Positions 1 through 64,000 of a stretch of DNA of 64,000 bases are shown here, one piece after another; the stretch's first letter is position 1; each line of letters begins with the position of its first letter. This DNA is from a virus. Position numbers and translations under genes: made by a program. Location of the stretch: the IMG/VR virus record IMGVR_UViG_3300002835_000017. The stretch is one strand, 5' to 3'. Below the pieces are notes generated by a model. The model had not been told where the DNA came from. It did not search any database and saw nothing but the letters and a program-made list of their open reading frames with translations.

Positions 1-176
1 TCACGATTTGCTCGGAGAATTAATTCGTGCTGCGCTATTCTACTTTCTAAATTTGTCCTTTCTTCTCCAGACGCAGTAGCGGCAGCTCTATTCATTTCGA
101 GAATACGAGCATTAACGAGTTCGATTTCTCGAAGTAACGCTAATCTATCCTGTTGGTCCTGATTGGGTGTTGACAT
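1..176 (-). CDS. 5' end of a gene running off the window; probable tape measure protein
   Basis: ATG at 176 opens MSTPNQDQQDRLALLREIELVNARILEMNRAAATASGEERTNLESRIAQHELILRANR with no stop before position 1; helical/coiled-coil character; lies after tail tube and chaperone genes. Not in the ORF track. Confidence 0.5.
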   Translation of the reverse strand, partial: MSTPNQDQQDRLALLREIELVNARILEMNRAAATASGEERTNLESRIAQHELILRANR

Positions 177-188
177 TTAATATATAAA

Positions 189-446
189 TTACTTTATACC
201 GTATTTTTTTTGAAAATCATCAAGATGTTTAGTATCTCCTCCTCCATACTTCATCATCATGTGCCTATTCCAATCAGTACTTTTAGAAATTTTATCATCA
301 TAATCTTTCCAAATATCCGCAAGTTCTGGACTTTTATCTCTTAATGATGATAACCACTCACTTTCTTTTCCATCGGATTTAGCTCGAAAAAAACTTTTGA
401 AAAATCCCATTAAACCGGCTTCTGTTATTTTTATTTTTTTAGACAT
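189..446 (-). CDS. Hypothetical protein with short basic leader ending I-T-E (possible protease-processed virion protein)
   Basis: 85-aa ORF, MSKKIKITE|AGLMGFF; late-promoter motif at 470-478. Confidence 0.6.
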   Translation of the reverse strand: MSKKIKITEAGLMGFFKSFFRAKSDGKESEWLSSLRDKSPELADIWKDYDDKISKSTDWNRHMMMKYGGGDTKHLDDFQKKYGIK

Positions 447-477
447 GATAGTTCTATTATTTATTCTTATATAAATA

Positions 478-710
478 TCATCTTCTTCTTATTTTAGAAG
501 AATTATTTGATTGAGATTTACTTGTAGCTTTATTCATTGCTTCACTTTCACTTTCTTTTGCTTTCAATAATTCTCTCCAATAGAACTCCCGTAATTTAAT
601 GGGCATAAAATATACATCATGCCAATTAAATCCACCATTAGCATAATAAACCATTTGAAATAGTTTTTGATGTAATACTATGGAATAATTACTCGGAAGG
701 GTAAAAAAAG
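478..710 (-). CDS. Tail assembly chaperone C-terminal part (T4 gp51-like / gpGT-like), probably reached by frameshift from the upstream gene
   Basis: GGFNWHDVYFMPIKLREFY resembles the gp51-type W..V..MP...R motif; frame overlaps the end of 689..1507 at a T7 run; alternative internal ATG at 654. Confidence 0.6.
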
Positions 711-1507
711 TCGACCCCGAATGGGATACGAAGAACCTCCTTTTCTCCTGTAAAAGGTGATTCGTAATCAAATTTTAAATCTAAATCTGGACTAATTTTA
801 CCAATCTCTTTTCTCAATGTTTTGGAATCTCCTGCTAATAATCTATTTGTAACAAAGTTACTAATATATCCTAAATCCCTATTACCATCTACTTCTGTAA
901 TAATTCTTCTGTATCTGGATGTGATTTCATTACTTCCCTTTGTAGTTTTTTGTAAAGCTTCTATATCTTTATTTATTGCAAGTTCATCACCATGTGTTAA
1001 TAATCTAAACTTTATAGGAGTTTTAGAAATAGGTAACGTATAATCATATTCATTATGTCTTGATAGTAAACTTTCGTCAATTTCTTTGATTTGAATTTTT
1101 AATAAATCTACTACTACCTTTACAGGTTCATTTTCGTTAGGGTCATTAATTGTAACTTCATATTCAGGTCCGAACGCTAACACTCTGGATGATATCAAAA
1201 TAGCATTTTTATCACCTATTAATAAATCATGTACATTTACTCCAGGTTCAACTACTACTGATTCTAAAAGTTTATCTAAATGTATTCCTTTTTTAACTAA
1301 ATTAGGAGAAGTAAGGATATCCTCTTCCTTTGCCGTCATTAATTTAATCGTAATTTCTCCTTTAGCCAATGGGGATGATTCTGGATAACACAATCCTTTA
1401 GATGGTAAACTGATAACCTCCGTTGGGAATGGATAATTTTTTTGCTCATGAGAAGGCGTTGCACCTAATCCTCTAGTAACCTGTTGTTCTACGTTTTGTT
1501 GTTCCAT
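689..1507 (-). CDS. T4 gp26-like baseplate hub / tail assembly chaperone
   Basis: ISLPSKGLCYP, MTAKEEDIL, DLLIGDKNAIL, FRLLTHGDE motifs; directly after tail tube; start at MEQQ (1507) preferred to 1519. Confidence 0.75.
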   Translation of the reverse strand: MEQQNVEQQVTRGLGATPSHEQKNYPFPTEVISLPSKGLCYPESSPLAKGEITIKLMTAKEEDILTSPNLVKKGIHLDKLLESVVVEPGVNVHDLLIGDKNAILISSRVLAFGPEYEVTINDPNENEPVKVVVDLLKIQIKEIDESLLSRHNEYDYTLPISKTPIKFRLLTHGDELAINKDIEALQKTTKGSNEITSRYRRIITEVDGNRDLGYISNFVTNRLLAGDSKTLRKEIGKISPDLDLKFDYESPFTGEKEVLRIPFGVDFFYPSE

Positions 1508-1547
1508 AAATAATAACATTTTGTTTAATTATAAGTATATATAAAAC

Positions 1548-1580
1548 AAAAAAATGGAATGTATTTCTACACTCCATTTT
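1548..1580 (-). terminator. Rho-independent terminator after tail tube gene
   Basis: Minus strand AAAATGGAGTGTAGAAATACATTCCATTTTTTT: hairpin followed by U-tract. Confidence 0.7.
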
Positions 1581-1607
1581 AGTTATTTTAAAGTTTACAA
1601 TTAAAGA

Positions 1608-2096
1608 TTAGTATTCAAGAATTGCGTAATCATAAGTTAAAGTTAATTCTATCGATAGTGGGTCGTTTGAAGCCCAATCCAATTCACCAAAGTTTGCCGA
1701 AGTAATGAATGCTCCTTTAAGAGTCCATTGTTCTACTTTATCACCAACTGGACCTAATAAGAAGAAATTGATATCTTTCTTATAAAAAGCTGCATACCCA
1801 TCTCTACCTGTCAATGATTCATGTGAACTTCTAACCCACTCCATAACTTGTTGTGCTCCAGATGGAACAATTGGGTCATAAAGAGATATAGTTATATCAT
1901 CCCAAGTTGATTTTCCCTTTATCTTACGCTTTACGTTGATATGGTCTAATTCAACTATTTCCGAAGTAAATGTTGGTCTACTTGCAGTTTTGATGATGTA
2001 TGATTCAATACCATTGATTTCCATAATAAATCTATTCCCCAATTTGGGTTCAAAATTTCTGTAGAACATCTTGTCAAACTCTAATATTTCTGGCAT
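1608..2096 (-). CDS. g19: Tail tube protein (T4 gp19-like)
   Basis: FEPKLGNRF, WDDITISLYDP, WTLKGAFITSANFGELDW, LTYDYA; follows the sheath gene. Confidence 0.9.
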   Translation of the reverse strand: MPEILEFDKMFYRNFEPKLGNRFIMEINGIESYIIKTASRPTFTSEIVELDHINVKRKIKGKSTWDDITISLYDPIVPSGAQQVMEWVRSSHESLTGRDGYAAFYKKDINFFLLGPVGDKVEQWTLKGAFITSANFGELDWASNDPLSIELTLTYDYAILEY

Positions 2097-2123
2097 TTGT
2101 GTATATATTTAATGTTTATTACT

Positions 2124-2132
2124 TATAAATAT
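2124..2132 (-). promoter_or_regulatory. Putative late promoter ATATTTATA (representative copy, tail tube)
   Basis: Identical 9-mer upstream of 14 structural genes; plus-strand starts 470, 2124, 4414, 6200, 9683, 14281, 15155, 19061, 25256, 25696, 32080, 34759, 37540, 46046. Confidence 0.7.
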
Positions 2133-2144
2133 TGTTTTTTAAAA

Positions 2145-4379
2145 TTATCCGCTAAAACTTGCTCCAGTTGGTAAAATGTTGAAATCAATTTGAATGAATT
2201 CAGCAGTTTTAGTTGGTTGTAAGAAGATAGCTCCTGCTAATATGTTTCTATCAATCACATCAGGTGTGTTGTTAGTATCATCCATTACAACTCTGAATGC
2301 GTAAAGTCCTTGTCTTTGTTGGATACTATCCAAATATGGATTAACGATGTTTAAGAATCGATTTCTAGTTTCAGAAGTATTTTGTTCAAACACTAAATAT
2401 CTAGATGAAGATGCAATAAACTTTCTAACAGTCAACAACAATCTTCTTACGTTGATTCTATCCAATGCAGATGGTCTATCTTGCAATGTTTTTTGTCCGA
2501 ATACTACGATACCTTGTCCAGGGAACTGAACGATTGGGTTTACTTTGTTTTCGTATAGTTCATCCTTTTCAGATTGTGTTAATCTGTTCAACAAACTAAC
2601 TGCTCCTACTAAACCACCTCTATTCAAACCTGCTGGTGCGAACCATTCTGCTGCTACTCTATCGTTTGCTGCGAATACGCCAGGTAATAATACTGATGGT
2701 GGGATTGTGATTAGTTTGTTTGTATTAACATCAATAGTCTTAACCCAAGGATAGTAAGTTGCTACCATATTTGAATCAATTGCCGAAGCTTGAGCGGTTG
2801 CTAATGAAATTGAATCATTATACGCAGTTGTATCTAAAATGTAGAAACAATCATTTCGTTGTTCAACCATATCCAATACTGAAGTTGCTACTGATGGGTG
2901 TAATCTTCTAATAACACCAGGAGTTACTACCATATTGATATCAAACTCGTCAACATTTGATAATGCTGCGATATGTTTAGCGTATGCTACAGAACCACTA
3001 GCAGTTACCGTTGATAAATTAAATCCTTGTGAATTACCTGCCAAAATATCTGCTCCAGTCAATATTGGAGTTGCAGGGTTCATACCATCAAATCCTTCTT
3101 GGAATGCTACAACGAATTGTGCTAAAGAAGAACCTACTGATAATGTACCACCATTTGCCACATCTAATCCAAATACAGAGTTAGAACCTACACCTGCTCC
3201 TGTCGGAATTGGCTTTAAGTAAATTACGTTATCAGTATTGTTATCCAAATCTATACCACCATATTGTGCTACTGATGAAGTTAGGAATGATACAGATGGA
3301 ATCAATGCTCCAACTGCTGCTGATGCAGATACTGGCAAAGTATATGCTGCGTGTCCGAATGGTACTGCTTGTACAGGAGCGGATGTGTTTAAGTTTGCAA
3401 CTCTAACATATTTTGAGTTATTTACCCAATCACCGCTTTCAGTAATTTTACCTAATTCATCAATTGATAATTTTCTATCACCAATTACTCTACTGATATA
3501 GTTAGGAGAATTTGGGTCTAAATTTACATTAGAATAAGTTTCTAATACTACTTTCTTTTTATTTGTATCAGCAAACTCTCTCACAACTACAGTAAATGTA
3601 CCATAATCAGTACCGCTTACCGAACCTGCTGCTTTAATATTAGTGATACCAATTTTAACTTTAGTATTTGCTGCGTTTCCAGCACCAATTGTTTCGAATT
3701 GGAATAAGTTATATCTATCACCAGAGATTAATTGAGAGTTAATCATTGGTGTTAATGCTTCTTGTGCATCGAATGTAAAGAGTTGGTCACCCAATACGGT
3801 TACTGAAGAAGATGCACTGGAATTAAATGTTATAGATGAGTTTTTGAAAAATCCATACACATAAGGGTCTTTAGAACCAAATGCAGATGTTCCAAATACT
3901 GCCTCAATATCGTTTGTATCGGTTACATCCAAAGAAGCAGATACGTTTAATCCACTACCTCTTAATACGAAATCACCTGCTCCTGCATTAGAAGAAGTTA
4001 ATTGTGCGTCTGCAAAACCTCCGTTTGCACTTCCTGATGTATTGAATAGAATACCTAATGATGCTGATACTGCTCCTGAAGTTGCGGTTAACAATAATGG
4101 AGCGGTTTCGGTATATCCACCAACACCCCCAACTCTACAAATTGTAGCAGTTCCTGCTTCTCTTAAATAATTTTGTACTGCTAATGGAGTGAGGTATGTA
4201 CCATCTGCTACTCCAAATAGTCTTTCAAATTCTGCTTGTGAATTTACGATTGTAGGTACTAATGGTCCTTCTTTAAAAGGTCCAATAAATGCTGCACCAA
4301 TATCTGCTACCCCTTGTTGTAAGAATGAAAGGTCGTTTTCTTTAGTAAATACACCTGGTGATACTATTTTGTCTGCCAT
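2145..4379 (-). CDS. g18: Contractile tail sheath protein (T4 gp18-like)
   Basis: SPGVFTKEND N-terminus, YYPW, WFAPAGLNRG, FGQKTLQ, DRINVRRL, FEQN, QPTKTAEFI. Confidence 0.95.
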   Translation of the reverse strand: MADKIVSPGVFTKENDLSFLQQGVADIGAAFIGPFKEGPLVPTIVNSQAEFERLFGVADGTYLTPLAVQNYLREAGTATICRVGGVGGYTETAPLLLTATSGAVSASLGILFNTSGSANGGFADAQLTSSNAGAGDFVLRGSGLNVSASLDVTDTNDIEAVFGTSAFGSKDPYVYGFFKNSSITFNSSASSSVTVLGDQLFTFDAQEALTPMINSQLISGDRYNLFQFETIGAGNAANTKVKIGITNIKAAGSVSGTDYGTFTVVVREFADTNKKKVVLETYSNVNLDPNSPNYISRVIGDRKLSIDELGKITESGDWVNNSKYVRVANLNTSAPVQAVPFGHAAYTLPVSASAAVGALIPSVSFLTSSVAQYGGIDLDNNTDNVIYLKPIPTGAGVGSNSVFGLDVANGGTLSVGSSLAQFVVAFQEGFDGMNPATPILTGADILAGNSQGFNLSTVTASGSVAYAKHIAALSNVDEFDINMVVTPGVIRRLHPSVATSVLDMVEQRNDCFYILDTTAYNDSISLATAQASAIDSNMVATYYPWVKTIDVNTNKLITIPPSVLLPGVFAANDRVAAEWFAPAGLNRGGLVGAVSLLNRLTQSEKDELYENKVNPIVQFPGQGIVVFGQKTLQDRPSALDRINVRRLLLTVRKFIASSSRYLVFEQNTSETRNRFLNIVNPYLDSIQQRQGLYAFRVVMDDTNNTPDVIDRNILAGAIFLQPTKTAEFIQIDFNILPTGASFSG

Positions 4380-4413
4380 TTTATATGCTAATTTAAAATT
4401 TTTATTATCTTAA

Positions 4414-4422
4414 TATAAATAT
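4414..4422 (-). promoter_or_regulatory. Putative late promoter ATATTTATA (tail sheath)
   Basis: Same 9-mer ~35 nt upstream of the sheath ATG. Confidence 0.7.
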
Positions 4423-4449
4423 TAAAATTATTTTCAAAACAACAAATTA

Positions 4450-6177
4450 CTATTTGTATGTTGGAGAAAAATAATCATATACTTGTCCTACCGATGTTGC
4501 GTTTTGCAATGTGTTGTAGAATAATACAGGTCCGATTTGTCCATTCCAGAATGTTGTTCTACCACTATTACATCCAATTGTTAAGAAGTTAGTAGATGAT
4601 GGTGCCGTAAATGCTGATGCAGTAAATGTTCCTACTGAAGTTTTATCTACATAAACTGTCACCGTTCCCGATGGTTGGAATGTTGCAGAAATCATATACC
4701 ATACGTTTGATGATAATGATGTTGTTAATTGTGCACTATTTCCTAATGTACTACCATAGAATTTTACTCTATTCAAAGTAGAACTATCAGATGATTCAAT
4801 TGCTAAACCATAAAATCCAGCGTAATCAAAAATATGTCGTGATGCTACACCCAATGTTGTTGTAGGTCTAACCCATACGTGAATTGTACCAGTATTAGTA
4901 TTGAATTGAGAATACCCCCCATTGATGTTGGTAGTAGTATCTTTGTACCAAAATTGGTTTGTACCATTTCCTGCGAAATATTTATCTTTTCTTGTTGCTC
5001 CGTTATTATATGATGGGTTATCACCAGTAATACCAGCTGCGTTTGCAACACCCGCAGGTCTAACACCCGTATTATATCCACTTAAATCTAACCAATCCGT
5101 TGTAACAGTTCCGTTTGTAGATGATGCTTTGGATGGGTCTAAATATAATCTTAATCCAGCAGCTGGAATTGGTGGTTGTGTAGTAGTTCCTTTGTTATGA
5201 GATACAATACCGTTTGCTAAATAAACGTCAGCATTTTCCACATTAAGTGTTACAATTTCAACATCTTCAATTATTACCTCAATATCAGTAATTTCTATTT
5301 CATTTAAACCTGTCACTGAATCGTATGTTACTACTAAATCACCTGGTAATACATCTTCAACATTTTTGAAACGATATTTTTCAATTTCACTATCCCAAAC
5401 CCAAAGAGGGTGAGTTCCAGTTGATTTGATTAAACCATTGTTTAAATCATAATATCCACTTGCAAAGTTAAAGACAATATCTGCTACATTTACTTCTTGA
5501 TATGAGCCAGATTGATTTTCTAACATATAGAATCTCCAATCAACTTGGTCTGATTCTGAATCCTGGTCTTCATCAGGTAAACCATCTGGTACCCATGCTT
5601 TAATAGTATCACCCACCGAAAGGTCTTCTACATTTACAATAGTTCCATCCGCTTTAGTTATTTTTGTTCCAAATAATAAACAGAAATCAGGTTGGTTAAT
5701 TGTGTTGTACACATCTACCGCGTATAATGTTTTTGTAGATGTTGAATTATAGCCAGTTGCTGCTAAATTATAACCATCTTCATACTTCATAGATAATACA
5801 GAAGATGCTTCTGAATATGTTGATTGAGCGATTGATGCAGGAGTTATTGGAAATGATGGAGATGCACCTAAAGTGGGTGAACCTACTGTAAAGTTTCCAT
5901 TATTAAATGTTACTGAATAGTTTGCTGCTACGTTACCAACTTTAGTACCATGCAGTGTACCCGCAGTTCCAAATGAAAATGTTGCCGCTTCTTCTGTACT
6001 TTCTACAATGTAAGTGAAAGTTGGTAAATTTGGGGTTACAGAATCTATTGCAAATGCGGTAAATGAACTATTAGATGTTCCTCCAGATAGCCCACCAATG
6101 GAAACTGCTTGAGATGTTCGGGCTGACCCGCTAACTGCTCTATATAAATTTCCTAATGATAAATTAGTTCTTGGCAT
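4450..6177 (-). CDS. Virion-associated protein: Ser/Thr-rich N-domain + Hint (BIL-like) domain + LamG/ConA-like lectin domain
   Basis: CLLFGTKI...STGTHP...YLANGIVSHN|K Hint motifs (5194-5682); LRLYLDPS, TIHVWVRP, WYMISATF, WNGQIG LamG motifs. Confidence 0.8.
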   Translation of the reverse strand: MPRTNLSLGNLYRAVSGSARTSQAVSIGGLSGGTSNSSFTAFAIDSVTPNLPTFTYIVESTEEAATFSFGTAGTLHGTKVGNVAANYSVTFNNGNFTVGSPTLGASPSFPITPASIAQSTYSEASSVLSMKYEDGYNLAATGYNSTSTKTLYAVDVYNTINQPDFCLLFGTKITKADGTIVNVEDLSVGDTIKAWVPDGLPDEDQDSESDQVDWRFYMLENQSGSYQEVNVADIVFNFASGYYDLNNGLIKSTGTHPLWVWDSEIEKYRFKNVEDVLPGDLVVTYDSVTGLNEIEITDIEVIIEDVEIVTLNVENADVYLANGIVSHNKGTTTQPPIPAAGLRLYLDPSKASSTNGTVTTDWLDLSGYNTGVRPAGVANAAGITGDNPSYNNGATRKDKYFAGNGTNQFWYKDTTTNINGGYSQFNTNTGTIHVWVRPTTTLGVASRHIFDYAGFYGLAIESSDSSTLNRVKFYGSTLGNSAQLTTSLSSNVWYMISATFQPSGTVTVYVDKTSVGTFTASAFTAPSSTNFLTIGCNSGRTTFWNGQIGPVLFYNTLQNATSVGQVYDYFSPTYK

Positions 6178-6188
6178 ATTCGTATGTA

Positions 6189-7187
6189 TTATTCTCCGTT
6201 ATAAATATCTAAAAGTTTTTCTTTCCATACTTCTTTGTTTGAAAAGTGTTTTATCATCCAACTTTTAAGTTTTTGGAATTCTGTTTTACGGGTTTCGTAA
6301 CTATCCTCACAAATTATTTGGTAGGTTTTTTTAAATGTTTCCGCATTATTCGCTTTGTATTTGTAATCAAGTGGAACATGCCAATCTTCATGTAATATGG
6401 GAAGTTTACCCCAATCCACTGCCTCAAATATACCATATCCGAAGGGTTCGTGCTCAAAACAAGAATGAGAGATTCCCCAATCAAGTTCATAGAACCTTTC
6501 TTTAAATTTATAATCAAATTTGTAAACTTTGGATTTTTCGAATTTGAATCCATATTTCTTTTTATAGTATTTGTTGAATGTTTCTGAATTTGTAGAAATA
6601 AATCCACCTAACCCATTCATATATTCAACATTCTTTCTACCTTCTACTCTAGCGGCGTATCCTATCTCAATAGATTCTGAAAGCTCTTTATTTTGTTTAA
6701 ATTTATAAACATTTGGGATGTGATATAAATTTTCTGTTTTATATGGAAAATGATATAACCCTACCCAAACTTTATTTTTAATTTTATTAATTAATTCGCT
6801 TTCATATTCCCAATTACCATACCAATGTAAATATTCATCTTTTTCCATTTGTGCCAATAAAGACACTTTTGTTAAATTATGGAAAATAATTGAATCAATC
6901 TTTTCCAAATTTTGATGAATAGCTCTAGTTGGGGTATAATGACCATGAAGAATATGTATCCGTCTTGCACCTTCTAAATGTTTTATAATTTCATCTTCAG
7001 ATGTTTCCCAAATGTGGTCAATATCAATTGGAAATTCTTCATAGTTGTTAGGTCTATGTCTATGGAAAAGAAGAAGTGGCTTCACTTCTAAATGAGGAGC
7101 CACTTCTTTTATCCATTCGGTTACCCACATATCAGCACCGCTATTGAACCAAGGACCTCCAGCGGTGGTGTAGTAAACATCATACAT
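6189..7187 (-). CDS. GT-B (GT4-like) glycosyltransferase within the tail module
   Basis: SGADMW, YAARVEGRKN, HEPFGYGIFEAVDWGKLPIL (E-x7-E). Confidence 0.75.
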   Translation of the reverse strand: MYDVYYTTAGGPWFNSGADMWVTEWIKEVAPHLEVKPLLLFHRHRPNNYEEFPIDIDHIWETSEDEIIKHLEGARRIHILHGHYTPTRAIHQNLEKIDSIIFHNLTKVSLLAQMEKDEYLHWYGNWEYESELINKIKNKVWVGLYHFPYKTENLYHIPNVYKFKQNKELSESIEIGYAARVEGRKNVEYMNGLGGFISTNSETFNKYYKKKYGFKFEKSKVYKFDYKFKERFYELDWGISHSCFEHEPFGYGIFEAVDWGKLPILHEDWHVPLDYKYKANNAETFKKTYQIICEDSYETRKTEFQKLKSWMIKHFSNKEVWKEKLLDIYNGE

Positions 7188-7190
7188 TAA

Positions 7191-9641
7191 TTATAAACCT
7201 TTATTATTTGTACAATTATTTAAATCTATTCTTAATTGCTCTATTTGTAATTGTTGTTCTTTAATACCTTCGATTAGTAATGCTACTAACTTATCGTATT
7301 TAACTGCCTTAAATCCACTCTCTCTTGTCTGAACTAATTGAGGTAATACTGCTTCAATTTCTTGTGCGATTACACCCACATCGTTTCCTTCATATCCGTG
7401 CTCAACTTTGTTTTCTTCTTTCCAATCGTATGTGTTACCACTAATCTTTCTGATTTTGTCGATTGCGTTTTCAATTGGTTTGATGTTTTCTTTGAAACGA
7501 ATATCAGAAGATGAAAATGCAACGATATCATTTGCTGCATCAATTCTACCTGCAGTTCCAGTTGCAGCCATTCCTATACCTAAAGAGTTAAATCTTACGT
7601 TATCAGATGTTGCAACTGCTTGTCCGATTGAGATAGTTACTGCTCCAGTTGCTCCACTTACCGTTACACCTGTACCTGCAACATTTGAAGTTACACCTGT
7701 GTTTGCAATTGTTACTCCAGTAGAACCATTATACGATGTTCCACTTAATCCCGTACCAATTGTTAAGGTTGCTAAATTAGAACCTAAAGCGATACCTGAA
7801 ATTGTATTATTTGTTAATCCAATTGTTGGAGTTGCACCTTCACCACTATTATTAGAAAGAGTAATGTTAGTTCCTGCTACTAATGATGCTACATAGTTAC
7901 CAGATGTTCTAGTCCCTAATGCAATATCACCCGTTGTAGATGCTACGTTAATTTGTCCAGAACCTGAAACAACCGTATTTGCATCTAATTGAGTTTTTAC
8001 ACCCGTTGCAAATCCAGTAGTTGAACCTGCGGTAATTTGTGATGAACCAGATACTAAATTTGGAATAGTAATATCAGCAGAACCATTAAATGAAGTTCCG
8101 TTTATTGTTCTTGCAGTTGCTAATGTAGTTGCGGTTGATGCGTTACCTGTTAATGCTCCCGTAAATCCAGTTGAACTAACCGAAGTTAAACCTGCTATTG
8201 TTGTTGCAGTTCCACCTAATGCAATTGCAGTTGAACCAACTGTCACTGTATTAGTAGTGATTGAAGAACCTACTACCTGTGAAGAACCACTTATAACCGT
8301 TTCTGCATTTAATCTTGTCTTAATTGTAGTATTAATAGAAGATGTAAATGTTTCTAAATTAGATGTTTCAACTTCTAATGCAGTTAATCTTGTAATTGCA
8401 CTTCCACTTGCAGTTGATAATTGGTCTAATCTACTTGTTTGTGTAGTATTAGTTGTATCATTTGAACCAGTATATGTATTTAAAGAACTCAATATACCAA
8501 TTACTTGCGAAGAACCACTTACTACACCATTTGTTGCATTTATTGCTCCATTAAACGATGTTGCAGTTGATGCTCCTATTGTTGTAAGTGAACCACTTAT
8601 TTGAACTGAACCTGTAAATGAATGTGTATCATTCCCCGCATCACCAAATCGGTTAGAACCGCTACTAAATACAACACTTGCCGTTTGATTAACAGTTGTT
8701 AAATTTATAATAGTTAAATCTGTAATACTAGTTCCACTTAATTGTGAAGAACCACTAATAGTTCCCGTTGGTAATAATGGAGTAACTTGTGCTGCTCCAC
8801 TTACTATTCCTGCTGGTATAGAACTAATACTCGCGTATGCAATTTGTGATGAACCGGAAACAACTGTATTTGAATCCAATTGAGTTTTAATCGTTGTATT
8901 AATCGAAGATGTAAATGATTCTAAATTAGCAGTTTCAATTAATAAACTTGCAGTTGTTGTGTTTAAGTTTGCTACTGAAACTGTATTTGCAGATGCAGTT
9001 AAAATCAATGAACCAGAAATAGTTGCTAATGCAGTATTTTGAGTTAATTGAGATGATGTAAATGCATTAAATGAAGATGTTTCTGCATAATTACTAGTTG
9101 AACCAACAGATGATGATTGTGCAACTGTTTGAGTTACTACACCAGTATTATCCACAAATGCAATTGATGCAGTTGTAATTTGTACATTACCAATTTGAAT
9201 ACCACCACCTGCTACTGCATTAATTGTTGTTACTACTTGATTATTTGCAGGATTAACCATTTTGATTGAACCTGTTGAGATATATAAATCTCTCCAAAAT
9301 TTAGTAGCAGAACCTAAATCAAATGCGTTTGTAGTTTGTGGAATAAGAGATGAACTCAAAGATGCTACAACATTTACAGTATCAGATGATGCATCACCAA
9401 TTGTGATAGCTCCACCTAATGTTAAATTACCTGCAATATTTGCGTTTCCGGTAATATCTAACCCTGAACCTGAAATTGCTCCGAAATTTCCAGTACTACC
9501 TGTACCAGATGAACCTAATATAATGTCTCCGTTTGGACCACCAATTAATAAAGTTCCTAATGTTGTGTTTACATACGGTTCTCCGAATGCTAACGAACCT
9601 GATTGTTGTGCGGTTGTCCCACGTCTAAATTTAAGTGCCAT
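7191..9641 (-). CDS. Tail fibre with RRG..GE N-terminal head and C-terminal intramolecular chaperone (Peptidase_S74)
   Basis: MALKFRRG...LAFGEP; ARTINGTSFNGSADI repeat; SSDIRFKENI, GVIAQEIEAVLP, AVKYDKLVALLIEGIKE. Confidence 0.85.
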   Translation of the reverse strand: MALKFRRGTTAQQSGSLAFGEPYVNTTLGTLLIGGPNGDIILGSSGTGSTGNFGAISGSGLDITGNANIAGNLTLGGAITIGDASSDTVNVVASLSSSLIPQTTNAFDLGSATKFWRDLYISTGSIKMVNPANNQVVTTINAVAGGGIQIGNVQITTASIAFVDNTGVVTQTVAQSSSVGSTSNYAETSSFNAFTSSQLTQNTALATISGSLILTASANTVSVANLNTTTASLLIETANLESFTSSINTTIKTQLDSNTVVSGSSQIAYASISSIPAGIVSGAAQVTPLLPTGTISGSSQLSGTSITDLTIINLTTVNQTASVVFSSGSNRFGDAGNDTHSFTGSVQISGSLTTIGASTATSFNGAINATNGVVSGSSQVIGILSSLNTYTGSNDTTNTTQTSRLDQLSTASGSAITRLTALEVETSNLETFTSSINTTIKTRLNAETVISGSSQVVGSSITTNTVTVGSTAIALGGTATTIAGLTSVSSTGFTGALTGNASTATTLATARTINGTSFNGSADITIPNLVSGSSQITAGSTTGFATGVKTQLDANTVVSGSGQINVASTTGDIALGTRTSGNYVASLVAGTNITLSNNSGEGATPTIGLTNNTISGIALGSNLATLTIGTGLSGTSYNGSTGVTIANTGVTSNVAGTGVTVSGATGAVTISIGQAVATSDNVRFNSLGIGMAATGTAGRIDAANDIVAFSSSDIRFKENIKPIENAIDKIRKISGNTYDWKEENKVEHGYEGNDVGVIAQEIEAVLPQLVQTRESGFKAVKYDKLVALLIEGIKEQQLQIEQLRIDLNNCTNNKGL

Positions 9642-9691
9642 CTAGTTTACCTTTTTTTTAGTACGATTAATTATGTTATGTGTATAAATAT

Positions 9692-11233
9692 TTATTTATT
9701 TTCCAAACTATTAACTCTTGCTGATAATTCTTTTATCGCTTCGATTAATAGTGGAATTATTTTTTCATATTGAACTGCTTTATATCCGTTATCTCTATTT
9801 GTTACAATTTGTGGAAGGATTTCTTCAATTTCTTGTGCTATTACTCCAACATCATTTCCTTTATGAGAATGTATTTCTTCATATCCTTCTTTCCAATTGT
9901 ATGTGTTACCACTAATTGATTCAACTTTTTCCAATGCGTTTTGGATTGGTTGGATATTTTCTTTTAATCTAATATCGGATGAGTAAAATGCAGTAATATC
10001 ACCCGTTGCTCTAATTTCACCAGCCGTTGTTGATGCGGTGGTTCCAATCCCCAATGAATTGAATTGTGGATTCGCATCTGTTTTTATACTTTGTGCCAAT
10101 GTCAATGTTACATCTGCACTTTCCAATCCAGAACCCGCAGCAGTTAAACCATTGGTAGTATTACCTGCAATAGTTTGAACATAATTACCAGATGTTCTAG
10201 TCCCTAATGCAATATCACCCGTTGTAGATGCAACATTAATTTGTGCCGAACCAGATACTACACCATCTGCATTTAATTTAGTTTTAACTCTAGCATCGGT
10301 ATAATATAAATTAGTACCTTCAGATAAGTTAGTTGTACTAAATCCACTTAATGAAATTTGAGAAGAACCAGATACTACCGTATTTGAATTTAATTGAGTT
10401 TTTACATCGGTTGCAAAGTTTGTAGTAGAACCTGCGGTTATTTGAGATGAACCAGAAATTACACCATCAGCATCCAACTTTGATTTAATAGTTGTATTAA
10501 TTGAAGATGTAAATGATTCCAAATTAGCCGTTTCAATCAATAAACTTGCAGTTGCGGAGTTTAAATTAGTTATAGATACTCCTTGTGAGTCATTTGTAGT
10601 TTTAGCTGCTGATGCTGAACTAATTAATGAACCAGTAATAGTTGCTAATGCGGTGTCGTAAGCAGTAAATCCGGTAGTTGATTGTAAAGTTACTTGTGAT
10701 GACCCACTTACTAACCCACTTCCACCTAATATTTGAGATGAACCAGAGATTACTCCGTTAGTTGCGTTTATTGTACCATTGAATGATGTTGCAGTTGATG
10801 CACCTATTGTATTAATTGAACCACTTATTTGAACTGAACCTGTAAATTCATGGTTATCATTACTAAAATCACCAAATTTATTAGAACCACTACTAAATAA
10901 AACACTTGCGGTTTGATTAACAGTTGTTAAATTTATAATAGTTAAATCTGTAATAGTAGTTCCACTTAATTGAGATGAACCAGAAACTACACCAGATGGA
11001 AGGTTTGAACTAACACTTCCTATTTGTAGTTGAGTCCAACCATTTTCATTTCCTACATTTACAGTATCGGTTAATACCCAAACTGTATTACTATCTTGCT
11101 GAAAAACTATTAACCCCTCATATACATTAGCAGATGATAAAGCGTAACGGGCAGTCTGGTCCGCTAATGTTATTCTAGCATCAACGGGTTCGTTGTTAGT
11201 TATGTTAAATCCACCAGGTAATATAATTGCCAT
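9692..11233 (-). CDS. Tail fibre with C-terminal intramolecular chaperone (Peptidase_S74)
   Basis: PVDAR..YEGLIV N-terminus; TTNLSEGTNLYYTDAR; SSDIRLKENI, GVIAQEIE, AVQYEKIIPLLIEAIKEL. Confidence 0.85.
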   Translation of the reverse strand: MAIILPGGFNITNNEPVDARITLADQTARYALSSANVYEGLIVFQQDSNTVWVLTDTVNVGNENGWTQLQIGSVSSNLPSGVVSGSSQLSGTTITDLTIINLTTVNQTASVLFSSGSNKFGDFSNDNHEFTGSVQISGSINTIGASTATSFNGTINATNGVISGSSQILGGSGLVSGSSQVTLQSTTGFTAYDTALATITGSLISSASAAKTTNDSQGVSITNLNSATASLLIETANLESFTSSINTTIKSKLDADGVISGSSQITAGSTTNFATDVKTQLNSNTVVSGSSQISLSGFSTTNLSEGTNLYYTDARVKTKLNADGVVSGSAQINVASTTGDIALGTRTSGNYVQTIAGNTTNGLTAAGSGLESADVTLTLAQSIKTDANPQFNSLGIGTTASTTAGEIRATGDITAFYSSDIRLKENIQPIQNALEKVESISGNTYNWKEGYEEIHSHKGNDVGVIAQEIEEILPQIVTNRDNGYKAVQYEKIIPLLIEAIKELSARVNSLENK

Positions 11234-11248
11234 TTCTTATTTTTTATT

Positions 11249-14200
11249 TTATGTTAATGTATATGTTATACTACTTCCAGCACCACCTGCTTGCAAAGTA
11301 TTTATTTTATAAACTTTATATTGTCCAACTGTTGTTACACTAAATTGTCCTAATACACCAAATCCGCTTGTAGTAATGTTTGACAAATTCGATAGTGAAC
11401 TATTAAATACTATATAATGGTATTTATCTCCAGTCCAACTAATTGTTACCGATTGTCCACTTGCAGTTGTTGTTCCTTTTACAATAGTACCAATAGTACC
11501 ACCCAATGTAGTATCCCATGCTCCAATGTTTTCCAATTCTCCTGCAGTAAATGATTCTGCGGTACTTGCACCATATCTTAAACTTCTAATTTTTGTATAT
11601 GTAGTAGTTGCCGTAGATGTGGTTGTTAAATCTGGTATATTATCACCAATTGGAGATTCATAGTTTGCAGTTGCCGTTATACTAATTGAAGTAGACCCCG
11701 TTGCAGAACCTGTCACAAAGTATGGTGTACTAACATTTGTTGTAGTATTTACCAAATTCCAACCCAATGAAGGATTTGCAGATGATGATGTAAATGTGAT
11801 ACTACCAGTTGCACCTTGTTCGATTTGATTTGATGAAGCTCCTAATTGAACCGTTACCGTTGGTGATATAGTAGGAGATGCTGGATTTGATTTTGAAATT
11901 GTTCCAGTAGCCGTAGTAGAAGTTTTATATAAAGTACCATCTAATGGAGAACTTGCAGTATATTCCAATCTATATGTGTGTGAACCAGATGTTGTTGCGT
12001 TATATGATAATGATGTTCCACTACCAACTTCAGTTAATAAGGTAGAACCTTCGTATAAAGATGCACTTACTAATGTATATCCTTGATTACTCCAAGTACC
12101 ATTTACAATATATGCATCATTTACATTATTAAATCTATCAACTAAAAATCCACTTAAAGATGTTGCTATTGATGTTGGTATTGCCGGAGTTCCGAATATA
12201 AATTTTAAAGTTCCATTTATAAATGTTACCGCTACATTACTATCAAAATCTGCCACTTCAATTCCAGTTAATTGTTCTATACTATTTGTTACATAATTAA
12301 TATATCCAGATGCCGATGCTAAACCCGCTATGGAAGCAGATACGGATTCACTAAATGATGATGTAAATGATTCCAAATTATCAATTGAAATTTGAGCAGA
12401 TGCAGTAAATTGATTTAATTTAGTAAATTCTGCTGCTAAACCTGCTCCTATCGAAATAGATGCAGTATATTCCAAATCATCTAATCTAACTTCTGTTGAA
12501 GTTGTGTATGAATTTAAAGATGCTGTAAATTGGTGAATCGAACCAGTTACCTGTGCTAATGTAGTAAATCTTCCTTCTAAACTACCTGTTTCCGTTTCTA
12601 ATGATAGTAATCTACCATTTGCAGAAGATGTAAATGTATTCAAACTTCCAGTCGAAGTTTCAATTAAATCTAATCTGCCATTTGCGGAGGATGTAAATGT
12701 ATTCAAACTTCCAGTCGAAGTTTCAATTAAATTTAATCTAGTATTTGCAGAAGATGTAAATGTATTCAAACTTCCAGTCGAAGTTTCAATTAAATCTAAC
12801 CTACCTAAAGTTGAAGAACTAAAAGTATTTAAACTTCCAGTCGAAGTTTCTAATAATTCTAATCTAGTATTTGCAGAAGATGTAAATGTATTTAAACTTC
12901 CAGTGGATGTTTCTAATAATCCTAATCTAGTATTAGTAGATTGTGAAAATACGTTTAAATCTGTTAGTTGTAAAGATGATGATATAACACTATCTCCACC
13001 TGCTAAAAGAATTGTTGATTCAGAACCACTTACACCTGCTATCCATTTATCAGTTGTTGAATTCCATAATAATGAACCAGATGATAATGTGCCTGTTGCA
13101 TCTTTTGTGTAAATACCGGAAAGTGTTTGTGAACCACCATAATTTAATTCAATAATATTATCTCCAATATTAAGAGTTGTTGAATCGATTTGAGTAGTCG
13201 TTCCTTTTACAGTTAAATTACCATTAATTGTTATATCAGCACCACTTGCAGTAATTGCGGTTTTTAAAGATGATGTATATGAGTTTAATTCTGCTATTGA
13301 TGTTTTAACACTAGCAGAAGTTATTTCCAAATTATCCAATCTACCATCTTGTATTGGAAGTGAACCTGAAAATGAACCTGTGAATCCAGATAATCCAATC
13401 ACTGAACCAGTTACCGTAAGATTTTCATCTATCCTTAAACTTGAAAGTAATAATCGAGTGTCTTGATGGATATATACGTTTTTATTTGCAAAACTTTGAA
13501 CACTTAATATTGGATAAGGTACTGTATCTTCTTCATAATCAATATAAGCACCTGCAAAATCTGCTTTTAATTTTATTGCAATATCATCATTATATAAATC
13601 ATTATTATGTCTTAATTCTAAAATAGCATTTCCATCATTTGGAGCAGTTATGTTATGAGTAAAAGTTAAAGAACTTGTTAATTGCCCACTTCCAGTTAAA
13701 ATACTAAATTCACCATCAACGATATTTAAAGAACCAGTTACAATTTGATTGCCTCTAAAATTATTACTTCCAGTTGTTGCATAAGAACCAGTTAATGAAT
13801 TCAATGGTCCTAATATTCCAATTATTTGCGATGAACCACTTACTACTCCTTGTGGTAAAGATGCTGCTATTTGGGATGAGCCTGATATAACACCATTTGT
13901 TGCAGCTATTGCACCACTTATAGATGTTCCATATACATTTCTCCAAGGTGCGGAAATTGTACCAACATCAATTGCTCCATTTGGAACTAAATTAGTATTA
14001 AATTGACCTAAAGCAGAAATATTATCAGCGGAAGCATTACCTAAATAGATATTTCCACCAACTCTTACATCACCAGAAGCGGATATATTACCAACTAAAT
14101 TAATATCACCATACGATGGTACGTTTAATGGTAATAATGTAATTGGGTTATTTGAACCACTACCAAATTGAATAGAACCACTCCCCTTATGTAAATATAA

Positions 14201-14260
14201 CTCACCATCCGTTATGGATATGTTTGTATCACCTCTTCTTATTTGAAATATAGCTGCCAT
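11249..14260 (-). CDS. Long fibre/spike protein with coiled-coil tandem repeats
   Basis: MAAIFQIRRG...DGELY head; IGDNIIELN motif; 21-aa repeats; beta-rich C-terminus. Confidence 0.75.
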   Translation of the reverse strand: MAAIFQIRRGDTNISITDGELYLHKGSGSIQFGSGSNNPITLLPLNVPSYGDINLVGNISASGDVRVGGNIYLGNASADNISALGQFNTNLVPNGAIDVGTISAPWRNVYGTSISGAIAATNGVISGSSQIAASLPQGVVSGSSQIIGILGPLNSLTGSYATTGSNNFRGNQIVTGSLNIVDGEFSILTGSGQLTSSLTFTHNITAPNDGNAILELRHNNDLYNDDIAIKLKADFAGAYIDYEEDTVPYPILSVQSFANKNVYIHQDTRLLLSSLRIDENLTVTGSVIGLSGFTGSFSGSLPIQDGRLDNLEITSASVKTSIAELNSYTSSLKTAITASGADITINGNLTVKGTTTQIDSTTLNIGDNIIELNYGGSQTLSGIYTKDATGTLSSGSLLWNSTTDKWIAGVSGSESTILLAGGDSVISSSLQLTDLNVFSQSTNTRLGLLETSTGSLNTFTSSANTRLELLETSTGSLNTFSSSTLGRLDLIETSTGSLNTFTSSANTRLNLIETSTGSLNTFTSSANGRLDLIETSTGSLNTFTSSANGRLLSLETETGSLEGRFTTLAQVTGSIHQFTASLNSYTTSTEVRLDDLEYTASISIGAGLAAEFTKLNQFTASAQISIDNLESFTSSFSESVSASIAGLASASGYINYVTNSIEQLTGIEVADFDSNVAVTFINGTLKFIFGTPAIPTSIATSLSGFLVDRFNNVNDAYIVNGTWSNQGYTLVSASLYEGSTLLTEVGSGTSLSYNATTSGSHTYRLEYTASSPLDGTLYKTSTTATGTISKSNPASPTISPTVTVQLGASSNQIEQGATGSITFTSSSANPSLGWNLVNTTTNVSTPYFVTGSATGSTSISITATANYESPIGDNIPDLTTTSTATTTYTKIRSLRYGASTAESFTAGELENIGAWDTTLGGTIGTIVKGTTTASGQSVTISWTGDKYHYIVFNSSLSNLSNITTSGFGVLGQFSVTTVGQYKVYKINTLQAGGAGSSITYTLT
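12590..12935. repeat. 63-bp tandem repeat (~5.5 copies) encoding LETSTGSLNTFTSSANxRLxL
   Basis: GC(A/G)GA(A/G)GATGTAAATGT recurs at 12621, 12684, 12747 and 12873, with a degenerate copy near 12810; period 63. Confidence 0.9.
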
Positions 14261-14290
14261 TTATTGTTATTTCTGTTTTGTATAAATATC

Positions 14291-15091
14291 TTAAATATTA
14301 AAATCTAAATCACCTGATTCTGAAATATATTTTGCCAAGTGCATATAGTTTGCAGTTATACTACCTGTTGTTACATTTATAGCAGATGAACTAACTGATA
14401 AATGAGTATTTCCGTTTACTAAAACATCAAAAGAACCAGTTCTAGCAATTGCTTGTGTATTTCCTGTACTATCCTCTATAAAGTTTACAGTTCCTGCTGC
14501 TTCTGGGTCTAAATTAAAATCAAATGTATTTGGGCCAGGCGCTACTCCTACTTCTGTTCCATTTACTAATAAGGAACCACTTACGGAAACTGAACCTGTA
14601 AATGAATGTATATCATCGGATGTATCTCCAAATTTAGTTGAACCACTTTGAAAAATTATAGATGATGAAATTACACTAATATTAAATTGTCGTGCATTTA
14701 CTTCACCTAATACGGTTAAATTGTTTGTTATGGTTTGGGAACCACTTAATATTAAACTTCCACTTAATAATGCGGAACTACCAGTGATATCACCACTTAT
14801 GTCGATATCACCTGCTCCTATAATATCATTTGTTACATATAAATCTCTAGTAATATTGGCATCTTGTGTTACTACTAATTCTCCAAAGGAACCAGTTTTT
14901 GTTAGAGTTATTGAACCTGTTGTAGTTGAATTCGTTACTACAATTCCTTCAACAGAATCTAAATTTCCCGAACGCTTAATAAACAACTTACCATCGTAAG
15001 TATTTATTGCTATTTCACCAACATTTAATGAGCCCGTATCGGGTACTTTTCCAGGTAGCGATGAACGCTTTAGTATAATACTTTGTGCCAT
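14291..15091 (-). CDS. Short fibre/adaptor protein, paralog of 15183..15821
   Basis: MAQSIILKRSSLPGKVPDTGSLNVGEIAINTYDGK; SGSTKFGDTSDDIHSFTGS motif. Confidence 0.7.
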   Translation of the reverse strand: MAQSIILKRSSLPGKVPDTGSLNVGEIAINTYDGKLFIKRSGNLDSVEGIVVTNSTTTGSITLTKTGSFGELVVTQDANITRDLYVTNDIIGAGDIDISGDITGSSALLSGSLILSGSQTITNNLTVLGEVNARQFNISVISSSIIFQSGSTKFGDTSDDIHSFTGSVSVSGSLLVNGTEVGVAPGPNTFDFNLDPEAAGTVNFIEDSTGNTQAIARTGSFDVLVNGNTHLSVSSSAINVTTGSITANYMHLAKYISESGDLDFNI

Positions 15092-15124
15092 ATATATGGT
15101 CTATAAATTTTTAAGTTGTGTAAC

Positions 15125-15155
15125 AAAAAAAAGGTACTATATGTATAGTACCTTT
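15125..15155 (-). terminator. Rho-independent terminator abutting a late-promoter motif
   Basis: AAAGGTACTAT-ACAT-ATAGTACCTTT hairpin then T-run on the minus strand. Confidence 0.7.
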
Positions 15156-15182
15156 ATAAATATATAATATTTTTATAATTGT

Positions 15183-15821
15183 TTAAAATTCTCCCGCATC
15201 TGAACCAGATTCTAAAGCTGCTAATCTATTAGCTACTGAACCACTAAATGCTAATACATCTCCAATTCCGTAAAGTGAACCACTAAACCCATTTGTAGTT
15301 GTAAAAGTTCCTCTTACCTGTTCGTTGTATCTGAATTCAACTGCCGATGGAGTAGTTGCTACTTTGTAAAGAGAACCACTACCTTGTATATATCCGATTG
15401 TACCTGCGAATGGTTCTGAATTGAAATCAAAATCATCAGGTCTCATTGATGCGGTGATTCCAGTTAATGCACCACCATTACCTATGAATACGGATGCCGA
15501 TACAATAGATGCAGATACTGCTCCTGCTATATCAATATCACCATTTCCAACGATATCTCTAGTTACATATAAATCTTGTCCAACATTTGCATCAAATGTG
15601 ATACTAGCTTCTCCAAATGAACCCGTTCCTGTCAATGTTATTGAACCAGTGGTAATCGAATTGGTAGTAACTAATGTTTCAATTGATTGTGAAGAACCAG
15701 ATTTATGTAAATAAACCTTACCATCATATACGTTTATACCTAACTCACCTACTAATAGAGAGCCAGTATCAGGAACTTTTCCTGATGTCAGCGACCGTTT
15801 TTGTAATATTTTTTGAGCCAT
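15183..15821 (-). CDS. Short fibre/adaptor protein
   Basis: MAQKILQKRSLTSGKVPDTGSLLVGELGINVYDGK; C-terminal DAGEF. Confidence 0.7.
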   Translation of the reverse strand: MAQKILQKRSLTSGKVPDTGSLLVGELGINVYDGKVYLHKSGSSQSIETLVTTNSITTGSITLTGTGSFGEASITFDANVGQDLYVTRDIVGNGDIDIAGAVSASIVSASVFIGNGGALTGITASMRPDDFDFNSEPFAGTIGYIQGSGSLYKVATTPSAVEFRYNEQVRGTFTTTNGFSGSLYGIGDVLAFSGSVANRLAALESGSDAGEF

Positions 15822-15854
15822 TATATTTGATGTTTTTTGTCCATTAATAATTTT

Positions 15855-15880
15855 AAAAAACCCCCCTCATTAGGAGGGGG
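15855..15880 (-). terminator. Rho-independent terminator
   Basis: Minus strand CCCCCTCCTAATGAGGGGGGTTTTTT just after the stop of 15889..18441. Confidence 0.8.
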
Positions 15881-15888
15881 ATTATTAT

Positions 15889-18441
15889 TTAGAATGAACC
15901 ACCATCAACTACGTTACTCATTACAAAATCAGTACCATCCCATTGTAGTAAATCTCCAGCTACACTTGCGGTCGGAACTAAATCCAAATTACCATTTGTG
16001 TTTCGGAATGCTACTCTTTTAGAACTTCCTGCTGCCGAACCTAAATTAAAGGATGAGGTAACCGCAGGTGCGATTAATGCTACTGATGAAGTAAATGCGG
16101 TTGTTGAATGTTGATATATGAAATTTGCACCTGCTCCTGCTACTTCGAATCCTGAACCATCTGCGGTTGCCGATGAAGTTGAACCACTTGCTAATGTTAT
16201 TAATTTATCTTCAACTATTAATGTTGCGGTATTTAATGTTACGGTGTTACCTTGTACCACCAAATCACCACCTACTACTACATCACCAGTCGTTGTTACT
16301 TTTGCAAATGTTACGTTATTAGAAGTACCTACGCCTTGTATTGTACCTGCACCTTCTAATGTAGTTAATCTACTTGCAGCATTTGATGCTGATAATATTA
16401 ATGAACCACTAACTACACCAATTTCAGTAAATCTTTGCTCTGCAGATGCAGTAAATGCGTTTAAAGCATTTGTAGAAGTATTAGAAGAGGTATAACTATT
16501 CAATGCATCAATAGATGTTTGTTGTGATGCCGATGAACTATTTAACGCCGTAACAGAAGTGTTTACACTAGCACTAAATGAGTTTAAGTTTGTTATAGAT
16601 ACACCTTGTGAGTCATTTGTTGTTTTAGCTGCTGATGCAGATAATATCAACGAACCACTAACTACACCAATTTCAGTTAACCTCGTATCAACACTTCCAG
16701 TATAGTTTCCTAATGTACCATTTTGAGTTAATTGTGAACCACTAAATGAATTTAAATTTGTGATTGAAACTCCTTGTGAGTCATTTGTAGTTTTAGCAGT
16801 TGATGCTGATGCAATTAAACTTCCACTAACTACACCAATTTCAGTTAATCTTGTATCAACTGAAGCAGTGTAAGTTGCTAATGTACCATTTTGAGTTAAT
16901 TGTGAACCACTAAAAGAGTTTAAGTTTGTGATAGAAACTCCTTGCGAGTCATTTGTAGTTTTAGCTGCTGAAGCAGATAATATTAATGAACCACTTACAA
17001 CTCCAATTTCAGTAAATCTAGTTTCAGCTGAAGAACTGAATGATTCGATGTTCGATAATCTAACTAATGCAGAAGAACTAAAAGAGTTTAAGTTTGTTAT
17101 TGAAATTCCAGCTCCGCTTCCCACCGATGCACTTAAAGCTGAAATTGAAGATGAAATAGAACCACTAAAATCACCAAATCCAGTTGTATTGGAAATAGTA
17201 ATTTGTGCAGATGATGTAACAACATTATCACCTTCTGCTCTTAATAATTTAGATTCAGCTCCTACTGCTCCTGCTTTCCAGTAATCATTTGTAGAATCCC
17301 AAAGTAAAGAACCACTTGCCGTATTAGGTGCAGTTGGGTCTTTAACTAATAAACCACCATTTGCTGCTCCAGTACCATTTAATTCGATGATGTTATCACC
17401 AATTTGTACGGTTGTAGAATTTACAGTAGTTTGAGTACCAGAAACGGTAAAATTACCGGCTATTGTTACATTTTGTCCATCAACTGTAATTGCAGACTTT
17501 AATGAAGATGAATATGTATTTAATTCTGCAATCGAAGTATTTACACTCGCAGAAGTTGTATTTAAATTTGTAATACTTACACCTTGTGAATCGTTTGTAG
17601 TTTTAGCAGTTGATGCTGATGCAATTAATGAACCACTAACTACGCCGATTTCAGTTAATTGAGTTAATACTGAAGAACTAAATGAGTTTATGTTTGTTAT
17701 TGAAACACCCTGCGAATCGTTTGTAGTTTTTGCTGTCGATGCTGATGCTATTAAACTTCCACTTACAACTCCAATTTCAGTAAATCTTATATCAGCTGAA
17801 GAAGTGTGTGATTCAATATTTGTTAATCTAACTAATGCAGAAGAACTAAATGAGTTTAAGTTTGTTATCGAAACTCCTTGTGAATCATTTGTTGTTTTAG
17901 CAGTTGATGCCGATGCTATTAAGCTACCACTAACAACTCCAATTTCAGTAAATCGTGTATCAACCGAACCAGTATAAGTTGCTAATGTAGCGTTTTGTGT
18001 TAATTGTGAACCACTAAAAGTATTTAATGCGGCTACAGATGTACCAATTGAACCACCTCCAATTGATGCAGATAATGCACTTATTGATGAAGAAACTGAT
18101 GCACTAAAGTTACTAATGTTACCTGTTAAATCAGGAATATCATTGGCTCCTTCACCCAACAAATATAAAGTAGAACTACCACTTGCATAGTAAGGAACAC
18201 CTTTTACTAATCCGTTGTAAGTTCCGGCAGCAAATGTATTTGGAGCCGCGTTACCTACTAGAAATCTATTTACCGCTTGCACCTGTCCATTTTCTGGAAC
18301 TGCGAATACAATAGATGCTCCATTAGTTACCGATAAGTTCGATGAGCCAGAAGCAATTACCAATTCACCTTTTTGAAGTGATGAGGTTACGGCGGATAGG
18401 GCTTCTAAACTACCGCGTCTGTGTTTAATTATTTGTGCCAT
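15889..18441 (-). CDS. Coiled-coil fibre protein with ~7 internal repeats
   Basis: MAQIIKHRRG...LQKGEL head; repeated TEIGVVSGSLIxSASxAKTTNDSQGVSITNLNSFS; C-terminal VDGGSF. Confidence 0.75.
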   Translation of the reverse strand: MAQIIKHRRGSLEALSAVTSSLQKGELVIASGSSNLSVTNGASIVFAVPENGQVQAVNRFLVGNAAPNTFAAGTYNGLVKGVPYYASGSSTLYLLGEGANDIPDLTGNISNFSASVSSSISALSASIGGGSIGTSVAALNTFSGSQLTQNATLATYTGSVDTRFTEIGVVSGSLIASASTAKTTNDSQGVSITNLNSFSSSALVRLTNIESHTSSADIRFTEIGVVSGSLIASASTAKTTNDSQGVSITNINSFSSSVLTQLTEIGVVSGSLIASASTAKTTNDSQGVSITNLNTTSASVNTSIAELNTYSSSLKSAITVDGQNVTIAGNFTVSGTQTTVNSTTVQIGDNIIELNGTGAANGGLLVKDPTAPNTASGSLLWDSTNDYWKAGAVGAESKLLRAEGDNVVTSSAQITISNTTGFGDFSGSISSSISALSASVGSGAGISITNLNSFSSSALVRLSNIESFSSSAETRFTEIGVVSGSLILSASAAKTTNDSQGVSITNLNSFSGSQLTQNGTLATYTASVDTRLTEIGVVSGSLIASASTAKTTNDSQGVSITNLNSFSGSQLTQNGTLGNYTGSVDTRLTEIGVVSGSLILSASAAKTTNDSQGVSITNLNSFSASVNTSVTALNSSSASQQTSIDALNSYTSSNTSTNALNAFTASAEQRFTEIGVVSGSLILSASNAASRLTTLEGAGTIQGVGTSNNVTFAKVTTTGDVVVGGDLVVQGNTVTLNTATLIVEDKLITLASGSTSSATADGSGFEVAGAGANFIYQHSTTAFTSSVALIAPAVTSSFNLGSAAGSSKRVAFRNTNGNLDLVPTASVAGDLLQWDGTDFVMSNVVDGGSF
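16395..17965. repeat. Interspersed ~120-170 bp repeats encoding TEIGVVSGSL...KTTNDSQGVSITNLN
   Basis: Six full copies and one partial copy in the translation; CCAATTTCAGT recurs at the DNA level. Confidence 0.85.
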
Positions 18442-18540
18442 ATTGCGTTGGTTAATCTTTTTTGGTTTTAGTTACGATTATACTTTAATAAATATGTTTT
18501 TTTTTACGAATAGTACGTTTGGTATATTATATTTATTTTT

Positions 18541-19056
18541 TTACCATTCACCCATATCGATGTTAATATTTGATTGTGATAATGTTAACTCCGCATCAGT
18601 TGCAAATCCATTATCCAATGAAGAACTGAATGATTCTAAATTAGTTAATCTGGTATTTACTGATGAACTTAATATTGTTATAGAATATAAACTTCCACTC
18701 AATGTAGTTGCTATTGATGAACTTATTGATGATGATATTAAAACTTGCGATGCTGATAAAGAAGAACTTATTACTGCTACTTCTATATCCGTTGCTATAT
18801 CACTATATCCAATTGTTCCACTAATGTATATTTGAGATGAACCCGATACAACCCCAGCTGGTAAAGTTGCTCCTACATTATTTGTTATAATATTTATAAT
18901 AGATTGTGATAACGATGATTCCAATGATTGAGATACTGCGTTATTTACTGCTTCGGCAAAACTACCACCAGATTGACTAATGGCATTACCAGCGGTTACC
19001 GCTGCTGCTAATTCTGTACTACCTTCTATTTGTTTTAATCTTATTAAGTTTGCCAT
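18541..19056 (-). CDS. Ser-rich virion/fibre-associated protein
   Basis: MANLIRLKQI N-terminus, GVVSGSSQ motif shared with the fibres, C-terminal IDMGEW. Confidence 0.6.
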   Translation of the reverse strand: MANLIRLKQIEGSTELAAAVTAGNAISQSGGSFAEAVNNAVSQSLESSLSQSIINIITNNVGATLPAGVVSGSSQIYISGTIGYSDIATDIEVAVISSSLSASQVLISSSISSSIATTLSGSLYSITILSSSVNTRLTNLESFSSSLDNGFATDAELTLSQSNINIDMGEW

Positions 19057-19078
19057 ATCCTATAAATATCTTTTATTC

Positions 19079-19765
19079 TTATAATCCGTAAGTCGGTTTT
19101 ATTGCATTATAATTTTGTGTTATTTCCTCAATTGATAATTTTCTATTATACAAATAAAGATTTGCAACATGTCCAAAAGGTTGAGCAACAATATCATTAT
19201 TACCCACTCCCCAATGTGTGTTTCCACCCGAACCCTCATTGATTGTACTTCCCACTTGTGAATCATTTATGTAGAATGTTTGAGATGAATTATCCCCAAC
19301 TACTGTATATTGAGTCCAAATACCCACCGAAGATGAGACATCATATCCTGAACTTACGAATGCTGTTGCCCAATATCCTAATGTACTTGTTCCATTAGGA
19401 ATAGTAATTGGTGTTATTTTACGAGTACCTTTTGTGTAAAGTAATGTTCTAAATCCTGAATTATTATTTATCAATCTTGCCCAAGTAATATAGGTATATC
19501 CCGTTGTTGGTAAAGTTGGACCTGTTCCGTTTACATCAACTCTATTATTTCCAGTTGTGCAATCAAAACATTTTATTCCACTTAATGTAGTAAATGTAGC
19601 ACCAATCAATGTATGGTTATACGAATTAGTTAAATCATAAACAGTTGTTCCACTACCAGGATAACTTGTTGAATTATTTGCATCCAATTGAAGTAATAAT
19701 CCATCCGTAACCAACATATATGGATTTGGTGTAATTGTATATCCATTTTGAAATATTATTGGCAT
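19079..19765 (-). CDS. LamG/ConA-like lectin domain protein
   Basis: VTDGLLLQLDANNSTSYPGSGTTVYDL...LYNRKLSIEEITQNYNA. Confidence 0.85.
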   Translation of the reverse strand: MPIIFQNGYTITPNPYMLVTDGLLLQLDANNSTSYPGSGTTVYDLTNSYNHTLIGATFTTLSGIKCFDCTTGNNRVDVNGTGPTLPTTGYTYITWARLINNNSGFRTLLYTKGTRKITPITIPNGTSTLGYWATAFVSSGYDVSSSVGIWTQYTVVGDNSSQTFYINDSQVGSTINEGSGGNTHWGVGNNDIVAQPFGHVANLYLYNRKLSIEEITQNYNAIKPTYGL

Positions 19766-19768
19766 AAC

Positions 19769-21565
19769 TTATGATAGTTTTATATATCCGTAATTAATTG
19801 TTTGGGTTGTCCCACTATTATTTGTGATACCAAACTTAAATACATTTGAAGTATTTGGTGCGTATGATGTTGGAGAGGATATGAGAGTATTAGTTGTACC
19901 TATAATTTGGTCAGGCATTGCAGTTAAAACTAATGCATTACCTGCTGTGTAATACCAACCATATTGAGAACCAACTACCGGAACATTGGTATTTGATGTT
20001 GTTACAGTTGCGTTCCAAGTTATAATACCATTTGGAATATTACCATTTACCCACATTGTATATGAAGCACCAGCTTCAACTGTAAAACTTTGTGTAGATG
20101 CTCCTGCTGGTACCGACCAAGCTCCCGTTGTTTTTGATGGGAATGCAGTTGTCAATTGAGTTGAACCACTTATTACACCATTGGTTGCTGCTATTGAACC
20201 CGTTATAGATGTTGCGTTTAATGAACCTGTAATTTCTACTAATCCATTATTTTGAACATATAGATTACTACCACTTTGTAAGAATAGTGATGAACTATTG
20301 TTCGTAATTGCAGATGCAATTATTTGTCCTGATGTAACAACCATTGAACCACTAAATATTTGTGACCCACTAAATGTGTTTGAACCAGTAGTTACCAATC
20401 CATTAAATCTACTATTAAATGATGATGATATTGAAGAAAATGAACTACTTAAAGTATATCTTGCATCGTATGATGATGTCAATTGTGAAGAACCACTTAT
20501 TGTACCAGATGGGACTGCACTAACACTACCACTCAATGTATATCTTGTATCAAACGAAGATGTCAATTGTGATGAACCACTAATTACACCATTTGTTGCG
20601 TTGATTGTACCATTGATTGAATCAGTTACATTTAATGAAGAACTAACAAATACACCATTAACACCGGTAATTGTTATTGTTTGTGCACTATCATCTATTT
20701 TTAAGTAATTGGTATCGTCACCAAAGTAGTTGAAATCTGTATTACCTTTAAAGTGAATATCATTACCCGAAGGTGCTGCAGTATTATAAATTTGAAAATA
20801 TCTTGCATCATTAACATCAGGTTGTAAAAATATATTTCCAATACCTTTAATTTCATTAGTTACGATTAAAGAAGAACTTATTATTTGTTCACCTATAAAA
20901 GTATTTGAACCAGTTGTTGCAAATGAACCCGTTGGTATATTTGGAACACTACCACTCAATGTATATCTTGTATCGTATGATGATGTTAATTGAGATGAAG
21001 AACTTATTGCTCCACTTAATGATGTCAAAAATGAACCCGTTTCACTTTCAGTAATCCAACTACCACTTACACTTTCAATTGTGTTTAATCTATCCACTAA
21101 TGATGATGTAGATTGCGATGAGGTATATTCATTAAACGAAGATGTTTGTAATCTTGCAGTAATTCCGTTTGTGAATGCAGTATTTAATGATGATTGCGAA
21201 GATGTGAATGAATTTAAAGAAGTTATATCAATTGAACTACTAACAAATCCAAATAATGTAATTTGTGCAGATGAAGATATAGTTCCAGCTGGTATAGATG
21301 TAGAAGAACTAATAAATCCTAATGTAGTTATTTGTGCAGATGAACTTATTACACTTCTACCTTTGATTTCAAACGAAGATGTCACCGATTCCAAAGATGC
21401 TAATCTGTCTCTATCTAATATATTAACTCTAGAAGTAACTGCATCTGCGAGGGTATCCAACTCTATTTTATAAGTTATACCACCATCTACACCAACTATT
21501 GTTGTATTTAATGATGCACTTTCTAATGCCGTTAATTCTAATATCCTTTTTCTTACGTTTGCCAT
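19769..21565 (-). CDS. Ser/Thr-rich fibre-like virion protein
   Basis: KRILEL N-terminus; repeats ISSSAQIT.LGF and SSQLTSSYDTRYTLSGS; FATTGSNTF motif. Confidence 0.7.
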   Translation of the reverse strand: MANVRKRILELTALESASLNTTIVGVDGGITYKIELDTLADAVTSRVNILDRDRLASLESVTSSFEIKGRSVISSSAQITTLGFISSSTSIPAGTISSSAQITLFGFVSSSIDITSLNSFTSSQSSLNTAFTNGITARLQTSSFNEYTSSQSTSSLVDRLNTIESVSGSWITESETGSFLTSLSGAISSSSQLTSSYDTRYTLSGSVPNIPTGSFATTGSNTFIGEQIISSSLIVTNEIKGIGNIFLQPDVNDARYFQIYNTAAPSGNDIHFKGNTDFNYFGDDTNYLKIDDSAQTITITGVNGVFVSSSLNVTDSINGTINATNGVISGSSQLTSSFDTRYTLSGSVSAVPSGTISGSSQLTSSYDARYTLSSSFSSISSSFNSRFNGLVTTGSNTFSGSQIFSGSMVVTSGQIIASAITNNSSSLFLQSGSNLYVQNNGLVEITGSLNATSITGSIAATNGVISGSTQLTTAFPSKTTGAWSVPAGASTQSFTVEAGASYTMWVNGNIPNGIITWNATVTTSNTNVPVVGSQYGWYYTAGNALVLTAMPDQIIGTTNTLISSPTSYAPNTSNVFKFGITNNSGTTQTINYGYIKLS

Positions 21566-21568
21566 TTA

Positions 21569-22123
21569 TTATATTATTATGTCTAAACCATCTTCGGTTG
21601 TTATGATAAAACCATCTTCAGTTGCAATTGGAATATCTACCAATTTACCTATAACATATATATCATTTACTGTTATGGAATCATAATCTATATAATTATC
21701 TAATAATGTAATTACTACATTATTTCCAACTTCCTTAATAGTGTAATGTCCTGGTAAATGCAATCCATAAACTAATATTTCAAAATTTTCAGGAGATGCT
21801 CCTTCAGTTCCATAATCCAATGCTACGTTATAAATCGTAAGAGTTCCAAATCCAGTATTATCAAAAGCATCAATTATTCTAGATACCGTTCTTCCACTAA
21901 ATTGTAAAATTTCATTATGAAATTCTGATATTTTATTTTTATTATTTACTAATTTAGTTGGATTTGGATTTGATTTAGAATTTGAATTAAATTTATTTGT
22001 AGTTGGTGTTTCTATATTCAATAAACTACCTGTGATGTATAAATCATCATTTAAATTATTAGGATTTATTTTTGGTATAATCCTATTTAATTTTTTCGCA
22101 TTTGAATTAAATCTATTAAGCAT
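21569..22123 (-). CDS. Hypothetical virion protein with C-terminal TEDG repeats
   Basis: Coupled to neighbours; ends IATEDGFIITTEDGLDIII; Ig-like C-domain similar to adjacent genes. Confidence 0.55.
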   Translation of the reverse strand: MLNRFNSNAKKLNRIIPKINPNNLNDDLYITGSLLNIETPTTNKFNSNSKSNPNPTKLVNNKNKISEFHNEILQFSGRTVSRIIDAFDNTGFGTLTIYNVALDYGTEGASPENFEILVYGLHLPGHYTIKEVGNNVVITLLDNYIDYDSITVNDIYVIGKLVDIPIATEDGFIITTEDGLDIII

Positions 22124-22445
22124 ATCGTTCTATATCACCTGTTATTTCAATATAATCAGTAGTATCCAAACCAAATTCAAAATTATTTTTTATAAATTTG
22201 ATTAACAATCCTTCACTTCCTTCCTCTATTATATAATCTTCTGCCGATATATGTTGAGTGTTAATTATTACTCTCAATCTATCTTGCGTTGTTCTATATT
22301 CTATTTCTCTTAATAATTCAACAAACCTCCAACCGTTTGCTTCCCATATCGAATATGTAGGGTGATTTAAATCCTTTGGAGTTAATTCGGTATCAGCTGG
22401 TTTTCTACTAATTTTTTGAGTTATATCTAAAAGACTTCTCTTCAT
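22116..22445 (-). CDS. Hypothetical neck-associated protein
   Basis: Overlaps both neighbours; C-terminus (FGLDTTDYIEITGDI) parallels 22445..23560 (FAVDSGDEISITGKF). Confidence 0.55.
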   Translation of the reverse strand: MKRSLLDITQKISRKPADTELTPKDLNHPTYSIWEANGWRFVELLREIEYRTTQDRLRVIINTQHISAEDYIIEEGSEGLLIKFIKNNFEFGLDTTDYIEITGDIERYA

Positions 22446-23560
22446 TACACATTTATAAATTTACCTGTTATGGAAATTTCATCTCCACTATCAACTGCAA
22501 ATCCTAAATTTGCTTGAATAAAATTAATAGTTAAAGATGATGATGTTATACTTATAGAAAAGTGTGTATTATGGTAATATCGTGTACCATTTATATAAAC
22601 TTTAATATCGTATGTATTATCACCAACCACTATACCACCAGTAACTACTGATATTAAAGTAGGTGGAGTTTTTATTAATTTTATCCCACCGAATGTAATG
22701 GTATTAGATACTATTGGATTTTGTATTTTACTGTTATTTAAAGAAAGAAAATCAATCAAATCTTTATTATCATAATATGGTGATGGTGTAGTTAATATAC
22801 CTTCTAACCTACCAGTTCCACTTGTTACATCCGTTTCAGTTGATACCACAACTCTTTGCGTAGAAAATGATTTTTTAGTGGTATCTTCTCCGTCAAATTT
22901 TTCAGGAAGTAAATGAGCTTTAACTGATAAACTAAATTCAATTCTATTAACTCTTTCAGTGCCATCCCCAACTTCGTTTATTACATTAAAATCTCCTAAA
23001 CTTGTTCTAAATTGAAATCCATTTTTATCACCCCAATATGTACCAGTATATTGTAATTGTTCTATCACCGAATTTAAATGTTCTATGTAAGAAGTCCAAA
23101 CCATGCAATCATAGTTTAATTCTACATATTCTGGCATTTGAATTTTATATATTTCGTATTTTGGTTTATAATTATTTCCCAATAGTGTAAACCTATCATA
23201 TCTATTATCTTTAGAATATTTTGTAATACCTTGATAAGTTACATGCCGATTTTGCATTGGCATAGTATCATCTTTAGCAATAGATGTTCTACGAATCATC
23301 ATAATTGGTAATTGAAGCTTACCATTTGCATCTCTGTAAACTCCCTGTCTTCTTGCTCCATTCCATCGTTCGGAGTTTCCATATATGACAGGTATTTTTA
23401 AAGCCTTACCATTATCATCTAATGTAGGTAATGCCGTATCTTCCAAATAAGACATCATAGCATAATCAATATCAAATAAAGATACCGATTGTCTTAATTC
23501 TCCTTTTTCCTTTTTAGTTTGAAGAATTCTCTCCTGTTTTCTTAATGGATTTGTAGACAT
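22445..23560 (-). CDS. Tail completion / sheath stabiliser (T4 gp15-like) with C-terminal extension
   Basis: KIPVIYGNSERW, LPIMMIRR, PEYVELNYDCMVW; third gene of the neck block. Confidence 0.7.
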   Translation of the reverse strand: MSTNPLRKQERILQTKKEKGELRQSVSLFDIDYAMMSYLEDTALPTLDDNGKALKIPVIYGNSERWNGARRQGVYRDANGKLQLPIMMIRRTSIAKDDTMPMQNRHVTYQGITKYSKDNRYDRFTLLGNNYKPKYEIYKIQMPEYVELNYDCMVWTSYIEHLNSVIEQLQYTGTYWGDKNGFQFRTSLGDFNVINEVGDGTERVNRIEFSLSVKAHLLPEKFDGEDTTKKSFSTQRVVVSTETDVTSGTGRLEGILTTPSPYYDNKDLIDFLSLNNSKIQNPIVSNTITFGGIKLIKTPPTLISVVTGGIVVGDNTYDIKVYINGTRYYHNTHFSISITSSSLTINFIQANLGFAVDSGDEISITGKFINV

Positions 23561-23564
23561 ATTT

Positions 23565-24020
23565 TTATGTTATTCTCTTTTCAATATTAAGATTAGATTT
23601 ACTTACTAAAAATGCAAAACATACTATACTATAAGTATTAGCAGGTAAACCACCAATAAATTGCACTTCATTTACATTACCAATTTCATAATATTGATTA
23701 TCAAAATAAACAACATCACCTATTTCAGGATGTATATTTCGTTCTTCTAATAATCCTCTATCAAATTTAAATGTTATATCTTGAAGTGTATCAGACCCAA
23801 ATCCTTCATATTGAGTTGATTGTGCTTCTTTATCAATTAATGCGTATAGTTCTACACCAGTGTGCCAGGTTTTATTTAATGCTTCACCATAGATATTTAT
23901 CTTCGTTTCATTTAAATTTATTTTATATAAAACGACAGTATTTTCTATAACAGTATCAACCAATTCTCTGGCTATACTTTTGAAAAAATCAATATCTCTA
24001 CCTAATAAAAACTTTGGCAT
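23565..24020 (-). CDS. Head closure / neck protein (gp14-like)
   Basis: NIYGEA, EGFG, HPEIGDVVYFDNQYYEI. Confidence 0.7.
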   Translation of the reverse strand: MPKFLLGRDIDFFKSIARELVDTVIENTVVLYKINLNETKINIYGEALNKTWHTGVELYALIDKEAQSTQYEGFGSDTLQDITFKFDRGLLEERNIHPEIGDVVYFDNQYYEIGNVNEVQFIGGLPANTYSIVCFAFLVSKSNLNIEKRIT

Positions 24021-24021
24021 A

Positions 24022-25230
24022 TTATCCTACATATATTTTAAGTGGAACTTTTCTCAACATTTCTTGCTGATGTGTTGATTCATGTGCTTTATTTTCCATC
24101 ACATTTTTCCTACTCAATTCTTCCAAATTTTCTCTTAATTGGGTTATCAACATATCCTTCTCCACTTGTGCTTCAGCTCTCAATGCTGCTCCATCCAGTG
24201 ATACTTCACCATCAGGTATCGGAACATTTGAGTATTTCTCTCTAATTGCTCCTAATAATTCTTTTGAAAGTGCTAATGTATATTTTCTAATCCATTGTTT
24301 ACCAACATCGTTTATATTTGAGTATTGAATAAAATCATACGGAATATCTGAATAATCCGAAAGTGAATCTGCTTGAACAGTTTGAGAATCATGTTCAAAT
24401 TCATCTCTACTTATGTATTCAAAATAAACTCTACTAACAGTTCCATCGGTAGGTACAGGAAATATTTCTAATTTATTATCTACTATATTAAATGTGTGAG
24501 CCGATTTACGAATATGGTCATTTAATTCAATTTGTTGCATTCTTAACACATCTTCGTAAATAGGCATCATTAAGAATTGTGCAGCAGGTGAAAAGTTTCC
24601 AAATCCTAATTCACTTATTAAATTTAAAGTACCTTGTGCTCCTACCGAATACGGGTCAAAGAATCGTGCAATAGCAGGAGTTGCTTCGTGATACACTCTA
24701 GTTACATCCACCGTTGAACTTCCTGTAAATAGTGTAGAAAACGATGCAGATGTTTCCACATCAACAGATGAACTCATTATGTTGTATTTCTGTTGTCCAG
24801 CAGTTAAATTGATATATGCTTTTTTAATTGAAGTTGAACCACCTACTCCTGCTAATGTACCATATTGTTGGGACATACGAACTGTTGTTGGTAAATATGA
24901 ACCGTCTACAAGTGTTTGTGAATAATTTGAAACCTTACCTTTTGGCTGTCCTTTTAGAATATCAAGATTATTACGAAGATTGAATTGATTTATTTGTGCA
25001 GAATATTCCGAAACGGATTCTTCAAAACAGGCCCATATTTGTTGGTTATCTAATTCAATATTTACAATAGGATACCCCAATCTCTTTGCAACCCAAACTG
25101 CCGTTTTTGGTGCATCGGTTCTAAATTCTGCATCTGAATCATATAATCCAAACGGAGTTGCTTCCGCAGATGCAGATGCCGATAAAAATGCGGATGCCGT
25201 TGAGCCAGACCAATATGTGTTTATAGACAT
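24022..25230 (-). CDS. Neck / head-tail adaptor (gp13-like)
   Basis: KRLGYPIVNIELDNQQI, WIRKYTLALSKELLG, VSLDGAAL, C-terminal PLKIYVG. Confidence 0.8.
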   Translation of the reverse strand: MSINTYWSGSTASAFLSASASAEATPFGLYDSDAEFRTDAPKTAVWVAKRLGYPIVNIELDNQQIWACFEESVSEYSAQINQFNLRNNLDILKGQPKGKVSNYSQTLVDGSYLPTTVRMSQQYGTLAGVGGSTSIKKAYINLTAGQQKYNIMSSSVDVETSASFSTLFTGSSTVDVTRVYHEATPAIARFFDPYSVGAQGTLNLISELGFGNFSPAAQFLMMPIYEDVLRMQQIELNDHIRKSAHTFNIVDNKLEIFPVPTDGTVSRVYFEYISRDEFEHDSQTVQADSLSDYSDIPYDFIQYSNINDVGKQWIRKYTLALSKELLGAIREKYSNVPIPDGEVSLDGAALRAEAQVEKDMLITQLRENLEELSRKNVMENKAHESTHQQEMLRKVPLKIYVG

Positions 25231-25270
25231 TTCTTAAAATTTATAGGTTTACTACTATAAATATAAGAAT

Positions 25271-25304
25271 AAAAAAAGAGATAACATTTCTATCATCTCT
25301 TTTT
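25271..25304 (-). terminator. Rho-independent terminator
   Basis: Minus strand AAAAAGAGATGATAGAAATGTTATCTCTTTTTTT. Confidence 0.6.
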
Positions 25305-25324
25305 CATTTTTAATAAAATTAAAA

Positions 25325-25660
25325 CTATGTTAATCTAACTTTAACCGTACCTGTAGTGTGATACAATCCACCAACTGGAACGCCAGCCGATGCTGCAGCA
25401 CCATCATTTGCAAAACTACCAGTAACATATCCAAATGAAGTATTTGCCATTTTAGTTGCAATACTACCACTCAATGAGGTAACAGAGGCATCGGTTGCCA
25501 GCCCATCACCATCCAATGTTACTTGTAAATCGGATACTAATATATATCCTAATTTACCATCTGCTTGTCTAGCTAAAATTTTGTCCGTACTTTCTACCGT
25601 ATATGTTGGTAAATCTTTTGCAGTTTCCGTTATTGAATATCTTTCTTCTGGGTATGCCAT
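25325..25660 (-). CDS. Small capsid-decoration/head-fibre-like protein
   Basis: Start MAYPEE (25660) lies after a terminator and promoter motif; C-terminal FANDGAAASAGVPVGGLYHTTGTVKVRL; follows MCP. Confidence 0.55.
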   Translation of the reverse strand: MAYPEERYSITETAKDLPTYTVESTDKILARQADGKLGYILVSDLQVTLDGDGLATDASVTSLSGSIATKMANTSFGYVTGSFANDGAAASAGVPVGGLYHTTGTVKVRLT

Positions 25661-25704
25661 TTGTTTATGTTTTTTAGTTATTAAATGATTACTCATATAA
25701 ATAT

Positions 25705-25736
25705 AAAAAAAAAGAGGGAACATCACTGCTCCCTCT
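25705..25736 (-). terminator. Rho-independent terminator after the major capsid gene
   Basis: Minus strand AGAGGGAGCAGTGATGTTCCCTCTTTTTTTTT. Confidence 0.85.
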
Positions 25737-25760
25737 AATTTAATTTAAAAACTCTAAATA

Positions 25761-27377
25761 TTAAAGAGTATCTAAACCGTCAACTAAAACTTTACCATAG
25801 AATTCTGGTCTTACAATCTTTTTAGCGTAACGAGTCATAACACCTCTACGTGGAGTAAAGTTGGTTGGGTCGTACACTAAAGGAGTCATAATCAATGGTA
25901 CATAAGGTGCGTAAACTGCTCCAGTCTCGAAGAAGTTAGAACCTTTGAAACCTAACAAGATTACGTTTTCAGTCATGTAAGGGTTTTTGTAAACATCGTA
26001 TCTGTTAGAGATTTGTCCGATGTTAGTTACACCTGCTGCGAAAGTTAACGCATCTTTACCTGGGTTAGCAGAGAATCCGTTCATAGATTCCAAAATTGTA
26101 GCTACGTTTGGAGAAACAACAACGAAGTTTGCTCCACCTCTCATAGTCAATTGGTGAATCTTGTTAGATACTTTTTGTAATTTGATACCCAAAGTTTGGA
26201 ACCAAGTGTTCTTCTGGTATGCTGAAGCTGCTGCCGCAGAAGAATCAATAGCGAATCCTGCACCATTCCACTCATATCCAACTTTTGCTGACCAATATTC
26301 AGTTGTGAATGCGTTCTGCTGCAACATCTCAAGGATTTCCAAATCAATCTCTAAAGAGATGTATTCAGATAACATTTGAGTTAATTCAGCTTCTGCATCT
26401 ACAGAGTGATATGCGTTCAAATCTTGCGCCAATTCAGGAGTCCAAATTGCTTTCAACTTACGTGTTTTAGCAACGATAGGCTCTGATTTCAATTCCAATT
26501 CAATTTCTGGAATTGCCAAATCTGTTCCTCTATCTTCGAAATCTCCACGAGAGATATCAGTAGGTTGTTTGTGGTATGCCAACGATACACCAACAGTAGC
26601 CAAGTTTGATAAACCAGTTACAGTTGCAACGAATTCAACATTTGAACCGTTTTTAGTAGTGTATTGAGGGAAAATTCCATTTACTGCTGAACCAGTTAAG
26701 AATGTTGGTTCGAACGCTCTAACACCATTGAAATCTGCGTCAGATGGTAATGGAACTATGATTTTCTTCAATGTGTTACCTGCAAATGATGCAGAAACTG
26801 AACCCGAAGTTAAATCAAAATCGATATCAGCTAAAGATGCTGAAGCGAATGTTGAAGTGATTTCTGCAGTAGCATTGTTGATTGTGTATCCAAAACGTCC
26901 TGCGCCATACAAACCACCTTCAGCTGCTTGAGTTGAACCTAATTTGTTACCAGCTGGGGATAATGAATCTTTACCAAAAGTACCACCATTACCGAATAAT
27001 GAAGAACCAGTAAAGTTTGGATTACCTGCTGGGTTAGTACCATATTTGAAATCCATGTAGAAGATAAGACCTGAAGGTAAGTTCATTGGTTGAACTGAAA
27101 CGAATTCTTTCGCTGCAATAGAACCGAAGATTCTTCTTACCAAAGGTAGAGCAACACCAGCCCACTCTTCAGAACCTGAAGAAGTACCAGTACGAGTTGC
27201 CTCATCCAATAATTGCTTTGCTTGGTTTTCTAACATTACTGCCATACCATGCTTTGTAGTTTCAGAACCTACTCCTTCAAGTAGTCCTGTTCTTTCCCAT
27301 TTGCCTTTCAAACCTCTGGTTTGCTCAAGCATCACGCTCTGTGGGTTCGCGCCGCTCATTAATTTTTTAATGTTCAT
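25761..27377 (-). CDS. g23: Major capsid protein (T4 gp23-like)
   Basis: LPLVRR, VSVQPMNLPSGLIF, AKTRKLKAIWTPELAQDLNAYHSVDAEAEL, YAPYVPL, FTPRRGVMTRYA. Confidence 0.97.
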   Translation of the reverse strand: MNIKKLMSGANPQSVMLEQTRGLKGKWERTGLLEGVGSETTKHGMAVMLENQAKQLLDEATRTGTSSGSEEWAGVALPLVRRIFGSIAAKEFVSVQPMNLPSGLIFYMDFKYGTNPAGNPNFTGSSLFGNGGTFGKDSLSPAGNKLGSTQAAEGGLYGAGRFGYTINNATAEITSTFASASLADIDFDLTSGSVSASFAGNTLKKIIVPLPSDADFNGVRAFEPTFLTGSAVNGIFPQYTTKNGSNVEFVATVTGLSNLATVGVSLAYHKQPTDISRGDFEDRGTDLAIPEIELELKSEPIVAKTRKLKAIWTPELAQDLNAYHSVDAEAELTQMLSEYISLEIDLEILEMLQQNAFTTEYWSAKVGYEWNGAGFAIDSSAAAASAYQKNTWFQTLGIKLQKVSNKIHQLTMRGGANFVVVSPNVATILESMNGFSANPGKDALTFAAGVTNIGQISNRYDVYKNPYMTENVILLGFKGSNFFETGAVYAPYVPLIMTPLVYDPTNFTPRRGVMTRYAKKIVRPEFYGKVLVDGLDTL

Positions 27378-27405
27378 TTTGAATGAATTTGTTTGTGTTA
27401 TTTAA

Positions 27406-28758
27406 TTATTTAATAATACCTGCTAATTTCTTAAATCTGTTAGCAAAATTAACCGATTCATTAATTACCGCTTTAGCTTGTGCAGGTTTTGTAGATTTAA
27501 CTGCTTTACTAGCGATACCTTCTGAAATGGCTCTTTTAGTTAATTTGTTAGAAGATGTTGTATATTTGAAATTCTCTGCTAATGTAGAGAACACCAATTT
27601 AACCTCTCTAACTGATTTTGTTCTATCCAAAGTTTCAATCACTTTCACTTTTTGTTCGTTAGTCATGTTGTGTGCTCTGAATAATTTGTTTGCAAATAAA
27701 AGCTTCGCATTTAAAAGATTAACTTCGTTAATAGTTTTTTGAAGAGATTTGATAGTTTTGTAAGCTTCGTTTAAGTCTGCTTTCAATTCTTCTTTATCTT
27801 CTTCTTCATCAACTTTCTCTTTGTCACCTGCCATGTCCGCTTCCATTTCACGAAGAATTTCATCCAAATCTAGTGTATCATCTTCTTCTTCAGCTTCGTT
27901 TGTTACAACAACTTTAGGAGTTTCTCCTTTGTCAGTACCTGCTTCAGAACCATCTGCTAAATTTTCTTTCAATCTTCTACGTGATTCTCTTAATCTTTTA
28001 GATTCAGTTTTTGGTTCTTCTTCTTCACTACCTTCTAATTCAGCTAATTGTCTTCTTAATTCTGCAATTTGTGCTGCGTTAGGGTCTTCTTCTTCATGCT
28101 CTTCTTCGTTTGTTTCTTCTTCGTCACCTAATTGTGATTCCAATTCTCTGATAATAGATTCTAAATCCATAGCATCTTCTGAATCTTCTTCTGAATCCAT
28201 ACCATACTCACCTTCCATTGGGTCTTCTTCTGAATCCATACCATACTCACCTTCCATTGGGTCTTCTTCTGAATCCATACCGTATTCAGCTTCCATTGGG
28301 GCTTCTTCTTCTTCACCTTCTAATTCTGCTAATCTCGCTTTTAATTCTGCGATTTCTGCTGCGTTAGGGTCTTCTTCTTCACCACCGAAGTCATAATCAT
28401 CTTCTTCGTTGATGTCTGCTACTTTTTTGTAGTCAGTACCAGCTGCTTCTGGCTTACCACTATCTTTCTTTACACCTACCGATAAATCAGTGGTTGCATC
28501 GTAAGATGGGTTTGCGCCAGGGGTTTGAGGGTATCCAGCGTCTGATTTAGAACCGATACCATCTGAACTCAATTCCTCATCCACTTTTTCAGCATCTGTA
28601 TCCTCTGCTTCAGCTTCTGCTCTCATCTTTTGAGATAAGATAGATTGAAGTCTAGGAGTAAATGCCTCTTCAAGTGCAAGTTTTGCGTTTGCTAAAGCGG
28701 TTTCTTTAACGGCTTTGGCATCAGCGATTGCTTCTTTCAATAATTTTGAATTTGCCAT
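27406..28758 (-). CDS. Prohead core / scaffolding protein (gp22-like position)
   Basis: Highly acidic coiled coil directly upstream of MCP; LLKEAIADAK, EVNLLNAKLL, RFKKLAGI; many L/I-x-E sites. Confidence 0.8.
   Translation of the reverse strand: MANSKLLKEAIADAKAVKETALANAKLALEEAFTPRLQSILSQKMRAEAEAEDTDAEKVDEELSSDGIGSKSDAGYPQTPGANPSYDATTDLSVGVKKDSGKPEAAGTDYKKVADINEEDDYDFGGEEEDPNAAEIAELKARLAELEGEEEEAPMEAEYGMDSEEDPMEGEYGMDSEEDPMEGEYGMDSEEDSEDAMDLESIIRELESQLGDEEETNEEEHEEEDPNAAQIAELRRQLAELEGSEEEEPKTESKRLRESRRRLKENLADGSEAGTDKGETPKVVVTNEAEEEDDTLDLDEILREMEADMAGDKEKVDEEEDKEELKADLNEAYKTIKSLQKTINEVNLLNAKLLFANKLFRAHNMTNEQKVKVIETLDRTKSVREVKLVFSTLAENFKYTTSSNKLTKRAISEGIASKAVKSTKPAQAKAVINESVNFANRFKKLAGIIK
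28184..28300. repeat. 39-bp tandem repeat x3 encoding PME(A/G)EYGMDSEED
   Basis: Units start at 28184, 28223 and 28262; the first two are identical. Confidence 0.9.
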
Positions 28759-28930
28759 TTTTTTTATTGTGTGTTGATTGTGAAGTTATTTATAAAAACT
28801 CCAATAGAATTATGTTGATTGTTCGGTCACACCTTATAGAGAAGGGTATTCATTAATCAACTACATTTGAATTAAAAAATCCTATATAAGATAGGATATT
28901 CGAGGATAAATATGTAAATTTTTTAGAAAA

Positions 28931-29119
28931 CTAAAGAAACCCCAAATCTTTTTGATTTTTTCTTATAGATTTTTCTTTTTGTAACCTATTTTTAACGGAT
29001 GGTTTAACAAATGTTTGTCTTTCTCTTAACTCTTCTGTTTGTTTAATATTTTGAATTTTTTTCTTATATTGTTTCAGAGCCGATTCTATATTACCGTTTT
29101 TAATATCAATTATAATCAT
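28931..29119 (-). CDS. rpsU: Phage-encoded ribosomal protein bS21
   Basis: 62 aa, basic; NIESALKQYKKK...ELRERQTFVKPSVKNR matches the bS21 signature. Confidence 0.85.
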   Translation of the reverse strand: MIIIDIKNGNIESALKQYKKKIQNIKQTEELRERQTFVKPSVKNRLQKEKSIRKNQKDLGFL

Positions 29120-29124
29120 AATTA

Positions 29125-29496
29125 TTATTGATGATTTACTAACTTGTATTTTGTTTTATATAATAAAGATACAACAGTATCAATATCATTTTGAATCCAA
29201 CTGTCTTTTAATTTAGGATTCTCTCTTAATCTAGCTATCATATTACATAATGTATCGAAATATTTAATAATATTTTTAATATCATTATTTTTATCCAAAG
29301 TTCCAATTCCTGAAATTTGAATTAATCCTTCTTTTCCCTGATATGTTTCTACCAATCCATCAATTAATCCACCTATTGAATCATAATATTCACCTAATGC
29401 TAAATGTGCAGAATGAGAACCAATTCCTTTAACACCTAAATGAAATGAGTGAGCTTGAGTTCTACTTTGTAATAATAATGATGCTAATTCTTCCAT
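29125..29496 (-). CDS. Ferritin/Dps-like four-helix protein (DUF5856-like)
   Basis: QAHSFHL, SAHLALGEYYD, DGLVETYQGK, YKTKYKL. Confidence 0.6.
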   Translation of the reverse strand: MEELASLLLQSRTQAHSFHLGVKGIGSHSAHLALGEYYDSIGGLIDGLVETYQGKEGLIQISGIGTLDKNNDIKNIIKYFDTLCNMIARLRENPKLKDSWIQNDIDTVVSLLYKTKYKLVNHQ

Positions 29497-29503
29497 ATTT
29501 TAA

Positions 29504-30139
29504 TTAATATGTTCCAGGCCTATCACCCTTTTTCATAGTATCTGCCCACATTTGGAACATTTGCTTGATATCATTTGGTAATTTTTTATCTCTTATACTT
29601 AACGTGCCATCCTTACTAATATGAGCAATTATTTTATAATCACCATATTGTTCTTCGGCTCTATTCCAAATAGTTAAACCATTTCCCATCCATCCAGAAC
29701 CGATATCGTATTTTTTAGCTTCTTGAATTGAAGTTCTACCCAATCTTTCTTTCATAACTTTTTCTGAAACATTAGCTATTTCAAAATATCTACCCAACAC
29801 ATTCCCCATATCTTCATATAGAGCTTCCAACCTTTGTTCCTGTGCACGTGCTTCTAATGATTCTTTTTCAAATGCAGATTGTAATTTTTTTAACTCACTC
29901 ATATTACGTTTAATAGTAACTCTATCAAACCAATCACCACCCTCTCTTAATGTATATTCTTGGGCAGCATCAGCGATACCACCCAAAGTTTCTGCAACTT
30001 GTCTGATATCAGATTTTCTACTCATTCCTTCTCTATGTTGTCCATAGGTAGAAATGATTTCCAAGAAATGTTTTTTCATTTCGGTTGGGAGTTGTTGTAA
30101 CTCTTCCGATTCTTTGAGTAAGTTTTTTAAACGTATCAT
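29504..30139 (-). CDS. Probable internal head protein (two modules)
   Basis: MIRLKNLLKE leader; internal SIQE|A junction. Confidence 0.55.
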   Translation of the reverse strand: MIRLKNLLKESEELQQLPTEMKKHFLEIISTYGQHREGMSRKSDIRQVAETLGGIADAAQEYTLREGGDWFDRVTIKRNMSELKKLQSAFEKESLEARAQEQRLEALYEDMGNVLGRYFEIANVSEKVMKERLGRTSIQEAKKYDIGSGWMGNGLTIWNRAEEQYGDYKIIAHISKDGTLSIRDKKLPNDIKQMFQMWADTMKKGDRPGTY

Positions 30140-30140
30140 A

Positions 30141-30401
30141 TTATTTTTTTAATATATCGTTTTTCTTAATTTTTGAAACGTATCTCATCATTTCTTGTTT
30201 GTCAATTCCCATAGCATCGATTACCTTTGCTAATACAAGAATTTCTTTTTTACGAGAAAGACTCATTCCTTTAATTTGAGCTACCATTTTATCCAAATAT
30301 CTTTCTATAGATACTGGTAAATTGGTATCTAAATCATCCAATGCTTCTTTAACTACTTTATCGTTAATTGCTTTTCCAGGTACTAAATTTACTAGTTTCA
30401 T
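30141..30401 (-). CDS. Hypothetical protein, possible internal head protein
   Basis: MKLVNL...VVKE|A leader; directly after the protease gene. Confidence 0.5.
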   Translation of the reverse strand: MKLVNLVPGKAINDKVVKEALDDLDTNLPVSIERYLDKMVAQIKGMSLSRKKEILVLAKVIDAMGIDKQEMMRYVSKIKKNDILKK

Positions 30402-30406
30402 ATTTG

Positions 30407-30997
30407 TTAGTTTAATTCTATTATAATTTCTCTCATCAAATCTTGTGGTTTACACCACTTACCACATTCTTCTGCAACTTTTGCCCATTGCTTTGATTCG
30501 TTCATTGGTGCCATAAATGCTCCATGTGTAGATGGGTTTGATACAAAATCCCAACCTACTAATTCAAAATCTTCCTGAACCATTACAGTACCATCTCTCA
30601 ATTCCTTTACTGAACCCAAACCTCTAGATGAGATACCTAAACGGATATTGTTCTTTAGTAATTCTCTTAAAATGTTTCCTGATGGAGTTGAAAGTATTTC
30701 TACTACACCGTATACATCATCGCCTTCCCAATAAATTTCTCTAATGTTATGTGATACATTCTTTAAGTTGATAACAGGAGAATCAGGATGGTCCAACTCA
30801 CCCAGTGCTCTGCGTTCTTTGATAAGTTGTTTGTATTTTTGACATTCTCTCTCTAATATTTCTTTAGGATATCTTCTACCATTTTGGTTAGCAGCACCTG
30901 CTCTTTGCAGAATACCCTTTACCAAATAGGTTCCATTTTCTTCTTTTTGAAGTTTTGCTTCAAATAAATGGGTTTCTATTAATAATCCTTTATTCAT
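30407..30997 (-). CDS. g21: Prohead core protease (T4 gp21-like)
   Basis: NQNGRRYP, ALGELDHP, NVSH, TPSG, LGISSRGLGS, WDFVSNPSTHGA. Confidence 0.95.
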   Translation of the reverse strand: MNKGLLIETHLFEAKLQKEENGTYLVKGILQRAGAANQNGRRYPKEILERECQKYKQLIKERRALGELDHPDSPVINLKNVSHNIREIYWEGDDVYGVVEILSTPSGNILRELLKNNIRLGISSRGLGSVKELRDGTVMVQEDFELVGWDFVSNPSTHGAFMAPMNESKQWAKVAEECGKWCKPQDLMREIIIELN

Positions 30998-30998
30998 C

Positions 30999-31454
30999 TT
31001 ATTTTATATCTTTTTTAACTTTTTCAATTGCCGTGTCTTTATCGTTAGACCAAGCTTTCAAAAATATATTTTTTAAACCACTTTCTAAATCTGCTTTATC
31101 AACATTATCGTTATTTACTTTTTTAATAAGAGATTGAACATACGCAGATTTAACCATTTTATCTGCAGCTGCATCGTTTATTCCGTTATTCTTTTCAATA
31201 TATTCAGTAACATCACTTATAAATTTTTTATTTGATTCTAATTTATCTAATATTCCTGATATTTCTTTTTCAGTTTCTTTAGAACCATTAAAGTATTTAA
31301 TTCCTTTTTCTACTAATTCTCCTATATAATAAAATGCAATTTTACCAATAAGGATACCACTTAATGTTGCAAGTATTCCTAAAGCTAAATTTTCATTTAC
31401 ACTTTTTTTTTTCATTACTTCAATTAATATGGATTTTAACTTTATCATCTCCAA
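30999..31454 (-). CDS. Probable internal head protein with a hydrophobic helix
   Basis: MIKLKSILIE...SVNE| followed by LALGILATLSGILIGKIAFYYIG. Confidence 0.55.
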   Translation of the reverse strand: MEMIKLKSILIEVMKKKSVNENLALGILATLSGILIGKIAFYYIGELVEKGIKYFNGSKETEKEISGILDKLESNKKFISDVTEYIEKNNGINDAAADKMVKSAYVQSLIKKVNNDNVDKADLESGLKNIFLKAWSNDKDTAIEKVKKDIK

Positions 31455-32047
31455 GTACCTCTTGCCTGCATAAGTTTTTTAAACATTTCAGGTTGTTTCG
31501 CACGGCTCTTTTCTAATTCTTGAGTTAATCTTTCTACTTCTGCTTTAAGTTTGGCTGGCCATTTATCATAATTTTCCCACGGAAATTCAAATTTATTACC
31601 AAGTGTAGTTCTTATCAATTGGCGTTGTTTATCCAATATTGCACCACTTTTAGCAAGTGATGCTTTATAATCGGCTTCCAACTTGTCTATTTCTTTTCCT
31701 TTGAATTTATCAAGAACTGGTGGCCAGTCAAATCTTTCATCTCCCGCTTCGTTTGTTTTACCAGCTCTTAATGCTGCTAAATCTGAACCTTCAATTTCGC
31801 CATCCTTATCTACATCAATTTTCTTTTGTCCTGCAGTTAGTTCTGCTTCATTATATCCTCTTAATCTACCTTCTGATTTTGCTTTATAAGCAGTATCTAC
31901 GGCATTAAAGAATTTCTTCTTATCATCGTCAGACATATCTGCAATTGATTTACCAGTTTTATCTAACATGTGCTTAAACAATTGTTGATAATCTTGCTCC
32001 TCTCTAATTGTTTGCTTAACAAACTCTTTTAGTTGATGTAGTTTCAT
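31445..32047 (-). CDS. Modular probable internal head protein including an EF-hand-like DxDxDG loop
   Basis: MKLHQLKEFVKQTIREE leader; YNE|AELTAGQKKIDVDKDGEIEGSDLAALRAGKTNE|A. Confidence 0.55.
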   Translation of the reverse strand: MKLHQLKEFVKQTIREEQDYQQLFKHMLDKTGKSIADMSDDDKKKFFNAVDTAYKAKSEGRLRGYNEAELTAGQKKIDVDKDGEIEGSDLAALRAGKTNEAGDERFDWPPVLDKFKGKEIDKLEADYKASLAKSGAILDKQRQLIRTTLGNKFEFPWENYDKWPAKLKAEVERLTQELEKSRAKQPEMFKKLMQARGTWR

Positions 32048-32095
32048 TACTTTTATTTTGTATTACGCCTTCTTTACTGTATAAATATATATATT

Positions 32096-33625
32096 TTATT
32101 TATCCATTGTAGATTTACCGAAAACTCTTTGTATTTGTGATTTACCAGAAGAACCTACCTTTGATTGTAATATTTTAAGTGCTTCCTTTTTCAAATCAAT
32201 AGGATGTGAATCGAACCATTCAATAGTACCTTCATTACTTTTTATTGCTCTTCGTCTCTGTCCACCATCATCAATATAATCGGTATAAAAATCATAATGT
32301 CTTAATATGAAATCTGCTAATTCTTTTCCATTTTTTGCGGGTGCGTTTTGAATTGCTTCGTTCATAGATTCATATTTAATCATATCTGGATTAAACTTTT
32401 CAAAATTCTTTCTTGCCCATTTTACGGCATCTTCATAAGAATTAAATTTAATCCTATCCTGTTTGAACCCTTTTTTCTTATTTAAAAAATCAATATAAAC
32501 TTTATCTTCATTTACTGATTCACTAACTACCTTATCGCCCCAAAACGATACTGATGGCATGTTTCCGAATGTTGTATCATATTTAGAATCAATGCCAAAT
32601 CTTGATTTTAGGATTTTAACTACCCCACTACCAAATTTTTTATCTGTTAGTTTAAGATAAACTTTATTCTTATTACCACCATCTTTAATTTGCCCACTTA
32701 CAAATTTTGAACCTATTGATTTGATAATATCATCTACTACATCTGCAACGAGGTATCCTTTCAAATCAGATTCGTTTACTGATTCTTCTACTCTATTCAT
32801 TTTCTCATCCGATACCCAATATGCCGTTGAACCACCGATTGAATTACGGAACATCTTTTCCATTTTTTCAGCGTATTTTTTAGCATCATTATATGAACTA
32901 AATACCATTGGCTTACCAGTTGTTTTAAAGGTTTTTGGGTCAAATTCTTTTTCCAAATCTTTACCCTGTCCTCTACCTCTGTTGTAGCTTACATAGTATT
33001 TACCTTCGTTTATAGATTCTTTTAAGGTTCTTTTTTTAAGAATTATTTGTTGAATTTGTGAAAATATAGATTGTATATCTTTATCTAACTGCTTTTCATC
33101 TGCACTCATTGGTGATTCTATATCAACATTAGAGTAAAGTTTTTTCTTTTTAGCAATTAGAACATCTACCTTTTTAATTAAATCGTTTTTTACCTTATCT
33201 AAATCCTTTATGATTTCAGATGGAGTTTCTTCGTTTACTACACTATATCCAGTCAAATCAGCTTGTCTCTTTCCCTTCTTTTCTTCACTATCTTTACCGC
33301 TAAATGCAAATGGAGTATTGTATCCTTCAACACCACCAGTAGTATTCATTTCATCTACTTTTAATTCGGCATCTTTATACATATCACTAACTTTAGCATT
33401 TAATTCATCTGCTAATTTCTTCTTTTGAGTAGTTAGTGTTTTTAATTTTTGTATATGTTCTTTTTCAGCGGGAGTACCTTTGGATTTTTTATATGCTTCC
33501 AAATGCTTTTCCATTGCATCAATTACTTTTGAATAATCAGTTTGAATAGCTTTAACTGAACGTAATTCAGCCAACACCATTTCTTTGATTTTATTAGATA
33601 CTATAGTATTATTTGTAATTGACAT
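32096..33625 (-). CDS. Polyprotein-like protein with repeated ES(I/V/M)NE linkers
   Basis: VLAE, KVDE, VVNE, ESINE, ESVNE (twice), ESMNE separate ~40-90-aa segments. Confidence 0.65.
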   Translation of the reverse strand: MSITNNTIVSNKIKEMVLAELRSVKAIQTDYSKVIDAMEKHLEAYKKSKGTPAEKEHIQKLKTLTTQKKKLADELNAKVSDMYKDAELKVDEMNTTGGVEGYNTPFAFSGKDSEEKKGKRQADLTGYSVVNEETPSEIIKDLDKVKNDLIKKVDVLIAKKKKLYSNVDIESPMSADEKQLDKDIQSIFSQIQQIILKKRTLKESINEGKYYVSYNRGRGQGKDLEKEFDPKTFKTTGKPMVFSSYNDAKKYAEKMEKMFRNSIGGSTAYWVSDEKMNRVEESVNESDLKGYLVADVVDDIIKSIGSKFVSGQIKDGGNKNKVYLKLTDKKFGSGVVKILKSRFGIDSKYDTTFGNMPSVSFWGDKVVSESVNEDKVYIDFLNKKKGFKQDRIKFNSYEDAVKWARKNFEKFNPDMIKYESMNEAIQNAPAKNGKELADFILRHYDFYTDYIDDGGQRRRAIKSNEGTIEWFDSHPIDLKKEALKILQSKVGSSGKSQIQRVFGKSTMDK

Positions 33626-33636
33626 TTTAAATTAGT

Positions 33637-33861
33637 TTAAGCTAATACATAAACAGAACCACCATTGGTTACTGCTATACTTTTAACGTAACACGGAAAA
33701 GGTTCTCCTGCAGTTAAATGTGCTAATGAAATAGTTGTTCCACCTTCTAACGTAATTGTTCCAGTCACACCACTTACAGGTAATACACCCCAAACTCTAT
33801 CTATTAATGAAGCCGAACCTGATGTTACTAATTTTGCGTTATATGTTCTATAATTTGACAT
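33637..33861 (-). CDS. Small beta-rich protein, possible capsid vertex/spike base
   Basis: RVWGVL..VTGTITLEGG..LTAGEPFPCYVKSI pattern; within the head block. Confidence 0.4.
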   Translation of the reverse strand: MSNYRTYNAKLVTSGSASLIDRVWGVLPVSGVTGTITLEGGTTISLAHLTAGEPFPCYVKSIAVTNGGSVYVLA

Positions 33862-33864
33862 TTT

Positions 33865-34740
33865 TTATTTATTTAAACTATTTTTTAATTCTTTTAATAA
33901 TTCATAACTCATCATCATTGCGGATAGATGTTGTTCCTTAATTTTTTTAACCGATTTAATTTTTCTAATATTAGATATGGTTTCCGCTAATTTGATTTTT
34001 GTTACTTTATCTGGTATTTTAGAACCAACTTCCTTTAACCCATTGATTAATTTAATAATTTCGGTTGAAATATATTCATTCAATTTACCAGTGTTATTAA
34101 TATTATTTATATATTCTCTTAATAAAAGTTTTTGTTCTTCTGTAAGATTTTTATATTTGTTATTAAATGATTCTACTAGCATCTTATAAGATATTGCTCT
34201 CAAATCCTCATCCTGTTTTTTATATTCTTCTAAAACTGCATCTTTGATTCTAGCTTCTTTATTTTGAATAGATGAATTTATAATATTTTCAGCAATAGTA
34301 AATCTAGAACTTACAATATCAGTTGGGTCATATTGTTCATTAGTTGATACTACTTCAAATATTTTATAAATAGATGCTAATGTTTTGTAGTTAGAAATTG
34401 GAGATTTAATAAACTCATCTAAACCATAAGTTTCTTTAATTTGTTTAATTAAATTATACTTTTCTTTTATAAGCTTCTTTTCATCCAATTGTTTGCGTGC
34501 ATCTAAAATCGTATCTATAAATTTTTCAGCTTTAACTTCTGAATTATATTTTTCATTTATTAAAAATTGATATAATTTTAATTCTTTAGATAATTCTTTT
34601 TTAGCATTAAAATGTTCTTTCAATATAGTTTCCGCTACTGATTTACTAGAAGACATGATTTCAGATGTAATCTGTCTTACCAATAATTCAAATATAAATC
34701 CAGTATTCTTAAATTTAGAATGTTTAATTTTTTTCATCAA
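33865..34740 (-). CDS. Conserved hypothetical head-module protein downstream of the portal
   Basis: KIKHSKFKNTGFIFELLVRQ; helical; own late-promoter motif. Confidence 0.6.
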   Translation of the reverse strand: MMKKIKHSKFKNTGFIFELLVRQITSEIMSSSKSVAETILKEHFNAKKELSKELKLYQFLINEKYNSEVKAEKFIDTILDARKQLDEKKLIKEKYNLIKQIKETYGLDEFIKSPISNYKTLASIYKIFEVVSTNEQYDPTDIVSSRFTIAENIINSSIQNKEARIKDAVLEEYKKQDEDLRAISYKMLVESFNNKYKNLTEEQKLLLREYINNINNTGKLNEYISTEIIKLINGLKEVGSKIPDKVTKIKLAETISNIRKIKSVKKIKEQHLSAMMMSYELLKELKNSLNK

Positions 34741-34784
34741 TTTTTATAATTTGTCAGATATAAATATATTTTTATATTTCTTTA

Positions 34785-36527
34785 TTACCGTTTGGTTAAA
34801 TCTTCTGTCAAAATAGTTTTTTTATTACCATCCATATCTTTAAAAACTTCAAAATATGAACTCTTTCTTGGTTTATACGCAACCGAACCTTCTTTTGCTT
34901 TAAGAGTTTTTATTCCCAATGGGTCTCTACCTTCGGGATGGTCATCATGCCCATATCTAACAGGGTCTTTTGGTCTACCAACTTGTCCATCTAATTCAAG
35001 TTTCAATTTATTTAATTCTTCTTCAACATTAGTTGGACCACCTTCTACTCCTGTTTCCTTTGCAGGGTCTGTTCCTTGTGTTTCAATTGAAGTTAAACGG
35101 AATGTTTGTTTAGTATCTTCTAATACCTGCAACGTCATTTCATCCTGCTCATCTTTTGCCATCTTCATAACAGATTCATACATCCATTCTTTAGAGAACA
35201 TTTTTGTTTGTTGCATTTGTTGAATTAGGGCTACTTTAGAAGTGTATAATTCAACTTGCTCCTGCTCATAAATTCTAGATGGAACGGTTAATTCCAATGT
35301 AAAATCTGTTAAACGGTCATCGTTAATACCCTGTGAGTATAAGTGAACGATTGCAATTTTAGTTAATTCAGAAATTAATACTCTTTGAACTCTTTCAATT
35401 GTTTTAGCAAAACGGATATCCATTGATGCCAATGTTGCTTTACCATTAGTATCTTCTTCATAACCCAAATAAGCTTTTGGAATTTTAAGTGCAGCCATCA
35501 ACTTACCTTTTAAGTAGTTGATATCATCAATCATATTGTATTCTAAACCTTTTAACGTATCAATTGAAGTTCCATTATCACTACCTCGAACTGGCATATA
35601 ATAATCTTCAATAAGATTCATCATATTGTACTTTAAGTTGTACTCGCCTGTTTTTTCATCAACGAATGGAACTTTCTTCGATGCGTTGATAATTTTCTGC
35701 ATGTAGTTATCCACTTCGTTTGGTGGGATATTACCAACATCCACTTTAAAAATTCTCTTTTCAGGAGCTCTCATCACTCTGTGAATTAACATTGCATCTT
35801 CCATCAACATTAATTGTTTCCACACTCTTCTAGCTCCTTCAACCATAGACTTTCCATAAGGTAAGAAGTTTGAATCACCGTTTAAACGGAAGTGAGCAAT
35901 TTCATAATTTTCAAATTCCTTTTTAGTAGTCTGACCTACCGCCATATATGGATTTTGATATGGGGCATATACGAATTTAACTCTTTGTGGATTTTCAGGG
36001 TCAAATCCTTCTACTCTACTCATTTCGTATGATGATAATGGCATTACGTTTATAATTCCCAATTCATCCGCAATTTCTAATTCTAAAAAGAAATCACCGT
36101 ATTTTACCAAGTTTCGTGTCCAAGGCCAAAGGTTAAATTCTACATTAAGAATATCATAAAAAAGATTTTCTAATATTTGTTTAACATTATCATCATCGTG
36201 ATGAATTTTTAAAATATTACCTTGCTCATTTTTAGCAGTACATTCATCTGCATATACATCCAATGCGGATGATAAAATCGGGTCCATATCCATTGAATCG
36301 TAATCTCTGAAAAGGTCAATACGAACTTGCTGATATGCCATTGCAGATTCTACCCCACCTACACCGTAGTTACTCACTTTGAGCTTCATATAACGGTCTA
36401 CAAGGTTAGTTGTCATATTCTGATACTCATCCGTATCGACTATTTTAACTCCCTTTGCCGTTTTTCTAACTATGGTATTAGTTGAAAATAATTTTTGTAA
36501 CCTACCGAATAATGTTTTATCTGCCAT
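34785..36527 (-). CDS. g20: Portal vertex protein (T4 gp20-like)
   Basis: LMLMEDAMLIHRVMRAPEKRIFKVDVGNIP, EDYYMPVRG, IDTLKG, ALKIP, DIRFAKTIERVQ. Confidence 0.95.
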   Translation of the reverse strand: MADKTLFGRLQKLFSTNTIVRKTAKGVKIVDTDEYQNMTTNLVDRYMKLKVSNYGVGGVESAMAYQQVRIDLFRDYDSMDMDPILSSALDVYADECTAKNEQGNILKIHHDDDNVKQILENLFYDILNVEFNLWPWTRNLVKYGDFFLELEIADELGIINVMPLSSYEMSRVEGFDPENPQRVKFVYAPYQNPYMAVGQTTKKEFENYEIAHFRLNGDSNFLPYGKSMVEGARRVWKQLMLMEDAMLIHRVMRAPEKRIFKVDVGNIPPNEVDNYMQKIINASKKVPFVDEKTGEYNLKYNMMNLIEDYYMPVRGSDNGTSIDTLKGLEYNMIDDINYLKGKLMAALKIPKAYLGYEEDTNGKATLASMDIRFAKTIERVQRVLISELTKIAIVHLYSQGINDDRLTDFTLELTVPSRIYEQEQVELYTSKVALIQQMQQTKMFSKEWMYESVMKMAKDEQDEMTLQVLEDTKQTFRLTSIETQGTDPAKETGVEGGPTNVEEELNKLKLELDGQVGRPKDPVRYGHDDHPEGRDPLGIKTLKAKEGSVAYKPRKSSYFEVFKDMDGNKKTILTEDLTKR

Positions 36528-36583
36528 TTTAATATTTTATATCTAATTAATAAAGATAAGTAAATTTTTTCAATTTTCCAAAT

Positions 36584-37522
36584 TTACCATTTTCTACAAG
36601 ACCAATAGTTTGCTTTATGTCTTGGGCCTGGACTATCACAATTCATTCTTGCTCTAAATGATTTTCTAGCTGCAGGATTTGATTTTCTGATTTTCATTCC
36701 TTTTTGTCCAAAGTTTACCTTAACAACATTACCTTGTGGGTTCTTAACATATACTTTGAATTTCTTAACATCACCTTGCATTGGTTTACCCAATTGTACT
36801 TCTCTACCTTGATATTCTGCTTCTCTCAAACATTGACAACCTTCATTTAAGTTTTTATCATATCCTCGCATAAAAGCAATGAAGTCTTCCATATCCTCAT
36901 CTTCAACATCGTATTCTTCTGGTTCAACGTATCCGTAGTTTACATCATCATCTGAATTGATATCTTCACTTATAGGAACGCAATTAGGAACTTGTCTACC
37001 TCCCTTATCTTTCATACCAACTTGCTTATATCCATCCCAACAAGCCTCATTTAATTCCACACTTTCACTGCAAGTTTTCCAACCACCACCTTTTTCTTTG
37101 TAGTTTTTTGCAGCCCATCCGTTTGCGTATGCTGATGGATAAACATCAAATTTAGATTTTGCTGCTGCTTTAGATGCTGCCCATTTACCTGCATCGGTTG
37201 GGCAATTCTTTTCTAAAAATAGGTTTATTTTTTCTTCTATACTCATAGTTTCATTTTTTGGTTTGGTTGAAACATTTATTGGTTTTTTGCCTTGTCCACT
37301 ACTATCTTTACCACCTCTACCCGCATCATTTTGTGCAGCTCTTTTTCTTCTAGTAGCACTTTCTTTTTCTTTTTTACTCATTCCAGCAGCTTTTGCCGCA
37401 GGAACACATTTTGCATAACCCCTTTTTTCTCCCGAAGTTCCGCATGGCGGATGCTTACCATCGACTTTTTTGCCGATGTTTACCCATTTTTCTTTAAACC
37501 ATTTATCTAAATCTTCGTTCAT
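36584..37522 (-). CDS. Concatemer of small basic Cys/Trp-rich modules separated by x-x-E sites
   Basis: MNE|DLDKWFKEKW, FLE|KNCP..KFDVYPSAYANGW, LNE|ACWDGYKQVG, ISE|, LNE|, LRE|AEYQGREVQLGKP..YWSCRKW. Confidence 0.65.
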   Translation of the reverse strand: MNEDLDKWFKEKWVNIGKKVDGKHPPCGTSGEKRGYAKCVPAAKAAGMSKKEKESATRRKRAAQNDAGRGGKDSSGQGKKPINVSTKPKNETMSIEEKINLFLEKNCPTDAGKWAASKAAAKSKFDVYPSAYANGWAAKNYKEKGGGWKTCSESVELNEACWDGYKQVGMKDKGGRQVPNCVPISEDINSDDDVNYGYVEPEEYDVEDEDMEDFIAFMRGYDKNLNEGCQCLREAEYQGREVQLGKPMQGDVKKFKVYVKNPQGNVVKVNFGQKGMKIRKSNPAARKSFRARMNCDSPGPRHKANYWSCRKW

Positions 37523-37555
37523 CTATAAGAGTTTCAATATATAAATATAAAAAAA

Positions 37556-39163
37556 TTAACGAAGTAACCAAGTTAAGTTTTCTACCTCACCTCTACCCAC
37601 TTCCATTTCATACGGATTCTTGCCAGACCAGCCTGTGGAATATACTCCATCAAACTGATTTATTTGAGTTGAATTCAACATACTCTTTGTTAAATCAATT
37701 CCTTCTTGTCTCAAACGAAGTGCGGTGTTACGAACCCAAAGTCCGATTGCTAATGCCATTACCAAGTCATCATTGTATCCCTTCATTGCTTCTGCTCTAC
37801 CACCATGCCAAATAAATGTAAACATTTCATCTATCAATCTACCACTACGAATGAGGATATCCTTATCACTCATGTATGTATCCAATGCTGATATGATAAG
37901 AGGACGGGTTTTGGATGTTGTAGAGAATCCAGCAACCATTTGTTTTTCATCTCTATAAAACTTATTACTCATTTGTTTTTCAACATCAATATATTTTAGG
38001 TCATTACTCATATAGAATAAATTACCATACTGTCTATCAATTATTTGTTGAATACATGCCCAACCTACGTTTGAGTTTTCTACGACTAATAGAGCGTTAT
38101 TATATTCCGTTGCCAACGATGTTAAAAAATTACCAAAATGTTTTGTTTCAATCTTACCTCTGTATTCGGCTACTTGCGTACAATCTTCAATATCAATTAT
38201 TTGTGCAGTAGAATAATCGGCCCCATCTCCCCTTGCAACGTCAGCTACAACCATATATTGTTTATTGTAATTTGGATATTCCCAAATCCATAAATTATTA
38301 TCAAACCCTCTTTTTTCAATCGGGTCCATTACATAGGTATCTTTATACCAAGTCAATAATGCAGGGTCAATTATGGTATCACCAGAACCGATGAAGTCAC
38401 AATCACATTCTTGTGCCGAACCTTTAACTCCCAAAATACGGGTTTGTTCATCTCTCCACGCCTGATTTCTTTCAGGGTGAACTGTCCAATGTAGATTGAT
38501 ACAATTAAATCCGTTTGCACCACTCTCACCATCTACCCACATTTTGTGAAACCAGTTACCCACACCATTCGGAGTAGATAATACAATTGCAGCTCCACCC
38601 GTTGATAGAGTAGATTGCGCTGATAACCAAATTTCATCAATATCTCTAATGAATGCAGCCTCATCCACTACCAATAGGGATAGGGCTTCAGAACGTCCTG
38701 CATCAGGTGAGGATGCGATTGCTTTGACCTGTGAACCGTTTTTTAATTTAAGTGATAGTTTGTTATCTTCAGCTGCCGCAGTTCCTCCATCCCTCAACCA
38801 AACGGGAAGTAAATCGTGCATTACCCTAACTTTTTCTACGAGATTTTTAGCTACCGTCACTTTTGTTGCAATAACCAATGCATTATAATCCTGATTGAAT
38901 ATCATTTTCCAAAGAATAAATCCCGCAGAAAGAGTTGATAAACCTAACTGACGAGATTTTAGAATGATATTAAAACGATGGTCTTTAAAATCAGTTAAGC
39001 AATCCTCTTGAAAAGAATAAAGGTGAAAGGGTATTTTCCCTCTCACCGGATGTTGAATAACACAATATTTCTTCATAAAGTAAATGGGGTCTCCCGCGCA
39101 TTTACGATATTCTTCAGAAATTATTTCTTTTAAAGTTTTTTTTGGTTGTCCTTGAACTCCCAT
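37556..39163 (-). CDS. terL: Terminase large subunit (T4 gp17-like)
   Basis: KSRQLGLST (Walker A), LLVVDEAAFI (Walker B), STPNG, ADVARGDGADYS, NDDLVMA. Confidence 0.95.
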   Translation of the reverse strand: MGVQGQPKKTLKEIISEEYRKCAGDPIYFMKKYCVIQHPVRGKIPFHLYSFQEDCLTDFKDHRFNIILKSRQLGLSTLSAGFILWKMIFNQDYNALVIATKVTVAKNLVEKVRVMHDLLPVWLRDGGTAAAEDNKLSLKLKNGSQVKAIASSPDAGRSEALSLLVVDEAAFIRDIDEIWLSAQSTLSTGGAAIVLSTPNGVGNWFHKMWVDGESGANGFNCINLHWTVHPERNQAWRDEQTRILGVKGSAQECDCDFIGSGDTIIDPALLTWYKDTYVMDPIEKRGFDNNLWIWEYPNYNKQYMVVADVARGDGADYSTAQIIDIEDCTQVAEYRGKIETKHFGNFLTSLATEYNNALLVVENSNVGWACIQQIIDRQYGNLFYMSNDLKYIDVEKQMSNKFYRDEKQMVAGFSTTSKTRPLIISALDTYMSDKDILIRSGRLIDEMFTFIWHGGRAEAMKGYNDDLVMALAIGLWVRNTALRLRQEGIDLTKSMLNSTQINQFDGVYSTGWSGKNPYEMEVGRGEVENLTWLLR

Positions 39164-39164
39164 A

Positions 39165-39815
39165 TTATTTTTTTAATTTAATCTTCCAATATGTTCCAAA
39201 TCCAACATAAGGAGAGAATGCACCATTTATTCCATCGGTAGTTCTATTATTAACACCGATATTTAAGTTGTATATTTTATCTTTTTTTGTTTTAAGAATT
39301 AGACCAGCTCCTACTGCAGATACATAATCTTCTTTGTTGAATCCCCCATTCAAACCAAAATACACCTGATTTTTTGCAGGTTCTTTAACGATTAATTCTT
39401 CTTTGATGATTCTTTCTCTAACTTTAGCATCAAATGTTCTACCTAAAATTCTGTTTTGAGATATAGTATCAGTTACAGATACCGTTCCCAATGAATCAGG
39501 TAATACCAATACATCTTTGTATAATACTTTTGAGTAATAATTTTTAAGTAATGCCGCAGTATCTATATTAGATGGAATAAAAACTTCTTTCTCTACGATT
39601 GTTTCGTGATAAATATCTTCTCCTCTTTTAGTTACAACTTTAGTTTTGATTACATCAACGGTATCAATTGTATGTTTAATAACTTCATATTTTTTACCAT
39701 CTATTGTAATAGTTCTACCACCTGGCATAACTCCACCTGGATTAAACCATTGTAATAACACATAAATAATCAATGCTGCTATAGCAATGTTCTTAAAATT
39801 CAATAATTTTTTCAT
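39165..39815 (-). CDS. Membrane-anchored protein with beta-strand C-terminus (possible lysis/envelope protein)
   Basis: N-terminal TM IAIAALIIYVLL; DTV repeats; ends VGFGTYWKIKLKK. Confidence 0.5.
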   Translation of the reverse strand: MKKLLNFKNIAIAALIIYVLLQWFNPGGVMPGGRTITIDGKKYEVIKHTIDTVDVIKTKVVTKRGEDIYHETIVEKEVFIPSNIDTAALLKNYYSKVLYKDVLVLPDSLGTVSVTDTISQNRILGRTFDAKVRERIIKEELIVKEPAKNQVYFGLNGGFNKEDYVSAVGAGLILKTKKDKIYNLNIGVNNRTTDGINGAFSPYVGFGTYWKIKLKK

Positions 39816-39820
39816 AATTT

Positions 39821-40489
39821 TTAATTTTTTATAAGCTCTGAATGATTTAATTCTCGTAACTTATCTTCTAATGCTAACTTTCTTTCTAATAATGCTTCTA
39901 TTGCATCGTATGCTCCATCAATATCAGTTTTTAAATCAACTTTTACTTTTTCAATATCAATATCCCATTGCCATTTACTAAATGAACCATCTTCGTTAAG
40001 CATTTCAATTTGTTGAGTTACACTATTAAATGCTTCTTCTAATTGTGATTTAGTATCTCTAACAAAATCTAATTTATTTAATGTTATTCTATAATCTTCA
40101 TAAAACGCCCAACTACCATCTTCTCGTAGTGATTGTTCTATTTTTCTCATACAAGTTACACAATATCCAGTTCTAACAATTAATTTTTTATCTGCATTAC
40201 TATATTGTATTGTTCCACAATTTTCAGAAGAACAAGTTGTTAATTTTTTTAAATATTCTCTGGCATCATCTAATTTGGTGGTATTAATTTTGAAACCTTC
40301 TTTTTGTTCCCATTCATTACCAGCTTCATCTACCCAAATTTCTCCAACTTCTTTTTTTGTTTCATCTGCCTTTTCATAACCAAACACATTTTGATTATCA
40401 TCGGTTCTACCAAATACCGTATCTATAATTAGTTTACGAGATTTGTGTATGTGTTTATTTTTTTCGTCAAAACTTTTTCTTTTTGTCAT
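39821..40489 (-). CDS. Hypothetical protein with a Zn-finger-like CxxxxC...CxxC
   Basis: EVGEIWVDEAGNEWEQKEG; CSSENC and CVTC. Confidence 0.55.
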   Translation of the reverse strand: MTKRKSFDEKNKHIHKSRKLIIDTVFGRTDDNQNVFGYEKADETKKEVGEIWVDEAGNEWEQKEGFKINTTKLDDAREYLKKLTTCSSENCGTIQYSNADKKLIVRTGYCVTCMRKIEQSLREDGSWAFYEDYRITLNKLDFVRDTKSQLEEAFNSVTQQIEMLNEDGSFSKWQWDIDIEKVKVDLKTDIDGAYDAIEALLERKLALEDKLRELNHSELIKN

Positions 40490-40534
40490 TTTTCTATATT
40501 GTTATAACCTATTTATTAATAATATATATTAAAT

Positions 40535-43500
40535 TTATTCGTAAAATATACCTAAAATTTGATTTAGTGGTGCAAATGTACCTGTTAATTTATAAGTGTT
40601 ACCTTTATAAACGAATACAATACCTTCGTTTGGAACTATTTTATCTTTACCACCTATAGATGCTAATCTACTTAATTCCATTTTTAATTTAGCTATTTTA
40701 GATACATCACCACTACCTCTTACCTTTTCTGCAGTAGATTCCAATCTGCTTTTCATATCGGCAATTGCTGAATTTGGATTTGCGGTTAGTACTGAACTCA
40801 TAAATGAAAGAACATCAGCACCTACTCCCAAAAATATTTCTTCAAATTGTCTAACATTTTCTTTTTGTTGCTTTGCTACATTTACTTTATCATTTTCAAT
40901 TGCCCATTCTTGAGCTTCTTTATCAGCAATAGTATTTAAACGGAATGATTTATCACCAAATGCCCATCTTCTTACCAATGCTTCTTTTTCTAATTTTTGT
41001 AATTTAACTTTTGATTTATTTACAAAATTTTCCCACCATGCTTGATGATATTCGGAAACACCATCATTATTGGATAACCCAAATTCAGATTGTAATTTTT
41101 GTAATTTACTTAAATATTTATTTTGTTTTGCACTCAAATCTTCATTTTTAGGAAGTTGTGTGACAGGAGGTCCTTGAATTGTATACTTTGATTGAACATC
41201 GGCATTCACCTGCTTAATCATTCCTGCTAATTTAGTTGCAGCTGATTGGTCAGCACCTACCGCACTTCCTTTTTCATCATAACAAGTTGTGTTATGGAAT
41301 ACTAAAAGAGCCTGTCCATACGGAATAACATTTACCGAAGTTGGCCAAATTACTTCCAAATTCATAAAACACTGACCTTCGTTAAATATTTTCTTTCGTT
41401 GTGGTTCTGAAAGAGATTGAACTGCTGCTGATAAATCTTTCATTGCAAAGTTATAAGCATCGGTTAATCCACCTCTGCCACCAAATTTAGATGCAACATC
41501 TTCAATTCCCATTGCGTTTGCTCCTGCATTTGCCAAATGTCCTTTGTTTCTTGCTGCAATTAATCTACCATTTTTCCAACTGATTGCCAATGCCTGTCCA
41601 TCGGTTTTTTCTCTTGTCAATTCCAATTCACCAGTTAATGCACCAGTTATTATGTTTTTTAAATCACCAAAAGTTAAATCCATATCATCAAATGGGTGAG
41701 ACATGTGCCCGTATGCACCACCTTCAGTTAAAAGAGATTCATTTACTAATCCTGTTTTTGAAAAATCACCTTTAATAGTACCACTTTTATTTACTGAATA
41801 AACACGAACACCAGCTTTTTGAATTTCGTCTGCCACTTTTTCTACAACATCAGGAGATACTTTATAAAAACGAAGGAAATTATTACCATCATAACTATAT
41901 CCATTATTTACAATATTATGAAATCCTCTTACAGAAGTAGATGTAGTTTTCATTGCATTTACACCATGCTTTTTCAAAATAGCATTTACCACCTTTTTTA
42001 CAGGATTCATTTCCGCTTCGTTTAACTTAACTCCTGCGTATTCTAATCTATACTCATAGTATTCTTTTTTAATATCATAAGGAACTTTTGAATTCTTTCT
42101 GAATATTTCATCTACCATCTTTCGAGTATCGTTTGATGATAGTTTCCATTTTACTTTATCTTTATCTAATGTAAAAAAAGTATTTAAAGTAAAATCTATT
42201 TTGGTCAACATCGGTTTCAAAATTTCATTTTTAAAAAATGAATAGTATTCTTTTCGTTGTGAACCATCTAAATAATTAAGAGCGAAATCGGAATCATACA
42301 ATTCGTTTTCTAATGATTTTGCAATCATCTCCAAAACATATTTTTTATCGTTGTTACCGAGATATTTTTCTTCACCACTGCCAATTACATATTTGTACTG
42401 ATTACCCACCAAATCTTTTAATTTGAGTTCGTTTAATTTACCAGTATCGGTTTTGAAAAACGGACCTCTTCTTACACTTCTAAAGTCTAAACTCATTTCG
42501 TTTCCAAAAATTTCTGTAGGTGCAAGTATTTTCAATCTAATAGTTCCGTTTTTATTATCTACACCTAAAGTTTCAAATTCAATTTCGGAATACTTTTTAC
42601 CCTTAAATCCTAAATTCTTACCAGTAATAAACTTATGAACTTTACCACCACTAACTGCCTGTGCTTCTTGTAGGTTTGTTTTTTCAGCTAAACCCAACTT
42701 ATCAGTAACATACGTTACTTCTTTATATCCGTAGTTTTGTAATTGTTTAACTACATCGTTTCTATCTGCTTTAGGGTCATTACAAACAATTGCTCCAATC
42801 TTTTTTCTAGCAAATGAACCTGCGTTATCCCATATTTTCATAATTGCTTTGAAGTGCCAATCATTTGAACCAACTTCTTTTAAAGATTTTGCAGGTTCAT
42901 ATCCTCTATCTTCAGTATCTTTTTTATCTATTTGATGTCCTACCTGCTTTGTAGTATCATCAAAATCAACTGTATCCAATTCTGCAGGATATCCCAAATC
43001 AGGAGTGTAATTACCAGTTCTATGATGATGTAGAAAATCTTTTTGAGCACCACTTTTTGCGTGTTTTGAATGAGTTACTACACCTATAGATTCTCCTCTT
43101 GGTATTCTGAATGTTGTTGCCTTTTTACCATTAATCGTTGGCATTCCGTGGTCATCAGTTCCAATATCTTTAACGGTAACTTTTTTGTTCTTAAATTTAC
43201 CCATCAAAACTTCATCACCCTTATCAACATCTAAATTAATGTCTTCTTTAACAAAATCAGTTTCTACATATTCTACATTTGGTAAATTTTTTATAGTATA
43301 CTTTATAGTTCTTTCTTCCGCTTCATCATCTCCAAATATAGCATCTGCTTTTGGAAATTCAGTTTGTGTGTATCCACCATTTTTGTACCAAGCTTCACCT
43401 TTATCGGTATCTAATGCTCTCTTCTTGCCTTTCTTTATAAATGCGCCATCTGGAACATCTGCGGTGTTTGCAGTTTGAACATTACTAACTTCGTTATATA

Positions 43501-46042
43501 TTTGTTTATTTATTCTTCCATACTCTCTCATCAGAATTCCAGCTACGGCATGTGCTTGGTTTTCTATAGGAGAACCATCTGCCCCATCTTTTTCTGCATT
43601 TCTAACTAATCCCAACTCATCTTGCTTTCTATGAACCATTTCATGTGCAAGTGTACGAAGTATATCCGCTGTCAATCTACCCTCTGTTGCTACATATATT
43701 GATTTATCATCTGGATTATACCCACCCAAAGATGTTTTTACTTCAGCAAATTCTCTACCACCAACTAATGTTACATTTGGAGATTCTTTTAACTTCAATC
43801 TTTTAGTTGCAAACTCTACAAAGTTCTGAATAGATTGATGTTTTGATTCAGATAAATCCTCTTTCATCAAATCCGAAGCGTTAGCCATCGATTGGTTTTT
43901 AGTTCCTTCTTTTTTATATCGAGCAATCGTTTGTATCAATTGTTCATCGGATAGTTTATAGTTTTGCATTATTTCTAATGTTTTTTCTATAAACTTTGGC
44001 ACAAACTTTTTCGTATCAAATTCTTCTTCACCCTCTTTATTTTCAAATATTTTAGCTACCCCTAATGCAATACCTCCTAATGAAGCTTGTGCTTGATTAG
44101 CTCCCAATGATTCAAACGCAGAGTGTTTTATTATATCTTTAACTATATACGCCCCCAAATTCCCTCCTCCAAATTTGGTTGCTATTCCTGCACCAGCTCC
44201 TTGTATAACACCACTAATACCCGCTCCTTTAGATGCGGCCGCAATACCTCCTATCAATCCTCCGGTAACTGCGATTGAACCCATAATTATTGCGGTAGTT
44301 TTTACTAAACCTCCAACGGCCTTTTTTTGTCTTTTACTTTCTTTCCAAGACTTTTCCGCTAATTCTCTTTGTTCCGGTGTTAAATCTTCTCTAAATACGG
44401 GTTCTTTTGTTGTTTTTGGCTTTCCTAACCAATTTTTTTCTTGTACCTTATTTCCATCCGCATCCACTACATCATGACCATGTTTATCTTTTTTATAAAC
44501 AGGAACTTCTTTCATTTTAGGTTTGCGATTTCCAAAAGCATTTAACTTACTTGTAGTTGAATCAGGTTCTGTAAAATCATCCCAATGTTTAGTTTTACCC
44601 TCTGAATCCTTAACACCTCCCCATCGTCCAGTGGTTGCCAATGATTTTATAGCACTACCTGTTCCCACCAGCATTTCTTTGTTATGCTGATATGTATGCA
44701 TAATGCCATGCCCAATCTTTGATGCTGCTTTTTTTAGTACACTCATAGCCCCTTTTCTTTCTTCCGATTGTGGGCTATTTACTTTATCAATTGATTCGTT
44801 ATCTTCTTTTGATAATCCTTTTCTAGCATTATTTAAATTTTCTGTTGTTTTCGCGTCTTTCTTTTCTTTATCAGATTTTTCGGCAGACGATTTTAACTCA
44901 CCTCCACTTAATTTTTGAGATGGTGGTGGCGGTGGTGGTGGCGGTGGTGGTTTTGGTACGCCCTGTTTTGGTTTCGTTGCATCCACCTTACCTTGTGCAG
45001 TTGCCCCCTTATTTACAGGTTGCCCTGGTTGTGGCGGTGGAGGTGGTGGAGGTGGAGGTGGTTTTGGTATTCCACCACTTTGTTTTTTCTTAACTGCATC
45101 AGCTTCGGCAGGAGTTAGGGTTCTAATTTTACCATCGTCAGATTTGTGACTCGCAGGTCCTTTAGCATCTTTACCATAGTATCCACCACCCAAATGTTTT
45201 AATCCCATTTTTTCGGCTTCACTTTCTTCGTTAAAATATGTTCTGGTAAATTCTTCGAACATTTCTTCCATTGCAACTCTACCAAGTATTTCTGCAATTG
45301 GGTTATATAACTCATTCGTTGGATGTTCGGTTTCATGCCGTGTAGGATGTGGTTCGGGTCTCATTTCATACGATGGCTTTGTATTATTGCTCTCATCCGT
45401 TGAACCCGTTGGTGCACCATTAATGTATCCTCCTGGAAGATTTAATCCAGTTCCTATACCACCTGGAAAACCATTTTCATTTAATTTACCTGTTATCATA
45501 CCGAATACCTCTTTATCAAATTTTGGATATGCTTTTAAAAATCCCTTTTTCTTTTCATCATCACTCCCTTTACCCAACCAATTACGAACATCTGTTCCAC
45601 TAATTGGATTTGGTTCAGCAGGAACGGCGTATACATATCCAATTTCCTCGTATCCGTATCCAGCTTTTTCTTTATATGGTTTAAAATATTTACCTGCTAA
45701 TCTATCTGCATCCTTTTCTCCAACTGCCGCAACATACGCAGTAGTTTTACCATCAAATTGAGATAATATTTCTTTTGGAGCATACGGATTACGAACTTGA
45801 ACTATCTTATTCGATGGTATTCCAAACATTGTAGTAATTATTTTTACCTTCTCATTAAAATTAAAAGGAGATTTTGGTCCTGATGTATCATTGGAGGTTC
45901 CAATATATACATTTGATTTTCCAAATTTTTGAGCAAGTTTTAAATAAGAAACATAATGCCCCTTATGGAATGGTTGGAAACGGCCGGAGTATACTACTAC
46001 GGTTTTTTTTACTACTGGTTTATCTTTTTCGTTTAAATTCAT
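40535..46042 (-). CDS. 1835-aa multidomain polyprotein: HxGH nucleotidyltransferase, Pro-rich and hydrophobic segments, zincin HExxH domain, small domains, C-terminal KxDG ligase-like domain
   Basis: YSGRFQPFHKGH...ISGTDVR; LRTLAHEMVHRKQ...IENQAHA; GGAYGHMSHPFD...EKTDGQ...NEGIVF...KLTG. Confidence 0.75.
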   Translation of the reverse strand: MNLNEKDKPVVKKTVVVYSGRFQPFHKGHYVSYLKLAQKFGKSNVYIGTSNDTSGPKSPFNFNEKVKIITTMFGIPSNKIVQVRNPYAPKEILSQFDGKTTAYVAAVGEKDADRLAGKYFKPYKEKAGYGYEEIGYVYAVPAEPNPISGTDVRNWLGKGSDDEKKKGFLKAYPKFDKEVFGMITGKLNENGFPGGIGTGLNLPGGYINGAPTGSTDESNNTKPSYEMRPEPHPTRHETEHPTNELYNPIAEILGRVAMEEMFEEFTRTYFNEESEAEKMGLKHLGGGYYGKDAKGPASHKSDDGKIRTLTPAEADAVKKKQSGGIPKPPPPPPPPPPQPGQPVNKGATAQGKVDATKPKQGVPKPPPPPPPPPPSQKLSGGELKSSAEKSDKEKKDAKTTENLNNARKGLSKEDNESIDKVNSPQSEERKGAMSVLKKAASKIGHGIMHTYQHNKEMLVGTGSAIKSLATTGRWGGVKDSEGKTKHWDDFTEPDSTTSKLNAFGNRKPKMKEVPVYKKDKHGHDVVDADGNKVQEKNWLGKPKTTKEPVFREDLTPEQRELAEKSWKESKRQKKAVGGLVKTTAIIMGSIAVTGGLIGGIAAASKGAGISGVIQGAGAGIATKFGGGNLGAYIVKDIIKHSAFESLGANQAQASLGGIALGVAKIFENKEGEEEFDTKKFVPKFIEKTLEIMQNYKLSDEQLIQTIARYKKEGTKNQSMANASDLMKEDLSESKHQSIQNFVEFATKRLKLKESPNVTLVGGREFAEVKTSLGGYNPDDKSIYVATEGRLTADILRTLAHEMVHRKQDELGLVRNAEKDGADGSPIENQAHAVAGILMREYGRINKQIYNEVSNVQTANTADVPDGAFIKKGKKRALDTDKGEAWYKNGGYTQTEFPKADAIFGDDEAEERTIKYTIKNLPNVEYVETDFVKEDINLDVDKGDEVLMGKFKNKKVTVKDIGTDDHGMPTINGKKATTFRIPRGESIGVVTHSKHAKSGAQKDFLHHHRTGNYTPDLGYPAELDTVDFDDTTKQVGHQIDKKDTEDRGYEPAKSLKEVGSNDWHFKAIMKIWDNAGSFARKKIGAIVCNDPKADRNDVVKQLQNYGYKEVTYVTDKLGLAEKTNLQEAQAVSGGKVHKFITGKNLGFKGKKYSEIEFETLGVDNKNGTIRLKILAPTEIFGNEMSLDFRSVRRGPFFKTDTGKLNELKLKDLVGNQYKYVIGSGEEKYLGNNDKKYVLEMIAKSLENELYDSDFALNYLDGSQRKEYYSFFKNEILKPMLTKIDFTLNTFFTLDKDKVKWKLSSNDTRKMVDEIFRKNSKVPYDIKKEYYEYRLEYAGVKLNEAEMNPVKKVVNAILKKHGVNAMKTTSTSVRGFHNIVNNGYSYDGNNFLRFYKVSPDVVEKVADEIQKAGVRVYSVNKSGTIKGDFSKTGLVNESLLTEGGAYGHMSHPFDDMDLTFGDLKNIITGALTGELELTREKTDGQALAISWKNGRLIAARNKGHLANAGANAMGIEDVASKFGGRGGLTDAYNFAMKDLSAAVQSLSEPQRKKIFNEGQCFMNLEVIWPTSVNVIPYGQALLVFHNTTCYDEKGSAVGADQSAATKLAGMIKQVNADVQSKYTIQGPPVTQLPKNEDLSAKQNKYLSKLQKLQSEFGLSNNDGVSEYHQAWWENFVNKSKVKLQKLEKEALVRRWAFGDKSFRLNTIADKEAQEWAIENDKVNVAKQQKENVRQFEEIFLGVGADVLSFMSSVLTANPNSAIADMKSRLESTAEKVRGSGDVSKIAKLKMELSRLASIGGKDKIVPNEGIVFVYKGNTYKLTGTFAPLNQILGIFYE

Positions 46043-46045
46043 ACA

Positions 46046-46054
46046 TATAAATAT
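46046..46054 (-). promoter_or_regulatory. Putative late promoter ATATTTATA (1835-aa polyprotein)
   Basis: Same 9-mer 3 nt upstream of the ATG, placing this gene in the late regulon. Confidence 0.6.
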
Positions 46055-46056
46055 AA

Positions 46057-47496
46057 CTAAATAAGAGTCTTATTAAAATCTAACAAAAAATTTATTACTA
46101 ATTGCATTTCTTTGTTAGATTCTATATTTTTATAAGAGTGTTTCCCATAGTTAAAAAATAGTTTTTGATTATCTATACATATTTCTTTTACATTATTTAA
46201 AAACTCATCCTTTTCCTCTTTTGTTTTGTTTGAAAATTTAGTAATTTCATCTTGAATTAGTCGCAATCTAGCAAAATCATCACATTCCATATCATAACTC
46301 TCATCAATATACGGATGAAATGTTTTAAATCCAAATCTGTTTCTTAAATATTCCAATGATTTAGCAGGTCCTGCTAATATAAATGGTTGGCAATGTCCGA
46401 TTGGTTTCCATATTTTTTCTGAAAGATATCCTGTTGGGAAATTTACAAATACATCATCAGCACCTTTTGATTGAAAAAAAACAGATTCAGTTACAATACT
46501 TACATAAGAATTTAAATAAATATTTTTATCTTCAAATCCAAATCCAGCTATTTTAGTTAAATCATCTATATCTAATACCGAAGATGTTTCTTCAATTAAT
46601 TTACCGAATTCTTCATTTCTATCGTGACGATACATTTCTTCCACTATGTTTTTTGAATAAAATCTTTTATCCCAAGATACTAAATTTTTATCTAAACCTA
46701 ATTTATGCAAATGACTCAATAATAATAATCTATGCAATTTCCAATGCCTGGACAACAATAAAAAATCTTTTTTATCTTTTCCAATACTTTCTTCAAATTC
46801 TGTATGAGTTGCAACGGTGGATACTCCAGATTTAATGGCTCCTACCTGTGGTTCGTTTGAATTCTCACCCCAATAACGAAAATCTGGATTATTTATTATA
46901 TTATTAAATTCTTGAGATTTAGCAACCATATTTAAGGCATAATCGGCTACTTTATATTTTAATCCCAATTTTTTAAGATTCTTTTTTAATTTAAAATCTG
47001 CAAATAAAAAATAAACTTTTTCTTCAGGTATTTCTTTATCACGAATATTTTTAATTAATCTTTCAAAATTTTCTATTTCAATACCTTCACCTCCATCTAT
47101 TGTATAATGTAAAAATAATTTACCATTACCATTTTTTATTTCATCAATTGCTACTTTTGACATGAAATTTAAAGCAAATTCATGTATTGGATGGTTTCCA
47201 AAAAATTGATTTAAATTGCCAAATGGTTCTACAATATAAAACCAATCGTAATTAACACCATTTTTTCTATCTTCTTTTATTTGATAAATTGATTTTTTTA
47301 CAGCATATTTTTCAAAATAATTACTATTATATACCGCCCAATCACAATTCCATCTTTTAGAAAAAAATGCACCTGAATTTGAAAAATCAAAATCAGATGC
47401 ATTATGTATTGTGTTTATGTATTTTGGATTCATACAATTCGGCAATTCACCATTGTATGTTATTATATCATACCCAAAAATTAATTTACTATTCAT
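46057..47496 (-). CDS. Glycosyltransferase-like protein (GT10-type motif)
   Basis: SIVTES, YLSEKIWKPI, GFKTFHPYIDESYD. Confidence 0.6.
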   Translation of the reverse strand: MNSKLIFGYDIITYNGELPNCMNPKYINTIHNASDFDFSNSGAFFSKRWNCDWAVYNSNYFEKYAVKKSIYQIKEDRKNGVNYDWFYIVEPFGNLNQFFGNHPIHEFALNFMSKVAIDEIKNGNGKLFLHYTIDGGEGIEIENFERLIKNIRDKEIPEEKVYFLFADFKLKKNLKKLGLKYKVADYALNMVAKSQEFNNIINNPDFRYWGENSNEPQVGAIKSGVSTVATHTEFEESIGKDKKDFLLLSRHWKLHRLLLLSHLHKLGLDKNLVSWDKRFYSKNIVEEMYRHDRNEEFGKLIEETSSVLDIDDLTKIAGFGFEDKNIYLNSYVSIVTESVFFQSKGADDVFVNFPTGYLSEKIWKPIGHCQPFILAGPAKSLEYLRNRFGFKTFHPYIDESYDMECDDFARLRLIQDEITKFSNKTKEEKDEFLNNVKEICIDNQKLFFNYGKHSYKNIESNKEMQLVINFLLDFNKTLI

Positions 47497-47519
47497 ATAG
47501 ATGTTTTGTTTTTAATATC

Positions 47520-47645
47520 TTAAAATGATTTGTAAACGAATGGGTCTCTTTTTTTAAGTTCTTCTAATTTTTTTTTAATTTTTTTCTTTGTTTGATATGC
47601 TTGATACCACTTTACAAAGAATGAGATAATAGGTAAATTTTTCAT
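47520..47645 (-). CDS. 41-aa basic microprotein (not in ORF track)
   Basis: MKNLPIISFFVKWYQAYQTKKKIKKKLEELKKRDPFVYKSF fills the intergenic gap in operon orientation. Confidence 0.6.
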   Translation of the reverse strand: MKNLPIISFFVKWYQAYQTKKKIKKKLEELKKRDPFVYKSF

Positions 47646-47650
47646 ATTAG

Positions 47651-48193
47651 TTAGTTTTCGTAGTATAATGCAGGCCATTCAACAATAATATGAACGCCAC
47701 CTTCATTGTATGCATCTGTATATATCTTATAAATATCATTTGGATTTTTTAATTCCCAAATTTTTGTAAATTGTAATATGGATTTGAATTCTTGTGTATA
47801 ATCGTTTCTATGTTGAATACCTGGGTCTAATGGATTTGTACTACCAACACCAACTCTAATTATGATGTTTGCTTTTTTACCCGTCATATTCTCAAACTTA
47901 TCAGCATGATTTATTAACTGATTTGCAGCCGATACTAAAAAATCCCAACGTGGATAAAATGATATAACGGTTTTTCCTGTGATAGCTAATCCTAAACTCA
48001 TACCCATTTGAGTTTCTTCCATAACAGGTAATTCAATCATTTTTTCTTTTGGAACTTCACCCAGTGTTGTACTCATAGGGTTTCCCGCATAGACAATTTG
48101 TTGCCCAACAAAGATTGTATCTTCTTTTTGAGCAAGAAATGTCATTGCTTTAGTAAGTTCATCTTTATATGGTGATAGTTGTGGTATACTCAT
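47651..48193 (-). CDS. TPP-dependent enzyme beta subunit (transketolase/PDH-E1beta pyrimidine-binding domain only)
   Basis: ELPVMEETQMGMSLGLA, FLVSAANQLINH, PGIQH. Confidence 0.8.
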   Translation of the reverse strand: MSIPQLSPYKDELTKAMTFLAQKEDTIFVGQQIVYAGNPMSTTLGEVPKEKMIELPVMEETQMGMSLGLAITGKTVISFYPRWDFLVSAANQLINHADKFENMTGKKANIIIRVGVGSTNPLDPGIQHRNDYTQEFKSILQFTKIWELKNPNDIYKIYTDAYNEGGVHIIVEWPALYYEN

Positions 48194-48194
48194 A

Positions 48195-49310
48195 TTATAT
48201 GTTTAAATTTAAATGATGAAAATTGTGATTTACAAATTTGTTATTATTTATTTTATTTATTTCTTTTAAAAAATCATCAAACAATTCATGTTCTTCATTA
48301 AATACTTGCAACTCTTTTAAAGTTTCATCTGTATATGTTCCCCAATCTACTATTTGTCTATATTGTATCCATAAATCAAATGTTGAATCTTTAAATATAT
48401 TAGTCATTATCTCATAAAACAAATGCATTTCTTTATAGTTGTGTTTACTAACTACCATAGAGCATATAAATTGGTTTATTGTTTTTTGTTTTGATAAAAA
48501 TTTTAAATTGGTTATTAATCTATCCCAATTACTATTTAATCTAGTCTTATTTTCGTATGTATCTTTTGTTGCAGCGTCAATACTAACTTCTATTGTTTTA
48601 ATGTAAGGACTTGCTTTCATTTGATTCCAAAGCTTTTCATCCAATAAATTACCATTGGTAATTATTTGCAATTGTTCTAACTTTGGATATTTTGTTATAT
48701 CAAAGTTTATCAAATAATCTCTATAAATCTTTGAGTAAAACGGGTCACCACTTCCTGTTACCATTATACATTTTAATCCACTTGCAAAGTTATCTTCAAT
48801 GGATTTTAATAAATGCAACTTTGCTTTATGTTGAGGAGATTGTAAATCATCATTTGGAATTAAATTAACTCTACACGATGGACATTTTAAATTACAACTT
48901 CTATCAAACCCAAATAAAATTTCTTGAGGAGGTAATTTAAAATTAATTACATCTTCTTCGGTATGTATATTATACACTTCTTTAAACTCTTCTATTTCTC
49001 TAAAAAAACAGGGCTTTCTACCTGTATTTATTAACTCATTTAATCTTGGGCATACCGTGTGATTGCAATATGTGTAAGTCCCATCTAAAACTGATTTACG
49101 AATGTTTTTAGCGGGAGTAGATGTCCAATTTCTCATTACATCATCGGTTTCATTTATTGGAAACCAACTTTCATTTCCGTTCTCATCTACTCTGATACTT
49201 TGCGGTGCCCAAGAAGGACAGCATACGAATTGAGATATCGATTGTACATCACTATACATAAACGGCATCTCACAAACGTATTTTTTAAGTATGTCCTCTT
49301 TTTTATCCAT
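48195..49310 (-). CDS. Radical SAM protein with N-terminal SPASM/twitch-like Cys cluster
   Basis: CNLKCPSC, GSGDPF, ITNG, VSIDAA. Confidence 0.85.
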   Translation of the reverse strand: MDKKEDILKKYVCEMPFMYSDVQSISQFVCCPSWAPQSIRVDENGNESWFPINETDDVMRNWTSTPAKNIRKSVLDGTYTYCNHTVCPRLNELINTGRKPCFFREIEEFKEVYNIHTEEDVINFKLPPQEILFGFDRSCNLKCPSCRVNLIPNDDLQSPQHKAKLHLLKSIEDNFASGLKCIMVTGSGDPFYSKIYRDYLINFDITKYPKLEQLQIITNGNLLDEKLWNQMKASPYIKTIEVSIDAATKDTYENKTRLNSNWDRLITNLKFLSKQKTINQFICSMVVSKHNYKEMHLFYEIMTNIFKDSTFDLWIQYRQIVDWGTYTDETLKELQVFNEEHELFDDFLKEINKINNNKFVNHNFHHLNLNI

Positions 49311-50302
49311 TAAGGTTTTGAATTTGGGTTATATTGGTGTTTGTTAGCTTTATACCACTCAATAGTTTCTTTAAGAGCTTGTTTCAAATCTCTTTTTGGT
49401 TTCCATCCTAAATCATTAATCTTTTTAGAAGATAGTAATCTAATAGGAATCATTGGTGCTTTGTTATTAACATATTCAATTGGATTAGTGTTGTTATCCA
49501 ATTCTTTAATTGTTGTAAGTGTTTCGTTTACCGTAAATCCTTCACCATAACATACATTAAAGATATCGTATGTATCGTTGTTTTCTGCTACAAAGATAAA
49601 ACCATCTGCCATATCTTCAACGTGTAGTAAATCTCTTACTTCAGTACCATCACCCCAAACTGGGATTGGGTTTAACCCATCTGCAACTTTACGAATGTTT
49701 GCTGGAGTAACGTGACACTTTTCAAAATCAAACTTATCATTAGGTCCAAATGCATTTGAAGGTCTGACAATCAAACACTGCATTGGTTCGTGAATCTGAT
49801 TTGAGAAAAAATCACATAACATTTCACCATATCTCTTCATACCACCAACTGCTTTATAAACAGGCAACATTGGAGTTGCGTGAACATTTATATCTTCAGT
49901 ACAAAATTCAGTACCCATATCTGGATAAGTTGTATTTGATGAAATAAACAAAAACTTACGAACTTTGTTTTTCCAACTCTGTTCCATAAGATTTACATTC
50001 ATCTCCACATTTGGAGTAACGTGTAATAGTGGATTGAATTTAGTATCCAATGCGTTTGATGTGTTCGCTGCACAATGAAAAACTACATCTACATCTTTAC
50101 TGATTAACTCACAAAACTCTGCATTTTGTAAATCTCCTTTGATATGTTCTACTTCGGATGTTCCTTCGAAATCATTTCTCAAATCTCTGCTAAATGATGT
50201 TGACCGAAGGTTTCTGTAACCCTTTTCATGTAATAACCTTAATAAATGTGAACCTATAAATCCACTTGCTCCTGTAACTAAAACTTTGTCTGTTTTTTTC
50301 AT
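49310..50302 (-). CDS. NAD-dependent epimerase/reductase (GDP-L-fucose synthase-like)
   Basis: TGASGFIG, RPSNAFGPNDKFD, HVTPA, VWGDGTEVRDLLHVED. Confidence 0.85.
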   Translation of the reverse strand: MKKTDKVLVTGASGFIGSHLLRLLHEKGYRNLRSTSFSRDLRNDFEGTSEVEHIKGDLQNAEFCELISKDVDVVFHCAANTSNALDTKFNPLLHVTPNVEMNVNLMEQSWKNKVRKFLFISSNTTYPDMGTEFCTEDINVHATPMLPVYKAVGGMKRYGEMLCDFFSNQIHEPMQCLIVRPSNAFGPNDKFDFEKCHVTPANIRKVADGLNPIPVWGDGTEVRDLLHVEDMADGFIFVAENNDTYDIFNVCYGEGFTVNETLTTIKELDNNTNPIEYVNNKAPMIPIRLLSSKKINDLGWKPKRDLKQALKETIEWYKANKHQYNPNSKP

Positions 50303-50307
50303 TTTGT

Positions 50308-51351
50308 TTAATTAAAAATTTTCCAATTTAATACTACATCGTTTACAAATTTATGAGTTAATATGGATGATGTGTGCCCATACCAACTTTTTTCTAAATA
50401 TTTCTTTTGCTCATCAATACTCATACCGTTCATTTCTCTCCACAAAACTTTTGGTAGATTATCAGTTTCTAATTCTAAATTAAAGTTTCTAATACTCCAT
50501 TCTATTATTCCTCCGTATAAAGATACTAAATTTTCTTCAAAAAACCAAAAATATTTACTAAAATCTATCTTATCTGCATAAGTTTTTACATACGCGTTAT
50601 CAAATTCTAATTCTTTTTGTTCCCAAGTGTTGCAAATATCTCTATTTTGAATTATACATTCATAAACCGACTTATCTGTTGGTGTATGATAATATGGTGG
50701 TGTTCTACCTTCTCTTAAATAATTTTTAGAAAAGTTGTTATTCATATTAAAAAACTTTATTTTTGTAATTCCATTTACTTCTAAAAAGTTAAGCAATAAT
50801 AAAATATATTCAAACCATTCAAAATATCTTTCATCATACGTCATAACTTTATCTAACCATGCAAATGTAACAGGGTCAATATTTATAGGATTATTAGTTG
50901 GATTAAATCCACCAGTTAAATGAAAATATCCATGCTCGTATGGTGTTGTTTTTTCTTTACCATTTATTAGATAATCATTACTATGTACCCAACTGTTGTT
51001 GTGTTTAATATAACTAATTGCAGGGTTTTTATTATTATCATATTTTTCTGGTGAAATAAAAAATGAATTTCTAGTCAAAGTTGTCCATTGTGCAATTACT
51101 GATATATCATTTGGGTCTACCCCTTGTTTTAGTAAATCAGAAACTTTATAAATAATAGAACGAGCAATTGTTTTATTATCATTGGTTATGGTTCCGTAAT
51201 TATGCAATTCATGAGTTTCTTTTAGATTTTCTTGTAACCAATGAGCCCAAGTCCAATTTTCAATTGGGTCTCTTTCCCATCGTTTTTCATCTTCTAAATT
51301 ACATCTATAATTGTTAGTAAAAGAACAGCCAGATACTACTATATGTTTCAT
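50308..51351 (-). CDS. SGNH/GDSL-like hydrolase or acyltransferase
   Basis: Start MKHIVVSGCSFT via ATGA overlap at 51351; AQWT..R; WYGHTS. Confidence 0.6.
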   Translation of the reverse strand: MKHIVVSGCSFTNNYRCNLEDEKRWERDPIENWTWAHWLQENLKETHELHNYGTITNDNKTIARSIIYKVSDLLKQGVDPNDISVIAQWTTLTRNSFFISPEKYDNNKNPAISYIKHNNSWVHSNDYLINGKEKTTPYEHGYFHLTGGFNPTNNPINIDPVTFAWLDKVMTYDERYFEWFEYILLLLNFLEVNGITKIKFFNMNNNFSKNYLREGRTPPYYHTPTDKSVYECIIQNRDICNTWEQKELEFDNAYVKTYADKIDFSKYFWFFEENLVSLYGGIIEWSIRNFNLELETDNLPKVLWREMNGMSIDEQKKYLEKSWYGHTSSILTHKFVNDVVLNWKIFN

Positions 51352-52064
51352 ATATAATTTAATGTTTGTAATTTGTTTGATAAAACATTTGCCCACATTT
51401 CATGTCCTTCTTTATTAGGATGGTCATTTTTAATTGTTTTAGTATACCCGCCAAATGTTTCCTTTAAGAAATTTGGATAATTTAGTATTTCATTATCTGA
51501 AATTATGCAACTATCCCACCCAAAAAAATGCAAATGTTTATAACCATTTAGCTCTAAATACGCATACAATGATTTTATATAATTTTTCGTTTTATTTATT
51601 TGATATTTTGTATTTAAAAAATATCCTATAAATCTCTGCAAATCATTATTGTGTAATTCTAATAATTTTTTTGTGGTTTCATCCGTTTTATTATAATCTG
51701 AATTTTTATTTACTACATGTTTAGAAAATATTCCATAAAAATTTACGTCTTTTAATACTTTATCTGATACTGGAATTAATGCGTTTGGTATTGTAAAATA
51801 CCATTCTCTATTATCGTATGTTGTAGGAAGTTCCATACGGGTATAATGTGTCCATTGAATTATTAATACATCTTCTTTATTAAATCCTTCATTTAAAATA
51901 TAAAAAGCTTTTCTAAAAATATAATCGTTGGATGCCCCACAATTTCCAAAATTATGACAATCTACTTTATGTTTTTCAGAAAGCAATTTTGTATAATTTT
52001 CTATTTGAAAATTTTCTAAACCCTGACCTTCTGTAAAAGAGCATCCAACCGAATATAATTTCAT
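51348..52064 (-). CDS. SGNH/GDSL-like hydrolase or acyltransferase
   Basis: GCSFTEG, NFGNCGASN, IQWT, DHPNKEGHEMWA. Confidence 0.7.
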   Translation of the reverse strand: MKLYSVGCSFTEGQGLENFQIENYTKLLSEKHKVDCHNFGNCGASNDYIFRKAFYILNEGFNKEDVLIIQWTHYTRMELPTTYDNREWYFTIPNALIPVSDKVLKDVNFYGIFSKHVVNKNSDYNKTDETTKKLLELHNNDLQRFIGYFLNTKYQINKTKNYIKSLYAYLELNGYKHLHFFGWDSCIISDNEILNYPNFLKETFGGYTKTIKNDHPNKEGHEMWANVLSNKLQTLNYI

Positions 52065-53062
52065 TACAACCTGCTTTTGTATTCTAAAATTGATTTTGTT
52101 AATCCTTCTTTCAATGTAGTTTGTGGTAGGATTCCGTATTGTTTTTGTTTTTTAGAACCTAAACATCTAATAGGGTCTCCGTTTGTTTTTGTAGAATCCC
52201 ATACTATGTTTTTAGTTTTACCTGTAATTTCGGTATAACATTCAACAATAGTTTCAATTGTATCTTTAATTGATACCGCTTCCGCACATCCAAAGTTAAT
52301 AATATCTCTGACTTCCTTTTTAACTACATCAATCGATGCCTGTGCTACATCATCCCCAAATACAAAATCTCGTTTAGATGAACCATTACCCCAACAAACT
52401 ATATCATCTCCCTCTACATTGAATAGTTTCCAAATGTTAGAAGATATTACAGTTGCATCTTGCGCAAAATTATCGTTTGTTCCATAGATGTTAGAAGGTC
52501 TAATTACAGTCCAATTATCCCAACCATACTGAACTCTTAATGAATCCAATGTAAGTTCTCCCATTCTCTTTGTCCAACCTGGATGCCAATCTAAACGAGA
52601 TGGGGTTGATGCCCAAGTTTCTTCTTGATTCCAAGTATCTTCTTCATTCATTACATCTGCTGGCTTATAAACTCCAACCGATGAAAGATAAACGAACCAA
52701 TCAACCTTTGCATCAAACGATGCTTTAATCATATTGGTATTAAACATCAACATTGGGAATAGATAATCAGCAGGACAAGTTGATGACCTTGCTGGTGAGC
52801 CTTTTACTCCTGCTATATGTAATACAATATTAATATCATCTAACTTAAACAAATCCTCACAATGTGAAAGATATGTTAAATCGGTTTTTACCAATTCCAA
52901 TCTATCTTGATATTGTCCCTTTAAGAAATTTAAATTTTCACTAAATCTTAAATCTACTGCATATACTTTTGCAGCATCTTCTTCTAAACATTTTTTAACT
53001 GCTGGTAATCCTACCAATCCATTTGCTCCCGTAACCAGAACGGTTTTTCCTTTTAATTCCAT
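52064..53062 (-). CDS. NAD-dependent epimerase/reductase (GDP-fucose synthase-like paralog)
   Basis: TGANGLVG, RPSNIYGTNDNF, WGNGSSKRDFVF. Confidence 0.85.
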   Translation of the reverse strand: MELKGKTVLVTGANGLVGLPAVKKCLEEDAAKVYAVDLRFSENLNFLKGQYQDRLELVKTDLTYLSHCEDLFKLDDINIVLHIAGVKGSPARSSTCPADYLFPMLMFNTNMIKASFDAKVDWFVYLSSVGVYKPADVMNEEDTWNQEETWASTPSRLDWHPGWTKRMGELTLDSLRVQYGWDNWTVIRPSNIYGTNDNFAQDATVISSNIWKLFNVEGDDIVCWGNGSSKRDFVFGDDVAQASIDVVKKEVRDIINFGCAEAVSIKDTIETIVECYTEITGKTKNIVWDSTKTNGDPIRCLGSKKQKQYGILPQTTLKEGLTKSILEYKSRL

Positions 53063-53069
53063 TTTATTT

Positions 53070-54473
53070 TTATTTTGTTGTGTAATCTATTTTTATTTTT
53101 TCAAATATCTCATCAAAACACTCATAGTTTTCAAATGAGTATATATGCTTTTGGTTATATAATAATATATCAATTATTGAATAATACCAATTATGTAATT
53201 CCTCAATTGGTATATTTTTTAATTTAAGTAATTCTTTTTCTAAAAGTAATATTCTTTTTTTAGGGTCTATTTCTGAATCGTAACTCTCATCTATAAATGG
53301 TTCAAATGTTTTAAAGCCCAGCCTCTTTAATTCTGCTAATGTTAGATAATCACCAAACACCAAAAATGGTTGTAGATTTGAAATTGGTTTAAATATTTTT
53401 TCTGAAAGGAAAACATTTGGTCCAAAAAATGTTTCAGTTACTAAATGAAAATATGAATCCGCATACCATTCTTTTTTATTATTTCTAACTCCAAATGCCT
53501 GTTTCTTATCAGATGGAACTTCTTTTGTATCATCTTCATACGGTAATAATGATTCTAATTGTGTTGTATATTTTTCAATATTTTCAAAGGTGTCATCATA
53601 TACATTTGTTACGATACTTTTTAATTTATCTTTTTCTAATTGTTGTATAAATGTAAATAACCCATCTTTTAACAAATCATATTTTAATGCAAAATACCCC
53701 ATCATAGTTCTTTGTGGTTTTTGCATTGTTCTATTTGGGGATAAAAATTTATGTTTTCTAATTTTAGTAGAATCCAAATCTTTTTCTTCAAATAATTCAC
53801 ACAAATACCCCAAATTACCAATCATTGGAAATGAATTTATTTCATCTGCGTATCCTCTTATAAATAAGTGTCCATTGTATATTTTTATTTTACTATCAGA
53901 ATACATTTGATAATATTCAGAAAATTTACTTCCTCCTAAAATTATAATATTGGAACTATCAACTCCTAACTCATTTAATTGAAGTTCAAATTTTCGTATA
54001 TTATTTGAATCATATAACGGGTCGTGTATCATATTTACCAATATCTTCACTTTACCCAATTTAATTAAATCAAATAATTCAGGTTTTATAATATCTTTTA
54101 AAAACCAACTATATTTTGTATCATTTAGTAAAAAATTGTTTTCACAATGTAGTGCAGAAAGTGTATCTTTTATTTCCAATGGATACACATATACAAAATC
54201 ATCATCTTTAATTTGATTAAATGATACTATATTTTTAGGAAAATTTCTAGAAAAATAATTAAACAATTCCGAATGGTCAAATTTAATACTCTTTTCTTCC
54301 GATTGATATTGGAGCACCTGATACCAATCTAGTTTTAAATTATTTTTTAAAATATGTTGAATAAATTCCATAATAACAGGATGCATCCCATTACCAAATG
54401 GTTTTAATTGTCCTTGTTCAATATACCAATCGGTATATATTATTTTAAAATTTGAACCATGTATTGCATTCAT
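53070..54473 (-). CDS. Glycosyltransferase-like protein (GT10-type motif), paralog of 46057..47496
   Basis: HLVTET, FLSEKIFKPI, GFKTFEPFIDESYD; start at MNAIHG (54473) preferred. Confidence 0.6.
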   Translation of the reverse strand: MNAIHGSNFKIIYTDWYIEQGQLKPFGNGMHPVIMEFIQHILKNNLKLDWYQVLQYQSEEKSIKFDHSELFNYFSRNFPKNIVSFNQIKDDDFVYVYPLEIKDTLSALHCENNFLLNDTKYSWFLKDIIKPELFDLIKLGKVKILVNMIHDPLYDSNNIRKFELQLNELGVDSSNIIILGGSKFSEYYQMYSDSKIKIYNGHLFIRGYADEINSFPMIGNLGYLCELFEEKDLDSTKIRKHKFLSPNRTMQKPQRTMMGYFALKYDLLKDGLFTFIQQLEKDKLKSIVTNVYDDTFENIEKYTTQLESLLPYEDDTKEVPSDKKQAFGVRNNKKEWYADSYFHLVTETFFGPNVFLSEKIFKPISNLQPFLVFGDYLTLAELKRLGFKTFEPFIDESYDSEIDPKKRILLLEKELLKLKNIPIEELHNWYYSIIDILLYNQKHIYSFENYECFDEIFEKIKIDYTTK

Positions 54474-54474
54474 A

Positions 54475-55434
54475 TTAATATCTGTATATTTTTTTAACAC
54501 TATTCCCTACATAATTGTTATCGTGAAAGAAACTTTCAAATAACAATTCATTTTTTATATAATCTTTAGTACACATTAAATTAAAAATATTATCTGAACT
54601 TTCTGGTGATATATTGTAATTTATATCGTTATTTATCATATCATTTACAAAATTTTTAATTCCATCTACTATTTTTATTTTATCACTAAAATATTTCTGA
54701 TTGTGTGTATCTGCTTCGTTTACAAACTCATCATTAACAATATCGATATATGTTCCAACTTTATCTGTAAATACTGATTCAAAAAATATAATATTGTTTT
54801 TAAAATTACATTTTTCAAAATCATAAAAACCTTTTGTATTTTTCAAATCTATATTTCCTTTATAAGTCATATATCTACCTTTTAAATCTAAATCAAATGT
54901 TTTTTGTAAATAGTATTGAGTAGTTCCCTGATACCCACTATCAATCATATATACATTTTTACATTCTCCAATCGTATTATTAATATATTTTTTATATGAA
55001 TCTCTTAATAGTTTGGCTTTGCCTAATATATCCGGAATACATAAATTTAAATTTGGTAATCTATTTAAAGTATCAATTTGAATATTAGTTTCTGTAACAT
55101 AATTTAATCCAAATCTATCTTTAATCAATTCAGATAAAGTGCCTTGATATCTATGTAAATTAAATGATTCGTAGATATCATCTTCAGATACAAATGAAGA
55201 TAGTGATGATAATTTTCTTGATGTTTTAAAATAAATTGAATTTGGTAAATTATATTTTATTTTAAAATCTTGATATAATTGATTAAGAAAATATCCTTCT
55301 CGTGAGTTAAATAAAATCAAATCACCATCTTTTATTTCATCTTTCAACCAATTAAAATAGTTAAATAATAATGGTCCAAAAAAGATGTAACCAAGTTCTT
55401 CTAATGATTCTGGATTTTTAACAATATGACCCAT
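54475..55434 (-). CDS. Protein resembling the C-terminal part of HAD-like proteins in polysaccharide loci
   Basis: GYIFFGP, FNSREG, TSRK, IDSGYQGTTQ. Confidence 0.55.
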   Translation of the reverse strand: MGHIVKNPESLEELGYIFFGPLLFNYFNWLKDEIKDGDLILFNSREGYFLNQLYQDFKIKYNLPNSIYFKTSRKLSSLSSFVSEDDIYESFNLHRYQGTLSELIKDRFGLNYVTETNIQIDTLNRLPNLNLCIPDILGKAKLLRDSYKKYINNTIGECKNVYMIDSGYQGTTQYYLQKTFDLDLKGRYMTYKGNIDLKNTKGFYDFEKCNFKNNIIFFESVFTDKVGTYIDIVNDEFVNEADTHNQKYFSDKIKIVDGIKNFVNDMINNDINYNISPESSDNIFNLMCTKDYIKNELLFESFFHDNNYVGNSVKKIYRY

Positions 55435-55865
55435 TATAAGTAAACTTTAAATGAAGGTATGCCAAGTGAAATCCACAAATCAATTATTTCTTGTTTATCA
55501 TCAAACGCACAATACACATCATCTTTGATAAAATCATTGTACATTTTTCGTTTTAACTCTACATCTTTAATATAATGATTTTCTTCACCTCGCATGAACA
55601 ATCCATCATATTTAACTCCATGCATTTCTAACCAATCCTGTGTAGAATTAAGTATCATTCGTGGTCTACTAGTTAGTATATAAATTCCATAATCATTATA
55701 TAGGTGATTTATAATATCAATCATAGGTAAGTTAGGCCTATCTGATATTACATTTTTATAATCATATAAAACATCCCAATCGATACTATTATCAGATTTG
55801 GTTGCAAGTGCATACCTTTTTTTATTTATTGAAAGAGTATTATCTATATCGACTATAACAATCAT
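55434..55865 (-). CDS. HAD phosphatase (T4 PNK 3'-phosphatase-like)
   Basis: DIDNTL, LTSRP, LFMR, D..LK, AFDD. Confidence 0.8.
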   Translation of the reverse strand: MIVIVDIDNTLSINKKRYALATKSDNSIDWDVLYDYKNVISDRPNLPMIDIINHLYNDYGIYILTSRPRMILNSTQDWLEMHGVKYDGLFMRGEENHYIKDVELKRKMYNDFIKDDVYCAFDDKQEIIDLWISLGIPSFKVYL

Positions 55866-57064
55866 TTTCGTAAACCTTGTTCTTCATAACTTACAGGTAC
55901 TTTTATTCCTGTATTACACCCATTACAATTATCGCAAAATGTGATATATCCTAAATTTGTATATCCCAAATCGAATTTTATAAAATCTTCTTTTGATATT
56001 GTTTTTAAATCGACATAATCATTTTCATTTAATGGAAATAATTTTGTAAGTACTGCTGATGTATTCAAATGACAATAATAAAACTTACCATCGTTTAAAC
56101 CTCTAAATGGTGCCGTACAACTATCAAAATGTTTAATTAATTCATCCGTTGGTAAATTGTTTTTAATTCTTAAATCACCAAAATCATACCATTCAATTTC
56201 AGTTCTAACATAGTGATTTATATCCCATTCTTTTAAAGTATTAATAACTCTTAATACTTTCTTTTGAATATTTTCTAATTTATCAGTATAATCACTAACA
56301 CTTAAAATAACATCATTATTTTTTAATAACTCTAATGTGCTTTCTTTAGGTGAAATTGTACCATTTGTTGTAATTATAAATTTATCTATTTTATCTATAT
56401 GTTTAGATAAAACATGCTTTATAATATCCTCAATTTGTGGATGTAAAAATGGTTCACCACCAACTAAATGAAACACACTAATATAATCAGTAATATTAAA
56501 AAATAAATCTATATCAGATTTAATTATTTCAATATCTCTGTGATTTGGTGAAACATAATGTGGCATAAACATATTACAATATGAGCATGCTAATGTACAT
56601 TTTTCGGTAACTAAAACATCCGTTTGAAATATATGAACCATATTCTTATACTGTAATGGCCATATAGATGCAATGTGTTTATATGTAGTATAATCTACTT
56701 TGTTTTCTTCCAAATAATTTTTATAGTAATTTTTATAAACATCAGATGTTATAATTACTTTTTCATTTTTATTTAAATCAAAATCATCAATGTGAATTAA
56801 TGGAATACCGCTTCTATCTATTTTAATATTTTTTGATTTTCTAAAAAACTTACTTATTTCATCAATATTATTTAATATAAATTTATCTTTAATATTATGG
56901 TCTACAATATATTTTATTTTTAATCTATCATTCCCCAATAAAAAATCCATAGTTCTAATGAATTGGACACACTCTTTACTTGCACCAAATAGTACATATT
57001 CCTTTTCAGTATCCCATTCAGATATGAAGTTATTAAAATCGTGTAAATTAGGATTGTATAACAT
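55862..57064 (-). CDS. Radical SAM protein with N-terminal Rossmann-like domain
   Basis: CTLACSYC, GGEPFLH, TTNGT, C-terminal Cys cluster. Confidence 0.85.
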   Translation of the reverse strand: MLYNPNLHDFNNFISEWDTEKEYVLFGASKECVQFIRTMDFLLGNDRLKIKYIVDHNIKDKFILNNIDEISKFFRKSKNIKIDRSGIPLIHIDDFDLNKNEKVIITSDVYKNYYKNYLEENKVDYTTYKHIASIWPLQYKNMVHIFQTDVLVTEKCTLACSYCNMFMPHYVSPNHRDIEIIKSDIDLFFNITDYISVFHLVGGEPFLHPQIEDIIKHVLSKHIDKIDKFIITTNGTISPKESTLELLKNNDVILSVSDYTDKLENIQKKVLRVINTLKEWDINHYVRTEIEWYDFGDLRIKNNLPTDELIKHFDSCTAPFRGLNDGKFYYCHLNTSAVLTKLFPLNENDYVDLKTISKEDFIKFDLGYTNLGYITFCDNCNGCNTGIKVPVSYEEQGLRK

Positions 57065-57065
57065 A

Positions 57066-57701
57066 TTAAAATACTACCCATTTACCACTTCCGTAGTGTG
57101 GATATTTTGATTTATATTCATAATGAATTACATCGGATGGAATATCTTTCTTTGTATTCCAAGTTGCTTCCGTTGGAGTGTAGGTTGAAACCGCATTATC
57201 TTCTACTATAAAATATACGGGTAAATCAAAGTTTCTAGCATATTTATGAACTTCATAAAATATACCACTTTCAAAACTCATATCTCCAACAAATACCCAA
57301 ACCTTTTCATCACCACCTTTTTCTTTGATTCCCATCGCTACACCTAACGCAATCGATAAAGTACCTCCAACAATAGCAGATGCATAAAATTTCTCATCTA
57401 TTTTACATAAAGTAATTGATTTACCATTCAATATTTCATTTTTAATCCATTCAGGTGAAATACCATGTAATAGTGCGTGATAGTGAGACCTCCAAGTTGA
57501 AAATACCCAATCATTAGCAGATATTCTTTTAAATATTTCTATGAGTTGTTCTTCATTACCATTTGATAGATGTATAGGTCCTCTGATTTTACCGTTTTCC
57601 CACTCTTCCACTATATCATTTTCAAAGTCAATTAAATCCTGTGGTGTGAGTGTAGTATCTACCTCATTTAAAGTTTTATATTGTTCTAAATTTTGTATCA
57701 T
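57066..57701 (-). CDS. TPP-dependent enzyme alpha subunit (truncated PDH-E1alpha-like)
   Basis: RGPIHLSNGNE, STWRSHYHAL, AIVGG, GDMS...EDN TPP-binding motif. Confidence 0.85.
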   Translation of the reverse strand: MIQNLEQYKTLNEVDTTLTPQDLIDFENDIVEEWENGKIRGPIHLSNGNEEQLIEIFKRISANDWVFSTWRSHYHALLHGISPEWIKNEILNGKSITLCKIDEKFYASAIVGGTLSIALGVAMGIKEKGGDEKVWVFVGDMSFESGIFYEVHKYARNFDLPVYFIVEDNAVSTYTPTEATWNTKKDIPSDVIHYEYKSKYPHYGSGKWVVF

Positions 57702-58237
57702 TATCTATCTCTTTTTTGTAATATTGGATTATTTGTTGGCCATTCCATCTGATATTCGGGGTCGTTCCATTTAACAACACCTTGTTCGTCAGCATCGACA
57801 TAACCGTCTTTATAAAATAAATTATAGTGAAACATACAATCGGTTAATGCATAATGACCATTTGCAAAACCTGGTGGAACTAATACTTGATTTCGCAATC
57901 TTTCTGAAATAATATACGATTCCCAATCTCCATAAGTAGGTGAATCTTTTCTCATATCTAATACAACTAAATAGATATCACCAACTGCTGCTTGAACTAA
58001 TTTCCAAGTCTTATTATCCCAATGCAATCCTCTCAATACTCCTTTATAAGAACGAGAAAATCTTCCATGTACTTCACATTTACTATCGATATAATCGACT
58101 ATTGGGTGTTCAATTGAATGAAATGTTGTCCATATTTCACCTCTATATTCTCTAAATACAGATGGTTGGAATGTTGGAACTTCATAACCAAATTTTTTCG
58201 ATGGAGTAATTTGAAACTCATCCCATTTACTACTCAT
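57701..58237 (-). CDS. rmlC: dTDP-4-dehydrorhamnose 3,5-epimerase family
   Basis: SYKGVLRGLH, VVLDMRKDSPTYG, LVPPGFANGH, WNDP. Confidence 0.85.
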   Translation of the reverse strand: MSSKWDEFQITPSKKFGYEVPTFQPSVFREYRGEIWTTFHSIEHPIVDYIDSKCEVHGRFSRSYKGVLRGLHWDNKTWKLVQAAVGDIYLVVLDMRKDSPTYGDWESYIISERLRNQVLVPPGFANGHYALTDCMFHYNLFYKDGYVDADEQGVVKWNDPEYQMEWPTNNPILQKRDR

Positions 58238-58238
58238 A

Positions 58239-59204
58239 TTATGTATTGTTTGCGTACCCTAATGGAAACCCATTTCTAAACTCTGCTCCCATTTTTGGAA
58301 CAATCATTTGATATGCTTGAATTAATTCTTCAATACCTCTATCCAACCCCCACTCTGGCACCCATCCAGTTTCCTCTAGCTTTGCGTTAGAAACTATGTA
58401 ATCTCTCTTATCGGGGTCTTCGTAATAATCGTTGTATGCTACGGCAAAATCCTTTACGTGGGATTGAATCTTTTCTAATAATTCTTGCTTTGAAAGATTA
58501 GCATTACTCAACCCTACATTAAATACTTGACCTTTATATTTTTCGTAGTTTATAATCATAAATAAAAATGTAAATGCAACATCTTGAATGTGAATAAAAT
58601 TTCTCTTAAAGTTTTTTTCAAATACTACGATATATTTATCTGTAATTGCTTTATAAACAAAATCGTTTACCAATAAATCGGTTCTCATTCTAGGTGATAC
58701 ACCAAATACAGTTGCCAATCGGAAAGTGATTGCCGATGTGGTTGCTCTTAAAAAAGTTTCAGCATCACACTTTGTTTGCCCATACACTGATATAGGTGTT
58801 AGTGGTGAATCTTCCGTACATTCAGTTTGCCCAACCCCAACACCGTAACCACTATTTGTGTTTGGATATAAAATCTTTTTATCCTTTGCAAATTTTACTA
58901 TGTTACAAATTTGGTCAAAATTGATTTCCCTTGCCAGCTTTGGGTCTGCTGCACACGCAGGAAACCCAACAATTGCAGCTAATGGGATTATCACATCGGC
59001 TTCATTACACAATTTTTGTAAAAGAAATTCATTACGAACATCTCCATATATAAATTTGAATTTAGGATTTGAAGTATATTGTAATAATGACGTTTGGTTA
59101 AATAATAGTTTATCCAATACCACTACCTCATAGTTTTGTTCCAATAACATATTAACTAATACAGTACCTAAATAACCTGCACCACCTGTAACTAATATTT
59201 TCAT
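58239..59204 (-). CDS. NAD-dependent nucleotide-sugar epimerase/dehydratase
   Basis: TGGAGYLG, LAAIVGFPAC, YGQTK, RLATVFGVSPRMRTDLLVN. Confidence 0.9.
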   Translation of the reverse strand: MKILVTGGAGYLGTVLVNMLLEQNYEVVVLDKLLFNQTSLLQYTSNPKFKFIYGDVRNEFLLQKLCNEADVIIPLAAIVGFPACAADPKLAREINFDQICNIVKFAKDKKILYPNTNSGYGVGVGQTECTEDSPLTPISVYGQTKCDAETFLRATTSAITFRLATVFGVSPRMRTDLLVNDFVYKAITDKYIVVFEKNFKRNFIHIQDVAFTFLFMIINYEKYKGQVFNVGLSNANLSKQELLEKIQSHVKDFAVAYNDYYEDPDKRDYIVSNAKLEETGWVPEWGLDRGIEELIQAYQMIVPKMGAEFRNGFPLGYANNT

Positions 59205-59208
59205 AATT

Positions 59209-59973
59209 TTAGAAATAAATGTTCTTTTCTATATAAAATTGAGGATAATTTCCACTAAAACTAACATCCCACACTTTATATCTATTGTAATGATTAAAAT
59301 CACATAAAAATGCAAAATTATTTCTATATGGATAATCGTAATTTAATTTTCGTAAATCATTATAAACTATATGTGAATAATCCGTTGCGTAGTTATCGAT
59401 AAAATCTTGAATTTCTTCAATTTTTAATTTTTTGTTTAACACAAATGCCATTTCAAACTCAAAATCTCCAATACATTGATGTTCTTCTGGACCAATCATA
59501 CTCCCACACCCAAACCAATAGAAAGAATGTTCGTATTTCATCTTTTCACCATCTTCAAATGCAATAGTTCCTACTAATTTTCCATTTTTATAACATTTGA
59601 TAGTTCTTTCCAAAAAATGGTCACAAATCATAGCGTACTCATTGAATTCGTTAATTTCTTCTGGTAATAATCCAGTAAAAATTTGTTTTGCGTACATTTC
59701 AGTTCTGCCATCTTCAGTTTTTTTTGAAAACCAATATGTAAATCCAATCGAAATAACTCCCAAATTATCTTTATAAGCAGAAATACCTGAATGCATTCCA
59801 TTTCTGGCAATTGCAAATGATTCTTTATTTGTAATTACGGTATCAGGAAATACTTTAAACTTTACGAATAAAGAAAAATCCTCATCCATATCTTTATCAA
59901 TTCTTCTTGACACCGCATATCTACTTTCCGGCAAAACGAAAAATATACTATCTTTGTTTACTCTTAAACTCAT
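59209..59973 (-). CDS. Stand-alone LamG/ConA-like domain protein
   Basis: ATGA-coupled start at 59973; DFSLFVKFK, CYKNGKLVG, WDVSFSGN. Confidence 0.55.
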   Translation of the reverse strand: MSLRVNKDSIFFVLPESRYAVSRRIDKDMDEDFSLFVKFKVFPDTVITNKESFAIARNGMHSGISAYKDNLGVISIGFTYWFSKKTEDGRTEMYAKQIFTGLLPEEINEFNEYAMICDHFLERTIKCYKNGKLVGTIAFEDGEKMKYEHSFYWFGCGSMIGPEEHQCIGDFEFEMAFVLNKKLKIEEIQDFIDNYATDYSHIVYNDLRKLNYDYPYRNNFAFLCDFNHYNRYKVWDVSFSGNYPQFYIEKNIYF

Positions 59974-61385
59974 ATTTTTATTGTTGAACAAAAGTGATAA
60001 AATTCTTCTAATTCAGGGAATGTTTTACAAAAATCAGTTCCTCTACGTTTATCATGATTTGAGAAATATTGATAAAAACTATATCTATTTTTCATTTGTT
60101 GTGTTGCATCCTGCGGAGAAACCATCCAATCATAAATTCTTTTTACTTTTTGAACCTCAACATCAGAATATCCAATATGTTTTGGGTCAAATGATGGTGC
60201 CGCATAATATGTAATTAGTTTGGCTTGGTCCGTAATATGTTTAGCGTAATCAAAAGGAAGTACCTGAACCGTCTGATGTAGCGGGTATCGTAAATATGAT
60301 GAATCTAAAAACACTGCAGAATTCCAATATCTATCGGTAGATGCGTATACATCTTTTAATGTGTAAATATTATGAATTAATTGTTCATAATTAAAAACAC
60401 TTAACGCATTGTATGTAGACATGAATGTTATAATAGTTCTTGGACATTGTGTAAGAATTTTATTTACGTTATCCCAAAATTTATTGAATTCTAATCCAGT
60501 ACGAATGTATTCTGCTTGCTCACCCCACGTATCCGTAGATGTAAATATTACAATTTCTTTTACCCTACCTTCATCCTCTATTTTTTTTATTTTTTCAATT
60601 AGTTTATCTATTAATTTATCAGGAACTCCTAAATTTGAATTAATTGCTAATTTTAATTCAGTATTTGGGTTTGGATGATTTAGAATGTAATCTAATACAC
60701 CCCAAGTATCCTTTGACATTAACGGTTCACCACCAGTAATTCTAAAAGTGTGTAAATCTTTGTATAAATCAGGCCACCATTTCCAAAATGCTTCAACATA
60801 AGGATTATATTCTTTGTTTGGGATGGGTAATTTATCTTCATTTTTCATCCAATCAACTGAATTGAAATTGTCTAATGTTGGATACGCTCCAAATTCTTCA
60901 ATTTCTTCCATCCATTTTGAACTGTATGCAGGACCACAATAGGAACATTTAAAATTACACGCATTTGAGAATGCAACTTCTACATACTTTGGATTAAAAT
61001 CTTCTCTCCAATCAGATTGGATGATATCATTTATAAATGGATAAGACCAACTTTCACCTGATTTAAAAACTCTATCCGAAAAACGGTCTGAATTATCTTC
61101 CACTTTCCAACAATAATCACATTCGGTTGGTCTTGCTCCTTGTAACATTTCTTTTCTACGAAGTTTTTTGTATCTCGTATTGTGAAGTGCAGATGGATTT
61201 CGTGCAATTTCCGTTTCTGAAATTTTATGTGTTTGAGGGTGGTGACATGAGTGGTTATGCCCACTTTGTAATTGCAATGTTACCTGCGTCCATTTAGCGG
61301 CACACATACCTGGACCAACTGCATCTAACTCATCTTTAACTCTTAAATATATCGGATTTTCCGAATAACTTTTATCTTCTGCCAT
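59970..61385 (-). CDS. Twitch-domain radical SAM protein
   Basis: CAAKW, SCHHP, ECDYCW, CNFKCSYC, TGGEP, EYIRTG, DKRRGTDF. Confidence 0.88.
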   Translation of the reverse strand: MAEDKSYSENPIYLRVKDELDAVGPGMCAAKWTQVTLQLQSGHNHSCHHPQTHKISETEIARNPSALHNTRYKKLRRKEMLQGARPTECDYCWKVEDNSDRFSDRVFKSGESWSYPFINDIIQSDWREDFNPKYVEVAFSNACNFKCSYCGPAYSSKWMEEIEEFGAYPTLDNFNSVDWMKNEDKLPIPNKEYNPYVEAFWKWWPDLYKDLHTFRITGGEPLMSKDTWGVLDYILNHPNPNTELKLAINSNLGVPDKLIDKLIEKIKKIEDEGRVKEIVIFTSTDTWGEQAEYIRTGLEFNKFWDNVNKILTQCPRTIITFMSTYNALSVFNYEQLIHNIYTLKDVYASTDRYWNSAVFLDSSYLRYPLHQTVQVLPFDYAKHITDQAKLITYYAAPSFDPKHIGYSDVEVQKVKRIYDWMVSPQDATQQMKNRYSFYQYFSNHDKRRGTDFCKTFPELEEFYHFCSTIKI

Positions 61386-61389
61386 ATTT

Positions 61390-62856
61390 TTATTTTAAAC
61401 AATGAACATTTATTAATTTATGTTTATCGGAAATGATTTTAGTGCTAATATGTTTATACTTCATATTATTTATACCATCTTTTTTATAATCAATCTTACC
61501 CTGTTGCATTTCTAATACATATCTTCTTTCATTTCTAGCCGTTGTTTCTCCTTTAGCCCATTTATCAACACCTCCAACTTTAATTAACCCCTCGGTTTCA
61601 TGTGGTAGACAGAAAAATTTACCATCTCTTCTATGCGGTAATATTACATGAGGTATTTGTATTTCTCTTTCCTCAATACTAACATTATACATTACACCAT
61701 CATTTACTTCAGCCTGGTCTATTACAAATTTACCATCAGTTATTTCATCAAAATTATAATGTAATATTAAACCATCCGTTGAATATTCTTTATGTAATTT
61801 TGAAACATCTTCACTTGATAATGCTCTATTCCATAATTTAATATCGGCAATTTCACCTTTAAAAAAGGCGTGTGGTTCAAATGGTTCTACGGTAGATGTG
61901 TGTCCTATGTAAAATGGCTCTGTACCATATCTTTTTAAATTATAGTTGTATTCAACTGGAGATTGTGTGCCAGTTCCGTTTCTAGCATCACTTTCATTTC
62001 CATTCAAATAAAAATGCATTTTCTTTTCTAAATCATCAACTACCATTGTTACCCAAGTCCACTCACCTTCATAACGCTTGAACCATTGATATATGTGTTC
62101 TCTGTGTGAGTTCCACATCATACCAGTATATGCTCTACTGTTATTAAAGGATAATCCCCAATCATAACCTGGTTTTCTGAATATAGGATATTCAACAAAT
62201 TTTCTTTCAGTATCACCAATTAACCAAATAGGAACTTTTTCTATTTGTTGTTCTGCTTTTACTAATACTGAAATCGTATGTGAATTAGATATTGCCATTC
62301 TAGTTTGTTCTGTGGATGGTATTTTAATATAAGATTGCTTACCATCAAATAGTGCCACATTTTTTACTTTAGCAAAATCAATAGTTTGTTTATCCACATA
62401 TCCTTCCATAACACATCTCCAAAAAAGGTCATCATCTTCCATACCCCAATCCCAATAGTCATTTGAATAACCATTAGTTGCTAAAACTTGTTCTTTTGTA
62501 AAAACAACCGCACCACCAAAGTATTCCTGATATTTTAATTGATAATCAGATTGTGAAATACGAACTGCAATGTGTTGTGGATTTTCTTCTGGATATGAAT
62601 AATCACAACTATCATCTTCAGGCACCATATCAATATCATGCCAAACAATATAATCACATCCATCATCAATTGCGTGCTTTGCAGCAATATTTTTCATCAA
62701 TCCTCTGTTGAATAAATATTCATCACATTGATGTGCAATATAAATGGTATGGTCAATTCCTTTCTTTGTTAAGAAATTAGTAACCCAAGGAACAAATTTA
62801 TTCATGTGTTCCTCTCTGTTTCTATATGGTACGCAAACACCTAACTTATGTCCCAT
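61390..62856 (-). CDS. GT7 (beta-1,4-galactosyltransferase-like) enzyme with an inserted LamG domain
   Basis: VPYRNR, FNRGLMKN, HDID, YFGG, NGYSNDYWDWGMEDDD; then LamG (FDGKQSYI...WNRALS); GT7 tail DGINNMKY. Confidence 0.85.
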   Translation of the reverse strand: MGHKLGVCVPYRNREEHMNKFVPWVTNFLTKKGIDHTIYIAHQCDEYLFNRGLMKNIAAKHAIDDGCDYIVWHDIDMVPEDDSCDYSYPEENPQHIAVRISQSDYQLKYQEYFGGAVVFTKEQVLATNGYSNDYWDWGMEDDDLFWRCVMEGYVDKQTIDFAKVKNVALFDGKQSYIKIPSTEQTRMAISNSHTISVLVKAEQQIEKVPIWLIGDTERKFVEYPIFRKPGYDWGLSFNNSRAYTGMMWNSHREHIYQWFKRYEGEWTWVTMVVDDLEKKMHFYLNGNESDARNGTGTQSPVEYNYNLKRYGTEPFYIGHTSTVEPFEPHAFFKGEIADIKLWNRALSSEDVSKLHKEYSTDGLILHYNFDEITDGKFVIDQAEVNDGVMYNVSIEEREIQIPHVILPHRRDGKFFCLPHETEGLIKVGGVDKWAKGETTARNERRYVLEMQQGKIDYKKDGINNMKYKHISTKIISDKHKLINVHCLK

Positions 62857-62857
62857 T

Positions 62858-64000
62858 CTACAATAATACCGATAGATGATGATAGTTATTCATTGTTACA
62901 TCATTTAATACTTGATATAAACAACTATTTAAACCATCTTTATCTGTGTTATATAATTTAGTTTTAACTTGATTTAAAAATCTTAATTGGTTTATACGAG
63001 TTTCTCTGTGAACCCAGTTTTTCTCATTCCAACTATTTGTTTTATGAGATAATAATTTAAATAAAGATTTTCTTCTATATGGAACTGCCATTTCTCTACC
63101 CAATGATTCATGTGATTTTATGAAATGGCAATTGTGTATTTCTCCGTTATTATTATTAAATGATAAATCTAATAAAGTATCTTCTTTATAGAATTTAAAA
63201 TCATAATATAATTGTAAATGTTGTGCGGATTTATAACCTCTAAAATTTTCTAATAAAGAATTTTCTAAAACATTGTCAGATAATATTTCAATTTCTTTAT
63301 CTTTTAATTTACAATCATATATTGCAAATTCGGAAATCATTCCATAAAAAAAGTTTTGATTAGAATCTCTTTCTGGTGAACCAACTCCTAAATAAAAATA
63401 TTCTTCATTTGAATAATCTTTAGGTGCATGTTTTACTTTTTCAGTATTAACTAACGTACCATCTTTATAAAAAGAAATTTGGTTTTTTTCATAATCAAAA
63501 GTTAAACAGATTTGAGTAAAATGATTAGTTAATATTTCTGAATTAATAGAAGTGCAGTTATCAGTATTATCCCAAAAATCTATTTTATATCTTCTAAATG
63601 AATTATAACTTATATTTGTATCATAACCAGGTATAGAAAATACAGTATACTCATCATAATCATTATTTGGGTTAGATGTTATTTCATCTGGCTTAAATGT
63701 TATTAATATTGTAGTATCCTTTTCAAAATCTAATAATTCTTTTTTTGGTATTTTTATATAAGAATCGTTTCCACTAAATGATAATCCGTATAATTTTTTG
63801 GTTTCATTTTTACCAATTATTTTAGAATCTAATGGAATTTTTTTCTGATTTACTCTAAATAAAAGGTCGTCATCTTCAAATCCCCATCCCCAATATAAAT
63901 TGGAATACCCGTTTATTCGTTCAAATGTATCGGAACTAAACATAGTTACACCACCAAAATAGTCATCAAATGATAAGTTTTTAGATTTATCATATTCTAA
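62858..64000 (-). CDS. Second GT7 + LamG enzyme, 5' end outside the window
   Basis: Frame open to 64000 (..DDYFGGVTMF); NGYSNLYWGWGFEDDD; LamG insert; DGLNSCLY. Confidence 0.85.
   Translation of the reverse strand, partial: LEYDKSKNLSFDDYFGGVTMFSSDTFERINGYSNLYWGWGFEDDDLLFRVNQKKIPLDSKIIGKNETKKLYGLSFSGNDSYIKIPKKELLDFEKDTTILITFKPDEITSNPNNDYDEYTVFSIPGYDTNISYNSFRRYKIDFWDNTDNCTSINSEILTNHFTQICLTFDYEKNQISFYKDGTLVNTEKVKHAPKDYSNEEYFYLGVGSPERDSNQNFFYGMISEFAIYDCKLKDKEIEILSDNVLENSLLENFRGYKSAQHLQLYYDFKFYKEDTLLDLSFNNNNGEIHNCHFIKSHESLGREMAVPYRRKSLFKLLSHKTNSWNEKNWVHRETRINQLRFLNQVKTKLYNTDKDGLNSCLYQVLNDVTMNNYHHLSVLL

What the first reader, a model, noticed from the sequence alone, without database searches (positions are those of the whole stretch)
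2145..33861. [ST]-[GA]-S motif marks surface-exposed virion proteins: candidate glycosylation sequon
Seen: SGS/TGS/SAS tripeptides saturate all fibres (ISGSSQ, VSGSL, FTGS) and also occur in normally conserved structural proteins: the MCP variable central region (FTGSS, FASASL, LTSGSVSASF, LTGSA), sheath (VSASL twice, TSGSA, TASGSV), neck (WSGSTASAFLSASAS, FTGSS), 25325 (LSGS, VTGS) and 33637 (TSGSAS). By eye they are rare in portal, terminase, scaffold, protease and the polyproteins. The same window encodes at least five glycosyltransferase-like proteins, one inside the tail operon. Established: some phages and giant viruses glycosylate virion proteins, and one GT7 member (B4GALT7) extends glycans on Ser-Gly sites of proteoglycans. 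Inference: a phage-encoded, sequon-directed O-glycan coat over the virion.
Basis: partly seen in the sequence, partly recalled or inferred. Interest (0 to 1): 0.85.

Follow-up and report, generated by a model that had tools for sequence, protein, structure and literature searches.

The report
Ser/Thr-Gly/Ala-Ser tag on phage virion surface

Summary
Observation confirmed. [ST][GA]S occurs 145 times in the fibres (36-41 expected) and 21 times in sheath, neck, a 133-aa protein and capsid protein (5-7 expected). The 43 other proteins have 8 (12-14 expected). The motif is directional: [ST][GA]T, the mirror SGT and all permutations sit at expectation. Codons are mixed, so selection acts on the protein. 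T4 lacks the excess.

Interpretation partly supported. The GT7-LamG/sugar island in this window is accessory. A 92%-complete relative (G002) lacks the whole 27-kb island and the tail-operon GT, yet its orthologs carry as many motifs (158 v 153). immuto, Mel-JY01 and RM378 also lack GT7 and are enriched.

In an unbiased phyletic screen, the only core genes shared by five complete motif-rich genomes and absent from motif-poor G012 and T4 are three clustered glycosyltransferases: two GT-B and one GT2. The two GT-B proteins are predicted to form a heterodimer. That cluster lies in the unassembled part of this phage's contig.

Caveats: there is effectively one nested contrast, RM378 and LR756508 fit imperfectly, and no chemistry exists. 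This scan noted the same motif and GT pair earlier in other Far-T4 windows.

The parts
2145..4379 (-). Tail sheath, 744 aa; 7 motifs v 2.0 expected, all at residues 105-461, before the conserved Pfam sheath core (465-734)
   Evidence: Pfam PF04984/PF17482; counts
4450..6177 (-). 575-aa protein with a C-terminal LamG_3 domain; 3 motifs, not enriched; present only in genomes that carry the GT7 island (absent from G002 and immuto)
   Evidence: Pfam PF13385; synteny
6189..7187 (-). 332-aa GT-B (GT4-like) glycosyltransferase-like protein inside the tail operon; accessory; has a paralog in the island
   Evidence: No Pfam, PHROG or NCBIfam hit; AF2 pTM 0.80; Foldseek BshA/HepE/PimA E 2e-8 to 1e-6, TM 0.6-0.7; invariant E247-x7-E255; distribution
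7191..21565 (-). Tail-fibre block. Seven enriched proteins: 7191-9641, 9692-11233, 11249-14260, 14291-15091, 15183-15821, 15889-18441, 19769-21565. Also the Ser-rich 18541-19056 (3 v 1.9) and the motif-free LamG protein 19079-19765. 145 motifs v 36-41 expected; spacing peaks at 6 and at multiples of 14 residues
   Evidence: Peptidase_S74 chaperone domains in 7191-9641 and 9692-11233; counts; spacing
24022..25230 (-). Neck / head-tail adaptor-like protein, 402 aa; 6 motifs v 0.9 expected
   Evidence: phrog_211; immuto ortholog annotated as head completion protein; counts
25325..25726 (-). 133-aa protein between MCP and neck; 2 motifs v 0.4
25761..27377 (-). gp23-type major capsid protein, 538 aa; 6 motifs v 1.2 expected; 5 lie in the variable extra region 113-285, 1 in the disordered N-arm
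   Evidence: phrog_138; T4 gp23 Z 21.8; AF2 pLDDT 77; alignments
33637..33861 (-). 74-aa ORF next to the portal block; 2 motifs v 0.3
46057..61385 (-). Window part of the 27-kb accessory sugar island: three SDR epimerase/dehydratases, an RmlC-like 3,5-epimerase, split TPP E1-like enzyme (57066-57701 with 47651-48193), three radical-SAM proteins (one a twitch-domain type), a HAD phosphatase and six proteins without family. Absent from G002, immuto, Mel-JY01, RM378, G012
   Evidence: families; distribution
61390..62856 (-). GT7 (Glyco_transf_7N + 7C) fused to a LamG_3 lectin-like domain, 488 aa; accessory; does not track the motif
   Evidence: Pfam; distribution
62858..64000 (-). Second GT7C-LamG_3 paralog, 27% identical to the first; runs past the window end (476 aa in the genome). 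A third paralog lies just beyond it

Best explanation
Phi-[ST]-[GA]-S-Phi is a recognition tag on the outward-facing virion proteins of a large clade of Far-T4 phages. Most likely it is an O-glycosylation sequon. Shown: the excess, its directionality, its location and its phyletic pattern. Inferred: the writers are a conserved phage GT set, namely a heterodimer of two GT4-type GT-B proteins (about 460 and 422 aa) plus a 208-aa GT2. This set lies outside the window, in the part of this phage's genome that was not assembled. It would prime Ser (or Ser/Thr) in the cytoplasm during assembly. The variable islands would then extend or diversify the glycan. Here that island is three GT7-LamG enzymes, two small GT-B paralogs and a pathway for an unusual, probably branched, deoxy-sugar. 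This mirrors the variable extra GTs of serine-rich-repeat adhesin loci. The window's own GTs are therefore accessory and are not the readers of the motif.
For: (1) The excess is 4-5 fold and survives local shuffles. It is directional: position 3 is Ser, not Thr, and the middle residue is G or A, never N or D. (2) It is protein-level. (3) It spans unrelated folds: capsid insertion region, sheath outer part, neck, baseplate-region proteins and fibres. (4) The folds do not need it. T4 has 44 v 56 expected. G012 keeps the 204-residue MCP region with 0 motifs. Across orthologs G012 has 4 where G001 has 29, and LR756508 has 12 where G001 has 32. (5) In 79 close MCPs the sites persist as a class: 123 TGS40/SGS29; 179 SAS62/TAS12/SGS2/TGS1; 195 SAS71. 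In 36 diverse MCP cluster representatives plus 6 close relatives, 177 v 54.5 expected, with 166 in the insertion region. (6) Enriched phages infect three host phyla (Flavobacterium, Microcystis, Rhodothermus), which argues for a phage-borne determinant. (7) Unbiased profile: of 199 G001 genes, 34 are shared by G014, G015, immuto and Mel-JY01. Only three of these are truly absent from motif-poor G012 and T4, and they are the clustered GT2, GT-B 422 and GT-B 460 genes. Among 50,697 phage records GT460 occurs only in immuto, Mel-JY01, LR756508 and RM378. (8) Both GT-B proteins keep E-x7-E. The nearest solved relative of GT460 is chlorovirus B736L. (9) Complex model: score 0.86 against a best control of 0.01. 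That mark was reached by 58 of 80 solved complexes and 2 of 110 mismatched pairs. Runs agree in at least 93% of contacts and partner pLDDT is at least 89. It supports binding but does not show it, and it may echo solved GtfA/GtfB-like pairs.
Against: There is no chemistry of any kind. The co-variation rests on few genomes and effectively one nested contrast, because G012 and LR756508 are sisters (MCP 66% identical). T4 and LR756511 are outgroups. The trees are poorly resolved. Two genomes fit imperfectly. RM378 is enriched (81 v 36) with GT460 and GT2 but no detectable GT422. LR756508 has an intact GT460 homolog (31% identity) yet little excess (77 v 60 in 200 kb). The trio cannot be shown in this phage: G000 and G002 both end where it would lie. 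In the fibres the motif sits in 6- and 14-residue repeats, so part of the count is structural inheritance. Motif columns in the MCP are only modestly more conserved than their surroundings (0.81, position 3 0.87, against 0.77), with no TCN/AGY serine codon switching. Non-virion proteins are no more depleted than T4's (0.65-0.90 v 0.79).
Confidence: 0.5

Rival explanations
1. The motif is purely structural or biophysical. It would be a favoured strand-turn element (hydrophobic, small polar, Gly/Ala, Ser, hydrophobic) of the beta-rich fibre repeats and decoration domains of this clade. It would be inherited and spread by domain duplication, with no modification. Its link with the GT trio would then be shared ancestry.
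For: Flanks are hydrophobic (V/F/I/L at -1, L/V/I at +1). Fibre spacing peaks at 6 and at multiples of 14. In the MCP model the sites sit at a strand end, a hairpin turn, loops and a short helix of one beta-rich region. Conservation is only modestly above background. There is effectively a single independent phyletic contrast.
Against: Beta-strand alternation would not exclude Thr at position 3 while allowing it at position 1 (TGS 40 v SGT 9). The excess spans unrelated folds. Orthologous proteins with the same folds in G012, LR756508 and T4 do without it. The only core genes with the matching phyletic pattern are three GTs.
Confidence: 0.25
2. The tag is read by something other than the GT trio. 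Candidates are another modification (acylation, phosphorylation, radical-SAM chemistry), an assembly or decoration partner, or a host enzyme.
For: Directionality shows recognition but not what recognises it. RM378 and LR756508 do not fit the trio cleanly. G002 carries a radical-SAM/SPASM gene at the island position and the island has three radical-SAM genes.
Against: The unbiased profile found no non-GT core gene with the right pattern. Hosts of enriched phages span three phyla. The radical-SAM genes are in variable islands.
Confidence: 0.12
3. One reading: the GT7-LamG enzymes and the tail-operon GT of this window attach the glycan directly at the sequon, by analogy with B4GALT7 and Ser-Gly proteoglycan sites.
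For: The GT7N/7C and LamG fusions and the GT-B are real. The island and the tail-operon genes co-occur.
Against: G002 (92% complete) lacks all of them and is at least as enriched. immuto, Mel-JY01, RM378 and G015 also lack GT7. From general knowledge, B4GALT7 acts on xylose and not on the protein.
Confidence: 0.05

Closest known systems
Virion glycosylation of mycobacteriophages (Che8 and relatives) by phage-encoded glycosyltransferases (Freeman et al. 2023, Cell Host Microbe; not held here, read only as described in PMC11256854)
   Same: Phage-encoded GTs and a glycan coat on capsid proteins made in the host cytoplasm. It is the only established case of this kind among tailed phages that I found.
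   Different: Those are siphoviruses of actinobacteria, with no relationship of capsid or GT shown here. As far as I could read, no short directional sequon spread over capsid, neck, sheath, baseplate and fibres is described there. Glycosylation is proven there and only inferred here.
GtfA/GtfB priming pair plus variable extra GTs of serine-rich-repeat adhesins in Gram-positive bacteria (PMC6973325)
   Same: A conserved two-protein GT-B unit acts in the cytoplasm on alternating-serine sequences (Ser-Ala/Val/Thr-Ser). A variable number of further GTs extends the glycan. Here there is a conserved GT-B pair, predicted to bind, with variable GT islands.
   Different: No DUF1975 domain was detected in either phage protein. 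Both phage proteins keep E-x7-E, whereas GtfB acts as a chaperone. There is no accessory Sec export. The targets are folded virion proteins with scattered tripeptides, not long repeat tracts.
Chlorovirus (PBCV-1 group) capsid glycosylation by virus-encoded GTs; B736L structure 3oy2
   Same: B736L is the nearest solved sequence relative of GT460 (E 5e-12). Chloroviruses glycosylate their capsid protein with their own cytoplasmic enzymes (PMC5408694, PMC9614988, abstracts only).
   Different: It is a eukaryotic giant virus with a double-jelly-roll capsid. From my own knowledge its glycans are N-linked at atypical sites, and the role of B736L is not established.
GT7 / B4GALT7 and the Ser-Gly sites of proteoglycans
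   Same: The GT7N and GT7C domains are truly present in two window genes.
   Different: The GT7 genes do not co-occur with the motif. The fusion to a LamG lectin-like domain is not the animal architecture.

Membership tests
Far-T4 phages (Roux et al. 2015, PMC4360716) | gp23-type major capsid protein grouping with RM378 and aquatic virome sequences rather than with T4; T4-like structural module | tested here: met
   MCP matches phrog_138 and T4 gp23 at Z 21.8. It is 40% identical to RM378 and 34% to T4. Nearest named relatives are immuto, Mel-JY01 and LR756508 at 53-55%.
Phage virion glycosylation (mycobacteriophage type) | Glycan covalently attached to capsid or tail proteins, shown by mass spectrometry | not testable with these tools
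   Sequence only. This needs virions of a cultured relative such as immuto, Mel-JY01 or RM378.
Phage virion glycosylation (mycobacteriophage type) | Phage-encoded glycosyltransferases whose presence goes with the modification | tested here: inconclusive
   The GT trio tracks the motif in 5 of 5 complete genomes that have it and 0 of 2 complete genomes that lack it (G012, T4). RM378 and LR756508 are imperfect fits, and there is only about one independent contrast.
GtfA/GtfB two-protein O-GlcNAc transferase of SRR adhesins | Two GT-B proteins forming a complex | tested here: inconclusive
   Complex model score 0.86 v best control 0.01; at least 93% contact agreement; partner pLDDT at least 89. 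This supports binding, does not show it, and could reflect likeness to solved pairs.
GtfA/GtfB two-protein O-GlcNAc transferase of SRR adhesins | DUF1975 interaction domain; accessory Sec locus | tested here: not met
   Pfam finds only Glycos_transf_1-type matches in both proteins, with no DUF1975. The neighbours are a PD-(D/E)XK nuclease, GT2, an SDR and a methyltransferase, not aSec genes.
GT7 (beta-1,4-galactosyltransferase-like) | Glyco_transf_7N and 7C domains above Pfam thresholds | tested here: met
   61390-62856: 66.9 and 65.8 bits. 62858-end: 7C at 45.5 bits.
GT7 as the writer of the motif | Presence goes with motif enrichment across relatives | tested here: not met
   Absent from G002, immuto, Mel-JY01 and RM378, all of which are enriched.
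GT4-type GT-B glycosyltransferase (332-aa tail-operon protein) | Two Rossmann-like domains; E-x7-E signature; family HMM match | tested here: inconclusive
   Fold met (Foldseek E 2e-8, TM up to 0.73). E247-x7-E255 is invariant in 27 homologs. No Pfam, PHROG or NCBIfam model reaches threshold.

The most novel reading that the evidence does not exclude
Abundant aquatic Far-T4 phages coat the whole outside of the virion (capsid, neck, sheath, baseplate, fibres) with O-glycans. Attachment is at a short directional sequon, Phi-[ST]-[GA]-S-Phi. The writer is a conserved heterodimeric GT-B pair plus a GT2. Swappable islands then diversify the glycan into serotype-like variants; here the island holds GT7-LamG enzymes and a pathway for an unusual branched sugar. 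This would be the first defined protein-glycosylation sequon of a tailed phage and a general surface code for a globally common phage group.
Probability: 0.4. Interest if true: 0.85.

Novelty: new variant of a known kind. Interest (0 to 1): 0.68.

Why it matters
If the tag is a glycosylation sequon, one could read from sequence alone which phages wear a sugar coat and where it attaches. The Far-T4 group is among the commonest phage types in lakes and oceans. A glycan shield would bear on host recognition, sticking to mucus and particles, grazing, decay, and antibody recognition, as reported for mycobacteriophages. Three cultured phages (immuto, Mel-JY01, RM378) make the idea directly testable. 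The practical correction for this window is also useful: its large GT7/sugar island is not what defines the motif, so annotating such islands as the virion glycosylation system would mislead.

Tried and rejected
**DNA-level cause:** rejected, because codons are mixed.

**Composition or local low complexity:** rejected by 10- and 20-residue local shuffles.

**General property of T4-like virions:** rejected, since T4 has 44 v 56 expected.

**Avoidance of the motif in non-virion proteins:** ratios of 0.65-0.90 equal the T4 baseline of 0.79, so the test is uninformative.

**TCN/AGY serine codon switching at conserved MCP sites:** none seen at this shallow depth.

**LamG domains of the GT7 enzymes specifically related to the virion LamG proteins:** no; the likeness is only at family level.

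**Other GTs in G002:** PF00535 gave none, and PF00534 gave only a 14-bit trace in a 346-aa ORF at the contig's first bases. Ten G002-specific proteins gave no GT family, although three have no family at all.

**More motif-poor lineages:** P0222 and P0178 have no IMG/VR relatives. P0144 and P0157 have only short contigs. The P0137 lineage is not motif-poor.

**immuto GT2 as a query against LR756508, LR756511, G012, T4 and RM378:** nothing rang, but the search also missed the RM378 GT2 that blastp had found, so it is uninformative.

**Six island proteins without family** (46057-47496, 50308-51396, 51348-52064, 53070-54500, 54475-55434, 59209-59991): no GT assignment from Pfam, PHROGs or NCBIfam.

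**Freeman et al. 2023:** could not be read because it is not held.

**DNA hypermodification as the role of the island** (raised by 10.1101/2023.12.21.572611 and PMC13326640, seen as abstracts only): neither tested nor excluded.


Full report
**What the window is.** All long ORFs lie on the minus strand and GC is about 32%. The window is part of a 145-kb IMG/VR virus record (G000, 77% complete by CheckV). The major capsid protein (MCP, 25761-27377) is gp23-like: phrog_138 and T4 gp23 at Z 21.8 on an AlphaFold model of pLDDT 77. The nearest named phages are Flavobacterium phage immuto, Microcystis phage Mel-JY01 and uncultured LR756508 (53-55% MCP identity), followed by Rhodothermus phage RM378 (40%). 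This is the "Far-T4" group of Roux et al. 2015 (PMC4360716). Other assignments:
- Sheath: 2145-4379.
- Fibres: roughly 7191-21565, two of them with S74 chaperone domains.
- Neck/adaptor: 24022-25230.
- Portal: 34785-36527.
- A sugar-nucleotide and GT island from 46057 to the window end.

- Against 1000 composition shuffles per protein, seven fibre proteins have z of 4.8-10.4. MCP has 6 v 1.2, neck 6 v 0.9 and sheath 7 v 2.0. Portal, terminase and thirty other proteins have none.
- Pooled, the fibres have 145 v 36-41 expected and the four core virion proteins 21 v 4.6-6.9. This holds whether residues are shuffled over the whole protein or within 20- or 10-residue blocks. The other 43 proteins have 8 v 12-14.
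- The motif is directional. [ST][GA]T is at expectation (26 v 31). TGS occurs 40 times but its mirror SGT only 9 times (9 expected). SNS and SDS never occur. The five other orderings of the same residue classes are near expectation.
- Serine codons mix AGT and TCN, with 63 different 9-mers among 166 hits, so the signal is in the protein.
- The context is Phi-[ST]-[GA]-S-Phi: V and F are 3-fold enriched at -1, and L is 2.7-fold enriched at +1.
- In the fibres the spacing peaks at 6 residues and at 14, 28, 42 and 56, so many copies are built into short structural repeats.
- Further enriched proteins lie outside the window in the baseplate-region block of the genome.

**Where the motifs sit.**
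- In the MCP, five of six lie in the extra, beta-rich region 113-285. This region is not part of the HK97-like core and aligns poorly with T4. From general knowledge of gp23 and gp24 it corresponds to the insertion domain on the outer capsid surface. I could not compute solvent exposure.
- By DSSP on the model, the sites are a loop (123), a strand end (179), a short helix (191, 195) and a hairpin turn (228). Site 67 is in the disordered N-arm.
- In the sheath, all seven precede the conserved core at 465-734.
- In 79 close MCP relatives (79-99% identity) every sequence has 3-8 motifs. The main sites persist as a class through S/T and G/A exchange. Identity conservation of these columns is only modestly above the surrounding region: 0.81, and 0.87 at position 3, against 0.77.
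- In a 42-sequence alignment (36 diverse MCP cluster representatives at 34-59% identity plus 6 close relatives), the total is 177 v 54.5 expected. 166 of these fall in the insertion region, at recurrent columns.

**The GTs of this window do not explain it.**
- Verified GT-like genes in the window are two GT7N/7C-LamG_3 fusions (61390-62856 and 62858-end) and a 332-aa protein in the tail operon (6189-7187).
- The 332-aa protein has no family hit. It folds confidently (pTM 0.80) as a GT4-like GT-B enzyme (Foldseek BshA, HepE, PimA) and has an invariant E-x7-E.
- A third GT7-LamG and a GT-B paralog lie just outside the window.
- Synteny shows a 27-kb island (window 46057 to genome position 50359). 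It is present in G001 (202 kb, 100% complete) and cleanly absent from G002 (176 kb, 92% complete, MCP 79% identical). G002 also lacks the tail-operon GT-B and the adjacent LamG protein.
- Yet G002 has 376 motifs v 117 expected. Across 30 orthologous structural proteins it has 158 where G001 has 153.
- immuto, Mel-JY01 and RM378 have no GT7 and are enriched about 2-fold: 178 v 86, 174 v 85 and 81 v 36.

**It is not a property of the folds.**
- T4 has 44 v 56 expected.
- G012 is a complete 263-kb relative whose MCP, portal, terminase and sheath are all closer to this phage than RM378's are. It has 115 v 104 expected.
- G012's MCP keeps the 204-residue insertion region with no motif. At site 179 it reads S-A-E where the others read S-A-S, and at site 228 E-D-D where the others read S-G-S. 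Across 15 orthologs it has 4 motifs where G001 has 29.

**What does track it.** Earlier notes of this scan said the motif follows a conserved pair of soluble GTs, so I tested that here.
- G001 has adjacent GT-B genes of 460 and 422 aa, a 208-aa GT2 and a nuclease neighbour. immuto and Mel-JY01 share the set at 39-55% identity, RM378 shares part of it, and T4 has none.
- In 50,697 phage records GT460 occurs only in immuto, Mel-JY01, LR756508 and RM378.
- Profiles of both proteins find the adjacent pair in the complete genomes G014 and G015 (ratios 1.80 and 1.89), and find nothing in G012 or T4.
- To avoid cherry-picking I screened all 199 G001 genes. Thirty-four are present in G014, G015, immuto and Mel-JY01. 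Four of these are absent from G012 and T4 by blastp, and tblastn shows one of the four is in fact present in G012. The remaining three are exactly the GT2, GT-B 422 and GT-B 460.
- Both GT-B proteins keep E-x7-E.
- GT460's nearest solved relative is chlorovirus B736L.
- A complex model scores 0.86 against a best control of 0.01. That mark was reached by 58 of 80 solved complexes and 2 of 110 mismatched pairs. Runs agree in at least 93% of contacts and partner pLDDT is at least 89. This supports binding but does not show it, and it may owe something to solved GT-B pairs.

**Limits.**
- G012 and LR756508 are sisters (MCP 66% identical), so the nested loss counts once.
- LR756508 keeps an intact, distant GT460 (31% identity, E-x7-E present) but has no GT422. 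It has little excess: 77 v 60 in 200 kb, and 12 v 32 across orthologs.
- RM378 has GT460 and GT2 but no detectable GT422, and is enriched. So the full pair fits better than GT460 alone, with RM378 the exception.
- The trees are poorly resolved.
- G000 and G002 both end exactly where the trio would lie, a region corresponding to G001 positions 3-7 kb to 60 kb. The trio therefore cannot be shown for this phage, and G002 says nothing about it.
- Non-virion proteins are not specifically depleted of the motif.
- No chemistry exists.

**Mechanism proposed.** A conserved GT-B heterodimer, with the GT2, primes serines of Phi-[ST]-[GA]-S-Phi on virion proteins in the cytoplasm. Variable islands then extend or vary the glycan. 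This is the logic of the GtfA/GtfB priming pair with variable extra GTs in serine-rich-repeat adhesins (PMC6973325). It is not membership of that family, because no DUF1975 domain is detected. The island in this window contains three SDRs, an RmlC-like epimerase, a split E1-like TPP enzyme, three radical-SAM proteins and a HAD phosphatase. That set suggests an unusual, perhaps branched, deoxy-sugar. Its target, whether virion glycan, DNA or host surface, is open.

**Novelty.** Phage-encoded virion glycosylation is known for mycobacteriophages (Freeman 2023, read only through PMC11256854). I found no paper describing this motif or these GTs in Far-T4 phages, and the Far-T4 paper does not mention glycosyl at all. 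My literature search was limited. This scan has reported the same motif, and the GT-pair link, in several other Far-T4 windows. What this window adds:
- a clean island-minus relative (G002);
- the unbiased phyletic screen;
- the predicted heterodimer;
- the imperfect cases, RM378 and LR756508.

Noticed in passing
G000 contig ends (beyond window); G002 = L085-L093: Two independent assemblies of related phages (G000 and G002) break at the same place. Both lack the region that corresponds to G001 positions 3-7 kb to 60 kb, which holds the GT trio and a second sugar cluster. Something there may defeat assembly, such as strain variability, repeats or the physical genome ends.
   Followed up: partly
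Mel-JY01 83441-84932 (L130); G015 64791-66291 (L258): The 460-aa GT-B gene is split into two ORFs at about the same point (profile position 165-195) in two distant phages. That point is roughly where I would expect the boundary between the two Rossmann-like halves. This may be a natural two-piece GT-B, as I recall for Alg13/Alg14, rather than a pseudogene. Both phages remain motif-rich.
   Followed up: partly
L379:589-3368, L380:568-3345, L250:244-2996: GT422 orthologs end in L-P-K-L-K/R-K, and some GT460 orthologs begin with a similar L-P-K-L-K/R peptide. In the complex model the last seven residues of GT460 (454-460) dock as a strand on GT422 residues 257-265.
   Followed up: no
window 47651-48193, 57066-57701, 59970-61385, 48195-49310, 55862-57064: The island holds a split pyruvate-dehydrogenase-E1-like TPP enzyme. 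Its alpha-like and pyrimidine-binding halves are 9 kb apart. It also has a twitch-domain radical-SAM protein (NF033640, 349 bits) and two further radical-SAM proteins. Together these hint at a two-carbon-branched or otherwise unusual sugar.
   Followed up: partly
G002 94172-97672 (L089:14172-17672): Where G000 and G001 have the 27-kb sugar island, G002 has a 471-aa protein with a mucin-like stretch, a 323-aa protein of no family, and a radical-SAM/SPASM protein of the peptide-maturase type.
   Followed up: partly
Mel-JY01 635-3052 (L126): One 805-aa Mel-JY01 protein has the Thr-ending variant [ST][GA]T 75 times (13 expected). It is the only strong excess of that variant seen in any genome examined.
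   Followed up: no
window 14291-15091 and 15183-15821: Two short fibre proteins share an N-terminal module of the Mtd_N / tail-fibre-head type (K-R-S...G-K-V-P-D-TGS-L-x-V-G-E), followed by the same T-TGS-I-T-L-T-x-TGS-F-G-E unit. They look like paralogous adaptors that carry different distal parts.
   Followed up: no
window 40535-46042: An 1835-aa protein lies between the portal/terminase block and the sugar island. It is only partly conserved in G001 and G002 and has no motif excess (2 v 2.0).
   Followed up: no
G001 33288-40612 (L095): Next to the GT trio, G001 has a second small sugar cluster: GT2, a methyltransferase, an SDR epimerase/dehydratase and a Glyco_trans_1_2 protein. A complete genome of this type therefore carries at least ten GT-like genes in three places.
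   Followed up: partly

Follow-up and report, generated by a model that had tools for sequence, protein, structure and literature searches.

Shuffled polyproteins around the prohead protease gene of a freshwater T4-type phage: a probable extension of T4-style capsid targeting and prohead processing

Judging from sequence, proteins encoded around the prohead protease gene of a freshwater T4-type phage, joined internally by a recurring Glu-Ser-Val-Asn-Glu motif, are probably packaged into the head and cut apart at maturation. The explanation that we favour, and consider somewhat probable as a whole, is a capsid-targeting and prohead-processing system of the T4 style that would have been extended to polyproteins with shuffled modules. 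The window analyzed here, a stretch of 64,000 nucleotides from IMG/VR record IMGVR_UViG_3300002835_000017, comes from the 145-kb genome of a T4-core myophage. An original prediction for this DNA had proposed that hydrophobic-x-E-punctuated proteins with capsid-targeting leaders are released as cargo by the prohead protease. The protease, the shared leaders, the site-bounded, reshuffled modules and the sites aligned with those of T4 were borne out, while the generic hydrophobic-x-E tripeptide did not hold as the motif. The quoted leaders and sites were all located in their ORFs, all on the minus strand (Table 1); the accompanying figure of over 20 effectors is arithmetic that presumes a cut at every site.

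Table 1. Head genes, leader-bearing proteins, module arrays and joints in the 64,000-nucleotide window
Feature	Position	Strand	Remarks
MSKKIKITE ORF start	189-446	(-)	quoted leader present
Major capsid protein (MCP), gp23 family	25761..27377	(-)	Pfam Gp23, E 1.4e-76
Acidic scaffold-like protein, 450 aa, net charge -60	27406..28758	(-)	synteny with T4 gp22
211-aa protein, 10-aa leader MIRLKNLLKE, type L2	29504..30139	(-)	in all relatives
86-aa protein (MKLVNL..VVKE), leader MKLVNLVPGKAINDKVVKE, type L1	30141..30401	(-)	
Prohead protease, T4 gp21 type, 196 aa	30407..30997	(-)	Pfam Peptidase_S77 and T4 gp21 similarity
149-aa protein, leader MIKLKSILIE, then VMKKKSVNE, then hydrophobic membrane-like helix	30999..31448	(-)	
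200-aa protein, leader MKLHQLKEFVKQTIREE, type L3	31445..32047	(-)	
509-aa module array, six modules, N-terminus ..KIKEMVLAE	32096..33625	(-)	
Joint ESMNE423 of 509-aa protein, P3-P1 codons	32357-32365	(-)	
Joint ESVNE373 of 509-aa protein, P3-P1 codons	32507-32515	(-)	
Joint ESVNE285 of 509-aa protein, P3-P1 codons	32771-32779	(-)	
Joint ESINE207 of 509-aa protein, P3-P1 codons	33005-33013	(-)	
Joint VVNE132 of 509-aa protein, P3-P1 codons	33230-33238	(-)	
Portal protein, gp20 family	34785..36527	(-)	Pfam Portal_T4, E 2.9e-72
312-aa array of Cys-containing small modules (DUF5872-like)	36584..37522	(-)	separate PHROG matches
1835-aa polyprotein	40535..46042	(-)	Pfam CTP_transf_like, PHROG 395

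Assignment of the protease to the gp21 type was upheld by a match to PF03420 (Peptidase_S77; E 5.5e-31, 108 bits, Pfam cutoff 27) and by 37% identity to T4 gp21 (BLASTP, E 5e-26), and the protein keeps the GELxHP (here GELDHP) and SSRGLGS motifs. H70 and S123/S124, which we take to be the catalytic residues, were invariant in an alignment with the proteases of phages immuto, Mel-JY01 and T4. Candidate self-cleavage sites are LIE8 and PMNE167/S (the slash marks the predicted cut), the latter aligned to LNE/G in immuto, MGE/G in Mel-JY01 and ITE/S in T4. The expected substrates carry the motif as foreseen. In the MCP, E59-A60 is invariant and LLDE59/A, the likely maturation site (VMLE less so), aligns with LTE65/A66 of T4 gp23, while a second site upstream, GLLE34/G, aligns with T4 LLE18/G. 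The scaffold, whose residues 1-62 are similar to an immuto protein in the scaffold position, has four [IL]NE sites, of which AVINE434 stands 16 residues before the C-terminus, and also carries the quoted LLKE and RLRE. MSKKIKITE and the portal ILTE, also put forward as sites, were indistinguishable from chance. The T4 gene order is portal-67-68-21-22-23; here a variable gene slot bounded by the portal on one side and the protease on the other is filled in place of genes 67 and 68.

Generic [LIVMF]-x-E showed no excess over shuffles in most of these proteins, and what stood of the proposed hydrophobic-x-E punctuation is a more specific K-E-S-[VIL]-N-E joint. [LIVMF]-N-E was enriched, and its genome-wide peaks over the 145 kb fell in four proteins, namely the 1835-aa protein (8 observed vs 1.9 expected), the 509-aa protein (5 vs 0.6, four of them ES[IVM]NE), the scaffold (4 vs 0.7) and the 312-aa protein (3 vs 0.26). 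In 150 diverged sequences related to the 509-aa protein and taken from public data, counted as phylogenetically non-independent, 394 [LIVM]NE sites with a median spacing of 76 aa stood against 58.6 expected. The joint consensus of these representatives reads K-E-S-[V/I/L]-N-E and then a small residue, with Glu at P5 in 70%, Ser at P4 in 69% and V/I/L at P3. Asn at P2 and Glu at P1 are the residues by which sites were counted, and P1' is merely small. The information sits on the non-prime side only, as would be expected of a gp21-type site cut after Glu. A [VIL]NE-type tripeptide also closes N-terminal leaders of 3-11 aa (..DLLNE, ..DLVNE, MKLNE and MNE).

The modules of the 312-, 509- and 1835-aa proteins are about 50-140 aa long, mutually unrelated and only mildly basic (+1 to +3), and searches including Pfam and PHROGs identified no module function. 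The expectation that sites bound domains agreed with homology breakpoints, with flanks in relatives and with models. Across 807 relatives' proteins, 13% of the breakpoints fell exactly after phi-x-E (2% expected, 6-fold) and 5% exactly after phi-N-E (0.3% expected, about 16-fold). Modules were also found alone or reshuffled with the same flanks, as had been anticipated, and relatives swap, insert and delete them at the joint Glu. Alignments of relatives to the 509-aa protein stop exactly at the joint Glu, where other modules come next, and searches with its single modules gave 732 representative matches, in proteins of 84-1909 aa and irrespective of position. In the 150 diverged representatives these modules were nearly always preceded by and ended in [VIL]NE. 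Modules m2-m5 were site-flanked in relatives though the neighbouring modules differ; a site stood before m3 in 42 of 45 relatives, before m5 in 34/34 and at its end in 33/34. In the AF2 model of the 509-aa protein, disordered linkers (pLDDT <50) contain sites 132, 285 and 373, and site 207 coincides with the edge of a domain. Parts of the 312-aa protein (sites MNE3, ELNE159 and NLNE227) matched separate PHROGs, each profile about one module long, and its relatives have an extra module inserted between VSE and VNE. The CWKGY module follows an internal LNE here and directly follows the 11-aa leader MKLINLIPLKE in relatives, where the DLxKWF module likewise comes directly after the leader MIRLIDLLDE.

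The gene of the 1835-aa protein lies two genes upstream of that for TerL. The protein begins with MNLNE5, followed by an NMNAT-like nucleotidyltransferase up to LNE189 and by poly-Pro and Gly/Ala-rich hydrophobic stretches. An HExxH domain (motif HEMVH) lies at about aa 733-933, and the bounds of the small shuffled modules are VKE933, LKE1056, LAE1120/LQE1126, LNE1205, LNE1342 and VNE1435/LTE1440. In relatives of the protein the core measures about 890 aa, and modules 1052-1118, 1123-1200, 1206-1342 and 1343-1435 reappear in relatives' short arrays. The C-terminal part is a KxDG domain that always comes directly after phi-x-E and whose EKTDG motif is invariant in 52 relatives. It had no sequence match in Pfam or PDB; its best Foldseek match was T4 Rnl2 (E 0.049, model pLDDT only 66), and VIA gave Rnl2 at Z 5.0 (rmsd 3.6, 106 aligned) and a fungal tRNA ligase at Z 4.8, a weak likeness. 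Two sites fall inside conserved regions, FNE64 within the Pfam-matched NMNAT-like region and FNE1555 within the C-terminal domain.

Basic, Glu-ended leaders, borne by small proteins from late genes next to those for head morphogenesis, proved to be common to unrelated proteins, in line with the original prediction. Leader L1, M(A)KL[IV]NL[IV]P.. with 11-19 aa, was shared by four unrelated downstream families in relatives and L2 by three. L3 was found in one protein family only, that of the 200-aa protein, which occurs in all relatives at lengths of 89-239 aa, and is therefore weaker evidence for a common address tag. In MIRLKNLLKE and MIKLKSILIE, position 4 is L in both, position 7 is L and I, respectively, position 8 is L and position 10 is E. 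They resemble the T4 capsid-targeting sequence (CTS) MKTYQEFIAE in their 10-aa length, in the Glu at position 10 and in being hydrophobic at positions 4, 7 and 8, positions 4 and 7 being the targeting and 8 and 10 the processing residues of the T4 CTS (PMC9026906); the L1 leaders, at 11-19 aa, fit less exactly. The leader-then-membrane-helix layout of the 149-aa protein parallels the SPN3US ejection protein gp47 (PMC5694885), and other short LNE-ended leaders precede hydrophobic helices in relatives. In this genome the 1835-, 312- and 509-aa proteins are without a full 10-aa leader and start with MNLNE, MNE and a 20-aa N-terminus, respectively. Searches of Pfam and PHROGs gave no match of the leader-bearing or array proteins to T4 internal or core protein families.

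The same joint and leader logic appears, without sequence similarity, in two other phages. The cultured Flavobacterium phage immuto encodes an 841-aa protein with 7 sites vs 0.7 expected, and on the distant contig L085 the S77 protease is directly followed by a protein of 818 aa or more that starts with MKKLKDLLNE and has five more sites. A literature search found no virion proteome for this lineage.

Four leader-bearing families occur in nearly all relatives, and several of these conserved small proteins may be parts of the prohead core and not effectors, since they stand in the T4 gp67/gp68 slot. Extended to all of the proteins, this becomes the alternative that the prohead protease does cut them, but as core or scaffold filler like T4 gp22, gp67 and gp68, the pieces helping to build the core and exiting the head before DNA entry so that the host receives nothing. 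We consider this unlikely, even though the variable genes lie exactly in the 67/68 slot, the scaffold has the same sites, and multiple sites per substrate are known to help fragment clearance (PMC5694885, PMC9026906). T4 gp67, gp68 and gp22, encoded in the same slot between portal and protease/MCP, are phi-x-E-rich as well, and gp68 carries INE and LNE. However, the genes here are far larger and modular compared with those for gp67 and gp68, to which no sequence similarity was detected, and between phages with 92-99% identical protease both gene content and the order of modules vary extremely, which is closer to what an arms race would produce than to a structural function. The modules, moreover, are modelled as folded units of 50-140 aa and not as short peptides, and an NMNAT-like enzyme domain is present among them.

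The joints could also remain uncut, ESVNE being a conserved flexible linker and recombination-tolerant junction in multi-module proteins that work intact. The exchange of modules at the joints would fit this, as would the joint Asn codon, which is skewed to AAC (14/21 vs 31% background) so that some DNA-level effect is possible. The joint Ser and P3 codons, on the other hand, vary synonymously, which points to selection on the peptide, and nine conserved bases would be too few for homologous recombination. An invariant Asn-Glu after a fixed Glu-Ser-Val is needless for a linker across unrelated modules and distant phages, and a linker cannot explain why the same tripeptide ends N-terminal leaders; we regard uncut joints as improbable.

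Very improbable is a polyvalent model in which the putative HExxH metallopeptidase of the 1835-aa protein, and not the prohead protease, processes the polyproteins before packaging or in the host. Such autoprocessing was predicted by Iyer et al. (PMC5512222), and HEMVH lies in a conserved domain of this protein and its roughly 890-aa relatives with a weak metallopeptidase hint from Pfam (DUF6782, E 0.017, below cutoff). Against it, the same site ends leaders, recurs in the scaffold and stands in the MCP and the protease tail at T4-aligned positions, and L085, over the 22 kb of the contig covered, has two ESVNE arrays adjoining the S77 protease and an NMNAT protein without HExxH. The all-non-prime information with P1 Glu is the gp21 rule, while zincins typically read P1'.

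In the T4-style explanation that we prefer, the leaders would act like the T4 CTS, attaching to the scaffold core during its assembly and bringing their proteins into the prohead. The protease would then cut after the Glu of every leader and joint; its further targets would be the MCP (at LLDE59/A), the scaffold and, at MNE167/S, the tail of the protease itself. These cuts would release the modules inside the head as separate small proteins, among them the NMNAT-like enzyme, the HExxH domain and the KxDG ligase-like domain. In a more weakly supported step, the released pieces may remain associated with the DNA and pass into the host.

The closest known counterparts are the T4 proteins IPI, IPII, IPIII and Alt, with a homologous S77 protease, a Glu-ended leader of about 10 aa on unrelated proteins, aligned MCP and protease-tail sites, and cargo genes that in both systems are poorly conserved among close relatives. 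The candidate cargo here has no Pfam or PHROG kinship with them, so that the likeness would be one of mechanism and not of descent. The K-E-S-V-N-E site is longer and stricter than that of T4, the candidate cargo genes adjoin the protease gene while in T4 a long distance separates ipII and ipIII from gene 21, and in place of one leader per protein many modules are chained with internal sites. In phiKZ, 201phi2-1 and SPN3US, a gp21-related protease cuts after Glu at a short motif in many head and ejection proteins. Substrates have several sites, the protease cleaves its own C-terminal part, and ejection proteins have a membrane helix past the propeptide (PMC5694885, PMC9026906). The motif in those giant phages is S/A/G-x-E, and cutting there removes a propeptide of >100 aa and leaves a single mature body (PMC5694885, PMC9026906), whereas the [VIL]-N-E sites here appear to part a series of independent modules. 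Polyvalent proteins have 2-15 domains per polypeptide, including enzymatic ones, in a virion or packaging gene context (PMC5512222), a description that the 1835-aa protein fits with its NMNAT-like, HExxH and KxDG domains and shuffled modules near TerL. They are likewise large, combine enzymatic with unknown domains beside portal or terminase genes, and were predicted to be virion-packaged and processed; they include a zincin-like HExxH domain (PMC5512222), to which the HEMVH region here may correspond. In this phage, by contrast, cleavage would be the work of the prohead serine protease and would occur at a joint that is defined and repeated, the modules are mostly tiny and not the known effector domains of that study (PMC5512222), and no MuF or portal fusion was seen.

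We tentatively suggest, as a possibility short of an even chance, that joints and leaders together form an expandable delivery platform. If so, any small domain that gains a [VIL]-N-E flank could be spliced into a leader-tagged chain. All members of the chain would enter the head in a fixed ratio, be cut loose there by its protease and be injected along with the DNA. Freshwater T4-like phages of the Bacteroidota type would then carry fast-reshuffled cocktails of dozens of mini-effectors and enzymes, including NMNAT-like, RNA-ligase-like and metallopeptidase-like domains, that would act against host defences ahead of any phage gene expression. In the polyprotein format, phages would have their own equivalent of viral polyproteins and of polymorphic toxin cassettes.

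The window belongs to a single phage contig of 145,144 bp, and all of its genes are carried on the minus strand. Its Pfam hits form a T4-core head module, in which the prohead protease (37% identity to T4 gp21) has kept the GELxHP and SSRGLGS motifs. By MCP, the nearest named phages were Flavobacterium phage vB_FspM_immuto (54.6%), Microcystis phage Mel-JY01, the huge-phage record LR756508 and Rhodothermus phage RM378, while megablast returned no nucleotide-level matches between the region and named phages. The genes are ordered portal, 290, 74, 509, 200, 149, protease, 86, 211, DUF5856, S21, scaffold and MCP, numbers being protein lengths in aa. Since this order mirrors portal-67-68-21-22-23 of T4, the variable genes occupy the slot of the T4 prohead core genes.

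Head-region features and module arrays of the window
Feature	Position	Strand	Family match
MCP, gp23 family	25761-27377	-	Pfam
Acidic scaffold-like protein	27406-28758	-	
Ribosomal protein S21 homologue	28931-29119	-	phrog_21469, E 4e-7
DUF5856 protein, 123 aa	29125-29496	-	phrog_858 ("starvation-inducible transcriptional regulator")
Prohead protease, Peptidase_S77	30407-30997	-	Pfam, E 5.5e-31
Array, 509-aa protein	32096-33625	-	
Small Gly/Ser/Thr-rich ORF, 74 aa	33637-33861	-	
Portal, gp20 family	34785-36527	-	Pfam
Array, 312-aa protein	36584-37522	-	
Large terminase	37556-39163	-	Pfam
Array, 1835-aa protein	40535-46042	-	

The S21 homologue lies inside the head module, flanked by the DUF5856 gene and the scaffold gene; it is kept in the relatives (58-65 aa), and Mel-JY01 and contig L086 carry it too. 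The DUF5856 protein, likewise in the head module, lacks a leader (an N-terminal tag ending in Glu) and might be another DNA-associated head protein. The Gly/Ser/Thr-rich ORF, for which neither a leader nor a family match was found, measures 74-195 aa in the relatives and is always flanked by the conserved 290-aa gene on one side and by the module array on the other.

A scan by protease recovered 305 related stretches in IMG/VR, of which 80, with proteases 92-99% identical, were kept for comparison. Among these near-identical phages, the genes beside the protease vary widely in number and length, as does the gene content separating terminase and portal, homologues of the 509-aa protein ranging from 147 to 578 aa. 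BLAST alignments of this protein to the relatives ended exactly at Glu132 (..GYSVV[N/K/S]E↓, the arrow marking a putative cut), after which at least six different sequences follow, and in some relatives its third or fourth module comes directly after the first. The reshuffling in phages with the same flanks that the original prediction implied was found for modules 2-5, which in the best 150 representatives of the wider search described below have differing neighbours and are nearly always bounded by [V/I/L]-N-E. In most relatives (loci L005, L017, L022 and others) the array gene upstream of the protease begins with MPAVSKAQQRFMGMVHAAQKGD, which is replaced by MSITNNTIVSNKIKEMVLAE in the window's 509-aa protein; the first ~47 residues of the array protein are thus also exchangeable.

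An exhaustive HMMER search of 1.84 billion cluster representatives with the 509-aa protein yielded 732 at E <= 1e-3, in which the matched stretches correspond to the six pieces set by its five sites (VVNE132, ESINE207, ESVNE285, ESVNE373 and ESMNE423) and stand anywhere in proteins that are 84-1909 aa long. Among the best 150 of these 732 representatives, a site directly preceded module 5 in 34/34 cases and stood at its end in 33/34, module 3 was directly preceded by one in 42/45, and 394 [LIVM]NE sites were counted where 58.6 were expected, their median spacing being 76 aa. The logo of the joint between modules reads K-E(70%)-S(69%)-[V62/I19/L15]-N-E, the next residue being A, S, G or E, and nearly all of its information precedes the scissile position.

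The leaders and sites originally quoted were all found at their ORFs in the window. However, the generic [LIVMF]-x-E motif, which had been proposed to punctuate the polyproteins, occurred at background level in most of the tested proteins (per-protein shuffles) and was therefore dropped for the specific [LIVM]-N-E joint. Unlike the generic motif, the hydrophobic-Asn-Glu subset exceeded the shuffle expectation, and in a genome-wide ranking of all 147 ORFs its four largest excesses belonged to the 1835-aa protein (8 observed, 1.9 expected), the 509-aa protein (5 and 0.6), the scaffold (4 and 0.7) and the 312-aa protein (3 and 0.26). The expected coincidence of sites with boundaries was recovered in 807 distinct locus proteins, where 13% of breakpoints (positions where homology stops while both proteins go on) fell exactly after hydrophobic-x-Glu against 2% expected, and 5% exactly after hydrophobic-Asn-Glu against 0.3%; as related sequences are among those counted, these figures do not represent independent events.

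In the 312-aa protein, residues 4-69, 115-144 and 234-312 match separate PHROGs, and in relatives a module of ~76 aa is inserted between ..VVSE↓ and ..VNE↓. The CWKGY module lies behind an internal LNE159↓ in the window phage and directly behind the N-terminal leader MKLINLIPLKE↓ in relatives; the first module (DLxKWF..), in front of which the window phage has only MNE↓, is a gene of its own behind the leader MIRLIDLLDE↓ in relatives. Modules 1052-1118, 1123-1200, 1206-1342 and 1343-1435 of the 1835-aa protein are common to short arrays of other phages, with breakpoints at LKE1056, LAE1120/LQE1126, LNE1205, LNE1342 and VNE1435. Its relatives mostly consist of a ~890-aa core comprising NMNAT-like, HExxH and C-terminal domains, and inserted modules have enlarged the window's version. 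The C-terminal domain (GG.YGHM.HPFD.., invariant EKTDG) always starts directly after hydrophobic-x-Glu (LLLE↓GG, LLME↓GG and SLNE↓GG in the window phage and close relatives, IAE↓GG in Mel-JY01, IME↓GG in the more distant ENA contig L085). That sites bound domains was borne out by the breakpoints at joints, but not by FNE64, within the Pfam-matched NMNAT-like region (residues 17-153), or FNE1555, within the conserved C-terminal domain, both of which are probably due to chance. Short ORFs in which the C-terminal domain seems to stand alone (P0163 and P0189, starting MEGG.., and P0158) were not taken as free-standing modules, as they are probably miscalled or truncated.

The 1835-aa protein also contains two runs of 10-11 prolines (aa 333-343 and 369-379) and, at about aa 585-665, an 80-aa Gly/Ala-rich hydrophobic stretch (..AVGGLVKTTAIIMGSIAVTGGLIGGIAAASKGAG..) that looks membrane-active. 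In P0269, a relative of 40535-41734, the ORF starts with an intein-like C-terminal piece (..ANDILVHN, followed by TDGQALAISW) that falls exactly in the invariant EKTDG motif; an intein there, if true, would flag EKTDG as catalytic.

When 145 module fragments were aligned by MAFFT with the full-length 509-aa protein, fragments were misplaced (identities 14-20%), so this alignment was discarded and one of a 257-aa three-module piece took its place. The AF2 model of residues 126-382 (86 aligned rows, mean pLDDT 66.9) consists of a helical hairpin and two alpha/beta domains; sites 132, 285 and 373 lie within its three segments of pLDDT < 50, and site 207 at the hairpin end, immediately ahead of the next domain's first strand. 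Foldseek gave this model no PDB match at E <= 0.001; the rows obtained were generic ones of helical-hairpin or histidine-kinase-like type, and no known fold was recognised. For the C-terminal domain of the 1835-aa protein (model pLDDT 66), neither Pfam nor a sequence search of the PDB, both run on pieces of the protein, gave anything significant, and RNA-ligase likeness was weak, T4 Rnl2 being the top Foldseek match (E 0.049) and the weak VIA rows giving Z 5.0 for Rnl2 and Z 4.8 for fungal tRNA ligase.

Leader L1 (M(A)KL[IV]NL[IV]P...E) is common to four unrelated protein families and L2 (MI[KR]L[KR][DN][IL]L.E) to three, while L3 was found on one family only. The 10 residues of L2, hydrophobic at 4, 7 and 8 and with Glu at 10, match the T4 capsid targeting sequence (CTS) MKTYQEFIAE at these positions; in the CTS, targeting depends on positions 4 and 7, and processing on 8 and 10 (PMC9026906). 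Many leaders close with the joint tripeptide (..DLLNE↓, ..DLVNE↓, MKLNE↓), and in several leader-bearing proteins a hydrophobic helix follows, as has been described for gp47, an ejection protein of SPN3US (PMC5694885). Among the expected head substrates, LLE34↓G of the MCP aligned with LLE18↓G of T4, the protease tail MNE↓S aligned with LNE↓G (immuto), MGE↓G (Mel-JY01) and ITE↓S (T4), and the scaffold carries AVINE↓ 16 residues before its C-terminus. E59-A60 of the MCP is invariant and aligned with E65↓A66 of T4 gp23, where the known maturation cut is made.

The counterpart genes of the cultured phage immuto have no detectable sequence similarity to those of the window. Its 841-aa protein immuto35A_191 contains 7 [LIVM]NE against 0.7 expected, and several of its genes start with MKKLIRIVE, MRLLELLRE or MKKSQLRQIIKE. 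In L085, a 717-aa protein starting with MKLNE↓ has six joints, five of them ES[VI]NE, and a second array of at least 818 aa, directly after the S77 protease, carries the L2-type leader MKKLKDLLNE↓ and five further sites.

The simplest account would be a T4-style capsid-targeting and prohead-processing system, in which small modules are chained, separated by a strict protease joint and shuffled at the joints by evolution. T4 has a single leader per internal protein (PMC9026906), whereas here modules are chained with internal joints. From the sequences, we regard head loading plus protease cutting as moderately probable, and delivery to the host as less so. The injected effector cocktail of the original prediction is clearly less probable than loading and cutting, because core proteins may be represented among the leader-bearing families, four of which are conserved, and none of the modules could be assigned a function. 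The proteins could instead be core filler, cut and then expelled from the head. Processing might also be performed by the HExxH domain embedded in the polyprotein, following the polyvalent-protein model (PMC5512222); an HExxH motif is absent from the L085 NMNAT protein. Alternatively, the joints might be uncut linkers. Our literature search found no report linking a prohead protease with modular cargo polyproteins, and nothing usable on Mel-JY01 or on the virion proteomics of immuto.

The Asn codon of [LIVMF]NE was AAC in 14/21 sites of the window (27406-46042) and in 10/11 distinct locus joints (L003-L082), against a background of 31%. Asn-dependent self-cleavage was set aside, as it would need a folded catalytic context, yet the flanking modules are unrelated. 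The neighbouring codons for Ser and for the hydrophobic P3 residue, such as Val, vary synonymously; therefore the peptide is conserved and a fixed DNA joint was rejected as a recombination signal, though the AAC bias may reflect some DNA-level effect.

Lake metagenomes contain this lineage in abundance (305 IMG/VR stretches, 732 representative clusters for the 509-aa protein), and with immuto as a cultured relative, T4-style loading and processing is open to direct test. If true, a leader plus K-E-S-V-N-E joints beside an S77 protease would provide a sequence rule for spotting injected phage proteins in metagenomes, the modules would supply a large stock of mini-domains, as yet uncharacterised, in which to look for early anti-defence functions, and the arrays would represent a natural multi-cargo form of the T4 CTS packaging tool. 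Should the joints be cut in the head, the protein cargo of the virion would be far more diverse than the few known internal proteins and organised as reshufflable cassettes.
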